Virus record (IMG/VR): IMGVR_UViG_3300044678_003030 | Span: 29,957-93,956 of that record | Reading direction: 5' to 3' (one strand) | From: a virus | DNA length: 64,000 bases | Part shown: piece after piece, positions 1 to 64,000 of the stretch | How positions within the stretch are numbered: position 1 is the first letter of the stretch | How the letters are laid out: each line of letters starts with the position of its first letter | Program-made: the position numbers and the translations under genes | The notes under the pieces: model-generated | Seen by the model: only the letters and a program-made list of their open reading frames with translations | Databases searched by the model: none | What the model was told of the DNA's origin: nothing

Positions 1-855
1 AAGCACTTGGACTCGCCGCATGTTTTTGCGCACGAGTACGGGCACCACCAGTTCGATCAAACACCTATCGGTAGCGCTGTTCAACACCCTGTTTTTCGAG
101 GGATTTCTAACTACGCGAACATCCCGTTGAGCGCTTTGGCGGGAGTTGCCGCTGCTCGTTCTGACAAGAAGTGGGCTCCTTACGTAGGGGCTCTTGCTCC
201 GGTGTTGACTTCGTTGCCAGTTCTCGGCTCTGAGTACATGGCGACGCGGAACGCTATGGGGCTTATGCGCGACGCTGGGGCTTCCACGCAGCAGATCGCT
301 GACAGTAAGAGAGAGCTCGCTGGTGCGTATGGGAGTTACGCGACACAAGCCCTGCTGGCAGCAGCCGCGTACGCCGCGCCGTTTTTGGCGAAGAAGTACT
401 GGCGTACAGCTCCTCCTCCCCCCAGGTGGGGAGACGAGGAGTACATCAGAGGAGGGGAGGAAAATACCAAGGCGGCATCGCTCTTGGATATGGCGCCGAA
501 CTGGGATAGCCCTGTGCGCGCGCGTGTGATTCAGGGAGGGGTAACTGGCGGCGCGGCGGGGCTTCTCGCGGGCATTCCCGTAGGTCTTTTGGCTCCAAGG
601 CTGTATGGTGGTAGCGACGACCGGCTTAGGGGTGTGTTGTCGGCAGCAGGCAGCATGGGGCTATTGGGTATGGGTTCCGGTGCGATAGCAGGCAGCGTTC
701 TTGGTGGTTACGAAGAAGGGCTTCAATACGGGAGTCATCCCGATAAGTACGACTATGACCCGATTGTTCAATACACCTATCCCCCGGACCCGCTCGGGGC
801 GGTAGCCAATAGGCTCGGCGTTCGCGATGGTGAGCGTTTTCGGGGTGCTCGGTGA
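1..855 (+). CDS. Zincin-like (HExxH) metallopeptidase with Gly-rich hydrophobic segments; probably 5'-truncated
   Basis: AHEYGHH motif, then LPVLGSEYMATRNA and AYGSY, resembling neutral zinc metallopeptidases; frame is open from base 1; TKAAS motif precedes a Gly-zipper module. Confidence 0.6.
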   Translation, partial: KHLDSPHVFAHEYGHHQFDQTPIGSAVQHPVFRGISNYANIPLSALAGVAAARSDKKWAPYVGALAPVLTSLPVLGSEYMATRNAMGLMRDAGASTQQIADSKRELAGAYGSYATQALLAAAAYAAPFLAKKYWRTAPPPPRWGDEEYIRGGEENTKAASLLDMAPNWDSPVRARVIQGGVTGGAAGLLAGIPVGLLAPRLYGGSDDRLRGVLSAAGSMGLLGMGSGAIAGSVLGGYEEGLQYGSHPDKYDYDPIVQYTYPPDPLGAVANRLGVRDGERFRGAR

Positions 856-3800
856 GCCACTCCCACCGCTGGTCGTCTTTCTACGTCCCCGGCGACGCCT
901 ATCGGTACTGCGCGTGCGGCGCGATCGAGACGGTCTCGCCGGATGGCGAGCACGGGCCTGTGCCGGCCAAGGAGGAGGGATTCGTCCGTCGCCACATCGA
1001 GCGCCTGGAGAAGAGCGCGGAGGCGCTCAAGAAGACGCTTGGGCCCTTCACCTTCGAGATCGATCGGCCCGAAGGAACTACGAAGGCGTGGCCCGGTGGC
1101 AAGTCCTTTACGTACCCCGTCGACTACGGATTCTTTCCGAAGCTCGAAGGGGAGGACGGGGAGGGACTGGATGCGTTCGTGGGAGATGACCCGCACGGTC
1201 ACCTGGAGTCCTTCCAGAAGCTCAAGCCGAACAAGGACGGCAAGCTCGTCGCCGACGAGACGAAGTACCTGCTCGGCGTGAACGACCGTCAACGCGAGAC
1301 CATCTACAAGCTCTACGGGCGAGAGATCAACGCGCGTCGCGTGTACGACACATGGGAGGCGGTGGAGCGGTCGTTGGCGCGGTTCGAGAAGGAGGCGTCT
1401 GAGCCGGAGGAAACTCCGGTTTGGGAGAAGGACGTTCGCGACGCCGCCGGGGTTGCGCTCGCAGGGCTTGGCGCACGAAGTCTTGCGCATGGGGCTGCGG
1501 AGGACCTGCTAGGCGCGCAGAGGTTCTACCACGGTACTGGTGATGCAGCGGCAGCGGCGATTCGCCGTGATGGCCTTTTGGCTTCAATGGGAGGTAACCC
1601 CAACGGCAGTGCGTCTCTTTCGGGAGTCCAGTCTTACGTAAAGAATTCAAAGGGTCATGTACACGTCGGCACGGGCTTTTTAGGTGCGCAGGCGGCTCGC
1701 GGCTACGCCTCGCTCGTGGATGCCAAGGAGCGTAATCCGCTTCTTTCCAACGAAGGCGCAATGTACGCGTACCTGCGTGGGATGGGCCCTGGGCACAAAG
1801 GCACTGTTCTTCAGGGCGCTGTCCCGTACGAGTGGCTCTCCAGCAACTTTTCACCGGACCCTGATAGCGGCGGTAGCAGCGCTGCCCTCAAGGGGCAGGT
1901 GGACATCGGAGCCTCCCACATTTCAGACGGCGCCGTAGGTCTTCGAGACCTCTACAAGAATCGAGCTCCTGACCTCCTTGGGTACGTGAAGCGCAACCCA
2001 CGTCGTGTTGCGCATGGCGCCTTGATGGCCGGAGGGTCTTTGGCCGCTGTGTACGCTGCATATCGACTGGCCAAGATGATCCAGGACCGACACAGTAGCC
2101 CAGAGCAGGAGCCTGTTGTGGAAGCAAAGCTCGGAGCTGCCGATGCCCCCTCGAATCTTCTCGGACTCGTGGGCACGCCTCAGTACTACCTGACGCGCGC
2201 CGCTGACTTCCGTCGCCGACACCCTGATCTCCGCGCTCCTGACTACTACAACGAGTACGGCGATCGCTACGCCCACCGCTTCGAGAGCCAGACTCGTCCT
2301 CGGCTCTCTCCGGCCGGGCAGGCGTGGTTCGACAAGACCAAGCACGGCCTTCAGTATGCGATCGAGCAGAAGCGCCTCGAAGACCCTGAAGGGTTCGACG
2401 CCCTTGAGCGTGACCCCAAGGCGTTCCACCGCTTCGCGTACGACACGCACGGCCCGGTGTACCTGAACTCAGGGATTCGCAAGCTGCCGCTGCGCGACCT
2501 CATGCGCGTGGCGCGCACGCCAGACCTCAAGGATGTCATCAACCGAGATGGTCTACGTCTTGTGGGGCAGGTCTTGAATCCGTTCAACAAGGCGGCCTCG
2601 GTCAAGGAGGCGCGAGTCCCTACTCATGTGAAGCAGTACCGCCGCGCGCTTCAGATGTTGGCAGAAGGGCAACACGACTTCCACGGCACCGCGAATCTTC
2701 CTGGTGTTGTACGGACCGGTCGTGTTGTTGGCGGGAAGAATGACGCGTACCATACAGGCGGCAAAGCGTACTTTTCGCGCGGTTTTCCACTGGCTGAGTA
2801 CTTTGACTACGAGACCTCGAAGTACAACGATGGAGGGTTCGCCTTCCCTCGTGTACAGATGGACAAGAACAAAGCGGAGATCATTCCGGGGACACCTGCA
2901 ACCTTGCCGGTTCCCTACGTAGCTGCTTGGCACGCCCCCCTTCAACAGGGCGCTACCGTCTTTGTGACGTCTCCCGCTGCGAAAGTGCGCGAGGCAGCAA
3001 GCGCCGCGCAACGTAAGTTCAATCTGCGCCGCGTTGACCCCGAGGCTTACGCCCTCGCCGTTGAGACCCTGAAGGGCAACGTGTCTCCTGGTGCTTCCCA
3101 GCACATACTCAAGAACCTCGAAGGTCCGTATACCCCGGTTATGCCAGCGCCTTCAATTTCCGCCTCCTCTGTTGCAACCCCTCCCGCTGCGCCCTCTGTC
3201 TATTCCATCCTCAATCGCCGCAACGCCGCGATCGCAGGCGGTACCCTCGCCACGGCTGCCGCGCTGTACGGAGGCCACCGTTGGCTTCGTTCACGGCGTG
3301 AAAAGGAACAAGAAAAGGTCGCTGACGCAGTGGAACAAGACCCGTCCGAACAGCCGCCGAAGAAGTCCTGGCTACGTCGCAACGCGGCCCCGATTGCAGG
3401 GCTGACGACGGCAGCGGTAGTTGCACCGCTTCTCTATCGCTACCTGCGTAAGCAGCGACTGAGCAATGACCCCGCACTCCGCTCGATTCAAGAGGCATCG
3501 GGCGGCAGGTTCGGCCGCATCCTTGAAGGGCGGCAAGAGGCGATGTCTGCGCCACGTCGTTGGCTCGACCGATTGATCTACTCAGGTGGCGGCGATGTCC
3601 ACTACCAGGACAACCTCATCGAGGCGGCGCGCAAGAGTGGCAAGGTGCCGCAGGTTGAGGGGGTGCTCCTTCACAACGCGCCAGGGAAGCAGCTTGCACA
3701 GGGGGCCTCAAACCTTATCGCGAATCGTGATTCCGATGCGGTGTCGAGCATCTTTGACAACGGTAACAAGTGGCAGGAGTACAACATCTTCGAGCACTTT

Positions 3801-4862
3801 GCGCCGGGGTCCATGGGAAAGACCGAGAACGTTGCAGACGTTCTCGCTGACATGGGGCACAACCTCGGAGCTCGCAACCCGCGAGAGCGCGGACAGCAGG
3901 TCGAAGCCTTCCGTAAGGCCATGTCCAACAACGGCGCGCGTAGGCGAGACATGCTCGCGGAGCTTCAGAGTAACCTCCGTCAAAGGTTTGGGGACGGCTT
4001 CCTTCTCAAGGACGTCGACGCTGCTGCTACGGGGGGGAAGTTCCCCTCGGATCTGCACAACTTCACAGATCTTGTGAACGAGGATTCGCCTGCGGCGAAG
4101 ACTCTGATCAACGCGATCAAGGATCCGCGAAGTGTGATCGCGCAGTCGAAGCTGCCGCTCGCTCAAGGATCGTGGCTCGACCGGCAGTTTGCCAAGCTCC
4201 GTGGCCTGCCATCTACGCAGGAAGTTCGTGTCCATGTGATGAACGGTGCGGTCGCCCCGGACCTCACAGTGCCGCGCTTCTCTCCGACGATGTGGCTCAC
4301 CGGACGAAAGACGATGCGCGGCGCGGACCAGTACGCGCGTGATCTGCTTACGAAGTTGCCCGAGGAGCTTCAGCGCGGGACGTATGCGATGGACGTCGCA
4401 CCGCTCGTGGGTGGCGGGTACAAACTCATTGAGTCTAATCCTGGTTACCGTAGTGGTTTCTTGAGCCCCGGTAACCATCCGGTAATCGGACCTCTTCTGC
4501 ACAAGCAGTTCACTGGCCAGCACAGCCAAATGGTTTCTGGCCTTGGTGCCGGCGCGGGCGCTGTTGGCGGAGGGCTTACGGCAGCGGCTGGTGCGCGGTA
4601 CCTCGCCAACCGGCAGCAGCCGGAGCAAGAGTCTGAGCTTCACGGCGTGAAACAAGCCAGCGCCTTCGACGCCCTCAACTGGGTCCCCGCTCCTTTCCAG
4701 GGGCGCGTGCAGTCCCCGCAAGAAATCGTCTACGCCGCGCGCTCTACCCCTGCTCTCGCGGCGACACAGGAGAACCTTCGGCTGCTTCAGGTCGCCCAGG
4801 ACCCCTACGGCACCGGGTCTCCGACGCAGGGCGTCTCTCACCATCGACGTCATCACGGCTAG
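852..4862 (+). CDS. Polyvalent multi-domain protein: PPase-like, ART-like, unknown, second ART-like and ATP-grasp domains
   Basis: YPVDYGFFPKLEGEDGEGLDAFV (family I PPase-like); RFYHGT..IRRDGL and DFHGT (ADP-ribosyltransferase-like); NKW..FLLKD..QEVRVHV..AMDV..LIESNP (ATP-grasp); domains separated by K-x-A motifs and hydrophobic helices. Confidence 0.7.
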   Translation: MSHSHRWSSFYVPGDAYRYCACGAIETVSPDGEHGPVPAKEEGFVRRHIERLEKSAEALKKTLGPFTFEIDRPEGTTKAWPGGKSFTYPVDYGFFPKLEGEDGEGLDAFVGDDPHGHLESFQKLKPNKDGKLVADETKYLLGVNDRQRETIYKLYGREINARRVYDTWEAVERSLARFEKEASEPEETPVWEKDVRDAAGVALAGLGARSLAHGAAEDLLGAQRFYHGTGDAAAAAIRRDGLLASMGGNPNGSASLSGVQSYVKNSKGHVHVGTGFLGAQAARGYASLVDAKERNPLLSNEGAMYAYLRGMGPGHKGTVLQGAVPYEWLSSNFSPDPDSGGSSAALKGQVDIGASHISDGAVGLRDLYKNRAPDLLGYVKRNPRRVAHGALMAGGSLAAVYAAYRLAKMIQDRHSSPEQEPVVEAKLGAADAPSNLLGLVGTPQYYLTRAADFRRRHPDLRAPDYYNEYGDRYAHRFESQTRPRLSPAGQAWFDKTKHGLQYAIEQKRLEDPEGFDALERDPKAFHRFAYDTHGPVYLNSGIRKLPLRDLMRVARTPDLKDVINRDGLRLVGQVLNPFNKAASVKEARVPTHVKQYRRALQMLAEGQHDFHGTANLPGVVRTGRVVGGKNDAYHTGGKAYFSRGFPLAEYFDYETSKYNDGGFAFPRVQMDKNKAEIIPGTPATLPVPYVAAWHAPLQQGATVFVTSPAAKVREAASAAQRKFNLRRVDPEAYALAVETLKGNVSPGASQHILKNLEGPYTPVMPAPSISASSVATPPAAPSVYSILNRRNAAIAGGTLATAAALYGGHRWLRSRREKEQEKVADAVEQDPSEQPPKKSWLRRNAAPIAGLTTAAVVAPLLYRYLRKQRLSNDPALRSIQEASGGRFGRILEGRQEAMSAPRRWLDRLIYSGGGDVHYQDNLIEAARKSGKVPQVEGVLLHNAPGKQLAQGASNLIANRDSDAVSSIFDNGNKWQEYNIFEHFAPGSMGKTENVADVLADMGHNLGARNPRERGQQVEAFRKAMSNNGARRRDMLAELQSNLRQRFGDGFLLKDVDAAATGGKFPSDLHNFTDLVNEDSPAAKTLINAIKDPRSVIAQSKLPLAQGSWLDRQFAKLRGLPSTQEVRVHVMNGAVAPDLTVPRFSPTMWLTGRKTMRGADQYARDLLTKLPEELQRGTYAMDVAPLVGGGYKLIESNPGYRSGFLSPGNHPVIGPLLHKQFTGQHSQMVSGLGAGAGAVGGGLTAAAGARYLANRQQPEQESELHGVKQASAFDALNWVPAPFQGRVQSPQEIVYAARSTPALAATQENLRLLQVAQDPYGTGSPTQGVSHHRRHHG
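3290..3302. promoter_or_regulatory. TTCAC-N3-GTGAA site
   Basis: TTCACGGCGTGAA. Confidence 0.85.
4639..4651. promoter_or_regulatory. TTCAC-N3-GTGAA site
   Basis: TTCACGGCGTGAA. Confidence 0.85.
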
Positions 4863-4880
4863 CGTGATAGGGTCTGAGAC

Positions 4881-5204
4881 ATGCTCTCGTTCGACCCTGT
4901 GGGCCACTGCCCTGCGTGCCAAAAGATGAGGAAGAAGCCGCGAAATCAGCTAGGTGACTTCGCGCCGATCGATACGTGCGTGTGCCGCAAGGGTCAGGGC
5001 ACGTTCGGCGCCTACGTCGACCGTCTCTACGCCCATGTCGACCTCGGCAAGGACGACACACGCGAGGTCTTGATGGTCCTCTGCACGCTGCTCGGGCGTG
5101 CGCAGGGCGCCGTGCTCGTCGGGGACCGCAAGGCATTGCGCGAGGCGCTCGCGCAGCTCTCGGCGATCGTCTGGCGGCTCGGGGAATCGCTGGAGTCAAC
5201 GTGA
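4881..5204 (+). CDS. Hypothetical protein with CxxC and CxC
   Basis: 107-aa ORF filling the gap; its stop overlaps the next GTG start (GTGA). Confidence 0.5.
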   Translation: MLSFDPVGHCPACQKMRKKPRNQLGDFAPIDTCVCRKGQGTFGAYVDRLYAHVDLGKDDTREVLMVLCTLLGRAQGAVLVGDRKALREALAQLSAIVWRLGESLEST

Positions 5205-5743
5205 ACAAAGAAGGTTGGGTCGAAGTCATCACAGGGCCGATGTTCTCGGGTAAGACCGAGGCTTTTGTTCACCGGGTGAACAGGGCGACGCGGCAGCGGC
5301 AGCTTGTTCGTGTCTTTCGCCCTACGGCCGATTCTCGCACGAAGGAGATTATTTCCCACTCGGGTCACAAGCTCCACCCCTCTTCGTACCTCAAAGAGGC
5401 GTACATCGCCGACCTCCTGGATGCCAAGTACGGGACGTCGATGGTGGCCATCGACGAGGCACAGTTCTTCCCTCCGAGCATTGTGCCTTGGGTCAAGGGG
5501 GCGTCCGAGCGCGGGTTGCGCGTGATTATCGCCGGGCTTGATCGTGATTATCGTGGCGAGGCTTTCGGGTCGATGAAGGACCTCATCTTCCTCGCTGATC
5601 ATGTCGATAAGCTACCGGCCGTCTGTGCTGTTTGCTGCCGTGATGCCACGCGCACGCAGCGCAAAGATCCGAGCGGGCCTGTCACCCTCGTCGGCGCGGA
5701 AGACCTCTACGAGCCTCGCTGCAAGCTCTGCCACCGATTCTAA
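5201..5743 (+). CDS. tdk: Thymidine kinase (type II)
   Basis: GPMFSGKT Walker A, IDEAQFF, AGLDRDYRGEAF, CxxC...YEPRCxxC; start placed at GTG 5201 rather than 4976. Confidence 0.95.
   Translation: MNKEGWVEVITGPMFSGKTEAFVHRVNRATRQRQLVRVFRPTADSRTKEIISHSGHKLHPSSYLKEAYIADLLDAKYGTSMVAIDEAQFFPPSIVPWVKGASERGLRVIIAGLDRDYRGEAFGSMKDLIFLADHVDKLPAVCAVCCRDATRTQRKDPSGPVTLVGAEDLYEPRCKLCHRF
5268..5280. promoter_or_regulatory. TTCAC-N3-GTGAA site
   Basis: TTCACCGGGTGAA. Confidence 0.85.
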
Positions 5744-5783
5744 AATCGGCCCTGCGTGCAGGTATAAGACTGTGTCCAGAACC
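5742..5783 (+). promoter_or_regulatory. Putative promoter AAAA-N15-GGTATAA, copy 1
   Basis: AAAA 5742-5745 and GGTATAA 5761-5767; same spacing in two further copies, each upstream of a small gene. Confidence 0.65.
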
Positions 5784-5836
5784 CTCTGGCTTGCGTCAAT
5801 TCGGCGCGGCACACGAGGACGGACGGAGTTCACATC

Positions 5837-6508
5837 ATGACGCAGAGCAACAACATCAAGCGGGTCGAACTCTCCAACGCCACCGGGGCCGACGAGGTCG
5901 ATGTCGTCAACCGCAAGCTCATCGACGAGACCTTTCGGGGTCGAGTCGCCCGGCACCTCCTCGCGGCCGGCGCCGCCTCCTCGCTCGTCGCCGACCTCGC
6001 CGAGCTCTACGGTCTGGGGGTGCTCGACACCGGGTCGCCCACTCGGGCGGCGAGCCGTTTCCTCCCGGTGACGGACGCCGCCGTCGCGATCGTCGACGCT
6101 GGTGGAGGCGGTGGGTTCGTCGACGCCGCGATCACCGAATACCTCGGGGGTCACGACCCCCGGAACGTCGTGATCCTGGTCCGCCGGATGGGCGAGTGCG
6201 GCGTCACCGGGCCCGCCAGGGCGCTCGTCGCGGAGCACATGCTCGCGCTCATCGGCGCGACCGACCGCTCGTTGCCCGCGCTCCGGCCCGTCTGGGCGGA
6301 GCTCGATCGCCTCGGTTCGGCGATCGCGATGGCGCGGCGCGGCCTCGGGACCAACAAGGTCTCGTCGGCGCTCCCTGAGCTCGTGAACGCGTGGCTCAGC
6401 GGGCGGCAGATGCACCTCGACGAGGCCGTCAACCGCGTGACCGCCACGCGAGGCAAGACCGTCGCACGGGCGTTCGCGCAAGCGGAGCTGCGCGCCCGCG
6501 CCGACTGA
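5837..6508 (+). CDS. Hypothetical protein (223 aa)
   Basis: ATG with GGAG upstream, high GC3, between a promoter motif and a terminator. Confidence 0.75.
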   Translation: MTQSNNIKRVELSNATGADEVDVVNRKLIDETFRGRVARHLLAAGAASSLVADLAELYGLGVLDTGSPTRAASRFLPVTDAAVAIVDAGGGGGFVDAAITEYLGGHDPRNVVILVRRMGECGVTGPARALVAEHMLALIGATDRSLPALRPVWAELDRLGSAIAMARRGLGTNKVSSALPELVNAWLSGRQMHLDEAVNRVTATRGKTVARAFAQAELRARAD

Positions 6509-6526
6509 GCTGCGCGCCCGCGCCGA
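6485..6526. repeat. 20-bp direct repeat GAGCTGCGCGCCCGCGCCGA spanning the stop codon
   Basis: Copies at 6485-6504 and 6507-6526. Confidence 0.85.
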
Positions 6527-6567
6527 GGCCCCGGTTCACGCCGGGGCCTCGGGCGTGGCTTTCTTTT
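6523..6567 (+). terminator. Intrinsic terminator
   Basis: 12-bp perfect stem CCGAGGCCCCGG/CCGGGGCCTCGG, loop TTCACG, then TTTCTTTT. Confidence 0.75.
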
Positions 6568-6570
6568 GCC

Positions 6571-6600
6571 AAAAGCCCTTCCGTTATGCGGTATAACAAC
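6571..6600 (+). promoter_or_regulatory. Putative promoter AAAA-N15-GGTATAA, copy 2
   Basis: AAAA 6571-6574 and GGTATAA 6590-6596. Confidence 0.65.
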
Positions 6601-6646
6601 AGTGCGACGATCTGTGGCTTCCCCTCGTCGCACGGAGGGTCTATCG

Positions 6647-6910
6647 ATGTTCATCAATCAGTTCAAGTCACGCTTTCGCTTCACCCGGGATCTCTACGCC
6701 GGGGAGAACCACGCCATCCTGCTCGACCAGCGCATCCGGGAGCGCATGCGCGAGACCGGCCATGACCAGGGCGTCAACCAGGGTGCAGCACGCGCGCAGG
6801 GGGGCGCCTTCGGCGACGGCATCACCGGGGCCTGGAGGATGTTCCAGGCGGCTCGCGCCTTCGCGCCGATCCGTGACGCGATGATCGACGCGCACTACGC
6901 CGGGCGCTGA
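6647..6910 (+). CDS. Hypothetical protein (87 aa)
   Basis: ATG 6647 with GGAGG at 6634; bounded by promoter and terminator. Confidence 0.7.
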   Translation: MFINQFKSRFRFTRDLYAGENHAILLDQRIRERMRETGHDQGVNQGAARAQGGAFGDGITGAWRMFQAARAFAPIRDAMIDAHYAGR

Positions 6911-6923
6911 TACACCTGTCCTT

Positions 6924-6966
6924 CGGGGCCACGGTTCGCGCCGTGGCCCCGGGTGACGTTTCTTTT
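6924..6966 (+). terminator. Intrinsic terminator
   Basis: 11-bp stem CGGGGCCACGG/CCGTGGCCCCG, loop TTCGCG, then TTTCTTTT. Confidence 0.75.
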
Positions 6967-6972
6967 GCTCTC

Positions 6973-7016
6973 AAAAACAGGCGCCGAGATCGGGTATAAG
7001 AACATGTCCAGGAACC
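6973..7016 (+). promoter_or_regulatory. Putative promoter AAAA-N15-GGTATAA, copy 3
   Basis: A-tract ends 6977, GGTATAA 6993-6999; downstream TGTCCAG(G)AACC shared with copy 1. Confidence 0.65.
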
Positions 7017-7066
7017 AATGGACGCGCGATGGTCGCGCGTCACTTCGGTTGGACACGAGGTTCCAC

Positions 7067-7342
7067 ATGATTCAGAGCATCCGCACCGGGTTCGTTGGCG
7101 TCAGCTCCACCCTCAGCTACTGGGGAGCCGTCGCGAGGCAGGAGCCGCGTGCCGTGGCGCTGACACAAGAGCTCGTGGGTTGGTACAACCATGAACTGGA
7201 CACCATTATCGCAACCAGCGGTAGGCTGGACACGCTGCGTGCGAAGATCGTGTACATTCGGCGTGCCCATCTCCTGGGCAGGCGCTTCACGGCGGTATGC
7301 CGGGCGCGGATCCGCGCCGAGTACGGCGGCGAAGGCGAGTGA
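7067..7342 (+). CDS. Hypothetical protein (91 aa)
   Basis: ATG 7067 with GAGG upstream; leader ACACGAGG..CACAT similar to that of the 5837 gene. Confidence 0.6.
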   Translation: MIQSIRTGFVGVSSTLSYWGAVARQEPRAVALTQELVGWYNHELDTIIATSGRLDTLRAKIVYIRRAHLLGRRFTAVCRARIRAEYGGEGE

Positions 7343-7354
7343 TCTCCAGGTCCC

Positions 7355-7391
7355 GGGGCGGTAACGCTTCGGGGCCCCCCGCCTCTTTTTT
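7355..7391 (+). terminator. Probable terminator between convergent genes
   Basis: GC-rich imperfect stem followed by a T run. Confidence 0.5.
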
Positions 7392-7393
7392 GG

Positions 7394-7783
7394 CTACTGG
7401 AGGAGCCAGATGTCGGCCTTGAACCCTGCGACGCTCGACAGGTAGAGCGTCCGCGCGGTGCCGACGGGCGTGAAGAGGAGGATCTTGGCGCGTTCGGTCG
7501 GAACCGGGTCTGCGTCCATCGACAGGCGCGTCGGCACGCTGTCGTTGTTCGTGTCCCACTTCAGGTCGAGCGTCCCCGCGCGCAGCTCGACGAAGATGGC
7601 CTTCGGCGCAGTGATCGACCCGTCCGACACCGCGAGGTTCGTCTGGGCCGTCGCCATGTCGTACTCCAGCACGGCCTTCTGGCTGTAGTTGAGGACGAAG
7701 TCGAGCGCCATCGGTCCGGGGACCGCGCGATCGGTCAGGGTGAGGGAGAGGGTGCCTGCTGCCTTGAGCTGCTTCGCCGCCAT
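7394..7783 (-). CDS. Hypothetical protein, possibly virion-associated
   Basis: High-GC3 ORF; likely start MAAKQ (7783) or MPTLR (7801). Confidence 0.6.
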   Translation of the reverse strand: MAAKQLKAAGTLSLTLTDRAVPGPMALDFVLNYSQKAVLEYDMATAQTNLAVSDGSITAPKAIFVELRAGTLDLKWDTNNDSVPTRLSMDADPVPTERAKILLFTPVGTARTLYLSSVAGFKADIWLLQ

Positions 7784-7801
7784 ACCCCGTAGGGTAGGCA
7801 T

Positions 7802-7814
7802 TTCACGCGGTGAA
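7802..7814. promoter_or_regulatory. TTCAC-N3-GTGAA site
   Basis: TTCACGCGGTGAA; contains endolysin stop codon. Confidence 0.85.
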
Positions 7815-8594
7815 GCCGAAGGCTCTGATGCCGTGTGCGTAGCCGCGTGCCTTGAGCGCTGCGACCGTCGCGGGACCAGGATCGCCATCGGCAGTCACCC
7901 CGAGCTCGCGCTGGCGCTCTCTCCAGATGGCGTCGGCGTCGGGCGAGAAGAAGTCGAACTTCTCGACGCCAACGGCTTCCAGGGCGAGCCACATCGCATC
8001 GCCAGGATCGCCGATCCCGCGCCCCTGATCACCCTGGTAGTGGCCGAAGACGCCGACAGGGCCCTGGTAGGCGTCGAGGTTCAGGCGCTTGCGCCCCACG
8101 CGGTAGGGCCAGTGCGTCTGGAACTGCACGCCGGTCTGACCGCAGAGCCACCGTACGAGCCGCGCGGTCACGTCGAGCTGCCCCTGGTAGATCGAGGCGT
8201 CGCGGCTGAACTGCACGATCTCGATGCCGATCGAGTCGAAGCTCACGCCCGGCATGTGGTACGCCACTTCGGTGATGAGGTCGCACGTCTGGATCACCGA
8301 GCCGTCACGGTCGACGAGGAGGTGCGCGCCGGCCTGCCCAGCATTGCCGGTCCAGTAGCGGACATTGTCCTCTGCTGCGTTACCAGGAGGACCAAACCCA
8401 GGTAGGATCACCTGAGGGCGCTGGTCCCTCCCGCCAGGAATGCCCCCTGTCGAGTGAATGATGATTCGACGGATTCGAGGCTTGGGTCGTGAGCGCCCAT
8501 CGTTCCCCATCTTCAGTCGAATAGCGTTGTTGTCCCGCCAGTTCGACGTCACGATCCCAGGGACTTCCTTGGCGACACCATTGAGGATCAACAT
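7803..8594 (-). CDS. Endolysin: N-acetylmuramoyl-L-alanine amidase (Amidase_2) with C-terminal peptidoglycan-binding motif
   Basis: IIIHST, AHLLVDRDG, AYH, SIGIEI, GH...DPG; C-terminal QRELGVTADGDPGPATVAAL. Confidence 0.85.
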   Translation of the reverse strand: MLILNGVAKEVPGIVTSNWRDNNAIRLKMGNDGRSRPKPRIRRIIIHSTGGIPGGRDQRPQVILPGFGPPGNAAEDNVRYWTGNAGQAGAHLLVDRDGSVIQTCDLITEVAYHMPGVSFDSIGIEIVQFSRDASIYQGQLDVTARLVRWLCGQTGVQFQTHWPYRVGRKRLNLDAYQGPVGVFGHYQGDQGRGIGDPGDAMWLALEAVGVEKFDFFSPDADAIWRERQRELGVTADGDPGPATVAALKARGYAHGIRAFGFTA

Positions 8595-9210
8595 GCAGAC
8601 ACCTCGACTCAAGTCTAACGATCGGCGCGAACTCGAACGTGCTGTTTACCACGGGTTGAAGTGGCGTGGCTGCTATTGGCGCGCAGGCTTCGATTTCAAT
8701 GGCAAGGAGGTCGCGGTCGCGATGGTGCCGCCGTACCTGCTCAATGAAATTGAGCGCGGGGCTACGACCATCGAGCGAGTCTCGCGGAACCTTGCGCGGC
8801 GTAGCCTCGTTACAAGTCGGGGCCCCTGTGACTTTGACGAGTATTGCGGCCTCTGGGATGAAGCTGTGAGCTACGCCCTCGGGGTGAGGGAAGACGCTCG
8901 AAGGGCCGCTGAGTGCGGGCGTGCTGCTCTGGAAGCTGTTCGCCGAGGCGCGTGGTACGAAGCGGTCGAGCAAGCGTATCAAGCCTACGCGTGTGAGCGC
9001 CTGTACGTCTGGCGTGGACGTTTTTGGTTGCGGTTGCTACACGCGATCACAGACTTCCTGGTACGGTCTGGGTATGGACACATCCACCCCTACATCTTCC
9101 CTCGATCCCACCCAAGAGACCCGCCGCCCGTACACGGTCCTCGTCGTCGATCACCGTCCCGAAGGCGCAAGCGACGCCGAGGCGCAGGCGATGGGCGCGG
9201 AGGCGTGTGA
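8593..9210 (+). CDS. Hypothetical protein
   Basis: Only long ORF over 8600-9070; start uncertain. Confidence 0.4.
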   Translation: MQTPRLKSNDRRELERAVYHGLKWRGCYWRAGFDFNGKEVAVAMVPPYLLNEIERGATTIERVSRNLARRSLVTSRGPCDFDEYCGLWDEAVSYALGVREDARRAAECGRAALEAVRRGAWYEAVEQAYQAYACERLYVWRGRFWLRLLHAITDFLVRSGYGHIHPYIFPRSHPRDPPPVHGPRRRSPSRRRKRRRGAGDGRGGV

Positions 9211-9445
9211 CGCCTTCACGCGCATTCACAACCGTGACCACAGCGTCTCGATCGCGTCCACCGGGTCAGACGGAGAGCCGCTGAGCGTTCACGAGCTCTT
9301 CTTTCACTGGGAGATGCTGGGGCGCTACATCGTGAGCAAGGCGGATCTGGCACAGGCGGCTGACTTGCGGTTGGTGCGGTTTCTCACCGCAGTCCTCTCA
9401 CAGGTCAGGCTTCAGGATGTCCTCAAGCCTTCCCCTCCGCTCTGA
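9074..9445 (+). CDS. Hypothetical protein
   Basis: ORF from ATG 9074 with protein-like composition. Confidence 0.5.
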   Translation: MDTSTPTSSLDPTQETRRPYTVLVVDHRPEGASDAEAQAMGAEACDAFTRIHNRDHSVSIASTGSDGEPLSVHELFFHWEMLGRYIVSKADLAQAADLRLVRFLTAVLSQVRLQDVLKPSPPL

Positions 9446-9848
9446 GCCGCCGCTTCGTCGATGTCTTGTAGTCTGGCTGAACTCGTGCCGCGAGAGGGTG
9501 CTCTCGGTGGGTGCGCGGGTTCAGCGCGCCTCCCGCCCCCACACTGACCTTCTGCACGCCGATGTCCCCGTGTGAGTGCACGTAGCCGGCCTTGTGCGCC
9601 TTGGCGCCAGGGGTGTCGAGCACCGTCTTGCGGTTGCCAGAGTCGCCTGTGATCCAGAGGTCAGGGGCTGTGAGGAAGACCTGTTTGGCTGCAAGCCCAC
9701 ACGGCTCGACCACAGGGCTGAAGTCCTCGTTGCAGCGCACAGAGTCTTCGACTCCGCACGGGCACGGCGGGCTGTTTGGCTTGCTGCTGATCGAGCAGAA
9801 GATCTCGAAGGTGTGCCCTTCAGGGCAGCGGAACTCGTAGGTCGGCAT
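9423..9848 (-). CDS. FmdB-family zinc-ribbon protein
   Basis: N-terminal MPTYEFRCPEGHTFE...CPCG. Confidence 0.75.
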   Translation of the reverse strand: MPTYEFRCPEGHTFEIFCSISSKPNSPPCPCGVEDSVRCNEDFSPVVEPCGLAAKQVFLTAPDLWITGDSGNRKTVLDTPGAKAHKAGYVHSHGDIGVQKVSVGAGGALNPRTHREHPLAARVQPDYKTSTKRRLRAEGKA

Positions 9849-9849
9849 G

Positions 9850-11550
9850 TTACTCCGGTCGACAACCAGCGTCTGGGCCGGCCGTCGGTTGCATGGCGGC
9901 GTCGAATGCCACCAGCGGGTCAGGGCTTGCGGTAGACGTTACAGGGTCGGCGGGACGGGTGCCATCAACAGACGTGATGCCTGCGATGACAGGGTCTTCT
10001 TCGCTATCGCCAAAGAAGGTCTCAAACGCTCGCAAGGCCCGAAGCACGGGCTCGGGATCGGGGCCTACGGCGACGAGCACAAACCCCGTGACGTACTCTG
10101 AGCCGAATGTGAAGTCGGGTCGGTCGGGGCTTTCGTCGAGGTCGAATGCGCGCGTCATGTCGCCAAGGAAGGTGCCGACGCTGCCCTGCCCTTGGCCCAC
10201 GTAGCAGTGTGCGCCGGCCTGCGTGTTCATGAGGAGGGCGTTGATTCGTTCAAGATAGCGCGTGAGCTCGTCGGCCTTCTTTGTGTAGCGATCAGCTTCT
10301 CGGGAGAGGAATGTGATCACGGCGTTCGTGTCGTCGTTCACCGTCTTGACCATGTCGCCGAAGACTTGAACCTCTTCCTTCACCCGGTCGATGAGGCCAG
10401 ACACAGCCGGGAACACCCTCGCGACGCTCGGTGTCCGCATCCAGTCAGGAGGTGTCCCGTTCGAAGCTGCGCGGAGGGTACGGCGTCGGTCGAGGCGTAC
10501 CGCAGCGCAAGACGAGAGCGCCGTGAAGCCGAGGTCGGTCTCTCCGCTGCCGCTGTCAGAACGAACCCGGAATGCGACGTTGTAGAAGTAGTCGACACCC
10601 TCATCGAGGTTCGCAGACTCCACCCATCGAGACGTGATGCCGTCGTATCGGTGCAGGGCTACGACTTCTGAGCCGTATTCGCCCTGGATGCCTTGCGAGA
10701 GTTCGCGATTGCCGAACAGGTCTTGGACGACTTGAACGGTACGGACACGAAAGTCGCGCGATCGGATCACTGCGTAGTGCGTCGCTGAGAGCGTGGTGTC
10801 GCCGTCTACGCGGGTGGTCGGCGACATACGATCCCACGTGATCACGACTCGGTTTTGCCTACCCGACGGCCGAGCTCTCACGTTCCTTGGCACGAAGGAC
10901 ACGGCGTTGCGATCGGCCGGGACCGTGTTGGCGTCGGCACCAAGGCCGAGCAGGCGCGAGAAGAACGCGGCCACTGACGCGGCGGCGGTGATGTCCTGAG
11001 CGCCTCCGACGACAATTGTGTAGGCCCAGTAGCTGTCTCGGGTGAACTGAGGCCGGTTCTCGTCGCCAGCGTCGTGCAGGCTATCGGCGACGCATCGCAG
11101 GAACCACGCGTTGCCGCCAACGAAGGCAGCCTCAGGGTCGAAGGCTTGCCGCCACGTCGGGAGATTCTTGAGCTCAGCCGCTGAGCTTACGCCCTTGAGG
11201 ATGTTCGCTACAGGGGCGTCGACGAACGTGCTTGGCCCGCCTTCGGGCGCCGGGATCAGGCCGAGCAACCCCTTTTTTGGAAGCGGCACCACCAAGGCGT
11301 AGACGGCAGCGTCGTCGAGCGCGGCGTCGAGCGCGGCGTTGGCTGTCGCGATCAGCCCTTGGACTGCCGCGTTGAACGCCATGACGTTCGGTTGGTCCAG
11401 GCTCGACGCGAGCGCTCGGGCAGCTTCAAGGGCTACGCGCGCCCCTTGAATCCCGGCTTTCACTGCGTGAAGCCCTTCACTGACCGCCCCGCCCGCTGCG
11501 GAGAGCTCAGCCGGTGGTTTGACGCTTAGGCTCTTCCAAAGTCCGGCCAC
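9850..11550 (-). CDS. Hypothetical protein, probably virion/baseplate-associated (566 aa)
   Basis: Long ORF in the tail operon; beta-rich central region (VVITW...YFYNV). Confidence 0.6.
   Translation of the reverse strand: MAGLWKSLSVKPPAELSAAGGAVSEGLHAVKAGIQGARVALEAARALASSLDQPNVMAFNAAVQGLIATANAALDAALDDAAVYALVVPLPKKGLLGLIPAPEGGPSTFVDAPVANILKGVSSAAELKNLPTWRQAFDPEAAFVGGNAWFLRCVADSLHDAGDENRPQFTRDSYWAYTIVVGGAQDITAAASVAAFFSRLLGLGADANTVPADRNAVSFVPRNVRARPSGRQNRVVITWDRMSPTTRVDGDTTLSATHYAVIRSRDFRVRTVQVVQDLFGNRELSQGIQGEYGSEVVALHRYDGITSRWVESANLDEGVDYFYNVAFRVRSDSGSGETDLGFTALSSCAAVRLDRRRTLRAASNGTPPDWMRTPSVARVFPAVSGLIDRVKEEVQVFGDMVKTVNDDTNAVITFLSREADRYTKKADELTRYLERINALLMNTQAGAHCYVGQGQGSVGTFLGDMTRAFDLDESPDRPDFTFGSEYVTGFVLVAVGPDPEPVLRALRAFETFFGDSEEDPVIAGITSVDGTRPADPVTSTASPDPLVAFDAAMQPTAGPDAGCRPE
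11459..11471. promoter_or_regulatory. TTCAC-N3-GTGAA site
   Basis: TTCACTGCGTGAA. Confidence 0.85.
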
Positions 11551-11685
11551 GCGCCGCCTCCAGTTGTTGTATGCGCGTCAGCTTGTCCTCTAGCTCGCGC
11601 TGCATTAGGGTGACCAGAGTCTGCGCCACTCGTTCAATCGCGTGAAGGACGCGTGGCCGTCTCGTCCACATGGGAAGAAGGGTAC

Positions 11686-12255
11686 ATGAAGATCTCGGAA
11701 TATCACAAGGCTCACGGGCTCTCTGGCGTTCTCCGTGCGTTCGACTCGAACACAGAGATCCACTTCACGTTCGAGAAGGGCAAGACTCGAACGGGGGTTG
11801 AGCTCAACCTCGGGGGGCACATCATCGAAGGCTACCTGGAGATCACAGGTGTGCCGACCAAGGATCCGAACGCTGAGTTCGACGTGGCTCTGAGCCTTCT
11901 GGTCGGTCCGCGCCCTGCGCAGGACTACCAGCCCAATCCTCGGTCTGTCGGGGGCAACAAGGGTCCCGTCGCGACCCCGGAGCCCACCTACGAGCTTCCC
12001 CCTGCGCCTCCTGGCATGGTGCCGATCGCGGAGAAGAAGACGGAGCCGGCGAAGTACGAGCCTGTCGGCAGATTCGACCCAGGACCCCCGCCGCCGCCCC
12101 CGGAGCCGGCCGAGGTGGATGAGCCGGAGCCCGAGACGGCGAAGCTCGCCGTGATCCTCACGCCCGAGGAGGTCAGGAAGCAGGAGCAGCAGGGGCAGAA
12201 GGAGCAGCAGGGGCAGAAGTCGCAGAAGGCTCAGAAGGCCCAGAAGGGCCGCTGA
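11686..12255 (+). CDS. Hypothetical protein with Pro-rich and Q/K-repeat tail
   Basis: ATG 11686 after purine-rich leader; high GC3; KEQQGQ and QKA repeats. Confidence 0.65.
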   Translation: MKISEYHKAHGLSGVLRAFDSNTEIHFTFEKGKTRTGVELNLGGHIIEGYLEITGVPTKDPNAEFDVALSLLVGPRPAQDYQPNPRSVGGNKGPVATPEPTYELPPAPPGMVPIAEKKTEPAKYEPVGRFDPGPPPPPPEPAEVDEPEPETAKLAVILTPEEVRKQEQQGQKEQQGQKSQKAQKAQKGR

Positions 12256-13443
12256 TCAGGACGCGACGCCGACGGTTCCTGAGAGGATGACCTCGTCGAG
12301 GCTGAGCGCGACGAGGGCATCTTCACCGGCCACGCAGCCGGCAGTGACCAGGGCGGTGTCGGCGACCTGGAGCGTCACGGCGGTGTCCGTGTACGCGATC
12401 ACGTCCACGCTCGCGCCACCGATCGAAGCCACCGGGGTCTCGCCGCAGCCGCCGCAGAGGTAGGTGCGGGGGATCGGAGTGCTCGCCACGACGTCGTCGC
12501 CGTTCGTGCCCACGACCTCGGCGAAGAAGTGCTTCTGCGCCGTCGCGTTGTTGTTGATCTGCGCTGCGACGACGCTCGCGTCCGCATTTCCGCTGCCCGT
12601 CGCCGGGGTGACGGTCAGCAGCTTCGTGCTCGTGTTCACGGCCACCGACCCACCCCCCGACGGGGCGAGCACGGTGACGGACCACTCGTTCCCACGGCTC
12701 CCAGGCAGCAGCCGCGTGACGCGCAGGCGCGTGCGAGCGAGCGTGGTCGGGAGGTCCACGAACGCCTGCCCGGCGCCAGCGTGGCGCTCGTTGTGGGTGA
12801 GGACGATCCCGTTCACCGGGCATCGCACGTCTCCGGTGCCGCCGCCGACGCAGGTCACGTGCTTGGTCACCGCGCCAGTGAACTGCGCAGCGATCGTGTT
12901 CGCCTGCGTTCCGCTGCCGCCCGACGCCGGGGTCACGTTGACCGTGACAGCACCGTCCAGGCCGTAGACGAGCTCCACGCCCGCCGAGCCAGGGGCCTTG
13001 AGGTTGATCGTGACCTTCTGACCGCGAGGGCCCTTCCCGGCAGCCGTGAACGTGAGCTGGCTCGACCCGGTACCGAGCACGGCCGACGCCTTGCGGCCAG
13101 CGATCAGGTTCTGACCACGGAAGGTGACGCTCTGGGTTCCACCAGAGAGGGAGAGGGCGCCGCCCTCTGCCTGGAGGAACCGGGGGCGCTCGTCAGACAG
13201 GACGTCGTAGCTCATGAGTGGAGACGTCCGGGTGGTGCCGGGGATCTGAACTCGCATCTGCGAGAGCTTCTCCAGCGACTGCCGGATTCCGGTCTCGAAC
13301 TCCGAGCGGGTCACGTAGATCTCGGCGCTCTGCCCTGCCGAGAGCGACACGGAGACGAACTGCTGGTCGAGCTTGTAGGGGGTCAGCCCGACGAAGTCGC
13401 CGACCGAGAAGTCGCCAAAGGCGGTGATGGCAATGCGGATCAT
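12256..13443 (-). CDS. Virion structural (tail-associated) protein
   Basis: Gly/Thr/Val-rich with internal repeats (T..PA.G....A..AAQ); GGAG RBS; tail operon position. Confidence 0.6.
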   Translation of the reverse strand: MIRIAITAFGDFSVGDFVGLTPYKLDQQFVSVSLSAGQSAEIYVTRSEFETGIRQSLEKLSQMRVQIPGTTRTSPLMSYDVLSDERPRFLQAEGGALSLSGGTQSVTFRGQNLIAGRKASAVLGTGSSQLTFTAAGKGPRGQKVTINLKAPGSAGVELVYGLDGAVTVNVTPASGGSGTQANTIAAQFTGAVTKHVTCVGGGTGDVRCPVNGIVLTHNERHAGAGQAFVDLPTTLARTRLRVTRLLPGSRGNEWSVTVLAPSGGGSVAVNTSTKLLTVTPATGSGNADASVVAAQINNNATAQKHFFAEVVGTNGDDVVASTPIPRTYLCGGCGETPVASIGGASVDVIAYTDTAVTLQVADTALVTAGCVAGEDALVALSLDEVILSGTVGVAS

Positions 13444-13477
13444 CTATCTCTCCTGGAGGTGGTCGTTCGCGACGTAA

Positions 13478-14830
13478 TCATAGGACCACGTCTTCATTCT
13501 TCATCGAGTTCAGGTCGATGCTCAGCGGGGAGCCGATGAGCGGCGCGAGCGACGGGGATGCGACAGGTCCTGGGTGCACATGAGCCCCGACGAGGGCCTT
13601 CGTGTTGTTGTAGTCGGCTTGGAGCGCCTCAAGCTGCGTACGCAGCGCCTCGTAGTTCACGGCGTGAAAACGGGGGTTGCGGCCGAGCTTTACTCCATCA
13701 GGAATGGTGGTCTTGAGGATGACCGACCCAGTGCCCATCTCGACGGTGTAGTCGCCTGTTCTCGTCCGGTGTGTCTGTCCGCCCGTTACGACGGTCACGT
13801 CGAGACCGCCGCCGTAGGTGAAGTTGCCGCGCCCTGCGACTGTCGCGCGATCGTCGCGCAATACGGTCGAGGATCTGTCTTGGCCGACAGAGAGCGCGTC
13901 GTTGCCTGAGACTTCAGCGCGGCGCCCTGCCTCATAGAGCGATGACGCGGCGCCTGCGATACGAATCGTGTCAGTCCCGGCGACTTGAGTATCGCGGTCA
14001 CCGGCGATTCGGACAGGCGCGCTTCCTCCACCATCTGTTTGGTCGATGCCGCCTGCGGCAAAGATCTCCAGCCGGCCTTCAGCGCTGACGTGCCAGCGGA
14101 ACAATGTTTGACCGCGCGGTGTCGTGATCTCGAAGTTCACGAGGTCCCCGAGGTGCCCCACATCCAGGTGGATTGTGTAGCGAGATTCGTCGGGCCCTGT
14201 CTGGGTGAGCTGGTCTGCGCCGCCGCGCCACGTGAAGGACGTCTTGCCGTCTTCGTTGATGACTCTGGACTCTCCCATCCAGGTGAGGATGCTCATCACC
14301 CCTGCGATGAGCTGGACGTGGTCGTTGTCACCAAAGAGGCGTAGCTGCGCGAGCGGCCCTCCGCTCAACAGCGCCACAGGTCCTTGCCCGAGCGCCAATG
14401 CTGCGCCACCCGGGCCACGGAGCACTGTGTCTCCCGGCAACAGGTCGTTCGGCTCATCACCGGCGCGTGCTGTGGCGCCGTAGTTACGTGCGAGGTTCGG
14501 GTCTTGGCCACCGTAGCCGCTGACACCCATGACGGACTCTTCGCGGCGACCCTCGGTGCGGCGACCCTCAGGGGGGAGGATGCCCACGATGTAGGGCTCT
14601 CCGAGAGAGTGGTCGACGACGACAGGTGTGCCGTTTGGAATGAGACCGAGGTCTCCTGGAAACGCGCGCATGCGTGGCATGGCAGCGACGCCGTTGGCGA
14701 TGGCAACTTGATAGACGTGTCCGTCAGCATCACAGCTCACCACAGATCCGCGCTCGCGCCGGTTGTGTGGTGAGGCTGTCGGTGATGGAGGTGGACTCGG
14801 AGGAGCGGCAGGTGAACGTCGGCGAACCAT
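13478..14830 (-). CDS. Baseplate central spike (gp5/gpV/VgrG-like)
   Basis: OB-like N-terminus (GTPVVV..PYIVG), VxG beta-helix repeats, C-terminal HVH metal-binding tip; likely start MVRRRS. Confidence 0.65.
   Translation of the reverse strand: MVRRRSPAAPPSPPPSPTASPHNRRERGSVVSCDADGHVYQVAIANGVAAMPRMRAFPGDLGLIPNGTPVVVDHSLGEPYIVGILPPEGRRTEGRREESVMGVSGYGGQDPNLARNYGATARAGDEPNDLLPGDTVLRGPGGAALALGQGPVALLSGGPLAQLRLFGDNDHVQLIAGVMSILTWMGESRVINEDGKTSFTWRGGADQLTQTGPDESRYTIHLDVGHLGDLVNFEITTPRGQTLFRWHVSAEGRLEIFAAGGIDQTDGGGSAPVRIAGDRDTQVAGTDTIRIAGAASSLYEAGRRAEVSGNDALSVGQDRSSTVLRDDRATVAGRGNFTYGGGLDVTVVTGGQTHRTRTGDYTVEMGTGSVILKTTIPDGVKLGRNPRFHAVNYEALRTQLEALQADYNNTKALVGAHVHPGPVASPSLAPLIGSPLSIDLNSMKNEDVVL
13656..13668. 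promoter_or_regulatory. TTCAC-N3-GTGAA site
   Basis: TTCACGGCGTGAA. Confidence 0.85.
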
Positions 14831-14852
14831 GAGGATCGCGAGCCTACGCCGC

Positions 14853-15635
14853 TTACGGGAGAGAAGCCACCGTGGGGTCACCCAGCGCGGCGTCAGGGAA
14901 GCCGCCGACCCGGTTCGAGATCGGTGTGGGGAACACGTCGTTCGCGAGGCCGAGCACAGCGTCCATGAGGTTGCGCCCGACTTCAGGGTTCTCCATCGAG
15001 TCGGTCGCTTGGTAGGGCAGCACGCGATCACACATGCCCGACACGGCCTCGGCGATCATGTTGCCGCCCGAGGTGATCTGCGCACCCCAGGAGTCGATCA
15101 TGCAGAGCTCCAGGTAGAACGACATGATCGAGGTGTGCGACTTCGACTTGACGATCACCGCCATCCCGAACGGGATGTAGAAGAGTTCGCTGTCGAGGTT
15201 CAGGAACGCTTGCGAGTCAGGCTGCCCCTCGAACGCCGCAGGGTCGTCGAAGCGGTCCACCTGGATGCCGGCTTCGACGGCGTTGTGGTAGAGCGCTCGC
15301 AGGAGGTTGCGCCCGTTGATCAGGCAGCGGTTGACCTGCCAACGGGACTGCGACTTGCCGCGAAGGAAGAAGGAGCGGCCCGAGCCGATGGCCATCACCG
15401 GAGTGAGCGGCACGCTCGTCTGCACAGAGAAGTTCAAGAACATCCCGAGCGCCATCAGCGTACGGGTGGAGCTTCGCTGCGGCCGAACGACTCCCTTACG
15501 AGCAGGGCCCGCGAGGATGAGCGTGTCGTCCGGGTGCGCGGCCTCGTAGGCCGAGTTGTCGAGCATGCGCTCGACGTGGTGACGCTGGAAGTTCCAGGAA
15601 CCCAGCGACTTGGTCACTCCGATCGGGTATGCCAT
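14853..15635 (-). CDS. Tail tube-like protein
   Basis: 260 aa, downstream of sheath; beta-rich pattern (NFSVQ..IGSGR..YLELCMIDSWG). Confidence 0.55.
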   Translation of the reverse strand: MAYPIGVTKSLGSWNFQRHHVERMLDNSAYEAAHPDDTLILAGPARKGVVRPQRSSTRTLMALGMFLNFSVQTSVPLTPVMAIGSGRSFFLRGKSQSRWQVNRCLINGRNLLRALYHNAVEAGIQVDRFDDPAAFEGQPDSQAFLNLDSELFYIPFGMAVIVKSKSHTSIMSFYLELCMIDSWGAQITSGGNMIAEAVSGMCDRVLPYQATDSMENPEVGRNLMDAVLGLANDVFPTPISNRVGGFPDAALGDPTVASLP

Positions 15636-15661
15636 CCTCTATCTCCGGGTGAAAGCGTAGG

Positions 15662-16264
15662 TCAGTGAGCCTGCTGCGGGCGTAGCGCTGAGTGGAGCAT
15701 ACCCGCCCCCATGACACCGAGACCGCCGACGTCGTAGAGGCTCATCGAGTCACCGTGTCGGACTTTGTCAGCCGAAGTGAGCCCGAGTGTCGCCAAGCCG
15801 AAAGCGTTGAGCGCCGTCGTCAGGTCTTGGTTGTCGTGGATACGGTCGGAGAGGTACGGCAGCAGAAAGGCGCCGTAGCCGGCGGCGTTGGCGGCGCGGT
15901 GCCACGCCGGATCGTCATTCGCGCGCTTCGTGAGCCCACCGAGCGACAGTGTTTCACTCAGTGAAGCGCTCAGCTTGACGGTGGACTGCGGCTTGAACGC
16001 CGGCTGCGAGGTCGTCATCTTGAAAGACCCGGCAGGGTCCTTGAAACTGTCTTTGATGTGACTCGCGTTGAAGCCAAGCGTCGACGCAAGGCCCGTTCCC
16101 GACTGGCCGATGAGCCCGCCTACGAGCGGTACCTTGCTGCGCGCGAAGTTGTACGCGAACTGCCCCGCACCGCTGGAGAGAGCCTTGGACCCGAAGGCCT
16201 TGGCTCCGGCCAGCGCGAGACCGCCGGCCAGGGCGGTCTTTTCGCAGAGACCGCCGAGGGGCAT
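15662..16264 (-). CDS. Hypothetical K-x-A-containing protein with hydrophobic segments
   Basis: EKTA and TKRA each followed by Gly/Ala-rich hydrophobic modules. Confidence 0.6.
   Translation of the reverse strand: MPLGGLCEKTALAGGLALAGAKAFGSKALSSGAGQFAYNFARSKVPLVGGLIGQSGTGLASTLGFNASHIKDSFKDPAGSFKMTTSQPAFKPQSTVKLSASLSETLSLGGLTKRANDDPAWHRAANAAGYGAFLLPYLSDRIHDNQDLTTALNAFGLATLGLTSADKVRHGDSMSLYDVGGLGVMGAGMLHSALRPQQAH
15953..15965. promoter_or_regulatory. TTCAC-N3-GTGAA site
   Basis: TTCACTCAGTGAA. Confidence 0.85.
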
Positions 16265-19200
16265 CAGACCACCACGTAGAGATCGATGCCGTTGACGGGC
16301 TTCGCGATTTCGACGTTGACGTACATCTGGTAGCGGTCCTTGGCGAAGTCAGCGACCTTGATCAGGTTGACCTTGCCGTCGACCAGAGGCGGGCCGATGC
16401 GAGCGACGCGCCGCCCCTTGAGGTTCTCCATGCCATCAGAGACGGCACGGAACATCTCGTTGCTCGTCTCGGGGAGCACGTTGTACTGCCCGAGGAAGTC
16501 TTCGAGGATGTCCTGGAGGAACATCGACACGAAGTCGAGGTTGCGCACCACCGAGAGCTCGCCGGTCTCGACGGCCGTCGTGTCGGTGGTGAGCTGGTGC
16601 AGGCACACCGGCAGATCGGTCGGGCGGCGCTGGTGTAGGACGAACCAGCCACCATCGGAGAGCCGCGAGAGCTGACGCTCGTTGAAGTAGCCGGTCGAGT
16701 AGCGCAGGCGCCGGATGCCGGCGAACCCCAGGTTCGTGAGGCCGGCCTGAGGCGGGAGACCCGCGAGGGCACCACCGACGATCGCAGCCGCGTAGAAGCC
16801 AGGGAGCCACCCGGAAGGCTCTGCCACCGTAGGCACCGTTCGCGGCACCGACCCGTCGGGGATGTCCGCGAGTTCCACGTCCGAGGGCCATACGAGCGTG
16901 ACGCGCTTGGTGCGGAAGCTCTGCGCGAGGCTTGTCAGGGTGGTGACCTGCTCGTCCTTCGAGAGCGAGCGGCGCACACGGTAGCGCATGGCGTTGGGGG
17001 CCGCGTTGTCGACGGAGCGGCCTGCGTAGTCCCGCATGTAGTAGTGCGGGAGCTCGTTCGACGCAGACGAGGAGTCGTCGCGCCCGTTCTGGATCAGGAT
17101 CCGCTGCTCGTTGATCACCTGCGCCACGAGGTAGGTGTGCACGCGCCCATCGAACGCACCCGACGTGTAGTCGTTCGCGTCGATCGGGATCTCGATCGTG
17201 TCGCCAGGGCGGATGTTGGAGGTGAGGAACGTCGCCTGCGCGTCTTCCAGCCGGTCGAAGAGCGCGTCGTTGATGATCACCTCTGCCGCGTTGGTGCTCA
17301 CCGCGAGCTCAACGGCCGTGGCCGCGACCGCGCCCGTGACGGTAGATGTGCCGTTCGCCAGCACCTCTGCCGTGACGATCCCAGAGATCACGGTGTGCGC
17401 GTCGGCCAGCGCCTTGACGGCGTTGTGCGTGGTCACGTTGTTCACGTACGTGACGGTGATCGCGAAGCCAGAGATCGTGATACCCGGGGCAGTACCCGCG
17501 ACGTACGCGACAGTGTACGGCCCGCCGAAGACCGTCGGTGCACGCATCGACCAACGGATCTGGCCGGTGTTCTGCGTGATCGTGACCGCAGCGAGCTTGG
17601 AGACACGAGTCGTGCCGTCAGGCCCCTTGATCTGGATCTCGATGTCGCCAGCGCCCGTGCCAGCGGTGTCGTCCCACCGGCTCGTTCCCGGTTCGATCTC
17701 CAGCACCGAAGCGTTCCCGGGGTACGCCGGGTTCGTATCGGTGTAGTTGTTGTTGACGTGCGAGACGCGATGCGTTCCACGACGGTTCTGCCAACCGGAG
17801 GGAGCGCCGGAAGACGGGAGGCCGAACGTGATCAGGTCTCCAGGGAGCACAGCGGCGAGGCTGAACACCGCAGCAGCATTGACGGACACCGTACGGTACT
17901 TGCCAGAAGAGGCGCCCGGCTGCTGCGCGATGCCGTTGATCGTGCCGTCGTACACGGTCTCCGCCACAGGGAGGACACCGCTGCCGAGCACGCCACGAAA
18001 CTTCTGCTGTACACCGTCGCGGATCGCGGCGGTCGGATCGGACAGGGTGTCGACCCCGAACTTGTACGACGCCAGGATCGACGTGTCGTTCGTCAGCGGC
18101 ACGACCGCCCACATGTCACGACGGGCCTCCATGGCGGCGAGCGCCACAGCGTGACCGCCTGCGTCGTCCGACGGGACGCCGAAGTACATCATCGGTGCGG
18201 TGCCCGAGTTTTCGAGCGCCTTCTTCAGGCCGACCGCCAGGGGGTTGCGCGCATCTACGCGGCCGATACCCGTGATGTTCGTCACTCCGCTGCGCGACAC
18301 GACGTCGACGGCGCTCACGCTGCCGATCTCCTGGAGATCCTGGCGCAGCGCGCGGTAGGCGAGGTAGACCTGCGCGTAAGAGAGGCGGCGGCTGGCCGTG
18401 GAGGTCGACGGAGACGGCGTCGCCACCGAGGGCACGGGCGTGATGGCCACGCTGAGGGAGATGCCGCCCTTGAGCACCATCTGGTCATTCCCGGGCAGCG
18501 GGAACGTGATGTACTCGTGGTTTTCGTCGAGGAGCTCGGTGTTCGCGAGCGTACGCTCGATTCGGGCCTCGCCCGTAGCGTTGTAGGCCCAGAGCGAGGC
18601 GCTCGTCGCGCCTCCGGCCATGCCGGTCACGACGAAGCCAACGTGCGTGACCGTCTCCGTGACCGACTGATTACCCTCGGCGCCGCCGATGGTGTTGATC
18701 AGGTCGATGCCATCAGTGCCGTAGTTCGTAGTGTCGATGTTGAGCGACGGGGCAGCGTCGATGGCGGCCTTGATGAGCGCGCGCATCTGGGTCGCGGTCT
18801 CCGAGCCCGTGAAGATGATCCGACGAAGCGTCGCCGTCGGGGTCACCGAGGCATCGCTGTCGAACTGAAAGGTCACGGCCGGGTTGGTGCCGTCGTTGAG
18901 GACGAACGTTTCGCCGTCGGCGATGTTCGCGCCGGTGGTCGTCACGATGCGCCCCGTGGCCTTTGCGTCGCCCGTGGGCAGCGCCGACGTGATGCGGAGC
19001 TTGGTCGCGTCGGTGGCGAGTCCGTCTGCGTTGGGTTCGCCGACGGTCATCACTGTACGGACGACGGACTGCGTACCGCGCGACGAGGTCACGATGACGC
19101 GGTCACCGGGACGCACCCCGGCAGCGATGAGGTCTCCCCCAGGGAACGTCAGCAGCGTGCGGTCGCTCTCGGAAGTGGTGACCGACGACCCGAGCGACGA

Positions 19201-19536
19201 CCCGAGGCTCGCCTGGGTTGATCCGAGGATGACCTTCGGGGCGCCGAGGTAGATGCGGACGGAGGTGTGGTCGACCACGGATCCAGGGCTCTGCGCCGGG
19301 TAGGCGTTGACCGTGACCGCAGCTTCCCCGGTTGCAGGGGGCGTGTAGACGTCGCTCCCTCCCGCAGGTCGATCGAGCGACCCGTAGGTTGAGTCGAGGA
19401 GGATCTCTGCCGCGTCCTCGGGGTAGTCCTTGATGTCGTAGCAAGGGCCTACGATGATCGAGTTGAGGTCCGGGGTTGTCGGCGTCCCCGAGGGCTGCTG
19501 GATTTCCTGATAGACAGTGACAAGCGGTCGGGCCAC
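16264..19536 (-). CDS. Tail sheath protein (contractile tail), 1090 aa
   Basis: N-terminal RPLVTVYQE; C-terminal HQLTT..ELSVVRNLDFV..FLGQYN..VEIAKPVNGIDL typical of sheath proteins. Confidence 0.8.
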   Translation of the reverse strand: MARPLVTVYQEIQQPSGTPTTPDLNSIIVGPCYDIKDYPEDAAEILLDSTYGSLDRPAGGSDVYTPPATGEAAVTVNAYPAQSPGSVVDHTSVRIYLGAPKVILGSTQASLGSSLGSSVTTSESDRTLLTFPGGDLIAAGVRPGDRVIVTSSRGTQSVVRTVMTVGEPNADGLATDATKLRITSALPTGDAKATGRIVTTTGANIADGETFVLNDGTNPAVTFQFDSDASVTPTATLRRIIFTGSETATQMRALIKAAIDAAPSLNIDTTNYGTDGIDLINTIGGAEGNQSVTETVTHVGFVVTGMAGGATSASLWAYNATGEARIERTLANTELLDENHEYITFPLPGNDQMVLKGGISLSVAITPVPSVATPSPSTSTASRRLSYAQVYLAYRALRQDLQEIGSVSAVDVVSRSGVTNITGIGRVDARNPLAVGLKKALENSGTAPMMYFGVPSDDAGGHAVALAAMEARRDMWAVVPLTNDTSILASYKFGVDTLSDPTAAIRDGVQQKFRGVLGSGVLPVAETVYDGTINGIAQQPGASSGKYRTVSVNAAAVFSLAAVLPGDLITFGLPSSGAPSGWQNRRGTHRVSHVNNNYTDTNPAYPGNASVLEIEPGTSRWDDTAGTGAGDIEIQIKGPDGTTRVSKLAAVTITQNTGQIRWSMRAPTVFGGPYTVAYVAGTAPGITISGFAITVTYVNNVTTHNAVKALADAHTVISGIVTAEVLANGTSTVTGAVAATAVELAVSTNAAEVIINDALFDRLEDAQATFLTSNIRPGDTIEIPIDANDYTSGAFDGRVHTYLVAQVINEQRILIQNGRDDSSSASNELPHYYMRDYAGRSVDNAAPNAMRYRVRRSLSKDEQVTTLTSLAQSFRTKRVTLVWPSDVELADIPDGSVPRTVPTVAEPSGWLPGFYAAAIVGGALAGLPPQAGLTNLGFAGIRRLRYSTGYFNERQLSRLSDGGWFVLHQRRPTDLPVCLHQLTTDTTAVETGELSVVRNLDFVSMFLQDILEDFLGQYNVLPETSNEMFRAVSDGMENLKGRRVARIGPPLVDGKVNLIKVADFAKDRYQMYVNVEIAKPVNGIDLYVVV

Positions 19537-19583
19537 GGTTTGGTCTCCTTGAGGTCTCGCAGGAAGGTTAGGTGCAGGTGGAT

Positions 19584-19596
19584 TTCACCGCGTGAA
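19584..19596. promoter_or_regulatory. TTCAC-N3-GTGAA site
   Basis: TTCACCGCGTGAA; contains a stop codon. Confidence 0.85.
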
Positions 19597-20277
19597 GCCG
19601 CGCATCGCGAGTTCGAGTACCGACACGCGACCCGTGCTTACAGCGAGCGAGATTTCTTGGAGCAGTGTGGCGATCGGCTTTGTTGACCACTTGAATTCGT
19701 TGATGACGCGAAAGCTGACGACCGCGACGTACCCGGGAGCTTCAGCTTCGTTGTCTTTTGCTTCTTGTGGCTCTGTGAGCGCGGGTAGCCCGATCTCATG
19801 CAGCTTCATGACTTCGCGGATCTGGTTGGCGCAGACGGCGACGTGTGAACGGACGATGTCTGCGATCGTAGCGGCTTCCCCGGGTTCTCTGCCGTAGCAC
19901 CTGACCGCGATGGTGAGGTAGTCGTGTGCGTAGAAGTCTTGGCGCCGATCGGGCAGTCGGACAGCGGCCCTGTTGCCGACAACAACTTGTTGAAGTTGCG
20001 CGCTTGGAACACTGACAACGACGCGAGGGAAGGTATTGCGCGCTTGCGGCTCGTTCGCGTAGACGCTCGTCACGTAGATCGGGTCGGGATTGTCGCTGGT
20101 CCCGTCTTGTGTCTCTTCTCGTGTGAATGATGGTGACCAGCGCCATGGCATACTCGGCTCGTCAAAGCGCGCCTGGATGACAGCAACGAACACCCCAACG
20201 AGACCCAGGAGGCTACCGGGCAGGACATCTTCTGCTCCGCCCTTGACCTTCGCACCCTTGTCGCCTTCGAGGTCCAT
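19585..20277 (-). CDS. Putative tail terminator/neck protein
   Basis: Between neck and sheath genes; FPRVVV motif. Confidence 0.45.
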   Translation of the reverse strand: MDLEGDKGAKVKGGAEDVLPGSLLGLVGVFVAVIQARFDEPSMPWRWSPSFTREETQDGTSDNPDPIYVTSVYANEPQARNTFPRVVVSVPSAQLQQVVVGNRAAVRLPDRRQDFYAHDYLTIAVRCYGREPGEAATIADIVRSHVAVCANQIREVMKLHEIGLPALTEPQEAKDNEAEAPGYVAVVSFRVINEFKWSTKPIATLLQEISLAVSTGRVSVLELAMRGFTR

Positions 20278-21098
20278 TAGAACAACGGTAGAACAGAGGA
20301 GGGATCTACCCGAAGGTGGTAGAGAGCGTGACCACGGTCCAGCTCTGCAACCGTGATTGTTTGGTGCGCAGGTTCGAGTCCGATACGCACTTCGTCGCGC
20401 TCCATCACACGATACCTCTGGTTGGTCTGGAGGAGCACAAGGACGTCATCCTTGTCGACCTGCGGGACATCTGTCGTCGTGAGCCTCATTGAGGAACCGT
20501 CTGACTTTGGCTTGCCGGTGGTGCGCTCGATCCCGCTGCCAGAGAACTTCACGAAGACTTTCACGGGGTTTAGAAAGCCGCCATCAAAGGTTGTTCCCCA
20601 ACAGACCTTGCAGCCTGAGCGCGTCGACACGCCAGTCTTCTTGTCGAAGCATTGCGGACACCTCAGGCCCCACACGCGAGCCTTGAGTAGGATCGCCTCA
20701 TGCCCGACGACTCTCTCCAGGCCGATGCGTGTGTCACGTGCCAACTTGCGGCGGATCCCGTTGCGCCGACCTTGCGCCGCAGGGCCAATTTCGAAGACGT
20801 CTACGAGCGTGGTCCCCTCGACCGAGACACGGTAGTAGACCGCCTGGAAGAAACGAGAGGTGTTGGGGAGGGGGTTCGCCTCACCGTCGTGGGCGCCGTC
20901 GCGAGGCAGCTCATCGAGGATGGCGTAACGGTTCTTCAGTCCTTCAGCGACGAGGTCCCACGGTCCATCAGGGCCGCCGCTGCGTTCCACCCGGAACGTG
21001 ACGTCCGTTTGATCGTTGTTCGCGACGTCTCGCAGTGTCCACTGGATGAAGTGGCCACGCGGAGGGTAGGTTCGGCTCAGGATGATCTTGACGCGCAC
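20277..21098 (-). CDS. Putative head-tail connector (neck) protein with Zn finger
   Basis: CPQC...CKVCWGTTFDGGF; directly downstream of capsid gene. Confidence 0.55.
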   Translation of the reverse strand: MRVKIILSRTYPPRGHFIQWTLRDVANNDQTDVTFRVERSGGPDGPWDLVAEGLKNRYAILDELPRDGAHDGEANPLPNTSRFFQAVYYRVSVEGTTLVDVFEIGPAAQGRRNGIRRKLARDTRIGLERVVGHEAILLKARVWGLRCPQCFDKKTGVSTRSGCKVCWGTTFDGGFLNPVKVFVKFSGSGIERTTGKPKSDGSSMRLTTTDVPQVDKDDVLVLLQTNQRYRVMERDEVRIGLEPAHQTITVAELDRGHALYHLRVDPSSVLPLF

Positions 21099-21104
21099 GC
21101 CGGT

Positions 21105-21117
21105 TTCACTCCGTGAA
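21105..21117. promoter_or_regulatory. TTCAC-N3-GTGAA site
   Basis: TTCACTCCGTGAA; intergenic. Confidence 0.85.
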
Positions 21118-21146
21118 GAGTGTAGGCGTGCGCGGCGAGGTCGGGA

Positions 21147-22058
21147 TCAGGCGAAGACGAGGTGCTGGACCGACTCGAAGTTCCCGATGCCGATGCCCGG
21201 CGCCGAGTACGAGTCGAAGGAGATGACGTCGCGCTTCTGCTCGATGAACATCGTCGCGTCCTGGAGCAGGTAGAAGCGGCCGAGGAACTCGTTCGGGGCG
21301 AGCACCCAGCACTCCTTCTTGTCGTAGACGTGCACCTTGGTGGTCACGACCGCAGGGACGCCGTAGAGGTGGTCCTCGCCGTCGATGCCCTCGCGGTAGT
21401 GCTTCGACGCGATGTCGTTGCCGAGCGCGGTCGCAGGGAGGTCCATCGCTTCACGGAAGAGTCGCTTGGTCAGCAGGAGCTTGCCGATCGGGCGGCGGCG
21501 GTCGTCCATCGCCTGGAACGAGCGCTTGAACGCGTTCGAGGTGAACGACGACGCGCCGGTGCGCTGGATGGTCGAGTTCCGGTTCACGATCGAGAGGAGC
21601 GTGCGCCGGAAGTAGTGGTCCTCCTGGTCGCCCATCTTCTTGACCGAGTTGTCGGCGATGACCTTGCGGATATCCATCCGGTAGGTCATGAGCTCCCACT
21701 TCGTCTTCTTGTACGTCGGCGTGGTGATCTTGCCGAAGTAGATCTCGTAGCGGTCGCCCTTGATCCAGTGGGCCTCGGGGGTGCCGGTGAGCTCGACCCA
21801 CGTCGCGTAGGTCTCGTCGTCGCCCGGCTCCTTCTCCACGATCTTCATCGGGCGGTCGGTCGTGGAGACGCGGTCGATCTCGTCGTCCGCGAGACCGATC
21901 GGCTCCATGACCTCACGGACCGCCGCCTCCTGGAGGATCAGGTTGCGGATGAAGGAGTTCGAGGCGTCCTCGGCCTCCTTCGTCTGGCCGCTGTCCAGCA
22001 TGGAAAGGAAGCGCGAGTTGTAGACGCGCGTCTGCACCTGAGTCGTTTCCGTCTTCAT
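21147..22058 (-). CDS. Major capsid protein (HK97-like fold inferred)
   Basis: 303 aa, very strong codon bias, downstream of protease/scaffold genes; HLYGVPAVVT motif. Confidence 0.7.
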   Translation of the reverse strand: MKTETTQVQTRVYNSRFLSMLDSGQTKEAEDASNSFIRNLILQEAAVREVMEPIGLADDEIDRVSTTDRPMKIVEKEPGDDETYATWVELTGTPEAHWIKGDRYEIYFGKITTPTYKKTKWELMTYRMDIRKVIADNSVKKMGDQEDHYFRRTLLSIVNRNSTIQRTGASSFTSNAFKRSFQAMDDRRRPIGKLLLTKRLFREAMDLPATALGNDIASKHYREGIDGEDHLYGVPAVVTTKVHVYDKKECWVLAPNEFLGRFYLLQDATMFIEQKRDVISFDSYSAPGIGIGNFESVQHLVFA

Positions 22059-22112
22059 CGTCCTGTCACTCCAAGAAAGCGTGGGGCTCTTTGTTGCTCG
22101 TTGTCGTTCGTG

Positions 22113-22625
22113 TCAGGTCGACTGCGGCATGATCACGTCGAGCGCGCCGTTCGCACGGAGCGCGCGAGGCCCCACGTACGCGATGTGCTTGATGTTGTCG
22201 TTGGCCAGCAGCTTCGGCGCGAGGTTGCCATCGACCGAGGGCGACGGCACGAGGGGCTGCCCTGCCGCGTACGAGGCCGCGTCGATCTTCGTGGTCTCGA
22301 ATCGCCCGCCGAGGAAGGCGAAGACGGAGCCGTCGAAGGAGAAGTCGTTGTTGCCGGAGAACACGCAGAAGTAGAGCTTCGGCATGTCGGTCCCGATGAC
22401 GCAGTCGGTCGCCTTGACCCAGTTGCCCTCGGCGTTCATCTCGATGATGAGTCCGCCCTCCCAGTCACCCTGGACCGGAGTTCCGTTGTCGCCGGGGACG
22501 CCGACGCCGTCACCAGCCGCGATGGCCTCGGCGACGTTCTGGGGCTGAACGTTCAGCCAGATGGCGCACATCGCGCCGGTCTGCGGCTCGTTGGTCTTGA
22601 GGTTGAACTTGGACGAGAACTTCAT
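22113..22625 (-). CDS. Putative capsid decoration/cement protein
   Basis: 170 aa, strong codon bias, immediately upstream of capsid gene; YAAGQPLV motif. Confidence 0.5.
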   Translation of the reverse strand: MKFSSKFNLKTNEPQTGAMCAIWLNVQPQNVAEAIAAGDGVGVPGDNGTPVQGDWEGGLIIEMNAEGNWVKATDCVIGTDMPKLYFCVFSGNNDFSFDGSVFAFLGGRFETTKIDAASYAAGQPLVPSPSVDGNLAPKLLANDNIKHIAYVGPRALRANGALDVIMPQST

Positions 22626-22661
22626 TGGTGTCTTTCCTTGCCAGAAATACTAGGACGTGGT

Positions 22662-23075
22662 TCAGCGCCGGCTGTTGATGAGGTCTTCACCGAAGTTGTC
22701 GAACGCCTGCTTGTAGCGCTCCGCGCGCGTGCCCTGCGGGGCCTCACGCCGAGCCGACGGGTCAGAGCGTTCACTCGGTGAACCGAGGTCGTTCACGCGA
22801 AGGGAAGCCGCAGCGAGCTTCTCGACGGCGGCGCGCGCAGCGGGGTTCTCGGCCACTTCGTCAGGGAGGTCTTCACCCGTGGCGCGGCGGTAGGCGCTGC
22901 CGAAGGACTCGTCTTCTGCCTTCTTCACAGGCATCGCCTGTGGCTGCGCAGCTTGAACCGCTTTGGGAGCGGGAACTTCCTTCGCCTTCTTCGGCAGTTC
23001 CTTCATCGCCTTGGCCGTCATGACATCGGTCAGGGCTTCCAGGGCGCTTGCGATCTTTTCGTGGAGGTCGTTCAT
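22662..23075 (-). CDS. Scaffold-like/internal head protein
   Basis: Helical Ala/Lys/Glu-rich; EKIA, VKKA, EKLA. Confidence 0.6.
   Translation of the reverse strand: MNDLHEKIASALEALTDVMTAKAMKELPKKAKEVPAPKAVQAAQPQAMPVKKAEDESFGSAYRRATGEDLPDEVAENPAARAAVEKLAAASLRVNDLGSPSERSDPSARREAPQGTRAERYKQAFDNFGEDLINSRR
22770..22782. promoter_or_regulatory. TTCAC-N3-GTGAA site
   Basis: TTCACTCGGTGAA. Confidence 0.85.
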
Positions 23076-23434
23076 CGGGGCACTCGCTTCAAAAGGCTAA
23101 GCGCCCCGAGGGCGCGTACAGCGGCAGCACGCTTCTCGCGCAAGTCGAAGGCCCGATCGATGCCGGCGACGCGCACGGAGTCGGCGAGAGCACGGACCTT
23201 GCCGACAGCAGACCCGTCACAGGACGCGATCTTCTCGACGAGCTCTGCGCGACGAGCGGAGAGCGCGGCGTAGTCAGCCGTTTTCACCGCGTGAACGTCA
23301 GCGATCGTGAACGGTAGGTCCCCCGCTACACGCACTGCCTGTGAGAGCGCGCCCAAGGCCCGAGCGTACGGGTCGTCGTGTGCGCGCTTCTCCGCTCCAT
23401 CGAGGTCACGAAGCGTGTCAGCCAATGTACCCAT
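23072..23434 (-). CDS. Internal head protein candidate
   Basis: Start MGTLAD; EKRA x2, VKTA, EKIA. Confidence 0.55.
   Translation of the reverse strand: MGTLADTLRDLDGAEKRAHDDPYARALGALSQAVRVAGDLPFTIADVHAVKTADYAALSARRAELVEKIASCDGSAVGKVRALADSVRVAGIDRAFDLREKRAAAVRALGALSLLKRVPR
23283..23295. promoter_or_regulatory. TTCAC-N3-GTGAA site
   Basis: TTCACCGCGTGAA. Confidence 0.85.
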
Positions 23435-23780
23435 TCGGTACCCCCATCGACTGCGGTTGATCGTCCTTGGTGAGGTGGTGATAGAGCGCATACGCCACAG
23501 GACCCACCACGGCCCCTGTGTACCCGCGTGTCCCACCTTCAGGCGTACTCATGGAGTTCCCGACGATACCGCCCATCGCCCCGGCCAGGATCGACTCCAT
23601 GTCCTTCCCTTGAGGGGCGATGACTGAGCCGATACCGGCGCCCGCCAGCGCGGGGCCGTGGATCTTGAGCTGCTGACCGAACGCCTCCGGGGAGAACGCG
23701 GCTGACTTGCTCAGCTCGTCGAAGGCAGCTCCCTTCAGCCCGGCGTGAAGCCGGACCAGCTCGGCGTCCGTGTGGCGCAT
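23418..23780 (-). CDS. Gly-zipper membrane-type protein
   Basis: Start MRHTD; SKSAA followed by GAGIGS..GAMGGIVG..GAVVG. Confidence 0.55.
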   Translation of the reverse strand: MRHTDAELVRLHAGLKGAAFDELSKSAAFSPEAFGQQLKIHGPALAGAGIGSVIAPQGKDMESILAGAMGGIVGNSMSTPEGGTRGYTGAVVGPVAYALYHHLTKDDQPQSMGVPNGYIG

Positions 23781-24340
23781 CAGCGGCCGATCGCCTGCTT
23801 GAGCGATTCGTAGCCGTTGAGGTAGTGCCCGGCGCCGAGCTCCTGGTACTGGCGCAGCTCGTTGTTCGCAGCCGTCTTGTCCTGCCCGCTCGCGGCGCGC
23901 TGCTCGTTGTAGCCACGCTCGACCTCGCGCAGGAAGCCCGCAGGGTCGGCCTGCGCCAGCTTGGCGAGCTCGATCGTACGGGGGTCGATGCCAGCGGCGG
24001 CTTCCTTCGCCATCTTCTCGGCGGCTTCGCCCGCCGACGTGAAGGTCGCCAGGGCCTGCTCCGCGAACGCAGCCCCGGCGAGCTTGCCTCGGCGGAACGC
24101 GCGCTCGTCGTTGGCCGCCTCGATCGCCTGGGCCTCCTTGGTCAGCACGTCGCTGACGGTGGTCGCGCTCGCCTCCTTGACGGACCCGAGCCCCGACACG
24201 ACTTCGCGCATCGACTGGTCGAGCGTCGAGGCTGCCGGAGCGGAGGGCGCAGGCGAGGCGGTACCGGGCTGCCCGGCCGTCTTCGCCTCGGCGGTCTTCG
24301 TGGTCTGGTTCAGGTTTCCGATCAGGCTCTTGATCTGCAT
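23780..24340 (-). CDS. Scaffold-like/internal head protein
   Basis: GAGG RBS, strong codon bias, about 10 K-x-A motifs in 186 aa. Confidence 0.65.
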   Translation of the reverse strand: MQIKSLIGNLNQTTKTAEAKTAGQPGTASPAPSAPAASTLDQSMREVVSGLGSVKEASATTVSDVLTKEAQAIEAANDERAFRRGKLAGAAFAEQALATFTSAGEAAEKMAKEAAAGIDPRTIELAKLAQADPAGFLREVERGYNEQRAASGQDKTAANNELRQYQELGAGHYLNGYESLKQAIGR

Positions 24341-24357
24341 TACGTTCCTCTTGGAGG

Positions 24358-26226
24358 TCAGGACAGGAGTAGCGCACCAAGCGCGCCGCTGAAGTCGTCG
24401 AGCGATAGGGTAGGCGGTTCGGTCGAGTCTTCTGCCTGCTTCTCCCAGCGCTCGAAGTGATCATCGGCGAGATCTGAGATGCGGGTGCGGCGTCGCATCT
24501 CTGCGGCCATGTTCCCGCTGTGGCATTGCGCCGGCAGCCGCTCGGCGTAGTCCGAGGCAAACTTGGCCAGGACGGAGGCCAGCTTGAACTCGGTTCCCCC
24601 GGAGACGCGGACGCCTTGGTCGGTCAGGTACGCCGGGTTCCGGTACGGGCGAGCGGCGCGTAGAACGTGAGGGGCGGTCACTGCGCCAAGTCCGATTCCA
24701 CCGAGCGTAGAAGCCACGGGGTTCACGCCGCCGAGCCCGTAGAGCCCGAGCCCGTAGAGGGCTGACAACCCGACCGTCGTACCTACGAGACCCTTCATGT
24801 CTTCGTGGTTGGCGCGCATGGCGGCGCCACGGGTCGTCGTGTAGCGGTGCCCCGTATTCGGGTCCGTCATCGATAGGAGATCGGTCCTCGGCGGTTCTTG
24901 CGCAGAGGTCAGATAGCCGGGTCCGAGAGGAGGGTCGACCGTCTGGTTCACGCGCTGCTTGAGCCAGTCGTCCATCGAGGCGAGCTTGGCTTCGACCTCT
25001 GCGGACGGGCGCCTCGGGTCGATGGTCACATAGGCCCCGAGCTCTTCGGCGAGCTTCGGGTATCGCCCCATGATCGAGAGCACGGACGGCTGGAGCGTGA
25101 CCATCCTGTCGAGCAAACGAGCAGAAGGGATCACGCCTGCGGTCTTGCGCAGGAAGACGCGCGCGAACTCGCTCGCCGTGAGAGACGCGTTCTTGGACGC
25201 GAGCGTCGAGAGCAGGGCGTCGAACGGCAAGCCAGCGAGGTCAGCGACTTGCGCCTCAGTCGCGCTAACCGGAGCCTTGAGGGGCACGGTCTGCCGGTAC
25301 TGGCGGATCGCCTGGATGTCGGGCGCTGTACGGACAGCCTCGATGTCTCCCGCGATCTCCTTCTGGATGTCGGAGACCTTGTTTACGGCCGCTCGCTTGG
25401 CTTCGTAGTCGGCAACCTTTTCACCGAGTGAAGCTCCTGTACGGATCACGTACGCATCCTCGGCGACCTTCTTGAGCATGAACCCTGTGCGGTCTGCCGG
25501 GCGCCACACGAAGGAGATGTCGAAGAAGCTCGGTGATGGGTTGAGCGCGCAGTTCCTGATCCCCGTCGCCGGATCGATCTGGCGCATCGCCGAGCGGAGG
25601 TGCTCGCAGTAGTCCTTGCGGGTCGGGGCTCGGTGTCCGCACTTGGCGCACACGTCCCAACGGACGTTGCAGCCCATCGACACAGCCGGGAATTCACCTG
25701 CGTTGATCTTGCCGACGAGCTCAGGGTCGAGGCGATTCCTGATCTCCAGCAGGAGCTCGCTCCGGTGCATGGAGCTGTTCCAGAACGCCTTCTCGATTCG
25801 ACCGAGCGACTTGCGGGGGTCCTTGTTGACGTGGTGCTTGTAGATCCCGCCACGTGTCTCGAAGGTCTTGTAGTGCTGGGTGACAACTTCGTCCGGGGAG
25901 ATCCAACCTTCGAGGTTGCGCGGTTGACACCCTGGATGGCCACAGGTTGCCCGCTCTCCCACGCGGTAGGTGCGCTCCGGGAAGGCGTCGCCGTTGCGGT
26001 TGTCATCGTAGTACTCGTAGGCGCCGAACGCGTTGACGAGGACGATCGTGCATCCTTCGCGAGGGGTGACCGTCTTGATGTAGTCGAACGCCTCAGACGC
26101 GGTCTTTTCGGACGAACCCGGACGTTCGGTGTACCAACGGCCCTTCTCAGAACGAGCGATGACGCGCAGCGTCGGTTCGCCGGTCTTGGGGAAGTAGTCG
26201 TCGAGCTCGATGATTTTGGTGAACAT
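24358..26226 (-). CDS. Prohead maturation protease with Zn-finger insertion and C-terminal extensions
   Basis: NRNGDAFP, YKHH, VSMG (putative catalytic Ser), CAKC..YCEH, FFDISFVWRPAD, consistent with HK97/assemblin-type phage proteases; upstream of capsid genes. Confidence 0.75.
   Translation of the reverse strand: MFTKIIELDDYFPKTGEPTLRVIARSEKGRWYTERPGSSEKTASEAFDYIKTVTPREGCTIVLVNAFGAYEYYDDNRNGDAFPERTYRVGERATCGHPGCQPRNLEGWISPDEVVTQHYKTFETRGGIYKHHVNKDPRKSLGRIEKAFWNSSMHRSELLLEIRNRLDPELVGKINAGEFPAVSMGCNVRWDVCAKCGHRAPTRKDYCEHLRSAMRQIDPATGIRNCALNPSPSFFDISFVWRPADRTGFMLKKVAEDAYVIRTGASLGEKVADYEAKRAAVNKVSDIQKEIAGDIEAVRTAPDIQAIRQYRQTVPLKAPVSATEAQVADLAGLPFDALLSTLASKNASLTASEFARVFLRKTAGVIPSARLLDRMVTLQPSVLSIMGRYPKLAEELGAYVTIDPRRPSAEVEAKLASMDDWLKQRVNQTVDPPLGPGYLTSAQEPPRTDLLSMTDPNTGHRYTTTRGAAMRANHEDMKGLVGTTVGLSALYGLGLYGLGGVNPVASTLGGIGLGAVTAPHVLRAARPYRNPAYLTDQGVRVSGGTEFKLASVLAKFASDYAERLPAQCHSGNMAAEMRRRTRISDLADDHFERWEKQAEDSTEPPTLSLDDFSGALGALLLS
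25420..25432. promoter_or_regulatory. TTCAC-N3-GTGAA site
   Basis: TTCACCGAGTGAA. Confidence 0.85.
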
Positions 26227-27650
26227 CAGAAGACCGGCGCCGAGTACGCCTTGACGCGGTCAGAGAGCTGGTCGACGTCTTGCGCAGTGAGCTGCCCCTT
26301 GCCCCATCCGAGCATGTCGAGCGGTAGGTCCTTGTTCCCGGCGTTGAAGTGGTCCATCAGGCGTTGACGGTTGCCAGGGTCGCTGAAGATCTTGCTTGCG
26401 GGGGACAAGCTGCCAAGGTCTTCAGCCGCCCGGCTGAGCAGGTCGTACTGCCGCTGTGCCTGCCGTGTCTTGGACAGGGCCTGAGCCGCCTCCAGCGTCC
26501 GCTGGTCCATGAGCTCCTTGACGACTTGCCCACCGACCGCGCCGAGGGGCATACCCAGGAGCCCACCCATCGCAGCGCCGCGCAGCCGGTTGTCCTTGTC
26601 GTCCCACGCGCCGATGCCCGCGCCTCCGACCGCACCGATTCCCGCTCCGATGACACGGGGGTCGGTGTAGAAAGAGGCGGGGATGCCTGCGGTCTTCGGC
26701 TGAGCTTGTGCCGTCTTGAGCGGCCACATCTCGCGAAAGCTCTCCAGGTCTTCATCAGAGACCCGATCTCGGGGGTCACGGAGTGACGCCGCGAGGCGGC
26801 GATAACGTTCTGCGTCTCCCCCTTCCAGGCCGCCGAAGTAGCTGTCTTGGATATCGGGATGCCGCAACATCACGGTTTCGGGGTCGATCGTTTCATGGAG
26901 CGTTGCCCCTGGAAGATGTGCTTGAAGCTGCGCGAGGTCGAACGGAACGGGGGGCGCGGGCGGCGGCGCGGGCGGCGCCTTCTTGCCCCTGAACCAGTCG
27001 AGCATCCCTGCGGTCTTCTCCGCCTCGCGGGTGAGGTAGCAGAGGTCGTCGATCGCTGCCTCGGCCGAGAGCGTGGCGAGCTTCTCGGCCTCTTGCTCGG
27101 TGACCTCTCCCTTCGCGCGCAGATCGGCGATCTTGGCGTCGACGAGGTAGTTGCTCGCGAAGCTGCGCGCAGCCTCTTCTCGCTCTTCACGGGACGAAGC
27201 GGTCTTGGTGCCGGTGCGCTCGGTCTCGCTCCAAACACGCAGCGCTTCACCAGCAAGCCATTGCACGGGGTCGTTTGTACGCGCTGCGGCGATCTTCATC
27301 CGCTCCCACAGGCCCCGCTGCTCAGCGGCGACGGTCGTGCGGTAGCCCACTGAGGCGGTCTTCTCCTGTGCGCCCAGAAGAACTTTCACGGCGTGAAAGT
27401 CTGGCGTGAAGCTCTCGGCTTCCGCGAGCTTCGAGTCACCGCACAGTGACCGCATGTCGTCGAACCCGGCTGCGAGCGCAGCCTCCTTGGTGATGTCTCC
27501 ACTGATTGTCTCGCCGAGGTAGCGAGCCACGCTCGGGAGGTCCCATGAGTCCGGGGCGTTGACGTCTCCCGTGTGACGAAGGTACTCCGTCGCGAACTTG
27601 GGGAAGCCGAAGACACGAATGGCCTCTCCGGCCTTGCGGTAGGGGTGCAT
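26226..27650 (-). CDS. K-x-A-rich internal head protein with Gly-zipper module
   Basis: More than 10 K-x-A motifs; GAGIGAVGGAGIG..NRLRGAAMGG. Confidence 0.65.
   Translation of the reverse strand: MHPYRKAGEAIRVFGFPKFATEYLRHTGDVNAPDSWDLPSVARYLGETISGDITKEAALAAGFDDMRSLCGDSKLAEAESFTPDFHAVKVLLGAQEKTASVGYRTTVAAEQRGLWERMKIAAARTNDPVQWLAGEALRVWSETERTGTKTASSREEREEAARSFASNYLVDAKIADLRAKGEVTEQEAEKLATLSAEAAIDDLCYLTREAEKTAGMLDWFRGKKAPPAPPPAPPVPFDLAQLQAHLPGATLHETIDPETVMLRHPDIQDSYFGGLEGGDAERYRRLAASLRDPRDRVSDEDLESFREMWPLKTAQAQPKTAGIPASFYTDPRVIGAGIGAVGGAGIGAWDDKDNRLRGAAMGGLLGMPLGAVGGQVVKELMDQRTLEAAQALSKTRQAQRQYDLLSRAAEDLGSLSPASKIFSDPGNRQRLMDHFNAGNKDLPLDMLGWGKGQLTAQDVDQLSDRVKAYSAPVF
27385..27397. promoter_or_regulatory. 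TTCAC-N3-GTGAA site
   Basis: TTCACGGCGTGAA. Confidence 0.85.
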
Positions 27651-28291
27651 TACTGGCCTCCGATTTCGCCGCGCCCTTGGCGCACAGTCTTCTCGATGTC
27701 GGCGAGGGACTTGGCGGTTGCGAAGTCGAGCTGGCCGCCGATCGTGGCTCCCTGGTTGAGGAAGTTCTGAGTGACCAGCGGGTCCATCGCGAGCGAGGGG
27801 GCGTAGGTCTTGAACGACCCGTACAGGCGCCGAATCATCTCAGGGTTCTCTCGGTGGATTCTGGCGAGCTCAGGGTCCATACCCAGGACCTCGTCAAACA
27901 CCTTGCGCTGCTTGGGCTCGGTGTAGAGCTTCTTCTTGAGCACCGACTGAAGAGCGTTGAACGGGCGCTTGATGCCGATGTCGGCGACCGCATTGGCGAG
28001 CGCGCCTGTTGCGACGTCCTGGAACTTCGGAGCAGCGGCAGCAAACGTGAGAGGAGAACCCTCGCTCACGTCCGCCAGCTTGCGGGTTGCAAACGCCTCG
28101 TGGCTCTGCTTGACGGTCAACTTGGGCAGCGCCGCTGTCATGTCGTGTCGCCTTGCGTTTGAGAGATCGAGCATTCGAGCCTCTTGCTCATCTTGCACCT
28201 TGCCGCTGCGCACGACCGCCGCAGCGGCTGTCGCAGCCAGCGCTGCGGGCACGAGTCGGTTGGTGGTCGTTGCCATCAGGACCTGCACCAC
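27650..28291 (-). CDS. Hypothetical head-module protein
   Basis: Abutting ORF; start 28291 or 28276. Confidence 0.6.
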   Translation of the reverse strand: MVQVLMATTTNRLVPAALAATAAAAVVRSGKVQDEQEARMLDLSNARRHDMTAALPKLTVKQSHEAFATRKLADVSEGSPLTFAAAAPKFQDVATGALANAVADIGIKRPFNALQSVLKKKLYTEPKQRKVFDEVLGMDPELARIHRENPEMIRRLYGSFKTYAPSLAMDPLVTQNFLNQGATIGGQLDFATAKSLADIEKTVRQGRGEIGGQ

Positions 28292-29127
28292 ACATCGAAC
28301 TCTTGCTTGAGCTTGTCACGCTCGGCGCAGAGCGACTCGTAGTGGCTTCGACCCTCTTCGTGCTCGACACGCGCCTTGGTCGCGACCTTGAGCAGAGAGG
28401 TCATCGTATTCGGCTTGCCGTCGGGGATTCGCTCGATGAGCGCTGCGACTTTTTCCTGCGGCAGATCAATCGCGCTGTGGCACGCCCGAGTGAGGGCGAC
28501 GTTGAGGTCAGGGAGGGAGTCCCCGCCGAGCACCGCGAGCGCGTTCTTGCAGAAGCCGTCGAGGTCGCGGTTCAACGGCCTGAGGTGGAAGGAGACGCGG
28601 TCGACAGCATCGGTCCAGCGCTGTTCGAGCGAGCCGAGCTTGATCTTGAGCTCGTGAGCAGCCTTCTCGGCCTTGTGGTAGCGGATGTCGAGCGGGATCT
28701 CTGCGGGGATGTAGCGAGCGGCGCGACGCGCGTCCTCTTCGTAGGACGCGGTCTTGATCGACGCCGACACGACCACATCTTCACGCAGCCGCGCCATCTC
28801 GTCTGGCAGGTCTGGATAGGAGTGGGAGTCCGACGCGGTCTTGGTCGCGGCGTCGTCGAAGAGCCGCCCGATGACGACCACTTCATCGGCGACAGGGAAC
28901 GCAACGTTCTTGTCGCCGCCTTGAATCGACGCGAACTTCGACTCGAAGGTGTGCACGTTCACGGCCCGGCAGAGCCGGCGAACTTGCTCCTCGTTGAGGC
29001 TTTCGTCACGAGCGGTCTTGGTGACCAGCTCATTGAGGTCTGCGCCGTTCTGCCCTTGCCCGGCTTCGTAGGCCGAAGCGAGCTCGGCAGCCTTCGCATC
29101 GAACAGCGAGTTCGTCCACGTTGCCAT
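28276..29127 (-). CDS. Hypothetical head-module protein
   Basis: TKTA x2, IKTA, EKVA, LKVA; abutting genes. Confidence 0.65.
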   Translation of the reverse strand: MATWTNSLFDAKAAELASAYEAGQGQNGADLNELVTKTARDESLNEEQVRRLCRAVNVHTFESKFASIQGGDKNVAFPVADEVVVIGRLFDDAATKTASDSHSYPDLPDEMARLREDVVVSASIKTASYEEDARRAARYIPAEIPLDIRYHKAEKAAHELKIKLGSLEQRWTDAVDRVSFHLRPLNRDLDGFCKNALAVLGGDSLPDLNVALTRACHSAIDLPQEKVAALIERIPDGKPNTMTSLLKVATKARVEHEEGRSHYESLCAERDKLKQEFDVWCRS

Positions 29128-29138
29128 ACGAGCAAAGC

Positions 29139-29843
29139 CTAGTCCTTGAGACCGGCGATCTCGTTGATGTTGACGCTGGCCTGCTCGGGCGTCTTTGTCT
29201 CGTCGACGAGGTGCAAGGCCAGTTTGATCGCGTGCGCAGCGTTGTCGCCATGGCTCGCGCTCTTCTCGTTCACGAGGGCGGCGGCGCGCAATAGCTCGGG
29301 GGCGAGCCGCAATGCGGCTTGTGCCTTGGTGGTTTCAATGTCCAGCCCTCGGTTGTCGAGGAAGCGGACGTAGAGGTCACCGAGGACAGCGCGCATGACC
29401 TCTTTGGGGTCAACAGGCTTGCGGTCGCCCACGCGAAACTTGTCCGCGAGGAATGTGGGTCCTTGTTGCGTAGCGCTGAGGTAGTACTGCCTCTGGTCAT
29501 CAGTGCAGTTGACTGATCGTGCGTACGCGTAGACGTCGAGCGCGTGCCGGAACACGGAGACGTCAAAGAAGAGGTGCCGATAAACATCCGTCACGACTTC
29601 CGGTAGGTCCAGGGCGTCACGCAGGACCGCGTTGCTCGCCTTGCCCAGGAGCAGCGCATCGACGATGTGCCGGTACTCTGGCGATACGTAGATGAGGTAG
29701 GCGTCCTCGATGTGAGCGATCAGCGACGTGTCGCCGGCCGTTTTCACGAGGTGAAAAAGGGCGCTTTCCCTGGGATCGGTGCTCTCACATACGGGTGAGG
29801 AGAGCACCGATTGGGCGCGATGATCAGGCGATCGCCGGGGCAT
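29139..29843 (-). CDS. Hypothetical protein
   Basis: 234-aa ORF in operon. Confidence 0.6.
   Translation of the reverse strand: MPRRSPDHRAQSVLSSPVCESTDPRESALFHLVKTAGDTSLIAHIEDAYLIYVSPEYRHIVDALLLGKASNAVLRDALDLPEVVTDVYRHLFFDVSVFRHALDVYAYARSVNCTDDQRQYYLSATQQGPTFLADKFRVGDRKPVDPKEVMRAVLGDLYVRFLDNRGLDIETTKAQAALRLAPELLRAAALVNEKSASHGDNAAHAIKLALHLVDETKTPEQASVNINEIAGLKD
29743..29755. promoter_or_regulatory. TTCAC-N3-GTGAA site
   Basis: TTCACGAGGTGAA. Confidence 0.85.
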
Positions 29844-29847
29844 CGGC

Positions 29848-32644
<2,797 letters not shown>

Positions 32645-32649
<5 letters not shown>

Positions 32650-32657
32650 GCCGTGAA
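32645..32657. promoter_or_regulatory. TTCAC-N3-GTGAA site
   Basis: TTCACGCCGTGAA; contains the possible GTG start of the 933-aa gene. Confidence 0.85.
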
Positions 32658-32677
32658 CTTGGTGCGCGGAGGCTTGA

Positions 32678-34435
32678 TCAGCCCGTGGCGAGGAGCTCGC
32701 GCAGGCGAGAGTCGCGGTTGGACGGGGGAGCCGCGAGGATCTGCTGGAGTGCAGCGACCTTCTGCGACTCGGTCCAGCCGACCGGGAGCGCGCTGCCGTA
32801 GGCGGCGGCGACCTTGCTGAAGGACGCCATGTAGCTCGCGTCCGCAGCCTTCTTGTCTTCGCGCGCGACGACGTTGTCGGCGTTGACGAAGGGCACGCCG
32901 GCGCGCGGAGCCTGGACGACAGTCTCCGGGGTCGACGGTGCGCTCACGGGAGCCTTGCCCTGCGCGTTCTCGGCGTAGCCTGCGGGGCGCTGCTGCTTCT
33001 CCACCGCCGCGAGCTCGTCCGTCTTTGCGGCGTCGGCGACCGTGTTGGGGCCGTGCGGGGTGAGCGAGCCAGCTCCGGCGAGCTTGAGCTTCGAGGCGAA
33101 GGTCTGCGGGTTGCGACGCGCAGCAGCGGTCTTCGCGAACTCGGTCTTGACGAGCCACCGCGTCTCAGCCGAGGCGCACTTGGTGAGCGCATCGCGGTTG
33201 TCGGCGAACACACTGCGCAGGAGCGCGCTGGCGTCGGCGGCGGTCTTCGCGACGTGCGCGACGTGCGCGAGCACCTCCTGCCCCTGCGGGTGGTCCATGA
33301 GCCCGGCGACGGCAGCCTGGGACTCATCGTCCTCGGGGGCGAGGGACTTGAGCTTCTCCCAGATCATCTGGAGCAGCGCGGTCTGCTCGTCAGCGGGCGC
33401 CCCTTCGGCGGGCATGGGCGGCTCCGCGTCAGTCAGACCTTCGGCCGGGTTGCCGTCCCCGAACTCCGTGTCCTCACCACCGGCCAGCTTGTTGCCGAGC
33501 GCCGCAGCGGCGAGCTTGGTCGCCTGCCGCTCCGCCTTGTAGGCGTTGTAGTTGACGCTCGCGACCTTGGCGTACTCGCGAGCGGTGCTCGCGACAGCCG
33601 GGACCTGCTTGGCGATCTGCTCGTCGGTCGCGATCTTGATCAGCCGATCCGCGAGGAAGCCGATCACACCGGCCTGCGGCGCCTTGCCCATGGACGCAAC
33701 CTTGACGAGCGCGTCCTGGTCCTCCTTCTTGAGCGTCGCCATCGCGGCCTTGACGTGCGCGTCGTTGAGCGCCGCGAACACGGGCGTCATGAACCCAGCA
33801 GCGGCGACCTTGGCCACGCGCTCCTCCACACCGGCCTGCTTGAGCCCCACGTAGAGGCGCTCGGCGGCGGCCTTGGCGCTCTGGTCAGTGAGCGAGTTCG
33901 CGATCATCGGCGAGATCTCTGGCCGGGCCGGGTCAGCGATTTCCTTGGGGCCGGTGATGCCAGGAGCAGGGAGAAGCGTGTCGGCGCCCTGCGGCTGCTC
34001 GGCGTAGCCGACGGGGCGTTGCGAGATCTCCAGGGCCGCCATCGCGTCTGTGTTGGCCGCGTCGATCAGCGTGTTGGGACCCGCCTCGGTGAGCGATCCG
34101 GCGCCCGCCTGCTTGAGCATGCGGTCGATCCAGAAGTTCGAGGCGGCGCCAGCGCGGCCACAAAGGTCTTCGACCGAAGCCGTCTTGGTTCGGCCTTGCG
34201 GCGCGTGACCCATCTTCGAGAGGTTGGTTGCAGCCTCAATGAGGCGAGCCTCGATCTCCAGCGCCGCCTCCTTGGGGAGCAGCTCGGTGACGATCTCGGG
34301 GCCGCTCCACTCCTGGGAGATCTGCTCGATCGCAGCGGCGGCGACCTTCTCGTTCGGCCACCCCGGGTGGCGACCTGCGTCACTCGACGCTTCGTTGATG
34401 CCGGTGATGAGAGTACGGATCGCGAGGTTGCTCAT
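32678..34435 (-). CDS. K-x-A-rich internal head protein with duplicated ~43-aa module
   Basis: About 20 K-x-A motifs; GAGSLT..GPNT..DAA.TD..AA.E..QRP.GYAE..QG twice. Confidence 0.7.
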   Translation of the reverse strand: MSNLAIRTLITGINEASSDAGRHPGWPNEKVAAAAIEQISQEWSGPEIVTELLPKEAALEIEARLIEAATNLSKMGHAPQGRTKTASVEDLCGRAGAASNFWIDRMLKQAGAGSLTEAGPNTLIDAANTDAMAALEISQRPVGYAEQPQGADTLLPAPGITGPKEIADPARPEISPMIANSLTDQSAKAAAERLYVGLKQAGVEERVAKVAAAGFMTPVFAALNDAHVKAAMATLKKEDQDALVKVASMGKAPQAGVIGFLADRLIKIATDEQIAKQVPAVASTAREYAKVASVNYNAYKAERQATKLAAAALGNKLAGGEDTEFGDGNPAEGLTDAEPPMPAEGAPADEQTALLQMIWEKLKSLAPEDDESQAAVAGLMDHPQGQEVLAHVAHVAKTAADASALLRSVFADNRDALTKCASAETRWLVKTEFAKTAAARRNPQTFASKLKLAGAGSLTPHGPNTVADAAKTDELAAVEKQQRPAGYAENAQGKAPVSAPSTPETVVQAPRAGVPFVNADNVVAREDKKAADASYMASFSKVAAAYGSALPVGWTESQKVAALQQILAAPPSNRDSRLRELLATG

Positions 34436-35397
34436 GCGGGGTTCCTTTGCGGAGAGTAGTCTAGGCGAGGATGGGAATCTCCCGTGGGCGCAGGGGCCTT
34501 GGACAGGAGCTTACGCCCACCATGAATGGCGGCGCCGGAGAGGAGTAGCGCGCTTACGGGGTTCTGCTTCACGGCATCGATGACAAAGCCTTTGAGATCT
34601 GCCGTCTTCGGGGGAAGCATCTGCTGCACGGGTTGCTGCACGGGTTGCTGCACGGGTTGCTGCACGGGTTGCTGCACGGGTTGCTGCGGGGCCTTGGGAT
34701 CGAACTTCGACCCAACCCACTGGCCGAGCTGCTGGATCGGTTGCTGAATCAGGACAGCTCCGGGGATACCGAGGCGCGAGGTCAACGGTGCTGCGGCGAG
34801 CCCGGCGACCATGCCACCGATGTTGCGCCCAAGGTTGGTTCGGCCCTGGCGCGCGATACGGGCGGCGTTCATTGCAGGCCCGAGCAGGCCCAAGGCCGTA
34901 CCGAGCGGGTTGCCCCGGGGGACGTAGAAGTCACGCGCCATTCCCAGGTAGCCCTTTTCCCGAAACTGACGGTCGAGGGCGAGCGGCGAGCCGAAGACGT
35001 TTTCCCTGAGCCCTTCGCCGACGACATGTCCGACGTTTTTGGCCCACCCGCCAAAGCCCTTGCCGTATCCTATCGCGGCAGGCATGAACGAGGCGCCGTT
35101 CGGTTGGATGACCTTGCCATCCATCTTGAAGGCGCGATTCTCCGGCATTCGCATCACGGGTTGATGTGCGCCGTAAGCCTGCATTCCGAGGATGTGCTTG
35201 CCAAAGAAGTTTGGCTGGAAGAATCCGTCTTGTGTGGACCCGGCGAGACGGTTGTGGAGGAACCCTGTTGGGGCCTGCACCTCGGGGGTGCTGTGGAACG
35301 GCAGTCCGTGCTCGTCGAATAGAAAGCGGCCAAACCCCTTGGCTTTTGCCACCACGTCGTCGACGACCGCTGCCTCTTTCACGCCGTGAAATGTCAT
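34432..35397 (-). CDS. Hypothetical protein with hydrophobic segments and QQPV repeats
   Basis: VKEAA, PKTAD; QQPV x5. Confidence 0.65.
   Translation of the reverse strand: MTFHGVKEAAVVDDVVAKAKGFGRFLFDEHGLPFHSTPEVQAPTGFLHNRLAGSTQDGFFQPNFFGKHILGMQAYGAHQPVMRMPENRAFKMDGKVIQPNGASFMPAAIGYGKGFGGWAKNVGHVVGEGLRENVFGSPLALDRQFREKGYLGMARDFYVPRGNPLGTALGLLGPAMNAARIARQGRTNLGRNIGGMVAGLAAAPLTSRLGIPGAVLIQQPIQQLGQWVGSKFDPKAPQQPVQQPVQQPVQQPVQQPVQQMLPPKTADLKGFVIDAVKQNPVSALLLSGAAIHGGRKLLSKAPAPTGDSHPRLDYSPQRNPA
34622..34687. repeat. 12-bp tandem repeat TGCTGCACGGGT x5.5
   Basis: Directly visible; encodes QQPV on the minus strand. Confidence 0.95.
35378..35390. promoter_or_regulatory. TTCAC-N3-GTGAA site
   Basis: TTCACGCCGTGAA. 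Confidence 0.85.
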
Positions 35398-37199
35398 CAG
35401 TAGGTACCGTCCAGCCCCTGCCGCAGTTCAGCGCCGAAAGCGTAGGCAGGCACAGGGTGAACCCCGTGGATGTTCGAGCCGAGGCCCTCAGAAGCCGCGC
35501 GCGAGATTGTACCCTTGAGACCTCGGTGTGCGAGGAGGGCGAGCCAGTCGTCATCCAGCAGCGGGTTTGTCGCCAGAGGCTTCATGACGTGTTCGATCTT
35601 CGGCATGCTACGGCTGACGAGTACCTCTCGGATGCCTTTACGGCTCAGGTCGTTGGCGACTGACGGCGTGATGCGGGTACCGAAGGTGTAATGGAACACC
35701 TCTTGGCCTAGCACCTTCCCGATGGCGTCAGCCAAGGGAACACGAGACACGTCTTTGGCGTAGGTCTCTCGGAGGCGGTTGTAGTTGACCACGTCGCCCT
35801 TGATCAGCTCCGGGTGCGATGGGTCTTGCTCGGAGATGCGGACGTGGTTCAGAACGCTCTTGGCGAGCAGTTCGAAGTGGCGCCTGTCCATCGACACGCC
35901 TTCGTTCTTGTAGACCCCAGCCAGCGAGTTCACAAGGTTCTCCCGAGACGCCCCAATTCCCTTGTAAAGCGTCAGCTTGGCAGGGTGCGGAACTCCGTCT
36001 GTCAGGGAATCACCAGCCTCCACGTGCTGGCCAACCCTCACTTTTACGGAGAGCTCGGGCTGTGAGTAGAGCTTCTCCTTGTCCACCCACACGAAGTGAC
36101 CGCCTTGAGCCGCAGGTTCGATCTTCGTCACGACACCGTCGGCCGGCGCGAGGGTTGCTTCGTGCGCGAACGCCTTGGGGATCTCCAGGAGCTGTCGCAC
36201 TCCCTTGAGCCCCTGTGGGTTCAAATTGCGCTCACGAATCGTGAGCACCGCGTGCTTGGACCCGAGGGCCATCTGCGTAAGCGGCTCGGCGAGCGCATGC
36301 GCAGTACGGATTCCGACGTTCGTCCCAATGGAGTGGAGCTTGCCCTTTTCGTCGAGCCCCATGCACATCTGGCAGACGCCCTGCGTTGCCGTACACGTCA
36401 TAGGGCTGCGTACGGTGAAGTCGACGTCGTTCGCAGCGCGGAACTGCTGAACGACGCGCGGAGTGATCAGGGTGTTGCGCGGGATCTTGTGCTCAGAGAT
36501 GGCAAGGTATCGATCGATCGCGTGTTGATCATCGACGTGCAGGAGGACGCCGTTTTGCGTGCCACAGTCATGCGCGGTGACGACCTTGGAAGATGTGTTG
36601 GCGATGAGGAGCTTTGCCATCTCACCGGGTTGAGACACAGAGACGACGGACGCGACGTTGTTGGCGCGTGCTTCAGGCGCGACTTCCCAGTACTCAGCCG
36701 GCGAGAGACCCTCGGCATAGGAGTGCCGCACAAGGAAGGAACCGATGCCACGCCCAGGCAGGTTTGACGCGAGAGGGGTCGCGACGATCTTCATGAGCTG
36801 AGACGGGTTGCCGCGTGCCCCCGAGAGCGCCATGTGAGTCATTGACCCGGGGTGGCTCTTGGTCTGCGCCAAGAGCTGCGTCTGTGCTCCGATGACGAGC
36901 TTCTCCCTCTTGGTCGGGTCCTTCTCCGCAGCCAGAGCGTCGGCGACGTTGTTCATGATCGCGTCGCGCTCTTTGTAGAGCGGCCTTACGTCAGACACGC
37001 CGACGGTGATGCCTTCCAAGGTCGCGATCTCGTCGCCGCGCTTCTTGAGCTTCTGGATCGTCTCGACGTACTTCTGCGGGTCGGACTTCGCGAGCCCTAC
37101 GACATGGTCATGAAGCTGCCGCTGGGTCATCGGCCCTGAGACCTTGTACCCATCGGGCAACACGTTGTTGACCAGCAGATGTCCAATTGTTGTGGGCAT
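35397..37199 (-). CDS. rpoC: Phage multisubunit RNA polymerase, beta' C-terminal part
   Basis: SGARGN, SYAEGLS..EYW, DCGT, RSPMTC..GVCQMC, VGI..A.ALAEPLTQMAL..H (trigger loop), QGL..V..LLE, RHFELL; start 37199 or 37220. Confidence 0.9.
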   Translation of the reverse strand: MPTTIGHLLVNNVLPDGYKVSGPMTQRQLHDHVVGLAKSDPQKYVETIQKLKKRGDEIATLEGITVGVSDVRPLYKERDAIMNNVADALAAEKDPTKREKLVIGAQTQLLAQTKSHPGSMTHMALSGARGNPSQLMKIVATPLASNLPGRGIGSFLVRHSYAEGLSPAEYWEVAPEARANNVASVVSVSQPGEMAKLLIANTSSKVVTAHDCGTQNGVLLHVDDQHAIDRYLAISEHKIPRNTLITPRVVQQFRAANDVDFTVRSPMTCTATQGVCQMCMGLDEKGKLHSIGTNVGIRTAHALAEPLTQMALGSKHAVLTIRERNLNPQGLKGVRQLLEIPKAFAHEATLAPADGVVTKIEPAAQGGHFVWVDKEKLYSQPELSVKVRVGQHVEAGDSLTDGVPHPAKLTLYKGIGASRENLVNSLAGVYKNEGVSMDRRHFELLAKSVLNHVRISEQDPSHPELIKGDVVNYNRLRETYAKDVSRVPLADAIGKVLGQEVFHYTFGTRITPSVANDLSRKGIREVLVSRSMPKIEHVMKPLATNPLLDDDWLALLAHRGLKGTISRAASEGLGSNIHGVHPVPAYAFGAELRQGLDGTY

Positions 37200-37209
37200 T
37201 GAATGTGTG

Positions 37210-38037
37210 CTACCGAACAAATGCGTTCAGTTGTTGTACGTAGGAGGATTGTGGACCCGGCAGTCTGAGCGAAGCATCAAGCCGTGGCAGCGCCATGGCT
37301 TCGTTGCCAGGGGTCAGCCCCCGCCAACGTCCCAACTGCTTGGTCGCGGAGTCGACCGCGACTTGACGCTTCGCTGCGCTGGCGAGTGCGGGGGCTGCGT
37401 TGACCGCTTGCGTGGCTTTCCCGATCCCGTCTGCCATGTAGTGTCGGAAGTTCAACAGCCGGTTTGTTGATACATCTGGGTTTTTTGCGCTGTTGAGAAT
37501 CTTGTTCTGAACCCAGGCGCTGCTGACGGCCGTCTTGGTTGTGCGCCCCTTCAGTTTGATGCCAAGCTGCTTGAGAAGCCCAGGAGCGACGACAGGGGCC
37601 GCAGCCTTGTTGAAGCCGAACACGCTTCGAAGTGACGCGAGCTTGGACGCCTCGACGTGCGAAGGTTCCTGATTCGGGATGTTGCTCGGAAGTGGTGCGG
37701 CGTACGCAAAGAGCTGCCGTGGTGTGTTCATCCCGCTGTAGACTCCGTAGCCGAGACCCGCGAGGCCGCCGATAACGCCGCCGAGGTCTTTGCCTGCCGG
37801 GTTGTCGAGGAGGTTGCCGAGGGCCATTCCCGCCCCAACGCCTGCGGGTGTTGCGAGCGCAGAGACTCGTGCGCCGCGCTTGAACTTCTCCCACGCCGTA
37901 GGGTTCGACATCATGACCGTAATCAGCCGTCGATCCTCCGGCGTGCCGGGTTGATCCTCGTACCCATGTGTTGACGCAACCCCGGGCGGCACGTCATTGG
38001 CGGTCTTCGTGAAGCCGAATACGATGTCGAGGTTCAT
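37210..38037 (-). CDS. K-x-A-containing protein with Gly-zipper module
   Basis: VFGFTKTA, SKLAS, VFGFNKAA, TKTA; probable start MNLDIV. Confidence 0.55.
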   Translation of the reverse strand: MNLDIVFGFTKTANDVPPGVASTHGYEDQPGTPEDRRLITVMMSNPTAWEKFKRGARVSALATPAGVGAGMALGNLLDNPAGKDLGGVIGGLAGLGYGVYSGMNTPRQLFAYAAPLPSNIPNQEPSHVEASKLASLRSVFGFNKAAAPVVAPGLLKQLGIKLKGRTTKTAVSSAWVQNKILNSAKNPDVSTNRLLNFRHYMADGIGKATQAVNAAPALASAAKRQVAVDSATKQLGRWRGLTPGNEAMALPRLDASLRLPGPQSSYVQQLNAFVR

Positions 38038-38041
38038 CAGG

Positions 38042-38989
38042 TCACCAGTCGAATGGTACAGGGATCGTGGCTTCGATCTCAGATCCACGGCTTCCGGCCT
38101 CGCCACGCCTCTTGCGCAACACCGACTTGGCCTTGCCGTTCTCGTCGAATCCGAAGTCTGTCTTCTGTAGCACGTCGATGAGCGGCTGGAGCGGGTCCGC
38201 TGCGCTGGTCTTCACCGCGTGAAAACCGAAGACTTCATCGAAGGAAGCCAGCTTCGCCGGAAGTTGCAGGGGTTGGGTACGCGCTTTGACTCCGAGCAGT
38301 GCCTTCGTCTCAGGGTCTAGCTCGGCTTCGACATTGTCCGCCGTGGACTTACTCCCCAGGATCTGTCCCTTGAGGTAGTAGCCGAGCCCAGGGATTCCTT
38401 CTGTGACGACGTGCGGCAGTCCTTGGATAAGAGCCTTGGTTTTGCCAATGCGCCGTGCCAGCATTGTCGCCGCTGGGTGGGCGTCTTCGTGCATCGTCCA
38501 GTTGTCGCCGTGCGAGTGGAGATGAAAGAGGTTGTCCGGGTGCCTGTACGTCCTGAACTCGTCCTGTCCCTTTTCAGGCACTGCAATCAGGACAGACTCG
38601 AACCCGAGGTTTTGGACGTCATCTCGCGAGATATGGCTCTTGGGGATGAGCACACGCTTGTGCCCGGTACCCGCGTAAACACCCTTGGTGCGAAGAAGAT
38701 TCGCGTAGTTGTCGAAGCGGGCCTGAACTTCAGGTGAAACATCGGCGAGCTTCTCGGGGTTCGCCCTAGCAGCGTCTTCGAACTTCCCCTTGAGGTCGTA
38801 GAACCCCGGCGAGGGGTCCACGTAGAACCCCCGTCGCTTCATCTTTCGGCGAGTCTCAACAGGCTGTCCCGCTGCGAGCTTGCAGACGAGGGTACTGGCT
38901 TCGTAGGGGTGCACGCTGGAAGGGTAATGCAGGTCAGCCGATTTCGACGGGGTCGTCGACTTTGACTTCGCCGCGACGCCATGCCGCAA
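38042..38989 (-). CDS. Hypothetical protein with His-rich motif
   Basis: FHLHSHGDNWTMHEDAHP; CKLAA, EKLAD, AKLAS, VFGFHAVKTSA; start uncertain. Confidence 0.55.
   Translation of the reverse strand: MRHGVAAKSKSTTPSKSADLHYPSSVHPYEASTLVCKLAAGQPVETRRKMKRRGFYVDPSPGFYDLKGKFEDAARANPEKLADVSPEVQARFDNYANLLRTKGVYAGTGHKRVLIPKSHISRDDVQNLGFESVLIAVPEKGQDEFRTYRHPDNLFHLHSHGDNWTMHEDAHPAATMLARRIGKTKALIQGLPHVVTEGIPGLGYYLKGQILGSKSTADNVEAELDPETKALLGVKARTQPLQLPAKLASFDEVFGFHAVKTSAADPLQPLIDVLQKTDFGFDENGKAKSVLRKRRGEAGSRGSEIEATIPVPFDW
38211..38223. promoter_or_regulatory. TTCAC-N3-GTGAA site
   Basis: TTCACCGCGTGAA. Confidence 0.85.
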
Positions 38990-41900
38990 CGGCTTCGGCC
39001 TCAGTCTTGAATCGACGCACAGGTTGCGCCTTGTTGGGCGTGTACTTGAGCGCGTGCGTGATCCCGATGATCGCCTCGTGCTGCGGAAACGCCATCAGCT
39101 TGTTGGGCGTCTGGTCGGAGAGCAGCAGGTGGGACATTGTCATGCGCTTGGCGTCGTCGATACCTGCGCGGGTGAGCGGTACGTGAACCTGAAGGGTGTC
39201 ACCGTCGTAGTCCAGGTTGAAGCCCTTCTCCACGAAGGGCGAAACCCTGATCGTCTTCCCCATCGTCGGCTGTGCGTACGCGGCGACGATGCCGAAGCGG
39301 TGGAGCGTCGGCGCGCGGTTCAGTAGCACAGGCCGCTCCTTGGTCTCTTCCACGAGGCATTGCTTCGCAGCAGGCGCCCGCTTGTCGACGAGCTCTCGTG
39401 CGTGAAGCGCGCTGTAGCCCTTGCGCACCAGTCGAGCGACCAGGAGCTTGTCGAACATCTGCCAGAGCATGTCTTCAGGCAGGCTCACAGCGTCCATGTG
39501 CAGGTTGCCGTCAGGCACCGCCGTACCACGGCCAGAGACGTCTTGCTGCCTCTTCATCAGCTTGCGCTGGAAGAAGCCACCCTTTGGTGACCCTTGCCCA
39601 GAGACCTGAGTCAAGAACCCCTTGACCTCCTCCTTCTGGAGCTTCTGGTCGTCGACGGTGTGGGTCCCGAACACGGCTCCAACGGCGTTGTAGAGCGCAG
39701 CCCGGTGCTTCGGAACGTCCGAGTCAAGGACGGCGTCCTTGACGGCGTCGTTCACGTCCATGAGATGCCCGTAGAGCTTGTTCGCATCGGCGACCATGAG
39801 CTGAGACGGGTTGTTCTTCTGCTGCGTGATCGGGCGGAAGATCGGCGGAATCACAGGCACCTTCGAGAGTACGTAGGCGTTCTCCGGTCGGAGCCCCTCG
39901 GCCTTGAGGGCGCGTAGGTACTTGATCTGCTTCACCGCGTTGTTCAAGTCGCTCGCCTTGAGCATCGGCAGCTTGCCCTCAAGCTCCTTGAGTTTGGCGT
40001 CGATGTTGATGCTCGCGAGCTCCTTCTTGATGTGCCCGCCGCCCTTCTCCTTGAGGAGGTCGGTGAACCGCTTCTCGGTCAGTCCGAGGAGGCGCCGAAT
40101 CGGCTCCTCAAACACCGGGTTGGGCATGGCCTCGTGAAGGTCCACGTGGGAGTAGAGCGTGCCCTCGGTGCCGCCCGTGAGGAAGGGGTCAAACAGCCCG
40201 CCCTTTTCGGGCTTGAGGTTCTTGGCGATGAGGGTCTTGCTGTTTTGCACAGCACCCGAAGAGCGCGCCATGATGTCAGCGTCCGTCGCCGGCAGCAGGC
40301 GGAACTTGGAGCCATCCTTGCGGACCTTGACTCCCGCGCCTTCGAGCATCGCCTGGAACTTGTTGAAAGCGAACGACGGACGGTTCGCCGGGAGGGGCTG
40401 TCCGAGCTGAATCGCGCGCCAGAACGCCTCGTTCTTCTGCCCTCGGATGTTGGCGGCGTCGGAGAGCATTCCGCGTGCGTTGTGCGCCAGCAGCGCATCC
40501 ACCTCCATCTTGCCGAGGCCCTTGGCGCCTTCTTCGCCACCCTGCTTGAGGGGCTGCTCGTTGGCGTCGTAAGGGCCGACACCGTGGCCCGCGAAGTTTG
40601 TGTCCGTCGACTTGAAGAGCTTGAAGATGAAGCTCCGACCCACGAACACACCTTGTCCGTCAGGGCCGACGATCTTTCGGCCGCTCACAGGGTCGTGTAC
40701 GTGTTCGTACCCGCTGACGTTGTGCTCCTTGGCGAGCCTCTCGACCCAGTCGATGGCGTTCTCGGACGACGCGTTGTCGAAGAAGATCGGCTTCTTGGTC
40801 TTCTCCGCGATCTTACCCGCCAGAGCCTCGTGGAGCTGCGCCGGGTTGATGCGGGAGACCACGCCCGCGCTCGTCATCAGTAGCTCAACAGGATTGCCTG
40901 CGGAGTCTTTGATCATCTCCTTGTCGGAGACGATCTTGGCGACCACGCCTTTCCCGCCGAAGCGGTTCGCCAGCTTGTCGCCGACCTGCATCTGCTCGTG
41001 GGTCTTCACGAGGACCGCGATCTGCGTCGGGGTACGCACGACGTCGACGACTTCTCCCTGCGTCCCATGCTCCCAGGACAGGGAGACTTCCTGCCAGGGC
41101 TTGGTGAGCGTCTTGGAGATCTTGCCGAGCATCAGGTCGGTGCCGGTGACCTGTGCCTTGGCGAGTCCTGCGACGAGGAGGTCGTGGTGGTTTACCTTCG
41201 CCCCCTTCTTCACGACGCCGGTTTCGTCGAGCTGCGCATACTGCGAGGGTTGGTACTTCGCGCCGAAGTAGACCTTGTGGCGCTTCGCCGAGAGCTCGAT
41301 CGTCGCGTTGAGCGGAAAGACCTCGCGGTACATGTGCTCGGAGGTCATTCGCTTGGCGAAGCCCTCGCTGATCACCACGGCGTCGTTGGAGTTCAGCCCG
41401 TAGTAGGGCATGTACGCGACACGCGCGTTGAGCCCTGACGCGAGCGTGCCGTTGCGCGTGAAGTTCGAGTCGCCGAGCATCTGCCCCATCTCGACGGTGT
41501 CGTTGGCCTTCACCGAGAGGGTGTGGTGCAGGCGCGTCTTCGAGGGGAAGGGGAAGTTGTCGCTGTAGGGGACCTTGATGAGCTCACGCTCGCGACGGGC
41601 CGCTTCTTTCACCGAGTGAACCTCGGCCGGGCTCGGGTTTTCCCACGGGGCGTAGCCGTGCATAAACCACTCACCGAGCGAACCCGTATTGAGATCATCA
41701 AGGCTGTCATCATGCGTAAGCTGCGGGGGCAGGACACCGTACACCACATCAGCGGCTAGCCGGGGGAGACGCTTGCCGGCAGAGGCCAACGCACCATCCG
41801 CGCCAGGGTAATTGAACATGTACCGAACGTCGCGCCCGGCCAGCCCTGCGTTCATTGCGGCGTGGTTTGCCCAGATGCGCCCGTAGCTCGCCGTCTTCGA

Positions 41901-44006
41901 CCCCTTCCGGTAGTCCTCGATCTCTTCCTTGAGATCATCCCAGGAGGCGTACTCGACGCGGTTGACACAGCGAGTCTTCGGCTTGCGCTCGATCTGACGC
42001 AGGACCGTGTCGACCTTCTCCATGGGGACGCCGACGATGAACTTCACATCGGCCGGCTTCCACTCACCATCTTCGTTCTGTTCGTCGGTGTCGACGGAGA
42101 CCAGGGCGCCGTCAGGGTCGTCACCGACCCAGAAGTCCAGGGAGTCGCCATCAGGGCCTTCGAAGCCCGGGAGGTAGCCATAGTCGCAGGGGAAGGGATG
42201 ACCCCAGGGCTTCTCGCCCTTCTCGATCTCGATTTCGAAGGTGAAGGGCCCGTGCTTCTTGGACTGCGCCACCGGGCGGTCCGCGAGCTTCTCTTCCTCT
42301 GCGGCCCTCTTGGCGCGGCGCGGCTCAATGTAGATGAACCCGTGTTCGATCTTGCGCACAATGCCGCTCACGGGCGCGAGCGGCACAACCATGCGGCCGT
42401 AGAAGTCCTCATAGGACCCCCCGTCCGGGTGTTTGACCTGCACCAAGGGCGCCTCCCGCTGAAGCAGTGGCAGACCCTGTGTCTGCATCTTGGAGCCCAT
42501 GATCGCACGGTTCCCCTGGATCGAGTGCAGGAGAGGGATCAGGCTCGTGGCCGGCGAGTAGGTGTGCGAGACGTGGAGCTGCTGATAGTCAACGTCCTTG
42601 GCGTCGACCTTCTGGACCTGCCCTTGGTGAAGCGCGTCTACACGCCCCTGCATGCGCTGATGCGGGAAGGCGATGACTTTGCTCATCATGTCCGAGGCGT
42701 TCACGAACTCGGTCTTGTTGGTCCGTGCGTTCCTGAGCGGTGTGTAGAGGTTGCCCTCTTCGTCTCGGTGAGCGGCGATCGTGGCGCGGATGTCGACGCC
42801 TGCGTGGCCGCTCTCTGGCGTGCGGATCGGGTCGAGGATGCCGAAGTGCGTCGCGTGCGTGAGGCGTGTTGAAAAAGGGATCGCGCGCTCACTGGGAATG
42901 CCGCCCTCTCCGAGCGCTGTGACCTTCACCGAGTGATCGAGGAGCTCAAGCGGGTTGATTCCCGTGGGCACCGCTGAAAGGGCGCTCGACGTGATGAACT
43001 GGCGCAGCGGCTGGGAGAAAGGAGCTGGCTTGAGAGAGCCTCGGATCTCCTGCTTGCCGTTGAGCGCCATGCGAGCCTTCGGAGCCCATTCGCGCGCGGT
43101 GAGCTTCACGCGCTCTGCGAGAAAGTCGTCCACGCTGTGGAATGTCTTGAACGCGAGCGAGTCGGCGTCGTCCTCCGGGTCTTGACCCCTGTGCACGCGG
43201 AGCAGCTTTTGCGCTGCGGCGAGGAGCGCAGGCGGGGTGACCTTGTCGTGTGACGCCCCGAGCGTGATGCGCGTGACGTGCGCGTCCATCACGGTGTTTC
43301 CGAAGCGCTTGATGACCTCTGCGAGCTTCTCGGTGTGGCTCGCCTTGGCATTGAACACGGACTCGTGCGCGAGCTTTTGGTAGAGCTTCGCGATCGAGAT
43401 CTCCTCCTTGCCGCCGAAGAGCGCCTTGTTGGCGTCAGCGATGGGAGCGCCGAGCTCGCGCGCGATGACCTCATGGGTGACCCCGAGGGCGCGTAGCACA
43501 GGGTAGAGCGGGATGTTCGTCGAGTCGTAGACGAGGTAGAACGCTGACTTCGCCGGGTCGATCGTGACGTTGAAGTTCGCACCCTTGGAGAGGTTGAACG
43601 TCGTGTGCAGCTCCCCGTTCGCGCTCCGCTGCGTGTACGCGCCAGGACGGCGACGCAGCATGTTCGCGATCTGGTACTCGTTGCCGTCCATCAGGATGGT
43701 GTGGCGTTCGGAGAACCACGGGAGGTGCGTGAGGGTGAAGTTGCGCGCCTCGTTGACGATCTTCCCGTCGCCGTCTTTCAGGACGAGCGTCCCCTTCACG
43801 GGCTCAGAGAGCGAGTCGCCGGTGAGGAGCGCGTGCTTCTGCTCCTCAGGGGAGAAGTCTCGCGCGAGCACCTTGATGTCCTTGACCTCCAGGGTGCGAC
43901 CCTTGAGATCGACGGGGAATGCGCGTTCGAGCTCCCTGACGACTTTCCCGCGCACATTTTCGCGCAGCGAGTGGGCGTCGGTGAGTACAGGTGACAGGAC
44001 AGGCAT
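38934..44006 (-). CDS. rpoB: Phage multisubunit RNA polymerase, beta fused to beta' N-terminal part, with PPase-like insertion
   Basis: beta: HFGILDPIRTPESG, NRAIMGSKMQTQ, NSNDAVVIS, GDKLANRFGGKGVV, SRIN, GLGKMEVDAL; beta': KPEKGGLF, VPVIPPIFRP, LLNRAPTLHR, catalytic FNLDYDGD. Confidence 0.92.
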   Translation of the reverse strand: MPVLSPVLTDAHSLRENVRGKVVRELERAFPVDLKGRTLEVKDIKVLARDFSPEEQKHALLTGDSLSEPVKGTLVLKDGDGKIVNEARNFTLTHLPWFSERHTILMDGNEYQIANMLRRRPGAYTQRSANGELHTTFNLSKGANFNVTIDPAKSAFYLVYDSTNIPLYPVLRALGVTHEVIARELGAPIADANKALFGGKEEISIAKLYQKLAHESVFNAKASHTEKLAEVIKRFGNTVMDAHVTRITLGASHDKVTPPALLAAAQKLLRVHRGQDPEDDADSLAFKTFHSVDDFLAERVKLTAREWAPKARMALNGKQEIRGSLKPAPFSQPLRQFITSSALSAVPTGINPLELLDHSVKVTALGEGGIPSERAIPFSTRLTHATHFGILDPIRTPESGHAGVDIRATIAAHRDEEGNLYTPLRNARTNKTEFVNASDMMSKVIAFPHQRMQGRVDALHQGQVQKVDAKDVDYQQLHVSHTYSPATSLIPLLHSIQGNRAIMGSKMQTQGLPLLQREAPLVQVKHPDGGSYEDFYGRMVVPLAPVSGIVRKIEHGFIYIEPRRAKRAAEEEKLADRPVAQSKKHGPFTFEIEIEKGEKPWGHPFPCDYGYLPGFEGPDGDSLDFWVGDDPDGALVSVDTDEQNEDGEWKPADVKFIVGVPMEKVDTVLRQIERKPKTRCVNRVEYASWDDLKEEIEDYRKGSKTASYGRIWANHAAMNAGLAGRDVRYMFNYPGADGALASAGKRLPRLAADVVYGVLPPQLTHDDSLDDLNTGSLGEWFMHGYAPWENPSPAEVHSVKEAARRERELIKVPYSDNFPFPSKTRLHHTLSVKANDTVEMGQMLGDSNFTRNGTLASGLNARVAYMPYYGLNSNDAVVISEGFAKRMTSEHMYREVFPLNATIELSAKRHKVYFGAKYQPSQYAQLDETGVVKKGAKVNHHDLLVAGLAKAQVTGTDLMLGKISKTLTKPWQEVSLSWEHGTQGEVVDVVRTPTQIAVLVKTHEQMQVGDKLANRFGGKGVVAKIVSDKEMIKDSAGNPVELLMTSAGVVSRINPAQLHEALAGKIAEKTKKPIFFDNASSENAIDWVERLAKEHNVSGYEHVHDPVSGRKIVGPDGQGVFVGRSFIFKLFKSTDTNFAGHGVGPYDANEQPLKQGGEEGAKGLGKMEVDALLAHNARGMLSDAANIRGQKNEAFWRAIQLGQPLPANRPSFAFNKFQAMLEGAGVKVRKDGSKFRLLPATDADIMARSSGAVQNSKTLIAKNLKPEKGGLFDPFLTGGTEGTLYSHVDLHEAMPNPVFEEPIRRLLGLTEKRFTDLLKEKGGGHIKKELASINIDAKLKELEGKLPMLKASDLNNAVKQIKYLRALKAEGLRPENAYVLSKVPVIPPIFRPITQQKNNPSQLMVADANKLYGHLMDVNDAVKDAVLDSDVPKHRAALYNAVGAVFGTHTVDDQKLQKEEVKGFLTQVSGQGSPKGGFFQRKLMKRQQDVSGRGTAVPDGNLHMDAVSLPEDMLWQMFDKLLVARLVRKGYSALHARELVDKRAPAAKQCLVEETKERPVLLNRAPTLHRFGIVAAYAQPTMGKTIRVSPFVEKGFNLDYDGDTLQVHVPLTRAGIDDAKRMTMSHLLLSDQTPNKLMAFPQHEAIIGITHALKYTPNKAQPVRRFKTEAEAVAAWRRGEVKVDDPVEIG
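41608..41620. promoter_or_regulatory. TTCAC-N3-GTGAA site
   Basis: TTCACCGAGTGAA; at the edge of the RNAP insertion. Confidence 0.85.
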
Positions 44007-44313
44007 GAGCGTAATACTACGCGTATTCTGTGGTAGAAGAAGTTGTGGAGGTACCTGTGTCGATGCTAAGCGCAGCGCTGTTCGCTCTCATGCACTCATA
44101 CGCGCCGTACATGCCCGGCGAGGTGCCTCCTGCCCCGGTTCCGCGCGTGCCGCTGTGTCCGGTGGTGCAACTGGCGCCGGTTCGAGTTCGTCGTGGCTTT
44201 TCCTCGACGAAGATGCAGCCTCGTAAGTACGTCTGAGGAGGTCCTCGTGGTTATTCGTTCGGTCTTCGACAAGGTGCTGCGCGCCGCGCTGCGCCTTGTC
44301 CTTCCTGCTTGAT

Positions 44314-44326
44314 TTCACGGGGTGAA
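44314..44326. promoter_or_regulatory. TTCAC-N3-GTGAA site
   Basis: TTCACGGGGTGAA; intergenic. Confidence 0.85.
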
Positions 44327-44341
44327 ACCCGCGCACCGGGC

Positions 44342-44815
44342 CTACAGCTTCGGTGCGCGGGTTTCGCCCATTGCCCGGCGAGAAGACGCTTCGAGGTCTT
44401 CTTTTGTCTTCGGGCGAGCGACACCGACGGACTTGATGATCGTCCCGTTCTTGAGCGTCGTCGTCTCGGTCTCGTAAAACCGACACACCCCGTCCGCGCG
44501 ATCTTGCAGCAGCTTTCGGTAGTCCTTGATCTGCGTGTGGGGGCAGGTGTGGTCACCCTCATCTGGTAGGACGAGGGTTCCAGCCTTGTGCCTCCCGCGG
44601 CACAGCGCGCACGACTCCCACGGGCGGAATACGACAAAGATGCAGTGGTCGAGGTCCCACTTCATCTGCTCGATCGCCCGACCGAAAGGGTTCCTCGGAT
44701 CGTCTTTTGGCACTCTCGGGTGAGCATCCTCGGGGCCGAGGGGATTGCGCAGCCCGCGTGCTTGCTTGTCTGCGGCGTCTGCCGACTCCGCGAAGTTCTC
44801 GGTGCTTGTGTTCAC
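44342..44815 (-). CDS. Hypothetical Cys/His-containing protein (157 aa)
   Basis: GTG start overlaps portal stop; CxxC and CPH. Confidence 0.55.
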   Translation of the reverse strand: MNTSTENFAESADAADKQARGLRNPLGPEDAHPRVPKDDPRNPFGRAIEQMKWDLDHCIFVVFRPWESCALCRGRHKAGTLVLPDEGDHTCPHTQIKDYRKLLQDRADGVCRFYETETTTLKNGTIIKSVGVARPKTKEDLEASSRRAMGETRAPKL

Positions 44816-46542
44816 TGCATACCACCTTGTGCTGCGCCGCCCTGCATCGAGCTGCGTGCCTCTGCTTCCTGGTTCTGCTGGATCTGCTGGATCCTTTGCA
44901 TGACCACTGCGTGCAGGATGGGTTGTGATCCTTGCAGGTTGTCGACGGCGTTGGTCCTCGCCGCCTCGTCCATCTGCATGTACTCCTGCGCCTTCTGGTC
45001 GGCCGCGCCCATCACTTGATCCGTGTTGTTGTAATCGATTGGCCCCGACGCCTGGGACTGTTGACGCGCTCGCTGGCTGAGGGAGGTCTGGATCTTGTTG
45101 ACTTCGAACTCCAGGATCTGCTGCTCCCGTAGGTCGTCGATGGTGTCTTGGCGGCGCTGCTTGCGTTCGTGGTCGGCGTCGATCTCGAACATCTCGTAGA
45201 TCGTCGTATCCGAGATTTTCCCCTGCCCCCAGAGCTGGAGCATGAGCTCCTTGCGCGCCGTGTCGTCGATCATCTTGAAGTCGCTCAGGCGCACGTCGAT
45301 CGGCGTGGTACCCAAGAACTTCGCGGTTTTGAGCTCGATCCAACGGAAGAGCCCGTTCAGGTTGTTGATGTGGTTCTGGAGCTGGTTTTCTATCATTCGC
45401 AGCGTCGTCTCGCCGCGTGTCTGCCCGAGACCGCCTTCCAGGAACTCCCTCGGCACGCCGAAGGCCAGCATGATGTTCTTCTCGGCCGCTTCGAGCTCGG
45501 CGAACGTCAGCATCGCGCGGCCTTGGCCCCCGATGTCCTGTACGCCGACGGGAACAGGGGAGATGATGATCTTGTTCGGGTCGCGCTTGAAGTCGCGGAA
45601 CCCTTGTTCCATCTTCTCGCGGAAACCGTCGAGGTCGAGCGACATGCTCGGGTCCCCTGCCACCCCTTGACCCGTGGGGTGAATCACACGCATCGGCGTG
45701 ATGTGTTCGAGCGCGACGGCTTCGTTGCCGCGCCGGAGCGCCGCCGCGAAGAGGAACATCTCGATCGCCGCTGCCACAGGGGGCAATCCCCACTCCGGTC
45801 GAAGACCCGACAGGTTTGGCATCTTCATGTGGTAGAGGTTGCCCTCGTTGAACCGGAGGAGCTTGCCCTTCTGCACCGTCTTCAGGATGCTCATCGGCAT
45901 CGTGTTGATGAGGTGCTGGTCCCCCGCGCGAATGTCCTGTCGCAGGTCTTGCGGGATCTGGAAGTAGTAGACTGACTGGTTGGTCAGCGGGTTGTGCTTG
46001 ATGTCGAGGAGCTTCGGGTCCCACCGGGTGAGATTCAGCCGGCGCGCGTCGACGAGAGGGATGTCTTTGATCTGCGCGCGCACAGCGTTTCGGCATCGTG
46101 GGCAGTCGTACTTGATCGTCAGCTTCTCCAGCGAGAAGTCGTAGTCCTCGACTGCGACGATGTCGGTCTCTGCGCGGCACCTCGGGCAACAGAGCATCCG
46201 CTTGAACGGCTCGTAGAGCGACGCTGCCGCGTTGCCGTAGACCCAGGCGTCGAAGGACATGACACCCGCGAACTCACGCGCCCGAAGGTGGTCGTCATAG
46301 AGCTCACGGTGGCGTTGGCGCTCGGCCACACCGACGTCGCCGAACTTGAGCTTGGTGAGTGGATACTCGCCAAACTTACGCACGACGGCGTATACGTGAG
46401 GCGAATGCTGAAGAAGCACCTCCGCCCAGTAGAAGCATTCCTTGATCGTTCTCGGGCGAGAACGACGGAAGATCGTGTCGAGGGGGTGCCCATGCAAGCC
46501 CTCCCGCAGGAAGGGCGATCGTTCGCCAGCGTAGTCGAGCAA
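44812..46542 (-). CDS. Portal protein with Zn-ribbon insertion
   Basis: 576 aa, first gene of virion operon; YGNA, WGLPP, AFGVPREFL; CPRC x2. Confidence 0.7.
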   Translation of the reverse strand: MLDYAGERSPFLREGLHGHPLDTIFRRSRPRTIKECFYWAEVLLQHSPHVYAVVRKFGEYPLTKLKFGDVGVAERQRHRELYDDHLRAREFAGVMSFDAWVYGNAAASLYEPFKRMLCCPRCRAETDIVAVEDYDFSLEKLTIKYDCPRCRNAVRAQIKDIPLVDARRLNLTRWDPKLLDIKHNPLTNQSVYYFQIPQDLRQDIRAGDQHLINTMPMSILKTVQKGKLLRFNEGNLYHMKMPNLSGLRPEWGLPPVAAAIEMFLFAAALRRGNEAVALEHITPMRVIHPTGQGVAGDPSMSLDLDGFREKMEQGFRDFKRDPNKIIISPVPVGVQDIGGQGRAMLTFAELEAAEKNIMLAFGVPREFLEGGLGQTRGETTLRMIENQLQNHINNLNGLFRWIELKTAKFLGTTPIDVRLSDFKMIDDTARKELMLQLWGQGKISDTTIYEMFEIDADHERKQRRQDTIDDLREQQILEFEVNKIQTSLSQRARQQSQASGPIDYNNTDQVMGAADQKAQEYMQMDEAARTNAVDNLQGSQPILHAVVMQRIQQIQQNQEAEARSSMQGGAAQGGMQ

Positions 46543-46547
46543 GGGGG

Positions 46548-46560
46548 TTCACTCCGTGAA
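46548..46560. promoter_or_regulatory. TTCAC-N3-GTGAA site
   Basis: TTCACTCCGTGAA; at the portal/helicase divergence. Confidence 0.85.
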
Positions 46561-48649
46561 ACTTGAGGGAAGCATCGTGAATCATACGCCCGTGTTCGTC
46601 CTGCGGACTAGGGACACGGGCGAATGGCGAAAGGCGTGGGGCGCGTCGCCAAGGAAGGACGACTGGATCTTTCCTGCGTACTATCCGTTTGGGCTGCGCA
46701 CGCTTGAAGACCTCGGGCGCTTTTGCCCTGGCATTACGCTCGATCCAAGCGCCGCAAAGTGGCGCGCGAAGCTCATCGAGGCTCGCGCGCTGGAAGAAAA
46801 GGCAGAGAAGTCGTGGGCCGGGAAGCAGTTTTCAGAACTCCCGTTGCCTTCGGGGTATAAGTTTTTCCGCTCACCGTTTCGGCACCAAACCTACGGGGTT
46901 GCGGTTGCTTACGCGCGCTGGCGGAAGTTCTTCCTGTGGGACATGGGCGTCGGGAAGACCGGTACGGTGCTTGAGCTCGTCCGGTTGCTCAAGGCGCTCG
47001 GTGAGTTCGAGAAGACGCTGATCATGTGCCCGCCCGTCGTGCTCTCAACCTGGGAGCGCGAAGCCAAGAAGGTTTCAGACGGTGAGATCAACGTCGTTGT
47101 GTGGGACGGTGACTGGATCAGCGACAGGGAGCTGCGGACACGGGGGTGGATTCCGCCCCGCAAGGACGTCAAGGGCACTTCCCGTGTCCCTTTTGTCCGC
47201 GAGGTTCTCACAGAACGGGCGGCGTCTGCCGACCTCGTCGTCGTGAGCTACCCAATGGCGCGGATTGAGGCGCAAGCAGCGTTCAAGGAAAACCGCGACA
47301 ACCCGCTCAGCGTCCTTGGCTTTGGGATGGCCGTCGGCGACGAGTCTCATACGCTCGGCGACTACGACAGCCAGACGACCCGTGCCGCGTTGGAATACTC
47401 CTCTAGGGCCGGGAGAAGGATCCTTCTCTCGGGGACTGCGGCGGATCATCCCAAGAAGCTCTATCCCCAGCTTCGCTTCCTCGCGCCGGGGCTGCTCCCT
47501 CTGGATTACCGGGGGTACCAGAAGCGCTACCTCGTCAAACACCCGTTCAACAAACACATCGTCGTCGGCTACAGCAACCTCAACGAGCTCAACGAGAAGG
47601 TAGACCTCGTTGCCTCACGCATGAAGAAGGCCGACTGTCTCGAAGACCTCCCCCCTCGTACGACCACGGACGTCCCGTTCCGCCTGGGGCCCAAGCAAGC
47701 CAAGCGGTACAATCAGCTCGTCGAGGAGGCTAAGGCGACGGCTGATCTTTTTTCCTCGCGCCCCGCCAGAGTTTCTTTGCGCGTGCTCACGCCAGAAGAC
47801 GAAGAGTCCATCGCCGAGGGCGACTACATCGTTCCGCCTGTTCACAAGGAGGACAAGGCATACGTCGCGGCAGCCGAAGGCGGCGTTCGCGTTTCGAAGC
47901 TGCGCCAAGTGCTCTCTGGGTTTCTTCACACGTCGCTCGACATGACTGTCTGCGACGGGTGCGACCGGATGCTCAAGTGTGTGGATAGGCGTGTGAAGCC
48001 GTACACCCCTGCGTGCAAGATAACTGAGCCGCCTCCCCTGGAGACGGTGCGCGACTTTGAGAACCCACGCCTTGACGTCTGTAAGGCGCTCCTCTCGAAC
48101 ATCCTCAACAACGACGAGACCAACAAGGTCATTATCTGGGCGAACTTCCGCCAGGAGCTTGACGACCTCGCGGCGCTTTGCACCTCCCTCGATGTTGGCT
48201 TCGTACGCGTAGATGGTTCTACGGGGTCCAAGATCCGCCACCTCGAAGACAGGTTCGAAGCGGATCCTTCGTGCCGCGTGTGGGTCGCGCAGAGCGCAAC
48301 AGGTGTTGGCATCACGCTCAATGCCGCCAACTACACGATCGACTACGCGCCGACATGGGATCGAGTGCACGACAAGCAGAAGCGTGACCGTAACTACCGG
48401 GCAGGGCAAACTCGCCCAGTCACGGAGTACAGGCTCTACGCCGACGGGACGCTTGACGAGTTCATCCTTGCGACGCTCGCCTTCAAGGACGATGTCGCGT
48501 TCACCATGCTTGAGAAGATTCGTTGCACGGGGTGTGACCACCGTGCGCGCTGTGCCAAGGAAGAGATCCGCCCTTTTCAAGAGGGCTGTATCCATCAACC
48601 GGACGTAACCAAGCTCAAAGGAAACGTTTCCGTGGTTGACGCAGACTGA
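46556..48649 (+). CDS. SNF2-family helicase/ATPase
   Basis: PFRHQ, DMGVGKT, DESH, LLSGT, KVIIW, GVGITLNAA, RNYRAGQ. Confidence 0.9.
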   Translation: MKLEGSIVNHTPVFVLRTRDTGEWRKAWGASPRKDDWIFPAYYPFGLRTLEDLGRFCPGITLDPSAAKWRAKLIEARALEEKAEKSWAGKQFSELPLPSGYKFFRSPFRHQTYGVAVAYARWRKFFLWDMGVGKTGTVLELVRLLKALGEFEKTLIMCPPVVLSTWEREAKKVSDGEINVVVWDGDWISDRELRTRGWIPPRKDVKGTSRVPFVREVLTERAASADLVVVSYPMARIEAQAAFKENRDNPLSVLGFGMAVGDESHTLGDYDSQTTRAALEYSSRAGRRILLSGTAADHPKKLYPQLRFLAPGLLPLDYRGYQKRYLVKHPFNKHIVVGYSNLNELNEKVDLVASRMKKADCLEDLPPRTTTDVPFRLGPKQAKRYNQLVEEAKATADLFSSRPARVSLRVLTPEDEESIAEGDYIVPPVHKEDKAYVAAAEGGVRVSKLRQVLSGFLHTSLDMTVCDGCDRMLKCVDRRVKPYTPACKITEPPPLETVRDFENPRLDVCKALLSNILNNDETNKVIIWANFRQELDDLAALCTSLDVGFVRVDGSTGSKIRHLEDRFEADPSCRVWVAQSATGVGITLNAANYTIDYAPTWDRVHDKQKRDRNYRAGQTRPVTEYRLYADGTLDEFILATLAFKDDVAFTMLEKIRCTGCDHRARCAKEEIRPFQEGCIHQPDVTKLKGNVSVVDAD

Positions 48650-48670
48650 CATCGAGTATCCTCCGCCCTC

Positions 48671-49213
48671 ATGGACATCACACTCAAGACCCCTGAGCTC
48701 GCGGAGGCTCTGCGCCTCTACCTTGAATCCCGGGGGTTGGTAGTCCGAAACGACACCGGGGTCGTTGTTCGCAACGGCGAGGACGGCGAGCTCCGGGTCG
48801 AGATCACCGGGGTATCACTCGGTGAAAGTCGCCCTGCCGCAACGGCACCGAGCCGCACGCCGCCACCGCGAGAGGAGCCGGCCGAGGTGCCCCTACGCCC
48901 CCACAACAGGCCGCAGACGGCGGCCATGGTGAGCATGCCTGACGCTTCCGAGTGGAAGCCAGGGCAGCTCGAACCGACCGAGACCGTCTCCATTCCTGTC
49001 GACAGGTTTCGCGTGGAGAAGGTGCCTCCAGGTGAAGTGCCTAACGCACGTGCGCTAGGTCGCCCCGTGGAGCGTATCGTGCCCGCCTACGACAACGACG
49101 GCGTCGCTGCGGAGTATCAAGTACACCCGGTGGAAGGGCTCCTCCCGAGCTCGGCGTCGGGGCCGGTTCCCGGGGAGCGTGGCAGCATGAACGACATGCC
49201 GAACGACTTCTGA
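48671..49213 (+). CDS. Hypothetical protein
   Basis: 180-aa ORF; Pro-rich C-terminal half. Confidence 0.6.
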   Translation: MDITLKTPELAEALRLYLESRGLVVRNDTGVVVRNGEDGELRVEITGVSLGESRPAATAPSRTPPPREEPAEVPLRPHNRPQTAAMVSMPDASEWKPGQLEPTETVSIPVDRFRVEKVPPGEVPNARALGRPVERIVPAYDNDGVAAEYQVHPVEGLLPSSASGPVPGERGSMNDMPNDF

Positions 49214-49298
49214 AAATCGACATGTTCCTGGTAAAAGCACTTGCCTTTCCTCTGTGGCTGCTTTACAGATCGAGCCCTCGCAAGGTAGACCTTCCTTC

Positions 49299-49616
49299 AT
49301 GACGCGACGACAGACACGGACGGCCGGCTTGTTGCACATCGAACGCATGGAAGCCGTTCGTGGGAACCTCGCCGCCAAGCGCAAGGCGGGCGGCGGCGAG
49401 CACTTCGCCGATGACCATCTCTTTCGAAAGCTCTCAACTGTGCTGTTTACGGCGTACGAAACTTCTGGCCTTTCACCGCGTGAATGTGCCATGGAGTTCT
49501 ACGGCGCCTTCGCTCACCTCTTGAACGGCAAGCCGGTAGAAACGCTACCGGCGCCGTCTCTGGAGCCCGAGGTCCACGCCGAGCTCAAGGCGTTGGCCGC
49601 TACGTCCAATGACTGA
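49299..49616 (+). CDS. Hypothetical protein
   Basis: ORF directly upstream of the ParB-like gene; start uncertain. Confidence 0.5.
   Translation: MTRRQTRTAGLLHIERMEAVRGNLAAKRKAGGGEHFADDHLFRKLSTVLFTAYETSGLSPRECAMEFYGAFAHLLNGKPVETLPAPSLEPEVHAELKALAATSND
49472..49484. promoter_or_regulatory. TTCAC-N3-GTGAA site
   Basis: TTCACCGCGTGAA; about 145 bp upstream of parB. Confidence 0.85.
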
Positions 49617-49628
49617 GGAGAACTGATC

Positions 49629-50828
49629 ATGCCCAAGAACAAGACCGCCAAGACCGCCAAGACCGAGACCGCGCCCGAGACCGCGCCCGAGACCGCCCCC
49701 CAGGTCGACGAGCGTGAGCGCGTCGGCGCCGAGATCGCCGCGCAGATGGCGGCGCTCGCCGAGCGCTACGACTTCGACGTCCCCTCCAAGACCAAGGAGG
49801 AGTACGGCGAGGTCCCCGTCGAGGAGCTCCTCAACATCGAGGGCCTCGACTCGCGCGCCAGCATGACCCCGCTGGACAAGACGTTCGTCCAGTCCCTCAA
49901 GAAGGACAACGGGGCGCCCCACCTGATCGAACCCGTCATCGCCACGTGGGCCAAGGACAAGCAGCAGAACAACAAGATCGTGCGGCTGCTCGTCGCCGGG
50001 CGCCGCCGCGTCGCCGGGTTCACGGAGAACGGGTTCAAGGTGATCCCGTGCATCTCGCGTCCGTACAACCTCAAGGACGTCCTGATCGACGCCGGCATCG
50101 AGAACCTCGACCGCAAGGGCATGAGCGGGTGGGACCTCGCGGTCTACTTCCAGCGGCTCAAGGCGGCGGGGCTCAACCAGACCGAGATCGCCGCGCGCCG
50201 TGGCGTGTCCAGCGCCACTGTCTCGCAGACCATCTCCCTCCTGACCCTGGACCACCGGGTCCAGACCCTCATGAAGAAGGGGAAGTTCGGGGCGGGCGCC
50301 GTGACCATCGGTCGCGAGCTGGCGAAGATCGAGGACCTCGACAAGCAGTACGAGGTCGCTGAGCAGGTGATCGCCGATCCCGAGCACATCTGGACGGCCT
50401 CTGATGTCCAGACGTTCGTCAAGGACATGAACGACCGGGCCGCTGCCGCCGCCAAGAAGAAGGCGGAGAAGGAGAAGGCCAAGAAGCAGGCGGCGAAGGA
50501 CGCCAAGGCGCGCGGCGAGGCGCCCGACGGCGATGAGGAGGAGGAAGAGGAGGAGGGGCCGTCGTACGCCTACGACCCCGAGGAGTTCGTCTGCCTGGAG
50601 GTCACTCCCCTTCACCTTCGCCTGGAGGACGTGAACGCGGCGGCGGTCAAGATCAAGGACGCGGCCCCGGACATCATCACGCGGGCCAAGGCGCTCAAGG
50701 AGAGCGACAACGAGCTCCTCAAGTACCTGGAGCTCCAGGGCCACATCAAGGGCCTGAAGGAGGCAGCCGGGATCGCGAAGCTGCCGAAGGCGATCCTCAC
50801 TGCCGTCGAGGCCGCCAAGACGGAGTGA
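49629..50828 (+). CDS. parB: ParB/Spo0J/KorB-like DNA-binding protein
   Basis: LIEPVI, LVAGRRRV (GxxR box), IENLDRKGMS, HTH GLNQTEIAARRGVSSATVSQTISLL; strong RBS and codon bias. Confidence 0.88.
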   Translation: MPKNKTAKTAKTETAPETAPETAPQVDERERVGAEIAAQMAALAERYDFDVPSKTKEEYGEVPVEELLNIEGLDSRASMTPLDKTFVQSLKKDNGAPHLIEPVIATWAKDKQQNNKIVRLLVAGRRRVAGFTENGFKVIPCISRPYNLKDVLIDAGIENLDRKGMSGWDLAVYFQRLKAAGLNQTEIAARRGVSSATVSQTISLLTLDHRVQTLMKKGKFGAGAVTIGRELAKIEDLDKQYEVAEQVIADPEHIWTASDVQTFVKDMNDRAAAAAKKKAEKEKAKKQAAKDAKARGEAPDGDEEEEEEEGPSYAYDPEEFVCLEVTPLHLRLEDVNAAAVKIKDAAPDIITRAKALKESDNELLKYLELQGHIKGLKEAAGIAKLPKAILTAVEAAKTE

Positions 50829-50856
50829 CCCAGTACCGCACCGCCGGGTGATGGCG

Positions 50857-50894
50857 ACGGCGCCTCTCGTTCGCGAGAGGCGCCGTTTCTATTT
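50857..50894 (+). terminator. Intrinsic terminator between convergent genes
   Basis: 13-bp stem ACGGCGCCTCTCG/CGAGAGGCGCCGT, TTCG loop, then TTCTATTT. Confidence 0.8.
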
Positions 50895-50897
50895 GCG

Positions 50898-51746
50898 CTA
50901 GAGCAACTCGCTCACGTCTGTGACACCGAGCGTGTCCAGGTACACCTTGAGCTTCCCCAGCCCTGCGTCTCGGAGCGCGGCGAGTTCGAGCGTCGTATAG
51001 ACCGACCCATCGATCGCGAAGAGCCTGAGAGCGAGCTCGTCAAGGTCGTGCTCCCCGTCTCCGATAAATCCGTAGATGTAGGAGAGGACGAGGCGTTCAC
51101 GGCGTGAAAGTCCGGCCTTGACCATGTGCCGAACGAGCGGGGCCACGTCTGACGGGCTGGCGTCGCTAGCCAGTGTCTCAGGGTCGACCGAGGCGAACGT
51201 AGGCTCCTCGAACGAGTAGTCACGCCGCTGCCCGAGGGCCATCTCAGCCTCTTCGACTCGGCGTTGTCTTCGGTTGGCCTTGCGGACGTGGTTCGGGACG
51301 TGGACCAGTTGGTCGCGGTTGAGGTACTCCTGGATTCTGACGTTGATCCAGTAGTCGGCGTAGGTGAGGAACCGCGTCCCGTGTGCTACGTCGAAGCGGT
51401 ATACGGCATCCATCAGGCCGCAGTTGCCCGCGCTGACGAGCTCCCTGAGGAGCTGTTCGTCGCGCGTGTATTTTCGCGCCACCTTGATCACGAAGCGGAG
51501 GTACCCCCTCGGGATCGTCTGCTCCAGCCGCGTGACCTTAGCTTTCCAGACCTTGAGGTCGCTCTCGATCCGGCGCCGCTTCTCTCCTGCTGGCAGCTTG
51601 TTGAGCTTCTTCTCGGCGCTCTCGACGCTTTGACGCGCGACCAACAGGTTGGTGAAGTTCTCTCTTTCTTGCGCGGCGGTAGGCTGTGTCTCACGCCCGA
51701 CCTCCAAGAAGTAGACGGACGCGATGCGGTCCTCACGTTGACTCAC
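50898..51746 (-). CDS. Sigma-70 family RNA polymerase sigma factor
   Basis: LRFVIKVARKY, ELVSAGNCGLMDAVYRFD..GTRFLTYADYWI (region 2), LSRRERLVL (region 4); GGAGG RBS. Confidence 0.9.
   Translation of the reverse strand: MSQREDRIASVYFLEVGRETQPTAAQERENFTNLLVARQSVESAEKKLNKLPAGEKRRRIESDLKVWKAKVTRLEQTIPRGYLRFVIKVARKYTRDEQLLRELVSAGNCGLMDAVYRFDVAHGTRFLTYADYWINVRIQEYLNRDQLVHVPNHVRKANRRQRRVEEAEMALGQRRDYSFEEPTFASVDPETLASDASPSDVAPLVRHMVKAGLSRRERLVLSYIYGFIGDGEHDLDELALRLFAIDGSVYTTLELAALRDAGLGKLKVYLDTLGVTDVSELL
51096..51108. promoter_or_regulatory. TTCAC-N3-GTGAA site
   Basis: TTCACGGCGTGAA. Confidence 0.85.
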
Positions 51747-51854
51747 TGATTCCTCCTAAGAAGTGAAGCCATGACTTTACCTCTGTGTCGGTCATGGACG
51801 ATACTAAGGCCCTCGATGTGCCCCTACTGGGGACGGAAAGTGTGAACTGACAAC

Positions 51855-53084
51855 ATGGCGAAGAACAACAACACCAGCAGCACCAGCAAGCCCGCTACGA
51901 CGCAGCAGGCGCCGATCGAAGCGTCGGAGGAGTCCGTCAGCGAGGCCGTCTCGGGCGAGCTCGTCACCGCCCCGCCTCCGGCTCCTGTGCAGGAGACGGG
52001 GCTCTCGCGCCCCTCCGATCGCGAGGACGATGGGGTGACCCTGCTCCACCTCGTGCAACTGCTGCCGCACAAGGCGCACCGGCTGAAGAAGTTCGTGCGC
52101 GCCTCCGAGGACGACTTCGGCAACGCCTACTCGTCGCTCGACCCGGCGTCGCAGGACGCGGTCGACGAGCTCCTCGCCCGCATGTCCGGCGACAAGATGG
52201 GCATCGAGGACGACAGCCGTGGCTTCCGCCCGATGACCCTCAAGATCCGCCAGGGGTCGAGCAACGACGCGAACTGTCCCGAACTCTGCGACGTCGGCGG
52301 CATCTACACGTCCGACGGGCGCATCCTCACCGCGCCCTCGGAGCTGCTCTCCAAGAAGGGTGGCGTCCCGATGTTCCAGCGCGCCATCGTCCTCTCCACG
52401 TGGCACGGGCGCGTCATGTTCGCGCCCCGCATCAACGGCACCACCACGCAGCTCCCCGAGTTCGGGGACGCGTCGACGAACATCCCCTACTGTCAATCGA
52501 TGGATCGGCAGAAGGGTCGGCCCGTGAAGTCGGTTCCGAACGTCGGCTCCTGCAAGGGATGCCCCTACGAGCCCTGGAAGGTGCGCGGGGAGCCGAACCT
52601 CTGCACCAATCAGGTGACGGCGGTCATCCTCCTCGTCCGCACGGACGCCGACGGGAAGCACGTCGTGTTCGACGGCCTGTATCAGGTCGACTTCTCGAAG
52701 ACCTCGGAGCCTGCCGGGCAGAGCCTCCACGATGCGGTGTCGAAGGGCAAGTACGCCTGGGAGACCTTCTTCGAGCTCGGCACCTCGAAGAAGGCCGGCA
52801 AGCCCGGTCAGGGCGACTACTTCATCTACGAGACCAAGATGGTGATGGATGGCACCGGTCGGCCCCTCAAGACGCCGGAGTCGTCGCTCGCCATGATCGA
52901 GGTCTTCTGGAAGAAGCTCATGGCGGAGTACTTCTACCCCCGCCTCGCCTTCACCTACTCCCAGGTCACGGACCGTTCCGGTGGCGCCACCGGACCGACC
53001 AGCGACATGAGCGACCTGGAGCGCAATGCGGCGAACGCGGCGAACCGCGCGCCGGGCGCTGACATGCGCGCCGACAACGTCTGA
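51855..53084 (+). CDS. Hypothetical protein, possibly ssDNA-binding/recombination
   Basis: Strong codon bias; between sigma and nuclease genes; CxxCP motif; disordered termini. Confidence 0.5.
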   Translation: MAKNNNTSSTSKPATTQQAPIEASEESVSEAVSGELVTAPPPAPVQETGLSRPSDREDDGVTLLHLVQLLPHKAHRLKKFVRASEDDFGNAYSSLDPASQDAVDELLARMSGDKMGIEDDSRGFRPMTLKIRQGSSNDANCPELCDVGGIYTSDGRILTAPSELLSKKGGVPMFQRAIVLSTWHGRVMFAPRINGTTTQLPEFGDASTNIPYCQSMDRQKGRPVKSVPNVGSCKGCPYEPWKVRGEPNLCTNQVTAVILLVRTDADGKHVVFDGLYQVDFSKTSEPAGQSLHDAVSKGKYAWETFFELGTSKKAGKPGQGDYFIYETKMVMDGTGRPLKTPESSLAMIEVFWKKLMAEYFYPRLAFTYSQVTDRSGGATGPTSDMSDLERNAANAANRAPGADMRADNV

Positions 53085-53091
53085 CCTGCCT

Positions 53092-53164
53092 CACGCACGT
53101 ACGGAGTGCCTACGGCGAATCATCGCTGTGGGTGCTCCGTACGTGCGTGCCTTCCTGTCTTTTG
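53092..53164 (+). terminator. Long hairpin (27-bp stem with G-U pairs) followed by T-rich tract
   Basis: CACGCACGTACGGAGTGCCTACGGCGA-ATCA-TCGCTGTGGGTGCTCCGTACGTGCGTG. Confidence 0.65.
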
Positions 53165-53167
53165 GTC

Positions 53168-53180
53168 TTCACGCCGTGAA
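53168..53180. promoter_or_regulatory. TTCAC-N3-GTGAA site
   Basis: TTCACGCCGTGAA. Confidence 0.85.
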
Positions 53181-53195
53181 AAGGGGTTGACTCAC

Positions 53196-54224
53196 GTGTT
53201 TCTCGAACCTGTTTTGGAGGAGCGACCGTGGTCACCCTCGAAGGCGCAAACCGCTCTCAAGTGTCCGCTCGCCTACCACCTCAAGTACCGACTCAAAGTC
53301 AAGGATGACCGTCCTGGCGGCACCGAGGCGCGTGTAGGTACGACTACGCACGCGCTCTACGAGTGGGGCCTGCGCGATGATCTGCCTGATGCGTCGACCG
53401 TGTTGGGTGAGTCGCGCAAGGCAGACGAGGCGCCGACGGCGGTGCCCGTGAGCACCCACACCGAGGAAGAGCTCGACCGGCGACTGCCGTACCTGCTCGA
53501 TCTTTTTTCGCGTGAGGAGCGCAACCAACTCGACGAAGACTCGATCGCGCTCGTGCGCTCGTTCTTGCCTCGCGTGAAGTCATTCATCCTCGGGATGCAG
53601 CGGATCGCGGTCAAGTACGGGGTGGAAGTCTTCTACCTTGAGCACCGCGCCGCGCTCGACGTGAACATGAAGGCTTGCGGGTACAACGACCCCACGGCGT
53701 TGATTCGCGGCGTCATGGACATGGGTTACCGCACGCGCGACGGCATGTACGTCGTGATCGATCACAAGACGGGGAAGCCCAAGAGCCTCGGCGACTACAA
53801 CGATCAGCTCAACAGCTACAAGCTCTTCGTCATCGAGACGCACCCCGACATCATCGGCGTTCAGTGTGGTGTCAACCACACGCGCAAGGAGCACATGGAT
53901 TGGGCCGCGCCCGAGACGCGCGAGCACATTGAGCGCAACGTCAAGGCGTGGCTCCAGCAGTACCTCAACGGAGTCGGCCTCAAGCTCGCGCAGCTCAAGG
54001 GGCGAGAAGACACGCCCAAGCCCACCCCGCTGTGCAACTGGTGCGGCTACGCAGACTTCACCAAGAAGCAGACGGACGAAGGCAAGTACTCTTACGCCGT
54101 GGGGTTTGAGCCTGACGATGTGCCCGTGTGCCCTGAGGGCATCGCGGCCATCGAGAAGAAGCCCATGGGGCCTCGGCTGGAGCGCCAGCGCCGTAGCCTG
54201 CCGCTCGTCGGACGGCTTCCGTAG
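53196..54224 (+). CDS. PD-(D/E)XK nuclease, Cas4/RecB-like
   Basis: WSPSK..KCPLAY, GTTTH, IRGVMD..VIDHKTG, QLNSY, CNWC..C. Confidence 0.85.
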   Translation: MFLEPVLEERPWSPSKAQTALKCPLAYHLKYRLKVKDDRPGGTEARVGTTTHALYEWGLRDDLPDASTVLGESRKADEAPTAVPVSTHTEEELDRRLPYLLDLFSREERNQLDEDSIALVRSFLPRVKSFILGMQRIAVKYGVEVFYLEHRAALDVNMKACGYNDPTALIRGVMDMGYRTRDGMYVVIDHKTGKPKSLGDYNDQLNSYKLFVIETHPDIIGVQCGVNHTRKEHMDWAAPETREHIERNVKAWLQQYLNGVGLKLAQLKGREDTPKPTPLCNWCGYADFTKKQTDEGKYSYAVGFEPDDVPVCPEGIAAIEKKPMGPRLERQRRSLPLVGRLP

Positions 54225-54280
54225 ACTGCCTTTGAAAGCCGGTGGTACTAGGCTTCTTCATCTAATGACGGGTGCGACGC

Positions 54281-57200
54281 ATGGCGAAGAAGCCAGCAAC
54301 CAAAGGTAACAACTCACAAACGCACAAGCAGGGCAACGGCCTGTTTTCTCGGCTTGGTGCCGCGAAGATCAGGCAGGTTGTTGAGGCGCTCATTCCCTCG
54401 CTTGACCTGGACAAGCCCCGTTCTTTCATCTTCCGTGACGGCGACGTCCTTGAGACCAACTGCATCCTTCGAGACCACAAGGATGACACGCCCTCGTGCA
54501 AGATCGATTGCCGACGGGGCACGATCCACTGCTACGGCGCGGGCTGTGGCTATCACAGCTCAAACCTCTTGCAGTGGCTGCAAGACGCGACGGGGCTCTC
54601 CTTCAAGGAGATCGCGACACAGGTCCACACCGTCACGGGGGTGCGCGCTGTCAATGACAAGGTGACCAAAGAGCTGGAGGAGCTCGATGATCACCAGCAG
54701 ATGGTCACGCTCGCGATGCGGGTGTTCAATGAGCACCTCGCGCGGTGCATCAAGCCACCTACGGGAGAGCAGCCGTACGCGAGGGACTACTCTGCGCCGT
54801 TCATGTCTGTCATCAAGCACACGCTTGATTGGCTCTTTGTCGAGAGAGGGCGCGACCCGAAGCACGTCCTCTCTTTGCCCTACGGCATCCTCCCTTCGCA
54901 GGAGATGGCTGTGCGTTTCGCCAAGGACATCCTTGACCGGATGGCTGAGGGTTACGGCACGGCGCAGCGTGCGGCCAAGCTCTCACCAGAGCGCCGTACG
55001 AAGATCGAGGCGCTCTTCGAAGCGATGATGGAGGGGGTCGACACGCGGTGGATTCACTGCGTGACATTTCACACCGGCTACGGCCTTACGACGCCTGGGT
55101 GCATCCGACTCCGTCTGCCGCGTGATGACAAGACTGACGGGACGGACACGCTCCCCGGCTCGAAGTTTTCGCCCGATGACCCGATCGGTTACTTCGGCCT
55201 CTACCTACCTCAGTACCGGACCTTCTCCCCGCAAGAGGTCAAGGACCTGCATGTCATCGTCGTTGAAGGCGAGAACGACACGCTGGCCTACGTCGAGAAG
55301 CTACTCGACAGCGGGAAGGTCGGTGTACGCGTTGTGGCGTCCATCGGCAAGCACAACGGGCTAGACCCCCTCGTCGACGCGGGCATCCAGCGCGCCTACC
55401 TCTTTGGTGACGAGCCTTCGGAGGACTACGGCAAGGGCGAAGACTGGCTTCGTCACATGCTCGCGAGCTCAGAGCGCATCGACGCCCGCCCGTTTGTGGG
55501 CTGGCAGGAACTGCGTGAGGGGTCGCCCAAAGACCCTGATGACGCGATCCGTGCTCACGGCTTTGACAAGGTCTACGCGCTTACGGCGGGCGCCAACGCG
55601 CGGTACGCCTCGGCGGAAGCCTGGGCGCTGGATCGGCTCGTGGACAACACCGCTGGCCTCGGGGCCAGCGATATGCGCGAGAAGCTCCGGTGGGGCATTG
55701 AGTTTGGCAAGTGCGTACGAAATCATGCCTCCCTCTCGGTTTATCTTGAGCAGGCTGGCAGGGTCATCGGGATTCCTCCAGCGGCTCTTCGGCGTGAGCT
55801 CGTCAAGGTCGACAATACCGAGGAGGGCTACGTCGCGCGGCTCGCAGACGTGTTGCTTCACGAGTTTCACCGGACATGCCGAAACGACACCGACGGCAAG
55901 GGTGGCGGCTCAATCGAGCTCTTCCACCGTACAACACAGACGCGACTCGCGTTCTACCTCACCGACGGCAAGGGGATGCTCGCGCAGCTCTCGGCCGTGT
56001 TCGGTGACATGTGGCGCTTCTTCAAGGACCAAGTCGGTCTGCCGCCACAGTATGAAGACCCCAACCTCGACGGGGTACCTACGTTCGACTCGCTCCCGGA
56101 CAAGCTCCGCAACCTGACGGGCTATCTGGAGATGGCGATGCACACGGTGGCCCAGGGCATCCCTTCACGCAGTGAATGTGAGGAGATTGGCCAGGGCTGC
56201 CGGTTCATGGACGACCCGCAGCGCCCTGGGACCAAGGCGTTCTACGTGCTCAACGGCTTCCACGTCTACAAGGGCGTGGTCCGCAGCGAGCCGGAGGCGT
56301 CCGTTGATTGGGCCAAGCTCGCAGGCCCCTCCGACGGGAAGTACATCTTCCTCGTCGACAAGGAGAAGACGTGGTGCGAGGAGATCCGCACCGTAGAAGA
56401 CCTCATCGCTGGCAACGCTGTGACGCGGGAAGACCTCCATGAAGCGTTGCGCGGCGCACAGGGCATCTTCCAGCGATTCTGGAGGCTCAAGCACGGGGAG
56501 ACTGACGCGCAGTTCCTCGCCTACCACCTTGCGGCTCTTGCGACCGGCTACGCCTACCGGACCAAGAGCGTCGTCCACTTCCTCGGAGACACCAACGCCG
56601 GAAAGTCGACGCTCCTCTCTTTCTTCGGCGGCACGCAGGTCCCCCGCTTTCGCCTCGTGGAAGCTGCTGACTACCGGCCGAACTACACAGCGGCGTTCAT
56701 CTGTCAGCACTGGGATCGTGTCACTACGGCGATGCTCCTCGACGAGTTCGAAGCGGAGCAGACGTCGAAGACTTCGCACAAGGGGATCCAGGTCGAAAAC
56801 ATCAGCGAGCTGATCCGACAGATCGCGTCTGAAGGCGGCACGCCAGCGAGCCGTGGCGGCAGCGACGGGCGCACGCGCACCTACCACCTTCACACGTTCG
56901 TGATGCTCACGAGCATGCTCAAGGCGACGCTTCCGCAGGACAACAATCGGCGCATGGCGATTGAGATCTACCGTAACGACGGCATCGCGCCGGAGGTCGG
57001 CGTGTTCGACGAAACGCCGCCTGAGCAGCTTCACCGCTGGCGACGCATGCTCTCGATCGGGCTCTTCAAGTTCGTGCCTGAGCTCATTCGACACTACGAG
57101 GCAGTTCGCACGAGCATCGCCCGCGTCAAGCGGGTCGACTTCAGCGTTCCTGCGCGGTTCACCGACAACCTCGTGCCGGCCGTCGCCGCCATGTCCTTCT

Positions 57201-57757
57201 TCGGTGTCGACTGGGAGACTTACCTCGTCAAGACCTTCCACGAGCGACGTTCTGCGCTTCAGGAGGTCCTCGAAGACACAGCCGCGAATGCGCTCGTACA
57301 GCGTATCCTCGGCACGCCGAACGTCAATGTCGGCGGTGACTCGCGCGCGTCCATCTCGCAGCTCCTGTCACGTGAAGACCAAGTGCCTCTGCTCAATGAT
57401 GCAGGTTGCGGAGCGTCCTTTGACAAGGACCGCAAGCTCCTGATCATCGAGTGGTACACGATCACCAGCACGGGAGGACTGCTCTCGCGCACCGGGGAGT
57501 ACAACTCCATGGGTGCGGGGCAGCTCAAGCACATGTTCGACCAGCACCCAGATGCGGCGCGTACGCACGAGTATGCTGCGCTCAACATCGAAGCGACGCT
57601 CCGCGCCTTCGGGCGCGGCAGTTCAATGCGGACGGTGTCTGCGTTGAAGCTTTCCGCCTACGTAGACAACTTGAGGAACGTTGGCGTGACTGCGCCAAGA
57701 CCCGCAGCTACCGTCGTTCCCATTCGTCGCGAAGTGTCTGCTGACGGAAACATCTGA
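54281..57757 (+). CDS. Primase-helicase fusion (Zn-binding, TOPRIM, P-loop helicase)
   Basis: C..HKDDTPS..HCYGAGC; VVEGEND, FGD, KDPDD; GDTNAGKST and LLDEFE. Confidence 0.85.
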   Translation: MAKKPATKGNNSQTHKQGNGLFSRLGAAKIRQVVEALIPSLDLDKPRSFIFRDGDVLETNCILRDHKDDTPSCKIDCRRGTIHCYGAGCGYHSSNLLQWLQDATGLSFKEIATQVHTVTGVRAVNDKVTKELEELDDHQQMVTLAMRVFNEHLARCIKPPTGEQPYARDYSAPFMSVIKHTLDWLFVERGRDPKHVLSLPYGILPSQEMAVRFAKDILDRMAEGYGTAQRAAKLSPERRTKIEALFEAMMEGVDTRWIHCVTFHTGYGLTTPGCIRLRLPRDDKTDGTDTLPGSKFSPDDPIGYFGLYLPQYRTFSPQEVKDLHVIVVEGENDTLAYVEKLLDSGKVGVRVVASIGKHNGLDPLVDAGIQRAYLFGDEPSEDYGKGEDWLRHMLASSERIDARPFVGWQELREGSPKDPDDAIRAHGFDKVYALTAGANARYASAEAWALDRLVDNTAGLGASDMREKLRWGIEFGKCVRNHASLSVYLEQAGRVIGIPPAALRRELVKVDNTEEGYVARLADVLLHEFHRTCRNDTDGKGGGSIELFHRTTQTRLAFYLTDGKGMLAQLSAVFGDMWRFFKDQVGLPPQYEDPNLDGVPTFDSLPDKLRNLTGYLEMAMHTVAQGIPSRSECEEIGQGCRFMDDPQRPGTKAFYVLNGFHVYKGVVRSEPEASVDWAKLAGPSDGKYIFLVDKEKTWCEEIRTVEDLIAGNAVTREDLHEALRGAQGIFQRFWRLKHGETDAQFLAYHLAALATGYAYRTKSVVHFLGDTNAGKSTLLSFFGGTQVPRFRLVEAADYRPNYTAAFICQHWDRVTTAMLLDEFEAEQTSKTSHKGIQVENISELIRQIASEGGTPASRGGSDGRTRTYHLHTFVMLTSMLKATLPQDNNRRMAIEIYRNDGIAPEVGVFDETPPEQLHRWRRMLSIGLFKFVPELIRHYEAVRTSIARVKRVDFSVPARFTDNLVPAVAAMSFFGVDWETYLVKTFHERRSALQEVLEDTAANALVQRILGTPNVNVGGDSRASISQLLSREDQVPLLNDAGCGASFDKDRKLLIIEWYTITSTGGLLSRTGEYNSMGAGQLKHMFDQHPDAARTHEYAALNIEATLRAFGRGSSMRTVSALKLSAYVDNLRNVGVTAPRPAATVVPIRREVSADGNI
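56164..56176. promoter_or_regulatory. TTCAC-N3-GTGAA site
   Basis: TTCACGCAGTGAA. Confidence 0.85.
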
Positions 57758-57769
57758 CAAGAGGCACTG

Positions 57770-60700
57770 ATGGCGTCTGTTTCGCTCCTTGCGCCGCCGC
57801 CCCCTTTCTCTTGCGCAGTCTGTGAGCAAGGGACGTACGCTGACAAGGCAGGACCCGGCTGTCGGGCCTGCCCGCTCTTCACAGGTACTCACTACTTTCC
57901 AAGCGGGCAAGGAGACCTCGCTTGTGATGTGCTCTTCCTGGGCGAGCACCCGGAGAAGCCTCCGCTCATCCAGGTGCAGCGCCCCGGGAAGGAGCGCCCG
58001 CTTGATCACTCCGCGTTTCAGGATGACGCGGGTCGCGTCGTACGAGGCGCCGTTGATCAACTCAAGACCGCAGAGCCCTCATTCCGAGGGCTCGTGGTTC
58101 GTTACGGGTACGCGCTTCGTTGCGCGAGTGACACAACACCGAAGAAGGCGTTGCAGGCATGCCAAGGGCCGCTTCGTCACGACTTCGAGCTGATCGCAGC
58201 AGCGCGCGCGTTCTCAGGTAAAACCACGCCTCTCGTCGTCGTCGCGCACGGTACGAACGCCCTTGCCGCCCTCGGTGTAACCGGCAAGAAGGAGGACGAC
58301 GCCAAGAACAAGGTTTTCAACGTCCGCTTCGCGGGCTTGGACTTGGTCGTGGTCTTCACGCGCAGCTTGGCCGCGATTGCTGCGTCGCCCGGCACCTACG
58401 AGTCCACGCGGCAGAACATCGCGCACGCGCTGGACATCGCAGCGGGCCAGGACGTGAAGCCTCTCACACGTGAAGGCATGGCAGCGGGCCATGTCTATCC
58501 GAAGACGCTTGAAGAAGTCGAGAAGCTCTGCGACTTCCTCATCGACTACGCCCCGCCAGGACGAGACCCGGCGACGTGGTCGATCTCTTTCGACACCGAG
58601 ACCAACACGCTCTACCCCACCAAGGGGGTTCAGCTTACGGCCGTCTCTTTCGCGTGGAACAATGGCAAGGCGTGCGCGATCGCGCTCTGGCACCACGAAA
58701 CACCGTACGACCCGGCTGCTGCGTTCGAGCACGTCAAGCGGGTGATTCGCTCCAAGCGGCTCATCCTTCACAACTACCGCTATGACGTCAAGGTCTGCTG
58801 GAAGCTCGGGATCGACATACCACAACTCGCGTGGGATACGCTCCTCGCTGAGCACATCCTTCGCGAAGACGCCAAGGGCTTTTACGGCCTAAAGGCCCTG
58901 ACCGCAGAGTTCTTCCCGGAGCTCGCAGGGTACCAGAGCAAGGTCGACGAGATCGTCGAAGAGGAAGAGAACAAGGCGATCAGCGAGACGGTCAAGGAGA
59001 GCAAGAGGGGGAAGAAGCACGAGGTCCCCCCTGTTCTTCTTGAGAAGCTCGCGCGCCTCAACCTCACGCCGAAGTTCCGCGAGGCGACGCTCCAAAAGCG
59101 CCTCGACGAGTGGCTCGCGTCAGCGCAGAGCAAGCTCATCCCTGAAGCCGGTGACGAAGAGATTCGCCGCAACATCGAGGACGCACAAGCCGTCATCGCA
59201 GCCAAGAAGGCCGGCGAGTTCAAGGCCGGGCCCAAGCCCAAAGCCGAGAAGAAGGTGCAGGTCGACGGCGCCTACGCACTGATCCCGCTGGATCAGCTTC
59301 TCTTCTACGCCGCTGTCGACGCTGACGCGACACGGCGCCTCGCACTCCTCCAGATTGACCGCATGAAGGAGGAGGACGCGCGCAACGCCGACAAGCAAGA
59401 CAAAGTCGCCCGTGTGATGCGCTTCTCGATCGAAGGTAAGAAGTTCCAGGTCATCAAGCGGAGCAAGGAGCAACATCCACGAATCGCTTTGACCCGGGAC
59501 CGTATCGTGCACCGCGCACGAGCCCTCGCCAAGATCGAATACCACGGCGTCAAGATCGACACCGAGTATCTCAAGCAGTGCCGCATCGACATCGAGCACA
59601 CTGTCGCGGAGGCGCAGCGGCGCCTCTTCGAGATGGCAGGGATGGACTTCAAGCCGAGGGGCGGCAAGCAACTGCCCAAGCTCTTCTGCGACACCGGCAT
59701 TGGCTACATCGCGCCCGACAAGGAGCGTGCGCAGTGGCTCGCCGACACACACCCCGATGTCTTCAAGTATTCGGGTGATCGCCTGATGTATCGCGTCCCT
59801 TCGAAGGAGAACGGGGACAACCCGTTGCGCTTCACGAAGAAGGGCGCAGTACAGATGGACGCCGGGTTCCTCAAGCGCGTCTCAGCCGCGTACAAGGACC
59901 CCTTCGCGGACTTGAACCTTGCATGGCGCAAGGCTGCAACGATTCGCGACTCTTTCCTCGTCAACATCTCACGCCTCGTCGAGTTCTACGGGGACGGGTT
60001 CATTCGGCCTGGGTACAACATCCCGGGCACGGCAACAGGCAGACTCTCTTCGTCCTCAGGCGTCAGGGGGATCGGCTACAACGGGCAGAACACCCCCAAG
60101 AAGCCCATCGGGACCGTGAACTGCAAGAAGCTGTTCATCCCTGATGACGACGATCACGTCTTCGTCAACATCGACGGCGCAGGCGCCGAGATCGGCATTC
60201 TCACGGCCTACGCGCCCGACAAGACGCTCATCGACGCGATCCTTGCGGGCCAAGACACGCACAGCTTCTTCTCCGCGAGCATCTTGAACCCTGAACTCGT
60301 CGCAGACGGCAAGACTGGGGAGGCGCGGCGTGCGGCGCTCAAGCTCGCTGGCATCGATGACGTGCACGCCTGGACCTACGACGACTTCTTCATCGGCGGG
60401 AAGAAGCAGGCGCTAGAAGACAAGGACTACTGCGCACGTCTTTACGAGCTGCGTGACAACATCAAGAAGGTCGTCTTCGCGACGCTCTTTGGTGGCGGCC
60501 CGAAGAAGATCGCCGAGATCGCCGGCATTCCGCTCTCGTTCGCCAAGAAGGTCATCGAGCTCTTCTTCCGCCGATTCCCGCTCGTGCCTGACGCGATCAA
60601 GCACTCGCAGTGGTGCCTCAAGACCTTCGGGTTCAACGAGACCTTCTACGGGCGCCTGCGTCGCTTCATGATCGATAACGCCCCGTCGGGCATGGTCGCC

Positions 60701-61114
60701 CGTGCGGAGCGCCAGGGATTCAACTTCCTCATCCAGTCGACGAACTCTGACATCGTGCTCGACGTCCTCACAGACCTCGATCGTGAAGTCGAAGCTCTCG
60801 GCGGCAGGCTCCTCGGCACCGTGCATGACTCCGTCATGTTTCAGTTCCCGAAGAAGTACCTCGGGCAGCTCGAAGACCTCGTTCTGGAGATCGGTACGCG
60901 CAAGGTTGCGCGAGAGAAGCCTTGGCTCCCGGTCCCCTTCAAGTGGGACATCGAGGTGGGCCCCAGCTACGGCGAGATGCAGAAGATCAAGGAGTACATG
61001 AAGGGCGTCAGGGTCGATACGACCCCTACGTTCATCGGTCACACCGAGGCTGATGTGCTCGAAGAGCTGCGGGACAACGAGCCTGTATTCGCCAGCAAGA
61101 AGGGCAAGAAGTGA
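57770..61114 (+). CDS. polA: DNA polymerase family A with N-terminal UDG-like domain and 3'-5' exonuclease
   Basis: CRACPL..VLFLGEHP (UDG4-like); FDTET, HNYRYD, YAAVD (exonuclease); TGRLSS, NIDGAGAEI, RxxxKxxxF, NFLIQS, VHDS. Confidence 0.92.
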   Translation: MASVSLLAPPPPFSCAVCEQGTYADKAGPGCRACPLFTGTHYFPSGQGDLACDVLFLGEHPEKPPLIQVQRPGKERPLDHSAFQDDAGRVVRGAVDQLKTAEPSFRGLVVRYGYALRCASDTTPKKALQACQGPLRHDFELIAAARAFSGKTTPLVVVAHGTNALAALGVTGKKEDDAKNKVFNVRFAGLDLVVVFTRSLAAIAASPGTYESTRQNIAHALDIAAGQDVKPLTREGMAAGHVYPKTLEEVEKLCDFLIDYAPPGRDPATWSISFDTETNTLYPTKGVQLTAVSFAWNNGKACAIALWHHETPYDPAAAFEHVKRVIRSKRLILHNYRYDVKVCWKLGIDIPQLAWDTLLAEHILREDAKGFYGLKALTAEFFPELAGYQSKVDEIVEEEENKAISETVKESKRGKKHEVPPVLLEKLARLNLTPKFREATLQKRLDEWLASAQSKLIPEAGDEEIRRNIEDAQAVIAAKKAGEFKAGPKPKAEKKVQVDGAYALIPLDQLLFYAAVDADATRRLALLQIDRMKEEDARNADKQDKVARVMRFSIEGKKFQVIKRSKEQHPRIALTRDRIVHRARALAKIEYHGVKIDTEYLKQCRIDIEHTVAEAQRRLFEMAGMDFKPRGGKQLPKLFCDTGIGYIAPDKERAQWLADTHPDVFKYSGDRLMYRVPSKENGDNPLRFTKKGAVQMDAGFLKRVSAAYKDPFADLNLAWRKAATIRDSFLVNISRLVEFYGDGFIRPGYNIPGTATGRLSSSSGVRGIGYNGQNTPKKPIGTVNCKKLFIPDDDDHVFVNIDGAGAEIGILTAYAPDKTLIDAILAGQDTHSFFSASILNPELVADGKTGEARRAALKLAGIDDVHAWTYDDFFIGGKKQALEDKDYCARLYELRDNIKKVVFATLFGGGPKKIAEIAGIPLSFAKKVIELFFRRFPLVPDAIKHSQWCLKTFGFNETFYGRLRRFMIDNAPSGMVARAERQGFNFLIQSTNSDIVLDVLTDLDREVEALGGRLLGTVHDSVMFQFPKKYLGQLEDLVLEIGTRKVAREKPWLPVPFKWDIEVGPSYGEMQKIKEYMKGVRVDTTPTFIGHTEADVLEELRDNEPVFASKKGKK

Positions 61115-61392
61115 TTGTTCACCGCGTGAAAGTTCTCCATGACGGGGCCTTCTACGTGGGAGATTGGCCGGGCGCTGAGCCTGCTTTGAGTCTCCTTGAC
61201 GTCATCAAGGACGCCAAGAGACACTTCGCGAGATCGTGCAAGCTCGACTCGATCGACGTTTCGATCGACGCGACCCTTGTCACACAGGACCTGAATGAAG
61301 ACCATGCCGAAGCCGAACAACAAGAAGCCCTGGTCGTGGCTGGACACCGAGACCACGGGTCTCGACCCGACCATCTGCCCGAGGTCAGGTGA
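61111..61392 (+). CDS. Possible small hypothetical protein
   Basis: GTG overlaps polA stop; overlaps next gene by about 90 nt. Confidence 0.35.
   Translation: MIVHRVKVLHDGAFYVGDWPGAEPALSLLDVIKDAKRHFARSCKLDSIDVSIDATLVTQDLNEDHAEAEQQEALVVAGHRDHGSRPDHLPEVR
61118..61130. promoter_or_regulatory. TTCAC-N3-GTGAA site
   Basis: TTCACCGCGTGAA. Confidence 0.85.
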
Positions 61393-62158
61393 GGAGCTGA
61401 AGGACGCGAGGTCCCCGTACGGGTCGCGCGTCCTTCAGGTCGCCGTGAAGTGCACGGATGACGCGCTGCGCCCGTGGACGCGCGGCGGGCGCAGCGAGTA
61501 CTGCACCGACATCAAGCTCCCTCCCGAGGTGCTCGCCGACGCGTCGTGCAAGGCGCTGGAGGTCAACGGGTTCGCCGAGGTCGTGCCCGCCAACAGCTCT
61601 TCGCTAGGGCGGTACCTCGCGTTGCCTGTGCGCCCCCTGGAGAGTCGGGACGGCAAGGACGGGACCATCCAGCACACCGCACCTGGAACTGTGAACTGGA
61701 CGTACGGCCCCGGGCAAGAGGTCAACGAGGACGTCCTCAAGGAGGCCGATGCCCTCGACAACACCGCGCTGTGGGTGATGTGCGACCCTGCGCGCTGGTT
61801 CGACGCGGAGTCTCCCGAGAAGGCGTGGGCGATCGTGCACACGATGCTCTCGGGCTGCCACCTCGTCTGCCAGAACATCCCCTTCGACCGACCGCACATC
61901 TTCAAGGAGCTCAAGCTCCTCAACATGACCTACCCCGCCGATCGGCGCGGCATCGAGATGATGACCGCGTCGAACCTCGTCGCGCAGCTTCACGGCGCGT
62001 CTTCGTGGGGTCTGGAGCTCACCTACGACACGCTCGCGGAGCGTATGGGAATGGAGAAGCTCTCTGCCCACCGCGCGTCTGGCGACGTCGATCGGATGAT
62101 GGCCGTCTACCGCTTCGTGCGAGACGCGTTCATGCGCGGCGCACGCCTGCCCGAGTGA
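61295..62158 (+). CDS. DEDDh 3'-5' exonuclease (DnaQ-like)
   Basis: LDTETTGLD, QNIPFD, HRASGDV. Confidence 0.85.
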   Translation: MKTMPKPNNKKPWSWLDTETTGLDPTICPRSGEELKDARSPYGSRVLQVAVKCTDDALRPWTRGGRSEYCTDIKLPPEVLADASCKALEVNGFAEVVPANSSSLGRYLALPVRPLESRDGKDGTIQHTAPGTVNWTYGPGQEVNEDVLKEADALDNTALWVMCDPARWFDAESPEKAWAIVHTMLSGCHLVCQNIPFDRPHIFKELKLLNMTYPADRRGIEMMTASNLVAQLHGASSWGLELTYDTLAERMGMEKLSAHRASGDVDRMMAVYRFVRDAFMRGARLPE

Positions 62159-62199
62159 CTTCTCCCGCCTTCTGCCTCTGATCTTCCTGTCGGAGTAAA

Positions 62200-62607
62200 A
62201 TGCGAAATCACGATGCGCTCATCGCCACGCACTGCGAGGCGAAGATGCCTCAGCATGTCAAGGACTTGGTCGCGCTGGCCGTGGCCGATCTGTACCACGG
62301 GCCTCCGTATCCGGGTGGCTACGAGGACCGCGCGGAAGAGCTCAGCTTGGCAGAACCTGAGCAGTACAAGGAGTACGACTTTGTCAGGTGTTGCCGAGAG
62401 ATCGATGCGTGGGCAGACGACGAGCTGCCGTCACAACTCTGGCTCGACTCTCAGAGCGACAGCATCGAAGACAGCGATCCTACCGTAGGGGCGTACGCCG
62501 AGGAGTGCGAGCGCGACGGCTGTCCGATCCTGGCAGAGGACTTCTACCTCTACGGCAGCAGGGACATTCGCAGGGCGGTGTTCGGGACCCTCGCCGGGTA
62601 CCTCTGA
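62200..62607 (+). CDS. Hypothetical acidic protein
   Basis: GGAG RBS and ATG. Confidence 0.65.
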   Translation: MRNHDALIATHCEAKMPQHVKDLVALAVADLYHGPPYPGGYEDRAEELSLAEPEQYKEYDFVRCCREIDAWADDELPSQLWLDSQSDSIEDSDPTVGAYAEECERDGCPILAEDFYLYGSRDIRRAVFGTLAGYL

Positions 62608-62616
62608 GGAGGGTGT

Positions 62617-62913
62617 ATGTCCATCACGGTCTATCGCGTCAAAGACGCGCCTGAGTATCTCCAGCGCCTTCTCTGGGCGGACAAGGCAATGGGCAACAAC
62701 CCCGAAGAGCGGCAAGCGATGTTGTGGGTCGCCACGGAGCCCAAGGAGAGCACCGCGTTCTGGGGACCGGCAGACGGCGTCGCGCAGCAAGGGTCTCTGG
62801 CTCGTGCCTTCGGCGCCGGGGTGCGGTTCTACTCGGTCGACCTGGAGACCGAGACGGTGCACTTCTTCACCGACAACAACCCCGAAGACGAACTGGCGTC
62901 TCTTTTCGGCTAG
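62617..62913 (+). CDS. Hypothetical protein
   Basis: GAGGAGG RBS and ATG. Confidence 0.7.
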   Translation: MSITVYRVKDAPEYLQRLLWADKAMGNNPEERQAMLWVATEPKESTAFWGPADGVAQQGSLARAFGAGVRFYSVDLETETVHFFTDNNPEDELASLFG

Positions 62914-62919
62914 GAACAC

Positions 62920-63438
62920 ATGAAGCACAAACCTGAGGAATACACGCTGATCGCGCTGTGGCACACGACTTCCTACTCGTACTACGTCATGGACCTTCAG
63001 CGTCAAGCCGCCAAGGATGACGCACCCCTCGACGCTGTTTACTGGGATGACAGAGGCGGGGGCCGATGGGTGTTGAGCTCCGAAATCAAGAACACCGTTT
63101 CTCGCGCGCGCTTGGGCCTGCCACCGCTGACCGGGGAAGACCGTCCTTTCAACGAACGCGTCGGGGACTTCAGCGCAGCTAGCGTGCCTGCGCATTTCTT
63201 CGCGCGCGATCCAGAGGGCGACGGCTCAAACGCCTCACGCGCGGGTTACGCGGCCAAGGCACTCATCGCGTACGATCGTGCCAAGAACAACGACGAAGAC
63301 ATTCCGACAGCAGTCGGGGACCTCCTCGCTGACTTGCGACACTTCTGCGACGGACACGGCCTCGACTTCGACGCGCTGAATGACAACGGCGCGCGGCACT
63401 ACGGCCACGAGGCCAACGAGAAGCGGTTCAAGGAGTAA
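62920..63438 (+). CDS. Hypothetical protein
   Basis: AGGA RBS; C-terminal DLLADLRHFCD..LDFD..HY..E helical motif. Confidence 0.65.
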   Translation: MKHKPEEYTLIALWHTTSYSYYVMDLQRQAAKDDAPLDAVYWDDRGGGRWVLSSEIKNTVSRARLGLPPLTGEDRPFNERVGDFSAASVPAHFFARDPEGDGSNASRAGYAAKALIAYDRAKNNDEDIPTAVGDLLADLRHFCDGHGLDFDALNDNGARHYGHEANEKRFKE

Positions 63439-63439
63439 C

Positions 63440-64000
63440 ATGCCGACCTATCAGCAGAACGACCCCAAGGGCTGGTGCGGAGACCCCTCACGCGGTGCAG
63501 CCCTCGGCCGCAGCACGATCGACCAGCCCGACGAAGACACCTTCACTGAACCCCTGACGCTCAAGCGTGTTCCGCTCGATCGCGGGGGGTACGACCCCAA
63601 CGGCACCTACTTCGGCACAGGGGAGTCGCTCTACTGGCTCGCTTCTCACGACGGCAACATCGACCTGATGTTCCGCGCCGTCAACGGGATGGCTGCGCGG
63701 CACCACGCTGAAAAGCTCTATCCGAACGCCGTGCTCCCTGATGAGATCGTCGGCCTGGACATCGAGGTCGGCGACGTCGAGCTCGATGAGTTCACGCAGG
63801 GCTACGTCGCGTGCGCTCTCTGGGTCGGTGTTCATGACGAGGAGGGCGAAACGGTCGACGGGTACGAGGTCGAGGACGTCGAGCCTGAGACGCTGCTCGC
63901 CATGAAGCGCGAATGCGCCGACTTTCAGGAAGCCAACGACGAGCTCCTGGAACAGTACTACAACCACCACACCCGAGAGTACGCGGGCCATGACTTCTTC
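63440..64000 (+). CDS. Hypothetical phage protein, 3'-truncated
   Basis: AAGGAG RBS, ATG 63440, open to window end (MPTYQQND..LDRGGYD..YVACALW..AGHDF); absent from ORF track because it has no stop. Confidence 0.7.
   Translation, partial: MPTYQQNDPKGWCGDPSRGAALGRSTIDQPDEDTFTEPLTLKRVPLDRGGYDPNGTYFGTGESLYWLASHDGNIDLMFRAVNGMAARHHAEKLYPNAVLPDEIVGLDIEVGDVELDEFTQGYVACALWVGVHDEEGETVDGYEVEDVEPETLLAMKRECADFQEANDELLEQYYNHHTREYAGHDFF

What the first reader, a model, noticed from the sequence alone, without database searches (positions are those of the whole stretch)
1..44006. Pervasive K-x-A motif suggests a prohead-protease-processed polyprotein cargo system
Seen: K-x-A, usually followed by A/S/G (EKTA, TKTA, VKTA, AKLA, LKQA, VKEA, EKVA, TKRA), is dense in head-module ORFs (about 20 in 32678-34435, more than 10 in 26226-27650, about 10 in 23780-24340). 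It sits at domain boundaries in 7-855, 852-4862, 15662-16264, the protease itself (EKTAS before and KKVAE after the catalytic domain), near the capsid N-terminus (TKEAE) and in the RNAP insert. It appears sparse in tail and replication enzymes. Known: T4 gp21 and phiKZ gp175 process many head proteins at short motifs ending in Glu. Inference: a protease with different (K-x-A) specificity releases many separate cargo domains inside the capsid.
Basis: partly seen in the sequence, partly recalled or inferred. Interest (0 to 1): 0.8.

Follow-up and report, generated by a model that had tools for sequence, protein, structure and literature searches.

The report
Lys-x-Ala cut-site code of head protease
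In this uncultured phage the short motif lysine-any-alanine is packed into the head-building proteins and brackets the phage's own head-maturation protease, so it is most likely that protease's cutting signal, a different rule from the "cut after glutamate" rule of T4 and phiKZ; no cut has been measured.

Summary
The motif is real but narrower than claimed. K-x-A is over-represented only in eight adjacent minus-strand ORFs at 22.6-34.4 kb: 75 observed against 22 expected (z 13), and 53% of their lysines sit in the motif. It is at chance in 7-855, 15662-16264, the RNA polymerase, and the tail and replication genes.

The signal is specific. KA, KxxA, AxK and RxA are not enriched. Of 61 non-redundant related phage loci (GC 31-71%), K-x-A is the top of 400 gapped pairs in 32.

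The motif flanks the catalytic domain of a T4-gp21/herpes-assemblin-fold protease (Z 10.2). It is fixed about 27 residues into the HK97-fold capsid protein in 36 of 40 homologues. The cultured Salmonella phage Arash shows the same pattern.

Best reading (about 0.75): K-x-A, probably cut after Ala, is the prohead-protease site. It self-trims the protease, removes a capsid propeptide and short leaders, and mostly shreds scaffold or core proteins into peptides of about 23 residues.

The "polyprotein cargo" idea is only weakly supported: a few larger glycine-rich fragments, the 933-aa protein, and possibly 852-4862.

This scan has already found the same code in at least nine other genomes. I found no publication of it.

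The parts
24358..26226 (-). Prohead protease ORF (622 aa). The N-terminal catalytic domain is followed by a 367-aa K-x-A-rich extension that includes a Gly-rich hydrophobic segment.
   Evidence: phrog_18299 head maturation protease, E 1.2e-5. 11 K-x-A against 3.1 expected. Homologues found in 80 IMG/VR loci and in 4,829 50%-identity clusters.
25462..26097 (-). Protease catalytic domain, aa 44-255. Candidate catalytic residues: S183 (25678-25680, in VSMGC) and H131/H132 (25831-25836). Also a C193-x2-C196...C207-x-H209 cluster.
   Evidence: AF2 model, pLDDT above 85 over most of aa 50-255. Best fold match T4 gp21 5JBL, Z 10.2, rmsd 2.8 over 128 residues; herpesvirus proteases Z 9.0. These residues are invariant or nearly so in 31 homologues.
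26098..26106 (-). K41-T-A43, the predicted N-terminal self-processing site at the start of the folded domain.
   Evidence: Residues 1-42 are predicted disordered. A K-x-A lies at this side of the domain in 52 of 64 homologues and in 131 of 134 50%-non-redundant representatives.
25462..25470 (-). K253-V-A255, the predicted C-terminal self-processing site at the end of the last strand of the domain.
   Evidence: K253 and A255 are conserved in 53 of 64 homologues. Most representatives have K-x-A at a fixed offset after the FFDIS motif. Phage G gp19 has EKVAS at the same place.
21147..22058 (-). Major capsid protein (303 aa, HK97 fold) with a single K27-E-A29 site (21972-21980). Predicted 29-aa propeptide.
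   Evidence: Profile hit to phage G gp27 capsid protein 6WKK, E 1e-19. Foldseek gave 341 matches at E<=0.001; all listed are HK97-fold capsid or encapsulin proteins. 35% identical to Arash gp226. K-x-A is at the homologous position in 36 of 40 distinct homologues, with a variable middle residue.
23780..24340 (-). 186-aa Ala-rich scaffold-like protein with 10 K-x-A sites. Predicted fragments 3-35 aa.
   Evidence: 10 against 2.2 expected, z 6.0; local shuffle z 5.9. It lies directly downstream of the protease gene.
23418..23780 (-). Small 120-aa Gly-rich hydrophobic protein, missed by longest-ORF calling. KGA (aa 16-18) and KSA (aa 25-27) precede the Gly-rich body.
   Evidence: GC3 0.79 against GC2 0.50. 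Its ATG overlaps the stop of the upstream gene.
23072..23536 (-). Small head-module ORF, probably starting at M35 (23434). 4 K-x-A sites.
   Evidence: 4 against 1.1 expected, p 0.012. The N-terminal 34 codons do not look coding by GC position.
22662..23075 (-). 137-aa protein with a 9-aa leader ending in K-I-A, plus 4 more sites.
   Evidence: 5 against 2.0 expected. Leader MNDLHEKIA|S. Short M-x(4-9)-K-x-A leaders occur in 73 of 1034 relatives' ORFs.
26226..27650 (-). 474-aa protein. 12 K-x-A sites in the first 321 aa, then a 153-aa Gly-zipper C-terminal piece that starts right after KTA.
   Evidence: 12 against 3.2 expected, z 5.5. Weak Gly-zipper_YMGG match at aa 333-375. Fragment map.
28276..29127 (-). 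283-aa protein with 9 K-x-A sites spaced about every 30 aa.
   Evidence: 9 against 2.2 expected, z 5.0. In 11 homologues at 26% mean identity, motif K is 55% conserved against 17% for other K, and motif A 58% against 27%, while x varies.
29139..29843 (-). 234-aa protein with sites at aa 34, 194 and 207, leaving a 160-aa core.
   Evidence: K-x-A-[ASG] 2 against 0.3 expected, p 0.026. Fragment map.
29848..32649 (-). 933-aa conserved head-module protein. Not enriched overall, but sites at aa 214, 249 and 536 are conserved.
   Evidence: 6 against 4.0 expected. K and A columns are kept in 6 of 8 homologues at those three sites. Weak similarity to Arash gp218.
32678..34435 (-). 585-aa Ala-rich protein with 21 K-x-A sites, 18 of them followed by A, S or G. 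Two similar ~40-aa segments each begin right after a site.
   Evidence: 21 against 7.2 expected, z 5.8; K-x-A-[ASG] 18 against 2.3, z 10.6. Sequence and fragment map.
34432..35397 (-). 321-aa protein with a 9-aa leader, MTFHGVKEA|A.
   Evidence: Not enriched overall (2 against 1.7 expected).
37210..38106 (-). 298-aa protein whose site at aa 34-36 (FGFTKTAN) has the best sequence context in the window. Candidate for single N-terminal processing.
   Evidence: Context score 5.7, from a matrix built only from relatives' sites.
852..4862 (+). 1336-aa multi-domain protein. Not enriched, but 3 of its 6 sites have high context scores: KSA 1011-1019 and KEA 1389-1397 flank the pyrophosphatase-like domain (aa 67-148), and KQA is at 4650-4658.
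   Evidence: 6 against 7.9 expected. Context scores 3.7, 3.8 and 3.3 against a 90th percentile of 2.7 for non-head sites. InPase match. No homologues were found to test conservation.
35397..37220 (-). RNA polymerase beta' C-terminal part. A neighbour in the head module, not a supported substrate.
   Evidence: Pfam Rpb1 domain 5 (domain 4 only weakly). 1 K-x-A against 3.2 expected. Homologue of Arash gp216, which was found in virions (PMC10585845).
38934..44006 (-). RNA polymerase beta fused to beta' N-terminal part (1690 aa), with a pyrophosphatase-like insert. Motif at chance level.
   Evidence: Pfam Rpb2 and Rpb1 domains plus InPase at aa 597-664. 16 against 11.8 expected, mostly negative context scores.
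44812..46542 (-). Portal protein. It marks the upstream end of the head block.
   Evidence: 29% identical to Arash gp204 portal, E 2e-96. 1 K-x-A against 2.1 expected.

Best explanation
K-x-A is the recognition and cleavage motif of the phage's own prohead serine protease (aa 44-255 of ORF 24358-26226). The extended form is hydrophobic-[E/V/T]-K-[T/V/I/L]-A-[S/A/G/E].

Proposed course of events, all inferred:
1. The protease is built into the prohead through its scaffold-like C-terminal extension.
2. Once active, it cuts itself free at K41-T-A43 and K253-V-A255.
3. It removes a 29-residue propeptide from the HK97-fold capsid protein.
4. It removes 9- to 36-residue leaders from several head proteins.
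5. It shreds the scaffold or core proteins into peptides of about 10-35 residues that can leave the shell. These are the 186-, 585-, 474-, 283-, 137- and 154-aa ORFs and its own C-terminal extension.
6. A few larger pieces would stay inside: three Gly-rich hydrophobic segments, the 160-aa core of 29139-29843, and parts of the 933-aa protein.

Shown here: the motif's statistics, its location, its conservation and the protease fold. Inferred: that the motif is cut at all, and that the cut falls after Ala. The position of the cut rests on analogy with the P3-x-P1 rules of T4 and phiKZ, on the small residue that follows Ala, and on the x-Ala|Ser sites of herpesvirus assemblin.
For: Specificity of the motif in the eight head ORFs:
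- K-x-A occurs 75 times against 22 expected (z 13). KA is 0.94x, KxxA 1.17x, AxK 0.85x and RxA 1.09x expectation.
- Local 15-aa block shuffles still give z 11.9 when pooled.
- 53% of lysines in these ORFs are in the motif, against 10% elsewhere.
- Ala codon usage at motif sites is mixed, and relatives share the motif across GC 31-71%, so it acts at the amino-acid level.

Relatives:
- K-x-A ranks 1st of 400 gapped pairs in 32 of 61 non-redundant loci, and within the top 10 in 54. Minus-strand ORFs in the same loci are at 0.98x.
- 58 of 1255 distinct ORFs are individually enriched, against about 1.3 expected. All 58 are on the protease strand, within 8.5 kb of the protease, and fall into 14 unrelated sequence clusters.
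- A context matrix built from relatives alone separates the window's head sites from its other sites (p 1.3e-6).

Placement mirrors known cleavage systems:
- The motif flanks the catalytic domain at order/disorder boundaries of the AF2 model.
- It is fixed at the capsid N-terminus in 36 of 40 homologues with a free middle residue.
- It is dense in scaffold-like proteins and ends short N-terminal leaders.

Other support:
- The protease has the T4 gp21 / herpes assemblin fold (Z 10.2 and 9.0) with invariant Ser and His.
- The T4-type [LI]-x-E, phiKZ-type [SAG]-x-E and herpes-type [VLI]-x-A-S motifs are not enriched.
- Arash shows the same pattern, as does phage G gp19.
Against: - No cleavage has been measured in this phage or in any relative I could read about. 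The Arash virion proteome paper does not mention a protease or processing, and reports 80-100% tryptic coverage of the motif-rich proteins gp220, gp223 and gp225. That does not suggest they are lost from that preparation, although the preparation listed 116 'virion' proteins and may include lysate or proheads.
- The position of the cut within the motif rests on analogy only.
- Residue-by-residue mapping of S183 and H131/H132 onto the gp21 catalytic residues was not obtained.
- Phage G's capsid protein lacks K-x-A at the homologous place (it has R-V-A), so the capsid site is not universal.
- Depletion of the motif in capsid bodies (0.30x) is confounded by shared ancestry, and other pairs are also low.
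Confidence: 0.75

Rival explanations
1. K-x-A is a binding or targeting motif that is not cut. It could be a docking peptide that recruits head proteins to the protease, scaffold or inner capsid surface during assembly.
For: The statistics and conservation show selection on the motif but not proteolysis. Arash motif-rich proteins are reported with high peptide coverage in virion preparations.
Against: Ten to twenty copies per protein, spaced 10-35 aa apart, is unlike a docking signal. The positions exactly bracketing the protease catalytic domain, and at a capsid N-terminal arm, match the self-processing and propeptide sites of T4 gp21/gp23. The logo has a beta-branched middle residue, a small residue after Ala and no Pro, which fits a protease subsite pattern.
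Confidence: 0.12
2. The motif marks lysines for another reaction, or sites for a host protease, rather than for the phage protease. Examples would be covalent cross-linking or lysine modification.
For: Lysine is the invariant residue and Arg does not substitute (RxA 1.09x). HK97-type capsids are known to use lysine cross-links (general knowledge).
Against: The motif is fixed at both borders of the protease catalytic domain in 129-131 of 134 representatives, and enriched 2.4x in their C-terminal extensions, tying it to that gene. It tracks the protease family across hosts ranging from Salmonella and Vibrio to Bacillus-group phage G and GC 31-71% metagenomic phages, which argues against one host enzyme. 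Most sites are in scaffold-like proteins, not the shell.
Confidence: 0.06
3. The enrichment is a by-product of Ala/Lys-rich helical composition, of internal repeats, or of a DNA-level signal such as the dispersed TTCAC-N3-GTGAA palindrome.
For: The enriched ORFs are Ala-rich (up to 21%). The 585-aa ORF has two similar segments. Five of the 25 palindromes encode H-x-V-K followed by x-A.
Against: Whole-protein and local shuffles both give z above 11. Only the exact spacing and orientation is enriched. Flanking sequences are diverse. Palindromes account for 2 of the 75 sites in the enriched ORFs. The motif persists in relatives of 31-71% GC and in 14 unrelated protein clusters.
Confidence: 0.03

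Closest known systems
Phage T4 prohead protease gp21 (MEROPS S77, PDB 5JBL) with its substrates gp22, gp67, gp68, gp23, gp24, IPI-III and Alt
   Same: - Best structural match of the protease domain (Z 10.2).
- A protease gene inside the head module that is trimmed at both ends.
- A capsid N-terminal propeptide.
- Core or scaffold proteins carrying many sites.
- Short N-terminal leaders that end in the motif, like the T4 capsid-targeting sequence.
- A three-residue P3-x-P1 style rule.
   Different: - The T4 rule is (I/L)-x-Glu, cut after Glu (as stated in PMC12991175). Here [LI]-x-E is at chance (23 against 22.3) and K-x-A is 3.4x.
- No Pfam match of any family at E<=0.1 and no PDB hit with a 31-sequence profile.
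- The protease carries a Cys3-His cluster and a 367-aa C-terminal extension.
- The capsid propeptide is 29 aa.
phiKZ gp175 and SPN3US gp245 prohead proteases of giant phages that package a virion RNA polymerase
   Same: - A large head with many internal proteins processed at a short motif.
- A multisubunit RNA polymerase encoded in the head module. In the cultured relative Arash it is abundant in virions.
   Different: - Their motif is (S/A/G/T)-x-Glu or A-x-Glu (PMC5694885; PMC10052503). [SAG]-x-E is at chance here (55 against 52.2).
- The RNA polymerase here is one beta-beta'N fusion plus beta'C and shows no motif enrichment.
Herpesvirus assemblin (MEROPS S21: VZV, PRV, HSV, HCMV, KSHV and EBV proteases)
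   Same: - Second-best structural matches (Z 9.0-6.5 over aa 57-257).
- Assemblin cuts (V/L/I/Y)-x-Ala|Ser (textbook knowledge, not tested here). The inferred P1 Ala and P1' Ser would therefore be the same as in K-x-A-S.
   Different: - P3 is Lys here rather than a hydrophobic residue. [VLI]-x-A-S is at chance (4 against 4.3).
- The Ser-His-His triad was not mapped.
- No sequence similarity.
- Herpesvirus substrates have only one or two sites.
Salmonella phage Arash (OQ632216; PMC10585845) and Bacillus phage G (JN638751; capsid structure 6WKK)
   Same: - Arash is syntenic: portal, RNAP beta, RNAP beta', protease and capsid protein at 29-35% identity.
- Arash has the same motif pattern: gp220 10 against 2.9 expected, gp223 8 against 2.9, gp225 7 against 1.7, protease gp222 7 against 3.2, and capsid KEA at aa 27.
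- Phage G gp19 is a homologous protease with K-x-A on both flanks, 8 against 2.4 expected. Phage G gp27 is a homologous capsid protein.
   Different: - Neither published record I could read describes a protease, a motif or processing. Arash gp222 is annotated only as 'structural protein' and phage G gp19 has no annotation.
- The phage G capsid protein has R-V-A, not K-x-A, at the site.
- The window phage is only distantly related to both.

Membership tests
T4 gp21-type prohead protease (MEROPS S77) | gp21/assemblin beta-barrel fold | tested here: met
   AF2 model of aa 1-300 (pLDDT 75.6, core above 85). 5JBL_A Z 10.2, rmsd 2.8 A over 128 residues, top of 584 chains.
T4 gp21-type prohead protease (MEROPS S77) | Catalytic Ser and His conserved and superposable on the gp21 catalytic residues | tested here: inconclusive
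   S183 and H131/H132 are invariant in 31 homologues, in His-then-Ser order. A residue-level superposition on gp21 was not available.
T4 gp21-type prohead protease (MEROPS S77) | Sequence membership: a match to the curated family model | tested here: not met
   No Pfam-A family at E<=0.1 for the 622-aa ORF. A profile of 31 sequences does not hit 5JBL in the PDB sequence search. Only phrog_18299 'head maturation protease' at E 1.2e-5.
T4 gp21-type prohead protease (MEROPS S77) | Cleavage after Glu in (I/L)-x-E | tested here: not met
   [LI]-x-E 23 against 22.3 expected in the head ORFs, while K-x-A is 75 against 22.2. This tests motif enrichment only; cleavage itself cannot be tested with these tools.
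phiKZ/SPN3US-type prohead protease system | (S/A/G)-x-E or A-x-E sites in head proteins | tested here: not met
   [SAG]-x-E 55 against 52.2 expected; A-x-E 35 against 29.1.
Herpesvirus assemblin (MEROPS S21) | Assemblin fold | tested here: met
   VZV 1VZV and PRV 4V08 at Z 9.0, rmsd 2.8 over 115-121 residues.
Herpesvirus assemblin (MEROPS S21) | Ser-His-His triad and (V/L/I)-x-A|S sites | tested here: inconclusive
   H209 lies 26 residues after S183 and is nearly invariant, but it sits in a C-x2-C...C-x-H cluster that looks like a metal site. [VLI]-x-A-S is not enriched. The shared Ala/Ser at the inferred P1/P1' is an inference.
Prohead protease with multi-site scaffold/core substrates (the general T4-like head maturation system) | The motif brackets the protease, marks the capsid N-terminus, and is dense in scaffold-like neighbours | tested here: met
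Prohead protease with multi-site scaffold/core substrates (the general T4-like head maturation system) | Demonstrated proteolysis at the motif | not testable with these tools
   Needs virion N-terminomics or a co-expression assay.
HK97-fold major capsid protein | HK97 fold and homology to a solved capsid protein | tested here: met
   6WKK phage G gp27, E 1e-19. 341 Foldseek matches at E<=0.001; all listed are HK97-fold capsid or encapsulin proteins.

The most novel reading that the evidence does not exclude
K-x-Ala|Ser is the working cleavage code of a very large, almost unstudied branch of the gp21/assemblin protease superfamily, with at least 4,800 clusters at 50% identity and including phage G and Arash. 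Its preference for Ala then Ser at the cut is the same as in herpesvirus assemblin, which would point to an ancestral Ala|Ser specificity from which the Glu-specific T4 and phiKZ enzymes diverged. The code would also allow the processed head proteome to be read from sequence alone, including Gly-zipper membrane-active pieces and enzyme modules cut out of multi-domain proteins such as 852-4862.
Probability: 0.3. Interest if true: 0.75.

Novelty: new variant of a known kind. Interest (0 to 1): 0.6.

Why it matters
- Prohead-protease cleavage rules are known for very few phages, and those known for large phages all cut after Glu.
- A sequence-readable K-x-A rule, valid across thousands of mostly uncultured phage lineages, would allow prediction of which proteins are scaffold, which carry propeptides and which are packaged. 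It would correct annotations; for example, the Arash protease is annotated only as 'structural protein'.
- It would give a second specificity class for comparing phage and herpesvirus maturation proteases.
- Recent work shows that bacterial CBASS sensors are triggered by T4 gp21 cutting an I/L-x-E decoy loop (PMC12991175). Knowing the code of another protease clade says what such decoys should look like against these phages.
- A cultured member, Arash, makes the prediction directly testable.

Tried and rejected
Alternative explanations rejected:
- Composition, local composition, repeats and helical periodicity.
- A DNA-level signal. Ala codons at motif sites are mixed, and the TTCAC-N3-GTGAA palindrome overlaps only 5 of the 163 sites, 2 of them among the 75 sites in enriched ORFs.

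Searches and tests that gave nothing usable:
- Nucleotide search of the head module against GenBank phages: no match.
- PHROGs and Pfam gave nothing for most head ORFs.
- The PDB sequence-profile search with the protease found only chance-level hits. Foldseek alone was weak, best E 0.0098.
- Homologues of the 1336-aa protein were not found in viral contigs, so its sites could not be tested for conservation.
- The Atlas search of the 933-aa protein gave no usable hit.
- Motif depletion in capsid bodies looked strong (0.30x) but is confounded by shared ancestry and by other low pairs, so I do not rely on it.

Literature:
- Searches for a published K-x-A or Ala-specific phage maturation protease found nothing.
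- The phage G capsid and MS paper (J Mol Biol 2020, PMC7316594) could not be opened. It may hold relevant processing data.
- The Arash supplement holds only gene tables, no peptide lists.

Full report
**What the window is.** The window is the last 64 kb of a single 93,956-bp contig of about 63% GC. It has no close nucleotide relative among GenBank phages.

The minus strand from 46.5 kb down to 21.1 kb carries a head block:
- portal, 44812-46542
- a 1690-aa fusion of RNA polymerase beta and the N-terminal part of beta', 38934-44006
- two small ORFs
- the beta' C-terminal part, 35397-37220
- a run of unannotatable ORFs
- a protease ORF, 24358-26226
- small scaffold-like ORFs
- a 303-aa capsid protein, 21147-22058

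Downstream lie tail genes; beyond 46.5 kb lie replication genes (SNF2 helicase, ParB-like, sigma-like, nuclease, primase, PolA). The block is syntenic with the cultured Salmonella phage Arash. The portal matches at E 2e-96, the RNAP pieces at 6e-159 and 1e-79, the protease at 4e-48 and the capsid protein at 9e-57, all at about 29-35% identity.

**Checking the observation.** I translated 54 ORFs and compared K-x-A counts with 1000 shuffles of each protein.

Only a contiguous group stands above composition:

| ORF | Observed | Expected | z |
|---|---|---|---|
| 23780-24340 | 10 | 2.2 | 6.0 |
| 24358-26226 | 11 | 3.1 | 5.2 |
| 26226-27650 | 12 | 3.2 | 5.5 |
| 28276-29127 | 9 | 2.2 | 5.0 |
| 32678-34435 | 21 | 7.2 | 5.8 |

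For 32678-34435, K-x-A-[ASG] gives 18 against 2.3 expected, z 10.6. The signal is weaker in 22662-23075, 23072-23536 and 29139-29843.

The 30 kb of the contig outside the window shows nothing.

An unbiased scan of all 400 residue pairs at spacings 0-3 puts K-x-A first in the head set (84 against 30.3, z 10.4). It does not appear in the top list for the other 42 ORFs.

The signal is exact:
- KA is 0.94x expectation, KxxA 1.17x, AxK 0.85x and RxA 1.09x.
- It survives shuffling within 15-residue blocks (pooled 75 against 25.0, z 11.9). Ala codons at the sites are mixed.
- More than half of all lysines in these ORFs (75 of 142) are in the motif, against 88 of 875 elsewhere.

**Relatives.** A search with the protease ORF returned 80 IMG/VR loci at 26-47% identity, from contigs up to 215 kb.

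- Among 61 non-redundant loci spanning GC 31-71%, K-x-A ranks first of 400 pairs in 32, in the top three in 43 and in the top ten in 54. That count uses ORFs on the protease strand. ORFs on the other strand are at 0.98x.
- Individually, 58 of 1255 distinct ORFs pass p<0.001 with at least five sites, against about 1.3 expected by chance. All 58 lie on the protease strand, within 8.5 kb of the protease, and form 14 unrelated sequence clusters.
- Their 583 sites give an extended logo: L/M/F/I at -2, E/V/T at -1, K, then T/V/I/L/Q, then A, then S/E/A/Q/G. Pro, Gly, Asp and Asn are avoided in the middle position.
- A scoring matrix made only from those sites scores the window's head sites well above its other K-x-A sites (p 1.3e-6).

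**Where the motif sits.** In the capsid protein a single K-x-A at residues 27-29 is kept at the homologous position in 36 of 40 distinct homologues. The middle residue varies freely (E, L, A, V, T, I, Q, N). Three others have K-x-S or K-x-G.

The protein is an HK97-fold capsid protein. Its profile hits phage G gp27 (6WKK) at E 1e-19, and 341 Foldseek matches at E<=0.001 (all listed are HK97-fold capsid or encapsulin proteins).

In the protease family the motif is kept on both sides of the catalytic domain, in 52 and 53 of 64 sequences. In a search of 1.84 billion representatives the family has 4,829 clusters. Among the best 134 with landmarks, 131 have the upstream site, 129 have a downstream site, and their C-terminal extensions carry 930 K-x-A against 391 expected.

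In the AF2 model of residues 1-300, residues 1-42 are disordered and K41-T-A43 abuts the first element of the fold. K253-V-A255 ends the last strand.

In the 283-aa protein family, motif Lys and Ala are conserved at 55% and 58%, against 17% and 27% for other Lys and Ala, at 26% overall identity. Elsewhere the positions drift but the density is kept.

Short leaders of the form M-x(4-9)-K-x-A are common in relatives (73 of 1034 ORFs). They occur twice in the window, at 22662-23075 and 34432-35397.

**The protease.** The domain's best structural match is T4 gp21 (5JBL, Z 10.2, rmsd 2.8 A, 128 residues). Herpesvirus proteases follow at Z 9.0 and below.

H131, H132 and S183 (in VSMGC) are invariant. 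A C-x2-C...C-x-H cluster is nearly so. There is no Pfam match and no sequence-level PDB match. It is therefore a fold-level relative of gp21 and assemblin, not a member of their curated sequence families.

**How it most likely works.** The distribution matches what is known for T4: a protease trimmed at both ends, a capsid propeptide, leader peptides on internal proteins, and core proteins cut many times. The motif letters differ. The T4-type, phiKZ-type and herpes-type motifs are all at chance in these ORFs.

I therefore read K-x-A as the prohead protease's site. By analogy with the P3-x-P1 rules of T4, phiKZ and SPN3US, and given the small residue after Ala, I place the cut after Ala. This last point is inference only.

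If all sites in the eight ORFs are used, they yield 83 pieces with a median of 23 residues. Eight pieces are 70 residues or longer:
- the 212-aa catalytic domain
- Gly-rich hydrophobic pieces of 153 and 134 aa
- a 160-aa core
- four pieces of 77-89 aa

A small 120-aa Gly-rich ORF at 23418-23780, missed by longest-ORF calling, has K-G-A and K-S-A just before its hydrophobic body.

The dominant outcome is thus scaffold or core degradation, not release of many folded cargo domains. Limited support for domain release comes from two proteins. The 933-aa protein has sites 214, 249 and 536 kept in 6 of 8 homologues. ORF 852-4862 has three well-matched sites, two of them flanking its pyrophosphatase-like domain. 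The RNA polymerase shows no support.

**Cultured relatives and literature.** Arash shows the same pattern:

| Arash protein | Observed | Expected |
|---|---|---|
| gp220 | 10 | 2.9 |
| gp223 | 8 | 2.9 |
| gp225 | 7 | 1.7 |
| protease gp222 | 7 | 3.2 |

Its capsid protein has KEA at residue 27. The Arash paper reports the RNA polymerase subunits as the most abundant virion proteins. It never mentions a protease or processing, and gp222 is annotated 'structural protein'.

Phage G gp19 is a homologous protease with K-x-A on both flanks, 8 against 2.4 expected. The phage G capsid protein has R-V-A at the capsid site.

Full-text searches found no description of a K-x-A or Ala-specific phage maturation protease. 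The phage G MS paper could not be opened.

**Earlier notes of this scan.** After forming this reading I found that the scan had already reported the same Lys-x-Ala code on at least nine other genomes of this clade. Those are AI notes and not independent evidence. Every claim above was tested here on this DNA.

A note on this genome suggested that a dispersed DNA palindrome supplies the Lys codon. It overlaps only 5 of 163 sites, and 2 of the 75 in the enriched ORFs, so it does not explain the motif.

**Verdict.** It is a new variant of a known kind of system, unpublished as far as I could find, and directly testable in phage Arash.

Noticed in passing
L005:8360-11398, L064:6255-8993, L072:9920-13123 (also L006, L007, L066, L068, L073-L078): In several relatives the protease gene is interrupted, exactly at the Cys after the catalytic VSMG motif, by an insertion of about 365 aa with Hint and LAGLIDADG domains. 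This is an intein in the active site of a prohead protease. The window's own gene has no insertion.
   Followed up: partly
window 25600-25650 (protease aa 193-209): A nearly invariant C-x2-C...C-x-H cluster sits inside the gp21-like protease domain. It looks like a zinc site, which to my knowledge T4 gp21 lacks.
   Followed up: no
window 3290-61118 (25 sites): The palindrome TTCAC-N3-GTGAA recurs about every 2.4 kb. In 12 coding copies it is read as H-x-V-K/N, and 5 of the 10 V-K copies continue as K-x-A. That is more than the 10% background outside the head ORFs, but the numbers are small.
   Followed up: partly
window 38934-44006 (aa 597-664) and 852-4862 (aa 67-148): The same inorganic-pyrophosphatase-like domain (Pfam InPase, below its cut-off) appears twice: as an insert in the RNA polymerase beta-beta' fusion, and at the N-terminus of the 1336-aa protein.
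   Followed up: no
window 23418-23780 (-), 26226-26684 (-), 24577-24978 (-): Three Gly-rich, hydrophobic 'glycine-zipper' segments in the head module each begin shortly after a K-x-A site. One is a separate small gene that longest-ORF calling hides under a spurious 380-aa ORF.
   Followed up: partly
window 32678-34435 (aa 108-150 and 451-495): The 585-aa protein contains two similar ~40-aa segments (GAGSLT..GPNT..DAA.TD...QRP.GYAE). Each starts immediately after K-x-A and heads a predicted fragment of about 80 aa. BLAST self-comparison did not report the pair.
   Followed up: partly
window 26226-27650 aa 13-20; 37210-38106 aa 29-36 and 162-169: A longer variant, V-F-G-F-x-K-x-A, occurs three times in the window.
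   Followed up: no
window 50898-51746 and 49629-50828: A sigma-70 region-2 protein and a ParB-HTH protein lie among the replication genes. The Arash sigma-like protein gp10 was reported in virions (PMC10585845).
   Followed up: no

Follow-up and report, generated by a model that had tools for sequence, protein, structure and literature searches.

An evenly pitched 13-bp palindrome along a large uncultured phage genome, with a ParB-type protein as its candidate reader

Palindrome copies and the genes around them

The window analysed here is a 64-kb stretch, used for all coordinates below, of a 93,956-bp contig from a large uncultured phage. The contig represents ~53% of a genome of ~177 kb, with ~47% of the genome lying outside it. 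Copies of the 13-bp palindrome TTCAC-N3-GTGAA are scattered through the window, and the identical motif occurs at the same density in three related lineages (L002, G001 and G002/G003; 58-67% GC), the last of which was retrieved by the motif alone.

At the left of the window, two copies (3290..3302 and 4639..4651) lie within a 1336-amino-acid gene (852-4862, plus strand) and a third (5268..5280) within the gene at 5201-5743(+). The TCA of the copy at 7802..7814 is the stop codon of gene 7803-8594(-), and the copy at 11459..11471 sits at the 5' end of gene 9850-11463(-). Those at 13656..13668 and 15953..15965 are within genes 13478-14671(-) and 15662-16264(-), whereas 19584..19596 lies between genes and provides the stop codon of gene 19585-20277(-). 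An intergenic copy follows at 21105..21117, with a G001 copy ~10 bp or less from the matching place. Four more are intragenic: 22770..22782 in gene 22662-23075(-), 23283..23295 in gene 23072-23434(-), 25420..25432 in a 622-amino-acid gene (24358-26226, minus strand) and 27385..27397 in gene 26226-27650(-), the second and fourth being at the same place in G001.

From this point many copies have positional counterparts in more than one relative. Both G001 and G002/G003 share the copy at the 5' end of gene 29139-29747(-) (29743..29755) and the intergenic copies at 32645..32657, there with another spacer, and 38211..38223; G001 also shares 35378..35390, 7 bp inside the 5' end of gene 34432-35397(-). 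The copy at 41608..41620, kept in L002, is in the middle of a 1690-amino-acid RNA polymerase beta/beta' gene, whose 5' and 3' ends are 2386 bp and 2674 bp away. L002 and G002/G003 have the intergenic copy at 44314..44326 (~27 bp or less away in G001) and the copy at 46548..46560, in a divergent intergenic region beside an SNF2 helicase gene, at the same places. The copy at 49472..49484, within a 105-amino-acid gene, is 157 bp upstream of the start of a gene for a 399-amino-acid ParB/Noc/KorB-family protein (49629..50828, plus strand), and that at 53168..53180 is intergenic, just upstream of a PD-(D/E)XK nuclease gene; both occupy the same place in all three lineages. Between them, the copy at 51096..51108, within a sigma-70-like gene (50898-51746, minus strand), is matched in L002 and G001. 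The last two lie in the middle of a 1158-amino-acid primase-like gene (56164..56176; kept in L002) and between genes, 4 bp past a family-A DNA polymerase gene (61118..61130).

The original prediction counted 25 exact copies in the window against an expectation of 0.02. All 25 are present, and none of 100 dinucleotide shuffles of the window yielded more than one. The array reaches beyond the window: the contig holds 40 copies against ~0.03 expected, and 0 copies of a reversed control pattern. Enrichment is confined to the 3-bp spacer, as every other spacer length from 0 to 15 gives 0-1 copies in the contig. Only 7 one-mismatch copies accompany the 40 exact ones. Among them are the two described earlier, at 42925..42937 (last base T) and 48814..48826 (first base A), contig positions 72881 and 78770, which are indeed reverse complements of each other. 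The proposed spacer constraint also holds, with the middle base C or G in 24 of the 25 window copies; the first base is never A and the last never T in the 40 contig copies and in the 23 copies of one relative. Extension of the flanks to TTTCAC..GTGAAA, said to be frequent, is only partial, with T or A at 53% of sites.

About half of the copies coincide with gene boundaries, and some of these overlap a start codon, a stop codon or a ribosome-binding region. A further 18-19 are intragenic. In the codon-preserving control, 18 copies lie wholly within coding sequence, whereas 500 synonymous-codon shuffles averaged 0.27 and never exceeded 3. As first described, copies fall in different reading frames (two), on both strands and between genes. 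Together with the 40 copies in the contig and the enrichment at a single spacer length, these observations establish that the palindrome signal is real and acts on DNA.

Even spacing and turnover among relatives

The mean pitch of the palindrome is ~2.3 kb, which corresponds to an estimated 75 sites on the full genome. Gaps from 25.4 to 49.5 kb in the window are 1965-3397 bp, in line with the regularity originally noticed there, and the suggested check of the gap distribution revealed strong under-dispersion. The coefficient of variation of gaps in the contig is 0.41, whereas 100,000 random placements averaged ~0.98 and never fell below 0.54 (P<1e-5). Spacing is also more even than under a null respecting gene junctions, in which 21 sites were drawn randomly from the junctions (P<5e-5). 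The relatives show the same tendency (0.59 in G001, P=0.004; 0.51 in G002/G003, P=0.001).

In long genes, copies are found near the middle, and between the first and last copy no base is farther than 2477 bp from a site. Roughly half of the sites are positionally conserved among relatives; the remainder have been lost and replaced nearby, with a median offset of 297 bp compared to 651 bp under the null (P=0.004). Given the even gaps, the mid-gene sites in long genes, the limited distance to any site and this replacement of lost sites, coverage of the genome is under selection.

At orthologous sites in three lineages all ten arm bases are invariant, whereas spacers vary (for example GAG/GAG/GAA and GCC/GCG/CCC) and flanks are identical at only 8-32 of 50 positions. 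This conservation of the arms and of the distance between them, alongside drifting spacers and flanks and the intragenic excess, fits the earlier proposal that selection is on the DNA. Spacer orientation relative to transcription is unbiased (GCC 6 versus GGC 5; CGC 4 versus GCG 4). With the invariant arms, the drift around them and the predominance of exact over one-mismatch copies, this pattern fits recognition by a symmetric dimer.

A candidate reader and its possible roles

The 399-amino-acid protein is a candidate reader. It combines a CTPase fold carrying a GRRR box, an ENLDR box, an HTH_ParB domain (Pfam, E=6.6e-11) and a helical C-terminal domain; its Pfam ParB_N score is below the cut-off. 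Its sequence matches solved Spo0J, Noc and KorB structures, and hhalign gave 98% to a canonical ParB, spanning Boxes I-III and the HTH. The AlphaFold model (pLDDT 90) fits best on the KorB-DNA complex 8qa9 (target-normalised TM-score, TMt, 0.70), with ParB-parS 6t1f at 0.66, and Noc was also matched. The core of its recognition helix, VSQT(I/L)S, is kept across all motif-bearing lineages, but the helix itself reads VSQTIS in place of the canonical VANxLR. The arms TTCAC/GTGAA correspond to the five innermost bases of the parS half-sites; because the recognition helix differs, this identity is unusable as evidence. Box II has Arg where canonical ParB has the Glu needed for CTP hydrolysis, so CTPase-driven cycling may not apply.

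Homologues of this ParB occur in all motif-bearing relatives (87% identical in L002, 56% in G001, 47% in G002/G003). Among cultured phages, Arash and D69 are the closest relatives, and their complete genomes have no motif, no comparable palindrome and no ParB. The link between ParB and motif rests on co-occurrence inside one clade, effectively one evolutionary event. A predicted ParB/KorB-type HTH protein wherever the motif occurs lends support to the original idea of sites for a dimeric protein acting genome-wide.

On balance we think it probable that the palindromes are where the phage's own ParB loads or binds, letting it cover the whole genome. Each 5-bp arm, TTCAC, would be read by one subunit of the ParB dimer, and a site every ~2.3 kb would bring ParB occupancy to the entire chromosome. 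Most likely, every site would load ParB as a nucleotide-dependent clamp, which would spread 1-2.5 kb to the neighbouring site, giving near-continuous cover. ParB binding to the motif, CTP binding, sliding and the role of the coat are what we infer. As its purpose we would place first the organisation or compaction of replicating phage DNA together with its shielding, and second a KorB-like global control of transcription. Partition is least likely: no ParA gene was found and the phage ParB has no ParA-binding LG(R/K)GL motif, leaving classical segregation the least supported role. A Noc-like N-terminal amphipathic helix is also absent from this ParB.

Alternatively, the sites may be read by another symmetric DNA-binding protein, either one of the phage's unrecognised proteins or a host factor recruited or titrated by the phage, with ParB employed elsewhere. 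We consider this possible but rather unlikely. Arguing for it, ~80% of contig proteins have no recognisable family and another reader could be hidden among these or in the missing half of the genome; the ParB recognition helix is non-canonical; and matS, whose reader is MatP rather than a ParB, has the same 5-N3-5 geometry. Counter to this, no MatP, ribbon-helix-helix (RHH) or other HTH family was detected among 99 predicted proteins of at least 60 amino acids scanned against Pfam, and all lineages seen have either both ParB and the motif or neither. Phages with GC contents of 58-67%, whose hosts probably differ, all carry the motif unchanged, a constancy that speaks for a reader carried by the phage more than for one supplied by the host.

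We regard it as improbable that the sites serve a sequence-specific enzyme which marks or processes phage DNA at regular intervals, be it an endonuclease that nicks or cuts or an enzyme that modifies bases. The core CAC-N3-GTG is a typical type II restriction-like interrupted palindrome (compare DraIII), the 40:7 excess of exact over one-mismatch copies resembles that of an enzyme target, and the contig encodes a generic SAM methyltransferase besides the PD-(D/E)XK nuclease adjoining the ParB region. Moreover, phage thymine dioxygenases are activated by ParB-like proteins (PMC13229309). These dioxygenase-linked ParBs are without an HTH (PMC13229309), unlike the phage ParB, and an enzyme that cut or nicked the two strands at 2.3-kb intervals would break the genome into pieces. 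The scan of contig proteins returned no DNA-methyltransferase family. No Tet/JBP dioxygenase was found either, a weak absence in that the same search matched 0 control genomes. Finally, enzyme targets leave the even spacing and compensatory turnover unexplained.

Least probable is a promoter, operator or terminator element, or an RNA hairpin for a processing or translation factor: boundary copies over ribosome-binding regions and start or stop codons, two copies 17-38 bp upstream of the promoter-like box GGTATAAG, and hairpin arms that a palindrome makes the same on either transcribed strand would suit it, but the intragenic copies are often near the middle of long genes, the hairpin would have only a 5-bp stem and 3-nt loop with no U-tract downstream, its loops lack sense-strand bias and are free to vary between orthologous sites, a copy is nearby at only 2 of 9 promoter-like boxes, and spacing is more even than in the junction-drawn null.

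Comparison with known systems

We found no publication that describes a phage genome laid out in this way: a 13-letter palindrome kept at even pitch genome-wide, even inside genes, in a large uncultured phage and its relatives. The E. coli matS site is likewise a multi-copy 13-bp palindrome of 5-N3-5 form that organises a large DNA domain, with MatP as its reader. However, matS arms differ in sequence, its sites are ~35 kb apart and limited to the terminus region, and MatP is a ribbon-helix-helix protein, a family not seen among the 99 phage proteins scanned.

The stoperators of mycobacteriophage L5 and other cluster A phages resemble the phage array in number (more than 20 sites), site length (13 bp) and density. 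Many of them likewise occupy short gaps between genes, and their reader is a phage-encoded HTH protein (PMC9283540), as the candidate here would be. Stoperators are asymmetric, read by a monomer and oriented with transcription (PMC9283540), whereas the phage sites are perfect palindromes that favour neither orientation. Many are intragenic, unlike stoperators, and no signs of lysogeny were seen in the phage.

Chromosomal ParB and Noc have the same domain order and Boxes I-III as the phage protein, with different recognition helix residues in canonical ParB. Noc and its NBS sites already illustrate a ParB paralogue that has no ParA and many scattered sites. Both parS and NBS are 16-bp palindromes without a spacer, the contig has only one spacer-less copy of the phage palindrome, and parS sites are few and clustered near the origin, unlike the phage array.

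The IncP plasmid RK2 carries about 12 OB sites on 60 kb, for which even spacing is not reported; the phage, unlike RK2, has ~75 projected sites that are strongly under-dispersed. The OB operator is 6-N1-6 (TTTAGC-G/C-GCTAAA) (PMC11790492), compared to 5-N3-5 here, and Box II is GERR in KorB and GRRR in the phage ParB. The KorB partners KorA/TrbA and the ParA protein IncC have no counterparts found in the phage, and the replicon, instead of a plasmid, is a large phage with a lytic myovirus among its relatives. What the two systems share is a ParB-family CTPase fold with an HTH and a scattered 13-bp perfect palindrome (PMC11790492). As a precedent for the reading proposed here, KorB loads at its dispersed palindromic operators and from there reaches promoters by sliding over as much as 1.5 kb, and OB sites also occur far from promoters, on a mobile replicon (PMC11790492).

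Number, form and spacing of the palindrome

The palindrome TTCAC-N3-GTGAA (13 bp, with two 5-bp arms around a 3-bp spacer) is present in the window in 25 exact copies, all at the coordinates claimed in the original prediction, and the 0.02 copies expected from dinucleotide shuffles equal the number estimated there. Over the whole viral contig (93,956 bp, of which the window is bases 29957–93956), for which CheckV gives a completeness of about 53%, the count rises to 40, compared with none for the reversed control pattern. Enrichment is specific to N3, as every other spacer length from 0 to 15 bp, and also the inverted arrangement of the arms, returns 0–1 copies. The spacer follows the rule proposed for it (not A, then C or G, then not T). 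The proposed extension into the flanks holds for about half of the sites, which have T or A at the outer flank, and fails for the other half. Exact copies number 40, one-mismatch copies 7 and two-mismatch copies 42, so the site is sharply defined.

The quasi-periodic layout noticed by eye survives comparison with random placement. Intersite gaps have a mean of 2302 bp and a coefficient of variation (CV) of 0.41, versus a mean CV of 0.98 for randomly placed sites, for which 100,000 trials gave no value under 0.54. Also rejected (P<5e-5) was a null in which 21 sites were put at gene junctions at random and the other 19 in coding DNA. The biggest gap measures 4954 bp where about 9750 bp would be expected, and between the first and last copies the distance to the nearest site has a maximum of 2477 bp and a median of 606 bp. 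We considered one-mismatch copies as fillers of the biggest gaps and rejected them, as the largest gaps are not filled in this way. A mobile repeat was rejected because the flanks are not conserved, and chance or codon bias was rejected by the dinucleotide and synonymous-codon shuffles.

By our own gene calls, which are crude (103 genes over 90% of the contig), 14 of the 40 copies are intergenic, 7 lie across a gene end and 19 are inside genes. Copies at gene ends often supply the TGA stop or GTG start, and those inside genes use just two frames, the ones without an in-frame TGA. Long genes carry their copies near the middle; in the gene for a 1690-aa RNA polymerase, the copy lies 2386 bp from the 5' end and 2674 bp from the 3' end. 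Eighteen copies are wholly in coding sequence, compared with a mean of 0.27 and a maximum of 3 after synonymous-codon shuffles. Selection is therefore, as the original prediction had argued, on the DNA, and it overrides coding constraints.

As a hairpin, the palindrome would have a 5-bp stem and a 3-nt loop, and a T-run after the stem is absent. A terminator or promoter element was rejected given the lack of a U-tract, the location of half of the sites in genes and the lack of a consistent tie to a promoter-like box. This box is the 8-mer GGTATAAG, a candidate phage promoter element with 9 copies versus 1.25 expected, all but one on the + strand (contig 7753, 8401, 9521, 10716, 20769, 22238, 35717, 36949 and 76810, the last three being window 5761, 6993 and 46854). 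A palindrome lies within 50 bp of this promoter-like box in 2 of the 9 cases only. Relative to the sense strand, the orientation of the spacer is unbiased (GCC 6 vs GGC 5; CGC 4 vs GCG 4); the sites are therefore not oriented in the manner of stoperators, nor is there selection on an RNA loop.

Conservation of the sites in related contigs

The identical motif occurs in four lineages, including this contig. The metagenome contig L002 has about 87% nucleotide identity and keeps all seven sites of the shared 21 kb in the same place, spacer included. Just 21% of 13-mers are fully conserved in this alignment, which gives P=1.6e-5 for the conservation of 7/7 sites. The contig G001 (43.8 kb, GC 58.5%) is collinear at 65–77% nucleotide identity and carries 23 copies with a CV of 0.59 (P=0.004). 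The merged contig G002/G003 (47 kb, GC 67%) is collinear with contig 58.7–92 kb and carries 19 copies with a CV of 0.51 (P=0.001); it was detected via an IMG/VR scan for one version of the motif, in which homology was not used. Its two parts (IMG/VR UViG 3300015607_004726 and 3300015608_003661) are separate deposits from neighbouring samples and are 99.997% identical across 29 kb, so that the 47-kb fragment represents a third lineage of the phage group.

By protein-anchored mapping, about 11 of the 23 sites of G001 coincide with sites of this contig, as do about 7–10 of the roughly 14 mappable sites of G002/G003, and 6 are common to all three lineages. The remaining sites have gone, and others have replaced them elsewhere. 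Offsets to the nearest site have a median of 297 bp, whereas the null gives 651 bp (P=0.004). At shared sites the 10 arm bases are invariant across lineages, while the spacer varies and 8–32 of 50 flanking positions are identical. Judging from these alignments, fixed arms with drifting spacer and flanks are the expected footprint of a symmetric dimer contacting two half-sites at a fixed distance, together with selection for coverage. The virus appears to tune both the number and the spacing of its sites such that all of the genome is within about 2.5 kb of one, and to keep the lattice by replacing lost sites, even where this constrains protein-coding sequence.

Other searches for relatives returned little. 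With Megablast, 10 kb of the window matched no cultured phage; searches for related loci with ParB (described below) alone, with its homologue P0017 and among genome contigs found none; and a search with the capsid-like alignment A2 gave G001 as its sole result. A degenerate DNA pattern for the peptide AGRRRVRAA matched 55 GC-rich loci, none of which encodes a member of the ParB subfamily.

A ParB-family protein as candidate reader

We consider it probable that the palindromes are the sites of the phage's own ParB, a 399-aa ParB/Noc/KorB-type protein encoded in the replication module (window 49629–50828, +). A central HTH domain is matched by Pfam HTH_ParB (E=6.6e-11, above cut-off), and the sequence matches solved structures of Spo0J, Noc, ParB and KorB. 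Profile alignment with hhalign gives 98% probability to canonical ParB over residues 84–269, spanning Boxes I, II and III and the HTH. [quoted passage not shown] The AlphaFold model, built with 38 homologues, has a pLDDT of 90 and matches KorB in the KorA-DNA complex (8qa9) and Caulobacter ParB-parS (6t1f) with target-normalised TM-scores of 0.70 and 0.66, with Spo0J and Noc also matching. Foldseek comparison with ParB-CTP, Noc and KorB structures gives E values of 3e-10 to 1e-7, and DNA-binding domains superpose on the model with TMt 0.80 (Noc, 6y93) and 0.69 (KorB, 1r71). Among 1.8 billion representative proteins searched with a profile, 17 match at E<=1e-30 and 248 do so at E<=1e-10; included is a graded series of full-length homologues that have the same GRRR box and C-terminal domain. 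According to a published survey, the combination of canonical CTPase fold and HTH is commoner in bacteria than in phages (PMC12704722).

The protein also departs from canonical ParBs in several respects. Box II reads GRRR (residues 123–127) compared with the canonical GERR, a trait of the subfamily to which homologues P0014–P0056 belong, and its arginine is found in at least 90% of 38 aligned members. The glutamate of the GERR box is E102 in Caulobacter ParB. Substitution E102A in that protein stops CTP hydrolysis and leaves the clamp locked (PMC8367383). By their sequences, members of the GRRR subfamily may naturally form clamps that last long or are under different regulation. The recognition helix reads VSQT(I/L)S, versus VANxLR in canonical ParBs. 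The C-terminal domain is modelled with confidence as four helices (residues 325–398) and is conserved in the subfamily; it is a candidate dimerisation domain, for which Pfam gives no match to PF23552 or to other families. The ParA-binding motif LG(R/K)GL is absent from the sequence, and ParA (AAA_31, CbiA) was not found in G000 and G001, which are incomplete contigs.

The fused RNA polymerase beta/beta' protein of the contig (1690 aa, window 38934–44006, −) has Rpb2 and Rpb1 domains in one chain, and additional RNA polymerase pieces are encoded, as are a sigma-70-like protein, an SNF2 helicase, a PD-(D/E)XK nuclease, an exonuclease, a primase-like protein and a family-A DNA polymerase. The RNA polymerase protein has a weak inorganic-pyrophosphatase-like insert at about residues 597–664, and a 1336-aa protein (window 852–4862) has a similar weak match. 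By RNA polymerase (about 33% amino-acid identity), the closest cultured relatives are Salmonella phage Arash (180.8 kb) and, at about 187 kb, Vibrio phages D69, D181 and D148. Arash, a myovirus, carries its RNA polymerase inside the virion and has no lysogeny genes (PMC10585845).

Every motif-bearing lineage (four in all) also encodes ParB, with identities to the protein of this contig of 87% (L002), 56% (G001) and 47% (G002/G003) and a conserved recognition-helix core. In the complete genomes of Arash and D69, neither the motif nor a match to HTH_ParB or ParB_N occurs, and scanning them de novo gave no dispersed palindrome of a comparable kind; Arash has a virion-associated sigma factor and no ParB. 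Because all positive cases lie in one clade, the co-occurrence amounts to one evolutionary event, and we regard this genomic association as supportive of the link between protein and motif, not as decisive.

We judge it unlikely that another protein, of phage or host, reads the sites: with Pfam at E<=0.001, neither MatP nor any further HTH or ribbon-helix-helix family was found among 99 predicted proteins of at least 60 aa from the contig, which covers about 53% of the genome. Very doubtful is the suggestion that an enzyme nicks, cuts or modifies the sites. The contig does encode nucleases, and the one methyltransferase among the 99 scanned proteins is of generic SAM type by Pfam, a 204-aa class I SAM-dependent enzyme (Methyltransf_25/11/23) encoded at contig 13586–14200, outside the window. 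A Tet/JBP dioxygenase was not found, a weak result since the search also failed to match any control genome. Least credible of all is a role as transcription or RNA signals, which a stem and loop would suit and the missing T-run and unbiased spacers argue against.

Proposed function and comparison with known systems

By analogy with ParB, Noc and KorB, a dimer of the candidate reader ParB would read both arms of the palindrome, close as a nucleotide-dependent clamp and diffuse off the site. With a site each 2.3 kb and evenness held by selection, the entire chromosome would stay covered even with roadblocks. The reach of KorB from its operator to promoters is 1.5 kb (PMC11790492), a distance of the same order as the half-spacing of the phage sites.

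As to purpose, our first choice is that the phage DNA is organised or shielded; global control of transcription in the manner of KorB comes next, and partition last. The gene for a sigma-70 region-2 protein (window 50898–51746, −) lies tail-to-tail with that of ParB and has an inner palindrome that is kept in relatives. The gene that ends 13 bp before parB (window 49299–49616, +) encodes a 105-aa protein without a recognisable family, and its palindrome, 157 bp upstream of parB, is conserved in all lineages. The tail-to-tail sigma-factor gene and this conserved site fit the transcriptional reading. By analogy with KorA, the 105-aa protein is a candidate partner of ParB; a KorA/TrbA-type clamp-locking partner of recognisable family was not found among the scanned contig proteins.

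A more specific idea, which we offer as speculative and somewhat unlikely, is a 'phage chromatin' in which ParA-less GRRR ParB forms long-lived clamps that load at about 75 evenly spaced sites and coat the whole of a large lytic-type phage genome, the ParB-DNA condensate separating phage DNA from the host nucleoid. Such a coat could guard against host nucleases and defence systems, or organise replication, transcription and packaging, and would be a protein-only alternative to the jumbo-phage nucleus. It raises the question of whether large nucleus-less phages shield or organise their DNA by a ParB coat.

ParB-family CTP clamps serve chromosome and plasmid segregation, nucleoid occlusion and plasmid gene silencing. 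To our knowledge, the systems that use them have few sites, or sites without a regular layout, and the literature that we searched holds no description of an evenly spaced genome-wide array of ParB-type sites in a phage. If the link to ParB is true, the array would represent a new whole-genome use of the clamp and a natural system for measuring how far clamps travel, GRRR would be a natural catalytic-box variant for studies of clamp lifetime, and the exact 13-bp site with its small matching protein could serve as an orthogonal DNA-labelling pair.

Among known systems, parS is a 16-bp palindrome without spacer that occurs in few copies near the origin. A canonical ParABS/parS system was rejected given the presence of a spacer, the dispersal of the sites and the failure to find ParA. 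The spacer-less form TTCACGTGAA has 1 copy, compared with 40 with the 3-bp spacer, in an array that spans the contig. This sole parS-like copy lies at contig 5420, outside the window, with CACGTGAA 3 bp after it, and may be due to chance or a distinct site. The sole likeness to matS/MatP is the 5-N3-5 geometry. Mycobacteriophage stoperators are asymmetric and oriented with the direction of transcription (PMC9283540), and a stoperator system was rejected because the phage palindromes are symmetric and unoriented. Nearest of the described systems is KorB-OB, which is alike in protein family, in having a perfect 13-bp palindrome and in the dispersal of sites on one mobile replicon. The two differ in the form of the site (5-N3-5 in the phage, 6-N1-6 in OB) and also in partners, number of sites, regularity and the kind of replicon.

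Follow-up and report, generated by a model that had tools for sequence, protein, structure and literature searches.

A pyrophosphatase-type domain inside a phage RNA polymerase beta subunit: a variable loop that may serve as a protease-cut cargo slot

The RNA polymerase gene and its neighbours

The DNA analysed here (the window) is a 64,000-nucleotide stretch of IMG/VR virus record IMGVR_UViG_3300044678_003030 (positions 29,957 to 93,956 of that record), and all coordinates below are those of the window. The genes that matter for what follows are these:

38934..44006, minus strand, fused RNA polymerase (RNAP) beta subunit and N-terminal half of beta' (1690 aa, stop-free open reading frame)
35397..37220, minus strand, C-terminal half of beta', the partner subunit (607 aa; Pfam Rpb1 domain 5 and PHROG matches)
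44812..46542, minus strand, portal protein (29% identity to Arash portal gp204, E 5e-95)
32678..34435, minus strand, 585-aa head-module protein (14 K-x-A-[AS] motifs versus 2.0 expected)
24358..26226, minus strand, candidate prohead maturation protease (622 aa; phrog_18299 "head maturation protease", E 1.2e-5, aa 118-213)
21147..22058, minus strand, major capsid protein (303 aa; 35% identity to Arash MCP gp226, E 2e-56)
1050..1295, plus strand, second InPase domain of this phage (aa 67-148 of a 1336-aa protein encoded at 852..4862)

The product of 38934..44006 is the large subunit of a multisubunit phage RNA polymerase: Pfam matches Rpb2 domains 2, 3 and 6 and Rpb1 domains 1 and 2 in it (1.8e-37 for PF00562 and 6.9e-18 for PF00623), and the protein ends after the catalytic motif NLDYDGD (aa 1597-1603). 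It is 33% identical to gp206 of Salmonella phage Arash, which mass spectrometry of Arash virions found to be their most abundant protein (PMC10585845), and its partner subunit is 31% identical to Arash gp216. The gene order portal-RNAP-head is common to the two phages, with the portal gene directly upstream of the RNAP gene in both. A megablast search with the RNAP region found no match among isolated phages. The candidate protease is homologous to the Arash virion protein gp222; only phrog_18299 marks it as a protease, and Pfam and PDB sequence searches returned no match for it. The capsid protein was missed by PHROGs and Pfam and was recognised by BLAST against Arash gp226; it contains T-K-E-A-E at aa 26-30. 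Mass-spectrometry coverage of the Arash capsid protein is 86.6%, a figure that might reflect N-terminal trimming.

The insert and its two modules

The initial annotation placed a pyrophosphatase (PPase)-like insertion of about 235 aa, bounded by K-x-A motifs, at 41600-42312 in the beta portion of this protein. The peptides on which it relied are all present in the translation (APVSGIVRKIEHGFIYI at aa 544-560, AKRAAEEEKLA at 565-575, FPCDYGYLPG at 605-614, SKTAS at 703-707, VKEAA at 799-803 and IKVPY at 810-814), and alignment with cargo-less homologues moves the borders only slightly, as follows:

41592..42317, minus strand, insert, aa 564-805, 242 aa (borders from alignment with cargo-less homologues)
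42300..42311, minus strand, junction 1, KRAA, aa 566-569 (motif position; low-confidence N-terminal part of the model)
41907..42260, minus strand, predicted InPase-type family I pyrophosphatase domain, aa ~583-700 (PF18823, profile, AF2/Foldseek, conserved residues)
41886..41897, minus strand, junction 2, KTAS, aa 704-707, border between the InPase module and module 2 (motif position)
41619..41885, minus strand, module 2, predicted ~90-aa all-helical domain, aa ~708-796 (AF2 pLDDT 95.9)
41598..41609, minus strand, junction 3, KEAA, aa 800-803 (motif position)

The insert interrupts a hairpin loop that belongs to the barrel-hybrid domain and lies shortly before the catalytic barrel of beta; in bacterial beta (T. 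thermophilus, 1iw7 chain C) this loop corresponds by alignment to a short hairpin at about residue 610.

Could the fusion be false, produced by a chimeric assembly or by annotation? The sequence is a metagenomic contig from IMG/VR, but the RNAP reading frame is uninterrupted with gene-like GC3 throughout, the identical protein is present on two contigs, and the same architecture is found at the same residue in many independent assemblies (P0003, P0009 and about 70 others). Since these assemblies share the architecture at one site, misassembly is very unlikely, and we give an artefact of either kind almost no credence.

The family assignment of module 1 is supported by its sequence profile, its predicted fold and its conserved metal ligands, all of which agree with the PPase-like label that it had been given. 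Pfam matches InPase (PF18823) at aa 597-664, and this match is borderline but reproducible (27.6 bits for the insert alone against a cut-off of 26.8, 23.6 bits for the whole 1690 aa and 28.3 in the genome scan). A profile built from the insert has the C-terminus of the Pa193 portal as its best PDB sequence match (E 2e-9), and its matches to classical PPases begin at E 4e-4 and show a 16-residue gap at a hairpin that the insert lacks. The AF2 model of the module has a mean pLDDT of 89.7, and the Foldseek PDB matches listed, to rank 50, are all family I PPases (E from 2e-4, probability ~1.0, TM on target 0.35-0.48 against classical PPases), a fold described in the literature as an OB-fold barrel followed by helices. 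In all 74 RNAP-embedded copies that we compared, Y609, G610, D619, D624 and K655 are invariant and E593, D621 and D653 are acidic. When the E. coli PPase residues are mapped onto the insert by profile alignment, the equivalents of E20, Y55, D65, D67, D70, D102 and K104 are kept in 74 of 74 copies. The absent hairpin is the one that bears E31 and R43 in E. coli PPase.

In comparison with classical family I PPases (E. coli Ppa, M. tuberculosis Rv3628), the module thus has the same predicted fold and keeps the acidic metal ligands and the lysine, but it is ~16 residues shorter at the E31/R43 hairpin and is only 11-18% identical to them. The 16-residue gap, seen in profile alignment against the M. 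leprae and M. tuberculosis PPases, is the feature of the hairpin-less InPase clade, which Iyer et al. (2017, PMC5512222) define by its lack of the beta-hairpin that lies between strands 1 and 2; one of the five InPase clusters found in relatives (below) has extra residues at this position. The family I signature that had been read in the insert therefore holds for this shorter clade and not for a classical PPase in full, and because the E31/R43 hairpin is missing the substrate may be something other than pyrophosphate (PPi). Previously described InPase domains occur in polyvalent proteins delivered with the virion and in fusions to portals, among them the BcepF1 portal and Pa193 gp19 (PMC5512222). 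Those domains (PF18823) belong to the same hairpin-less clade and their carriers are thought to be packaged and injected; there the domain is terminal or one of a row of effector domains, whereas here it lies inside a loop of RNAP beta, a host protein for InPase that we did not find described in the literature searched. The Pa193 domain is unmodelled in its map (PDB 9b41), so that no solved structure of the clade is available for comparison.

Module 2 has the core motif H-x-A-L-N-x-G ... P-P-x-x-x-H ... G-Y-x-P-W, and occurs elsewhere as free-standing proteins of 110-150 aa and in fusions with 2H/Acb1, GNAT or SNF2 domains. It has no Pfam match, its best Foldseek E-values against PDB and BFVD are at least 0.4, its best VIA Z of 5.1 is within helical noise, and its Atlas match is to DUF1800-like fragments, weakly and with low recognition value. 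Its GC3 is 0.71 against 0.85 in the remaining gene, and it is absent from P0003, a homologue 96% identical overall in which the junction 2 motif runs almost directly into junction 3; for these two reasons module 2 looks recently gained. The InPase module, by comparison, has a GC3 of 0.845 against 0.845-0.859 for the RNAP gene, and this match in codon usage argues that its association with the polymerase is old. The least confident parts of the AF2 model coincide with the junctions (a block at pLDDT 61 around junction 1, and a fall to 76-79 at junction 2).

An extra folded module inside a conserved polymerase domain is also what inteins in polymerase genes present, and the initial annotation had noted that an intein signature is absent here. 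We agree: Pfam finds no Hint or intein match in the insert, the module is an enzyme of another fold, and the junction residues (Ala after the N-junction and Leu after the C-junction, the insert starting in an R-A-K-R region) are unfit for protein splicing.

Variation of the loop and distribution of the junction motif

The loop was compared among relatives in a family alignment of RNAP homologues; an alignment of the insert against whole proteins was discarded since it forced module 2 onto the body of beta, and a search for related loci with the insert alone as query found nothing. The loop insertion is real and variable among relatives, a point on which the first reading of the sequence had proposed to judge it. 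Among the 162 distinct loops, 84 have 90 aa or more and the remainder are mostly 5-36 aa, so cargo is present in about half of the ~160 distinct relatives and the insert is no rarity of the phage studied here. The cargo includes five InPase clusters, tandem InPases, AAA_18 P-loop kinase-like domains, module 2 alone, an alpha/beta-like module and others. InPase clearly predominates, with 74 copies spread over 71 of the 84 large inserts, and some large inserts are without any InPase. The InPase clusters are ~28-33% identical to the copy studied here, while the RNAP flanks are 50-70% identical.

The loop could simply be a permissive site that gathers tolerated mobile domains, neutral or selfish, with a PPase that is perhaps inactive. 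Inteins or homing endonucleases (PF14528, PF05204; LAGLIDADG or Hom_end) do occur elsewhere in the RNAP genes of this family, and the apparently recent arrival of module 2 (above) fits such accretion as well. Against it, the catalytic residues are invariant in 74 copies from five divergent clusters, both modules are confidently folded in their models and the junction motif is conserved; together these features indicate purifying selection, and we judge accretion improbable.

The three K-x-A-[AS] motifs of the 1690-aa protein (aa 566, 704 and 800, with 1.8 expected from composition) all lie at module junctions, so the modules are indeed bounded as originally claimed. The same is seen in relatives: 86% of the large inserts end in the motif (0.46% of background windows do), a relaxed form is present at both ends of 87% of them (~6% of single background windows have it), and overall 86-95% of large-insert borders carry a motif. 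Cargo-less loops keep it too, 88% in the relaxed and 49% in the strict form, often in two copies.

Outside the loop, the motif is concentrated in the head module, where it occurs 39 times with 6.4 expected from shuffling within each protein (a six-fold enrichment), against 23 with 17.1 expected in the rest of the genome. The candidate protease itself has 6 copies (0.5 expected), and relatives' genes in the position of the one for the 585-aa protein are also motif-rich. The DNA polymerase, the primase, the helicase and the C-terminal half of beta' of this phage contain none. Reversed and permuted motifs show no enrichment (3-10 copies), and the enrichment recurs in more than 30 related phages with GC contents from 0.38 to 0.69. 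A general Ala/Lys-rich helical composition was considered as the cause and rejected, as neither within-protein shuffling nor reversed or permuted motifs reproduce the enrichment. A 13-bp palindrome copy at 41608-41620 overlaps junction 3, and the motif might have been a by-product of this dispersed palindrome (TTCAC-N3-GTGAA); however, the palindrome is present in 12 of 80 related loci, whereas the motif is family-wide. From this distribution we infer that K-x-A-[AS] is the recognition site of the prohead maturation protease.

To our knowledge no prohead protease has such a specificity, and a limited, targeted literature search found no description of K-x-A cleavage by this class of enzyme. 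In T4-type and giant phages the prohead protease cleaves at a tripeptide found repeatedly in the internal proteins of the head, A-X-E being the one used in SPN3US (PMC10052503). The systems of T4 (gp21 with IPI-III), phiKZ (gp175) and SPN3US (gp245; PMC10052503) resemble the present one in that a short motif recurs in internal head proteins, and in them packaged proteins, virion RNAP among the head contents, are trimmed in the prohead and later ejected. They differ in the motif (x-x-E there, K-x-A-[AS] here) and in the placement of the cuts, which there mostly remove N-terminal propeptides, while the cuts proposed here from sequence would be internal and would free a folded domain from the middle of a subunit.

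Proposed cargo release and the alternative of a tethered enzyme

Two mechanisms had been offered for the insert, a passenger released by the prohead protease and a tethered PPase; we find that the first fits better, because the motif brackets every module, persists in cargo-less loops and shows a directional six-fold enrichment in the head module, and that the second loses force, because relatives have unrelated domains at the same position. The reading that we prefer, and to which we give a little better than even chances, is that the loop acts as a cargo slot and that the head protease cuts there, releasing the enzymes and splitting beta. The steps would be as follows: the large RNAP subunit would be packaged in the virion, and one surface hairpin of its beta portion, turned cargo slot, holds an InPase and then a small helical domain, so that the polymerase precursor would bring this cargo into the prohead. 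Maturation cleavage at K-x-A-[AS] would then free a ~15-kDa pyrophosphatase and a ~11-kDa helical protein and leave a beta whose two chains stay associated through the fold of the enzyme, and all products would be ejected into the host along with the DNA, where the freed pyrophosphatase might hydrolyse PPi or a pyrophosphate-containing nucleotide early in infection. As the modules are bracketed by a protease-site-like motif in a virion-type RNAP subunit, the polymerase probably doubles as a carrier of small enzymes into the host. This reading also draws on the motif-rich candidate protease, on the low model confidence at the junctions, on the similar bracketing of the second InPase of this phage, and on the abundance of the Arash homologue in virions together with the common gene order. 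The sequences and models show the architecture, the predicted fold, the conserved residues, the variability of the slot and the statistics and positions of the motif, whereas packaging in this phage, cleavage, enzyme activity and substrate are what we infer; Arash, the only relative with virion mass spectrometry, has an RNAP with neither the loop nor the motif, so packaging is extrapolated across 33% identity.

In the tethered alternative, which we consider rather unlikely, the insert stays covalently in beta, the K-x-A stretches are flexible or helical linkers, and PPi is removed beside the polymerase, which would favour forward transcription or suppress pyrophosphorolysis by the injected enzyme. 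The predominance of InPase at the loop (above), its codon match to the RNAP gene and its conserved catalytic residues all agree with this. So do two precedents, the PPi clearance proposed for InPase (Iyer et al., PMC5512222) and the fusion of an HD phosphohydrolase to phage beta in Bacillus jumbo phages (PMC7824862). What speaks against tethering is, first, that other relatives carry at the same loop unrelated cargo whose part in nucleotide addition is hard to see, in some cases with no InPase at all; second, that the bracketing motif is directional and common to head proteins; and third, that it is kept in cargo-less loops, where a linker is unneeded. Moreover, the host has a cytoplasmic PPase that would render a tethered copy largely redundant.

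Other extra domains at permissive surface sites of catalytic RNAP subunits are known, namely SI1 and SI2 of E. coli and the HD-phosphohydrolase-beta fusion (PMC7824862), the last placing a phosphohydrolase on a phage beta. Those are structural domains fixed throughout a lineage or terminal fusions; the slot described here, unlike them, is hypervariable and holds interchangeable, unrelated enzymes between conserved short motifs.

Further observations count against release. The dominance of InPase at the loop hints at a link to transcription that release does not require; the capsid protein carries only the K-E-A-E variant near its N-terminus; and the assignment of the protease rests on one weak PHROG match.

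Extending the cargo-slot reading to the whole clade is possible but doubtful. Under it, the loop would be a dedicated slot with protease sites, K-x-A cleavage would yield a split-beta enzyme even where cargo is lacking, and the slot would be an evolvable vehicle in which pyrophosphatases, kinase-like domains and module 2 are loaded into capsids at polymerase stoichiometry and injected into the next host. Cleavage could then also be an activation step, the uncut precursor keeping the packaged polymerase inactive in the producing cell.

If the cargo-slot reading is true, virion-packaged multisubunit RNAPs, injected effector domains and prohead-protease processing would be united in one system, a combination that we have not found described; an enzyme at the core of transcription would have a second role, that of carrying cargo for release by a protease, and its beta subunit would be cut in two post-translationally. 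K-x-A-[AS] would become a candidate new prohead-protease specificity, the sizes and termini of the virion RNAP chains would be predictable, and the loop would offer a natural place to load capsids with foreign proteins. The kinds of cargo seen (pyrophosphatases, kinase-like domains, module 2) would in addition point to the needs of the first minutes of infection. Even if the domain stays tethered, an RNAP with its own internal pyrophosphatase would be unprecedented, with a possible bearing on pyrophosphorolysis and elongation.

The second InPase domain of this phage (1050..1295) is flanked in its 1336-aa protein by EKSAE (aa 53) and EKEAS (aa 179), a like bracketing that agrees with the cargo-slot reading.

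The RNA polymerase gene and its variable loop

P0001, the protein under study, is encoded by a stop-free ORF of 1690 aa (window 38934..44006, minus strand). Its Pfam matches run in the order RNAP Rpb2 domains 2, 3 and 6, then Rpb1 domains 1 and 2, and its C-terminal end lies just past an N-L-D-Y-D-G-D motif; this arrangement identifies it, by sequence, as beta fused to the N-terminal half of beta', the remainder of which has its own gene:

35397..37220, C-terminal half of beta', separate from the P0001 gene

The source record (93,956 bp, IMG/VR, ~53% complete) surrounds the RNAP gene with genes for a helicase, primase, DNA polymerase, candidate head-maturation protease and major capsid protein, and the portal gene adjoins it on the upstream side. 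The closest cultured relatives of P0001, at ~33% identity, are in Salmonella phage Arash and Vibrio phages D69, D148 and D181. In virion mass spectrometry of Arash, more spectra came from the homologue gp206 than from any other protein (PMC10585845), so this RNAP family is most likely virion-packaged, which for the present phage is an extrapolation from Arash. Elsewhere in the sequence, many RNAP genes of the family (those of database homologues P0002, P0004, P0013–P0016, P0018, P0025 and others) contain intein or homing-endonuclease elements of the LAGLIDADG or Hom_end type, and such proteins reach up to 2,800 aa.

Loop length was measured between flanking anchors in two sets, 120 homologues from the database and 80 loci from IMG/VR. 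The initial annotation had proposed checking whether the beta insert varies among homologous phage RNAPs, and it does: a single hairpin loop shows a sharp length polymorphism, with 90–551 extra residues in 84 of 162 distinct versions and a loop of 5–36 residues in the rest; in the Arash-like branch the loop is essentially absent. The anchors delimit the insert of P0001 as follows:

41592-42317, minus strand, insert of 242 aa (aa 564–805)

In bacterial beta the P0001 loop aligns with a short hairpin, close to residue 610 in chain C of T. thermophilus 1iw7. From there the catalytic barrel's conserved acidic N-x-x-D motif follows ~60 residues downstream, and bacterial beta sequences themselves also differ in length at the hairpin.

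Modules of the insert and their probable exchange

Module 1 (aa ~583–700) matches PF18823 (InPase) at aa 597–664, scoring 27.6 bits against a curated cut-off of 26.8 when the insert is searched alone and falling under the cut-off in the whole protein. A profile made from 40 related sequences gave as its best match the C-terminus of Pa193 portal gp19 (E 2e-9); next came classical family I PPases, ~40 of them with E from 4e-4, relative to which the profile alignment has a 16-residue gap at the position of the classical hairpin. The AlphaFold2 model of the module has a mean pLDDT of 89.7, and with this predicted model as query the Foldseek matches in the PDB, among those listed to rank 50, were inorganic pyrophosphatases only. 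The family match, model and fold search together support the PPase-like character first claimed for the insert. All 74 RNAP-embedded InPase copies share Y609, G610, D619, D624, K655 and G659, and each has an acidic residue at the positions of E593, D621 and D653; by profile alignment we take Y609, D619, D624, K655, E593, D621 and D653 to correspond to Y55, D65, D70, K104, E20, D67 and D102 of E. coli PPase. The hairpin bearing E31 and R43 is missing from module 1, and PPi is a plausible though not assured substrate. Lack of this hairpin is the defining trait of the InPase clade of Iyer et al. 2017 (PMC5512222).

Module 2 (residues ~708–796) is predicted to be a confident helical fold (pLDDT 95.9). 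It had no match in Pfam and nothing above noise in fold searches; an Atlas search gave a weak lead to DUF1800-like fragments. In a HMMER scan the two modules matched separate protein sets, that of module 2 including many free-standing proteins of 110–150 aa, and in other proteins it is fused to 2H/Acb1-like, GNAT or SNF2 domains. P0003, a homologue 96% identical overall, is without it, and its GC3 is 0.71 versus 0.85 in the remaining gene; module 2 thus looks like a recent gain.

The InPases at this loop in relatives fall into five sequence clusters (52, 14, 3, 3 and 2 copies). Their identity to the InPase of this phage is just ~28–33%, although that of the RNAP flanks stays at 50–70%. Some loops hold tandem InPases of different clusters, some AAA_18/AAA_33 P-loop kinase-like domains with or without InPase, and some module 2 alone; further cargo comprises an alpha/beta-like module, glycine-zipper segments and several unrecognised modules. 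Because the same loop holds such varied, unrelated cargo, these sequences argue for repeated cargo exchange over a single ancestral insertion tied to catalysis. At one related locus (L007:12734-13118) the alpha/beta-like cargo region has a stop codon and is in a different reading frame from the downstream anchor; a frameshift, an error in sequencing or a beta gene that is truly split could account for this.

Published InPase domains are those of portals and of polyvalent proteins that are injected (PMC5512222), and an HD phosphohydrolase fused to phage beta was noted in PMC7824862; the searchable literature yielded no account of RNAP beta with an internal InPase or with an interchangeable cargo slot of any kind. 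PF18823 already stands among the precomputed Pfam labels of many homologues in the protein database, so the fusion is visible there, and published discussion of it was not found.

The K-x-A motif at junctions and in head proteins

K-x-A-[AS] tetrapeptides occur just three times in P0001 (KRAA 566, KTAS 704 and KEAA 800), each time at a module junction, in keeping with the K-x-A borders originally noted; these junctions are also the least confident stretches of the structure model. The strict motif occurs within the final 14 residues of 86% of the 84 distinct large inserts versus 0.46% of 13-aa RNAP-body windows, and a relaxed motif at both ends of 87% of the 84 against a background of ~6% per single window. 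Cargo-less loops have the relaxed motif or better in 88% and the strict one in 49%, often in two copies, as if they were an empty slot.

A 13-bp palindrome, TTCAC-N3-GTGAA, has 25 sites in the window (3290-61130; 0.02 expected), for example at 41608-41620, 44314-44326 and 46548-46560, many of them at gene boundaries, and one copy overlaps junction 3. It is limited to a sub-clade of closest relatives (12 of 80 loci), and we therefore rejected the motif as its by-product.

K-x-A-[AS] occurs 39 times in the head-module genes (window 22.6-35.4 kb) versus 6.4 expected from within-protein shuffles, and 23 times in the remaining genome versus 17.1; a genome-wide count found none in DNA polymerase, primase, helicase or the beta' C-half. 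Reversed and permuted motifs occur just 3–10 times in the same proteins; the enrichment is directional. It recurs at the same gene positions downstream of RNAP in more than 30 related phages (GC 0.38–0.69) and was not seen in two of three Arash-like loci examined. Proteins of this phage with K-x-A sites include:

24358-26226, minus strand, candidate prohead protease, unusually long at 622 aa, recognisable protease region aa ~100–290
32678-34435, minus strand, Ala-rich 585-aa protein, 14 K-x-A-[AS] versus 2.0 expected
852-4862, plus strand, 1336-aa protein with the second InPase of the phage near its N-terminus (aa 67–148)

The candidate protease is assigned on a weak match (E 1.2e-5) and is homologous to Arash virion protein gp222, whose sole annotation is "structural protein"; its K-x-A-[AS] copies at aa 41 and within the C-terminal third suggest that it processes itself. 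The 585-aa protein is probably an internal head or scaffold-like protein chopped to small pieces, and relatives' genes at its position are motif-rich too. A 321-aa protein (window 34432-35397, minus strand) has K-E-A-A at aa 7–10 and five tandem Q-P-V-Q-Q repeats near aa 240–265.

Proposed release of the cargo or a tethered enzyme

T4-type and giant-phage prohead protease sites are likewise short directional motifs, dense in internal head proteins and placed at domain borders; for SPN3US, propeptides are cut into pieces at several copies of the head protease motif A-X-E, and the contents of the head include the virion RNAP (PMC10052503). A K-x-A-type prohead-protease motif was not found in the searchable literature, which we probed narrowly on this point. 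Since the motif is short and directional, is packed densely into internal head proteins and lies at domain borders, we prefer the second alternative of the initial annotation, prohead release of the cargo with a split beta: the RNAP precursor would bring the cargo into the prohead, the protease would cleave all three junctions, the freed InPase and module 2 would stay in the capsid and be ejected along with the DNA, and beta would remain as two chains inside the folded enzyme. This model is based wholly on sequence statistics, and cleavage, packaging and activity are predictions for this phage. Its main rival, an uncut PPase tethered in beta that clears PPi at the polymerase, fits InPase being the dominant loop cargo with host-like codon usage, but is weakened by the unrelated cargo at the same loop and by the motif's association with head proteins.

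The second InPase, flanked by EKSAE and EKEAS, and the RNAP-embedded copy are members of different clusters (31% identity); with its additional K-x-A sites and hydrophobic segments, the 1336-aa protein looks like a polyvalent, processed virion protein. A further predicted phosphohydrolase of this phage is a 461-aa protein with a metallo-phosphoesterase PHROG match (E 1e-19), encoded at G000:C1:20835-22220 of the whole phage record, outside the window and ~7.7-9.1 kb before its start.
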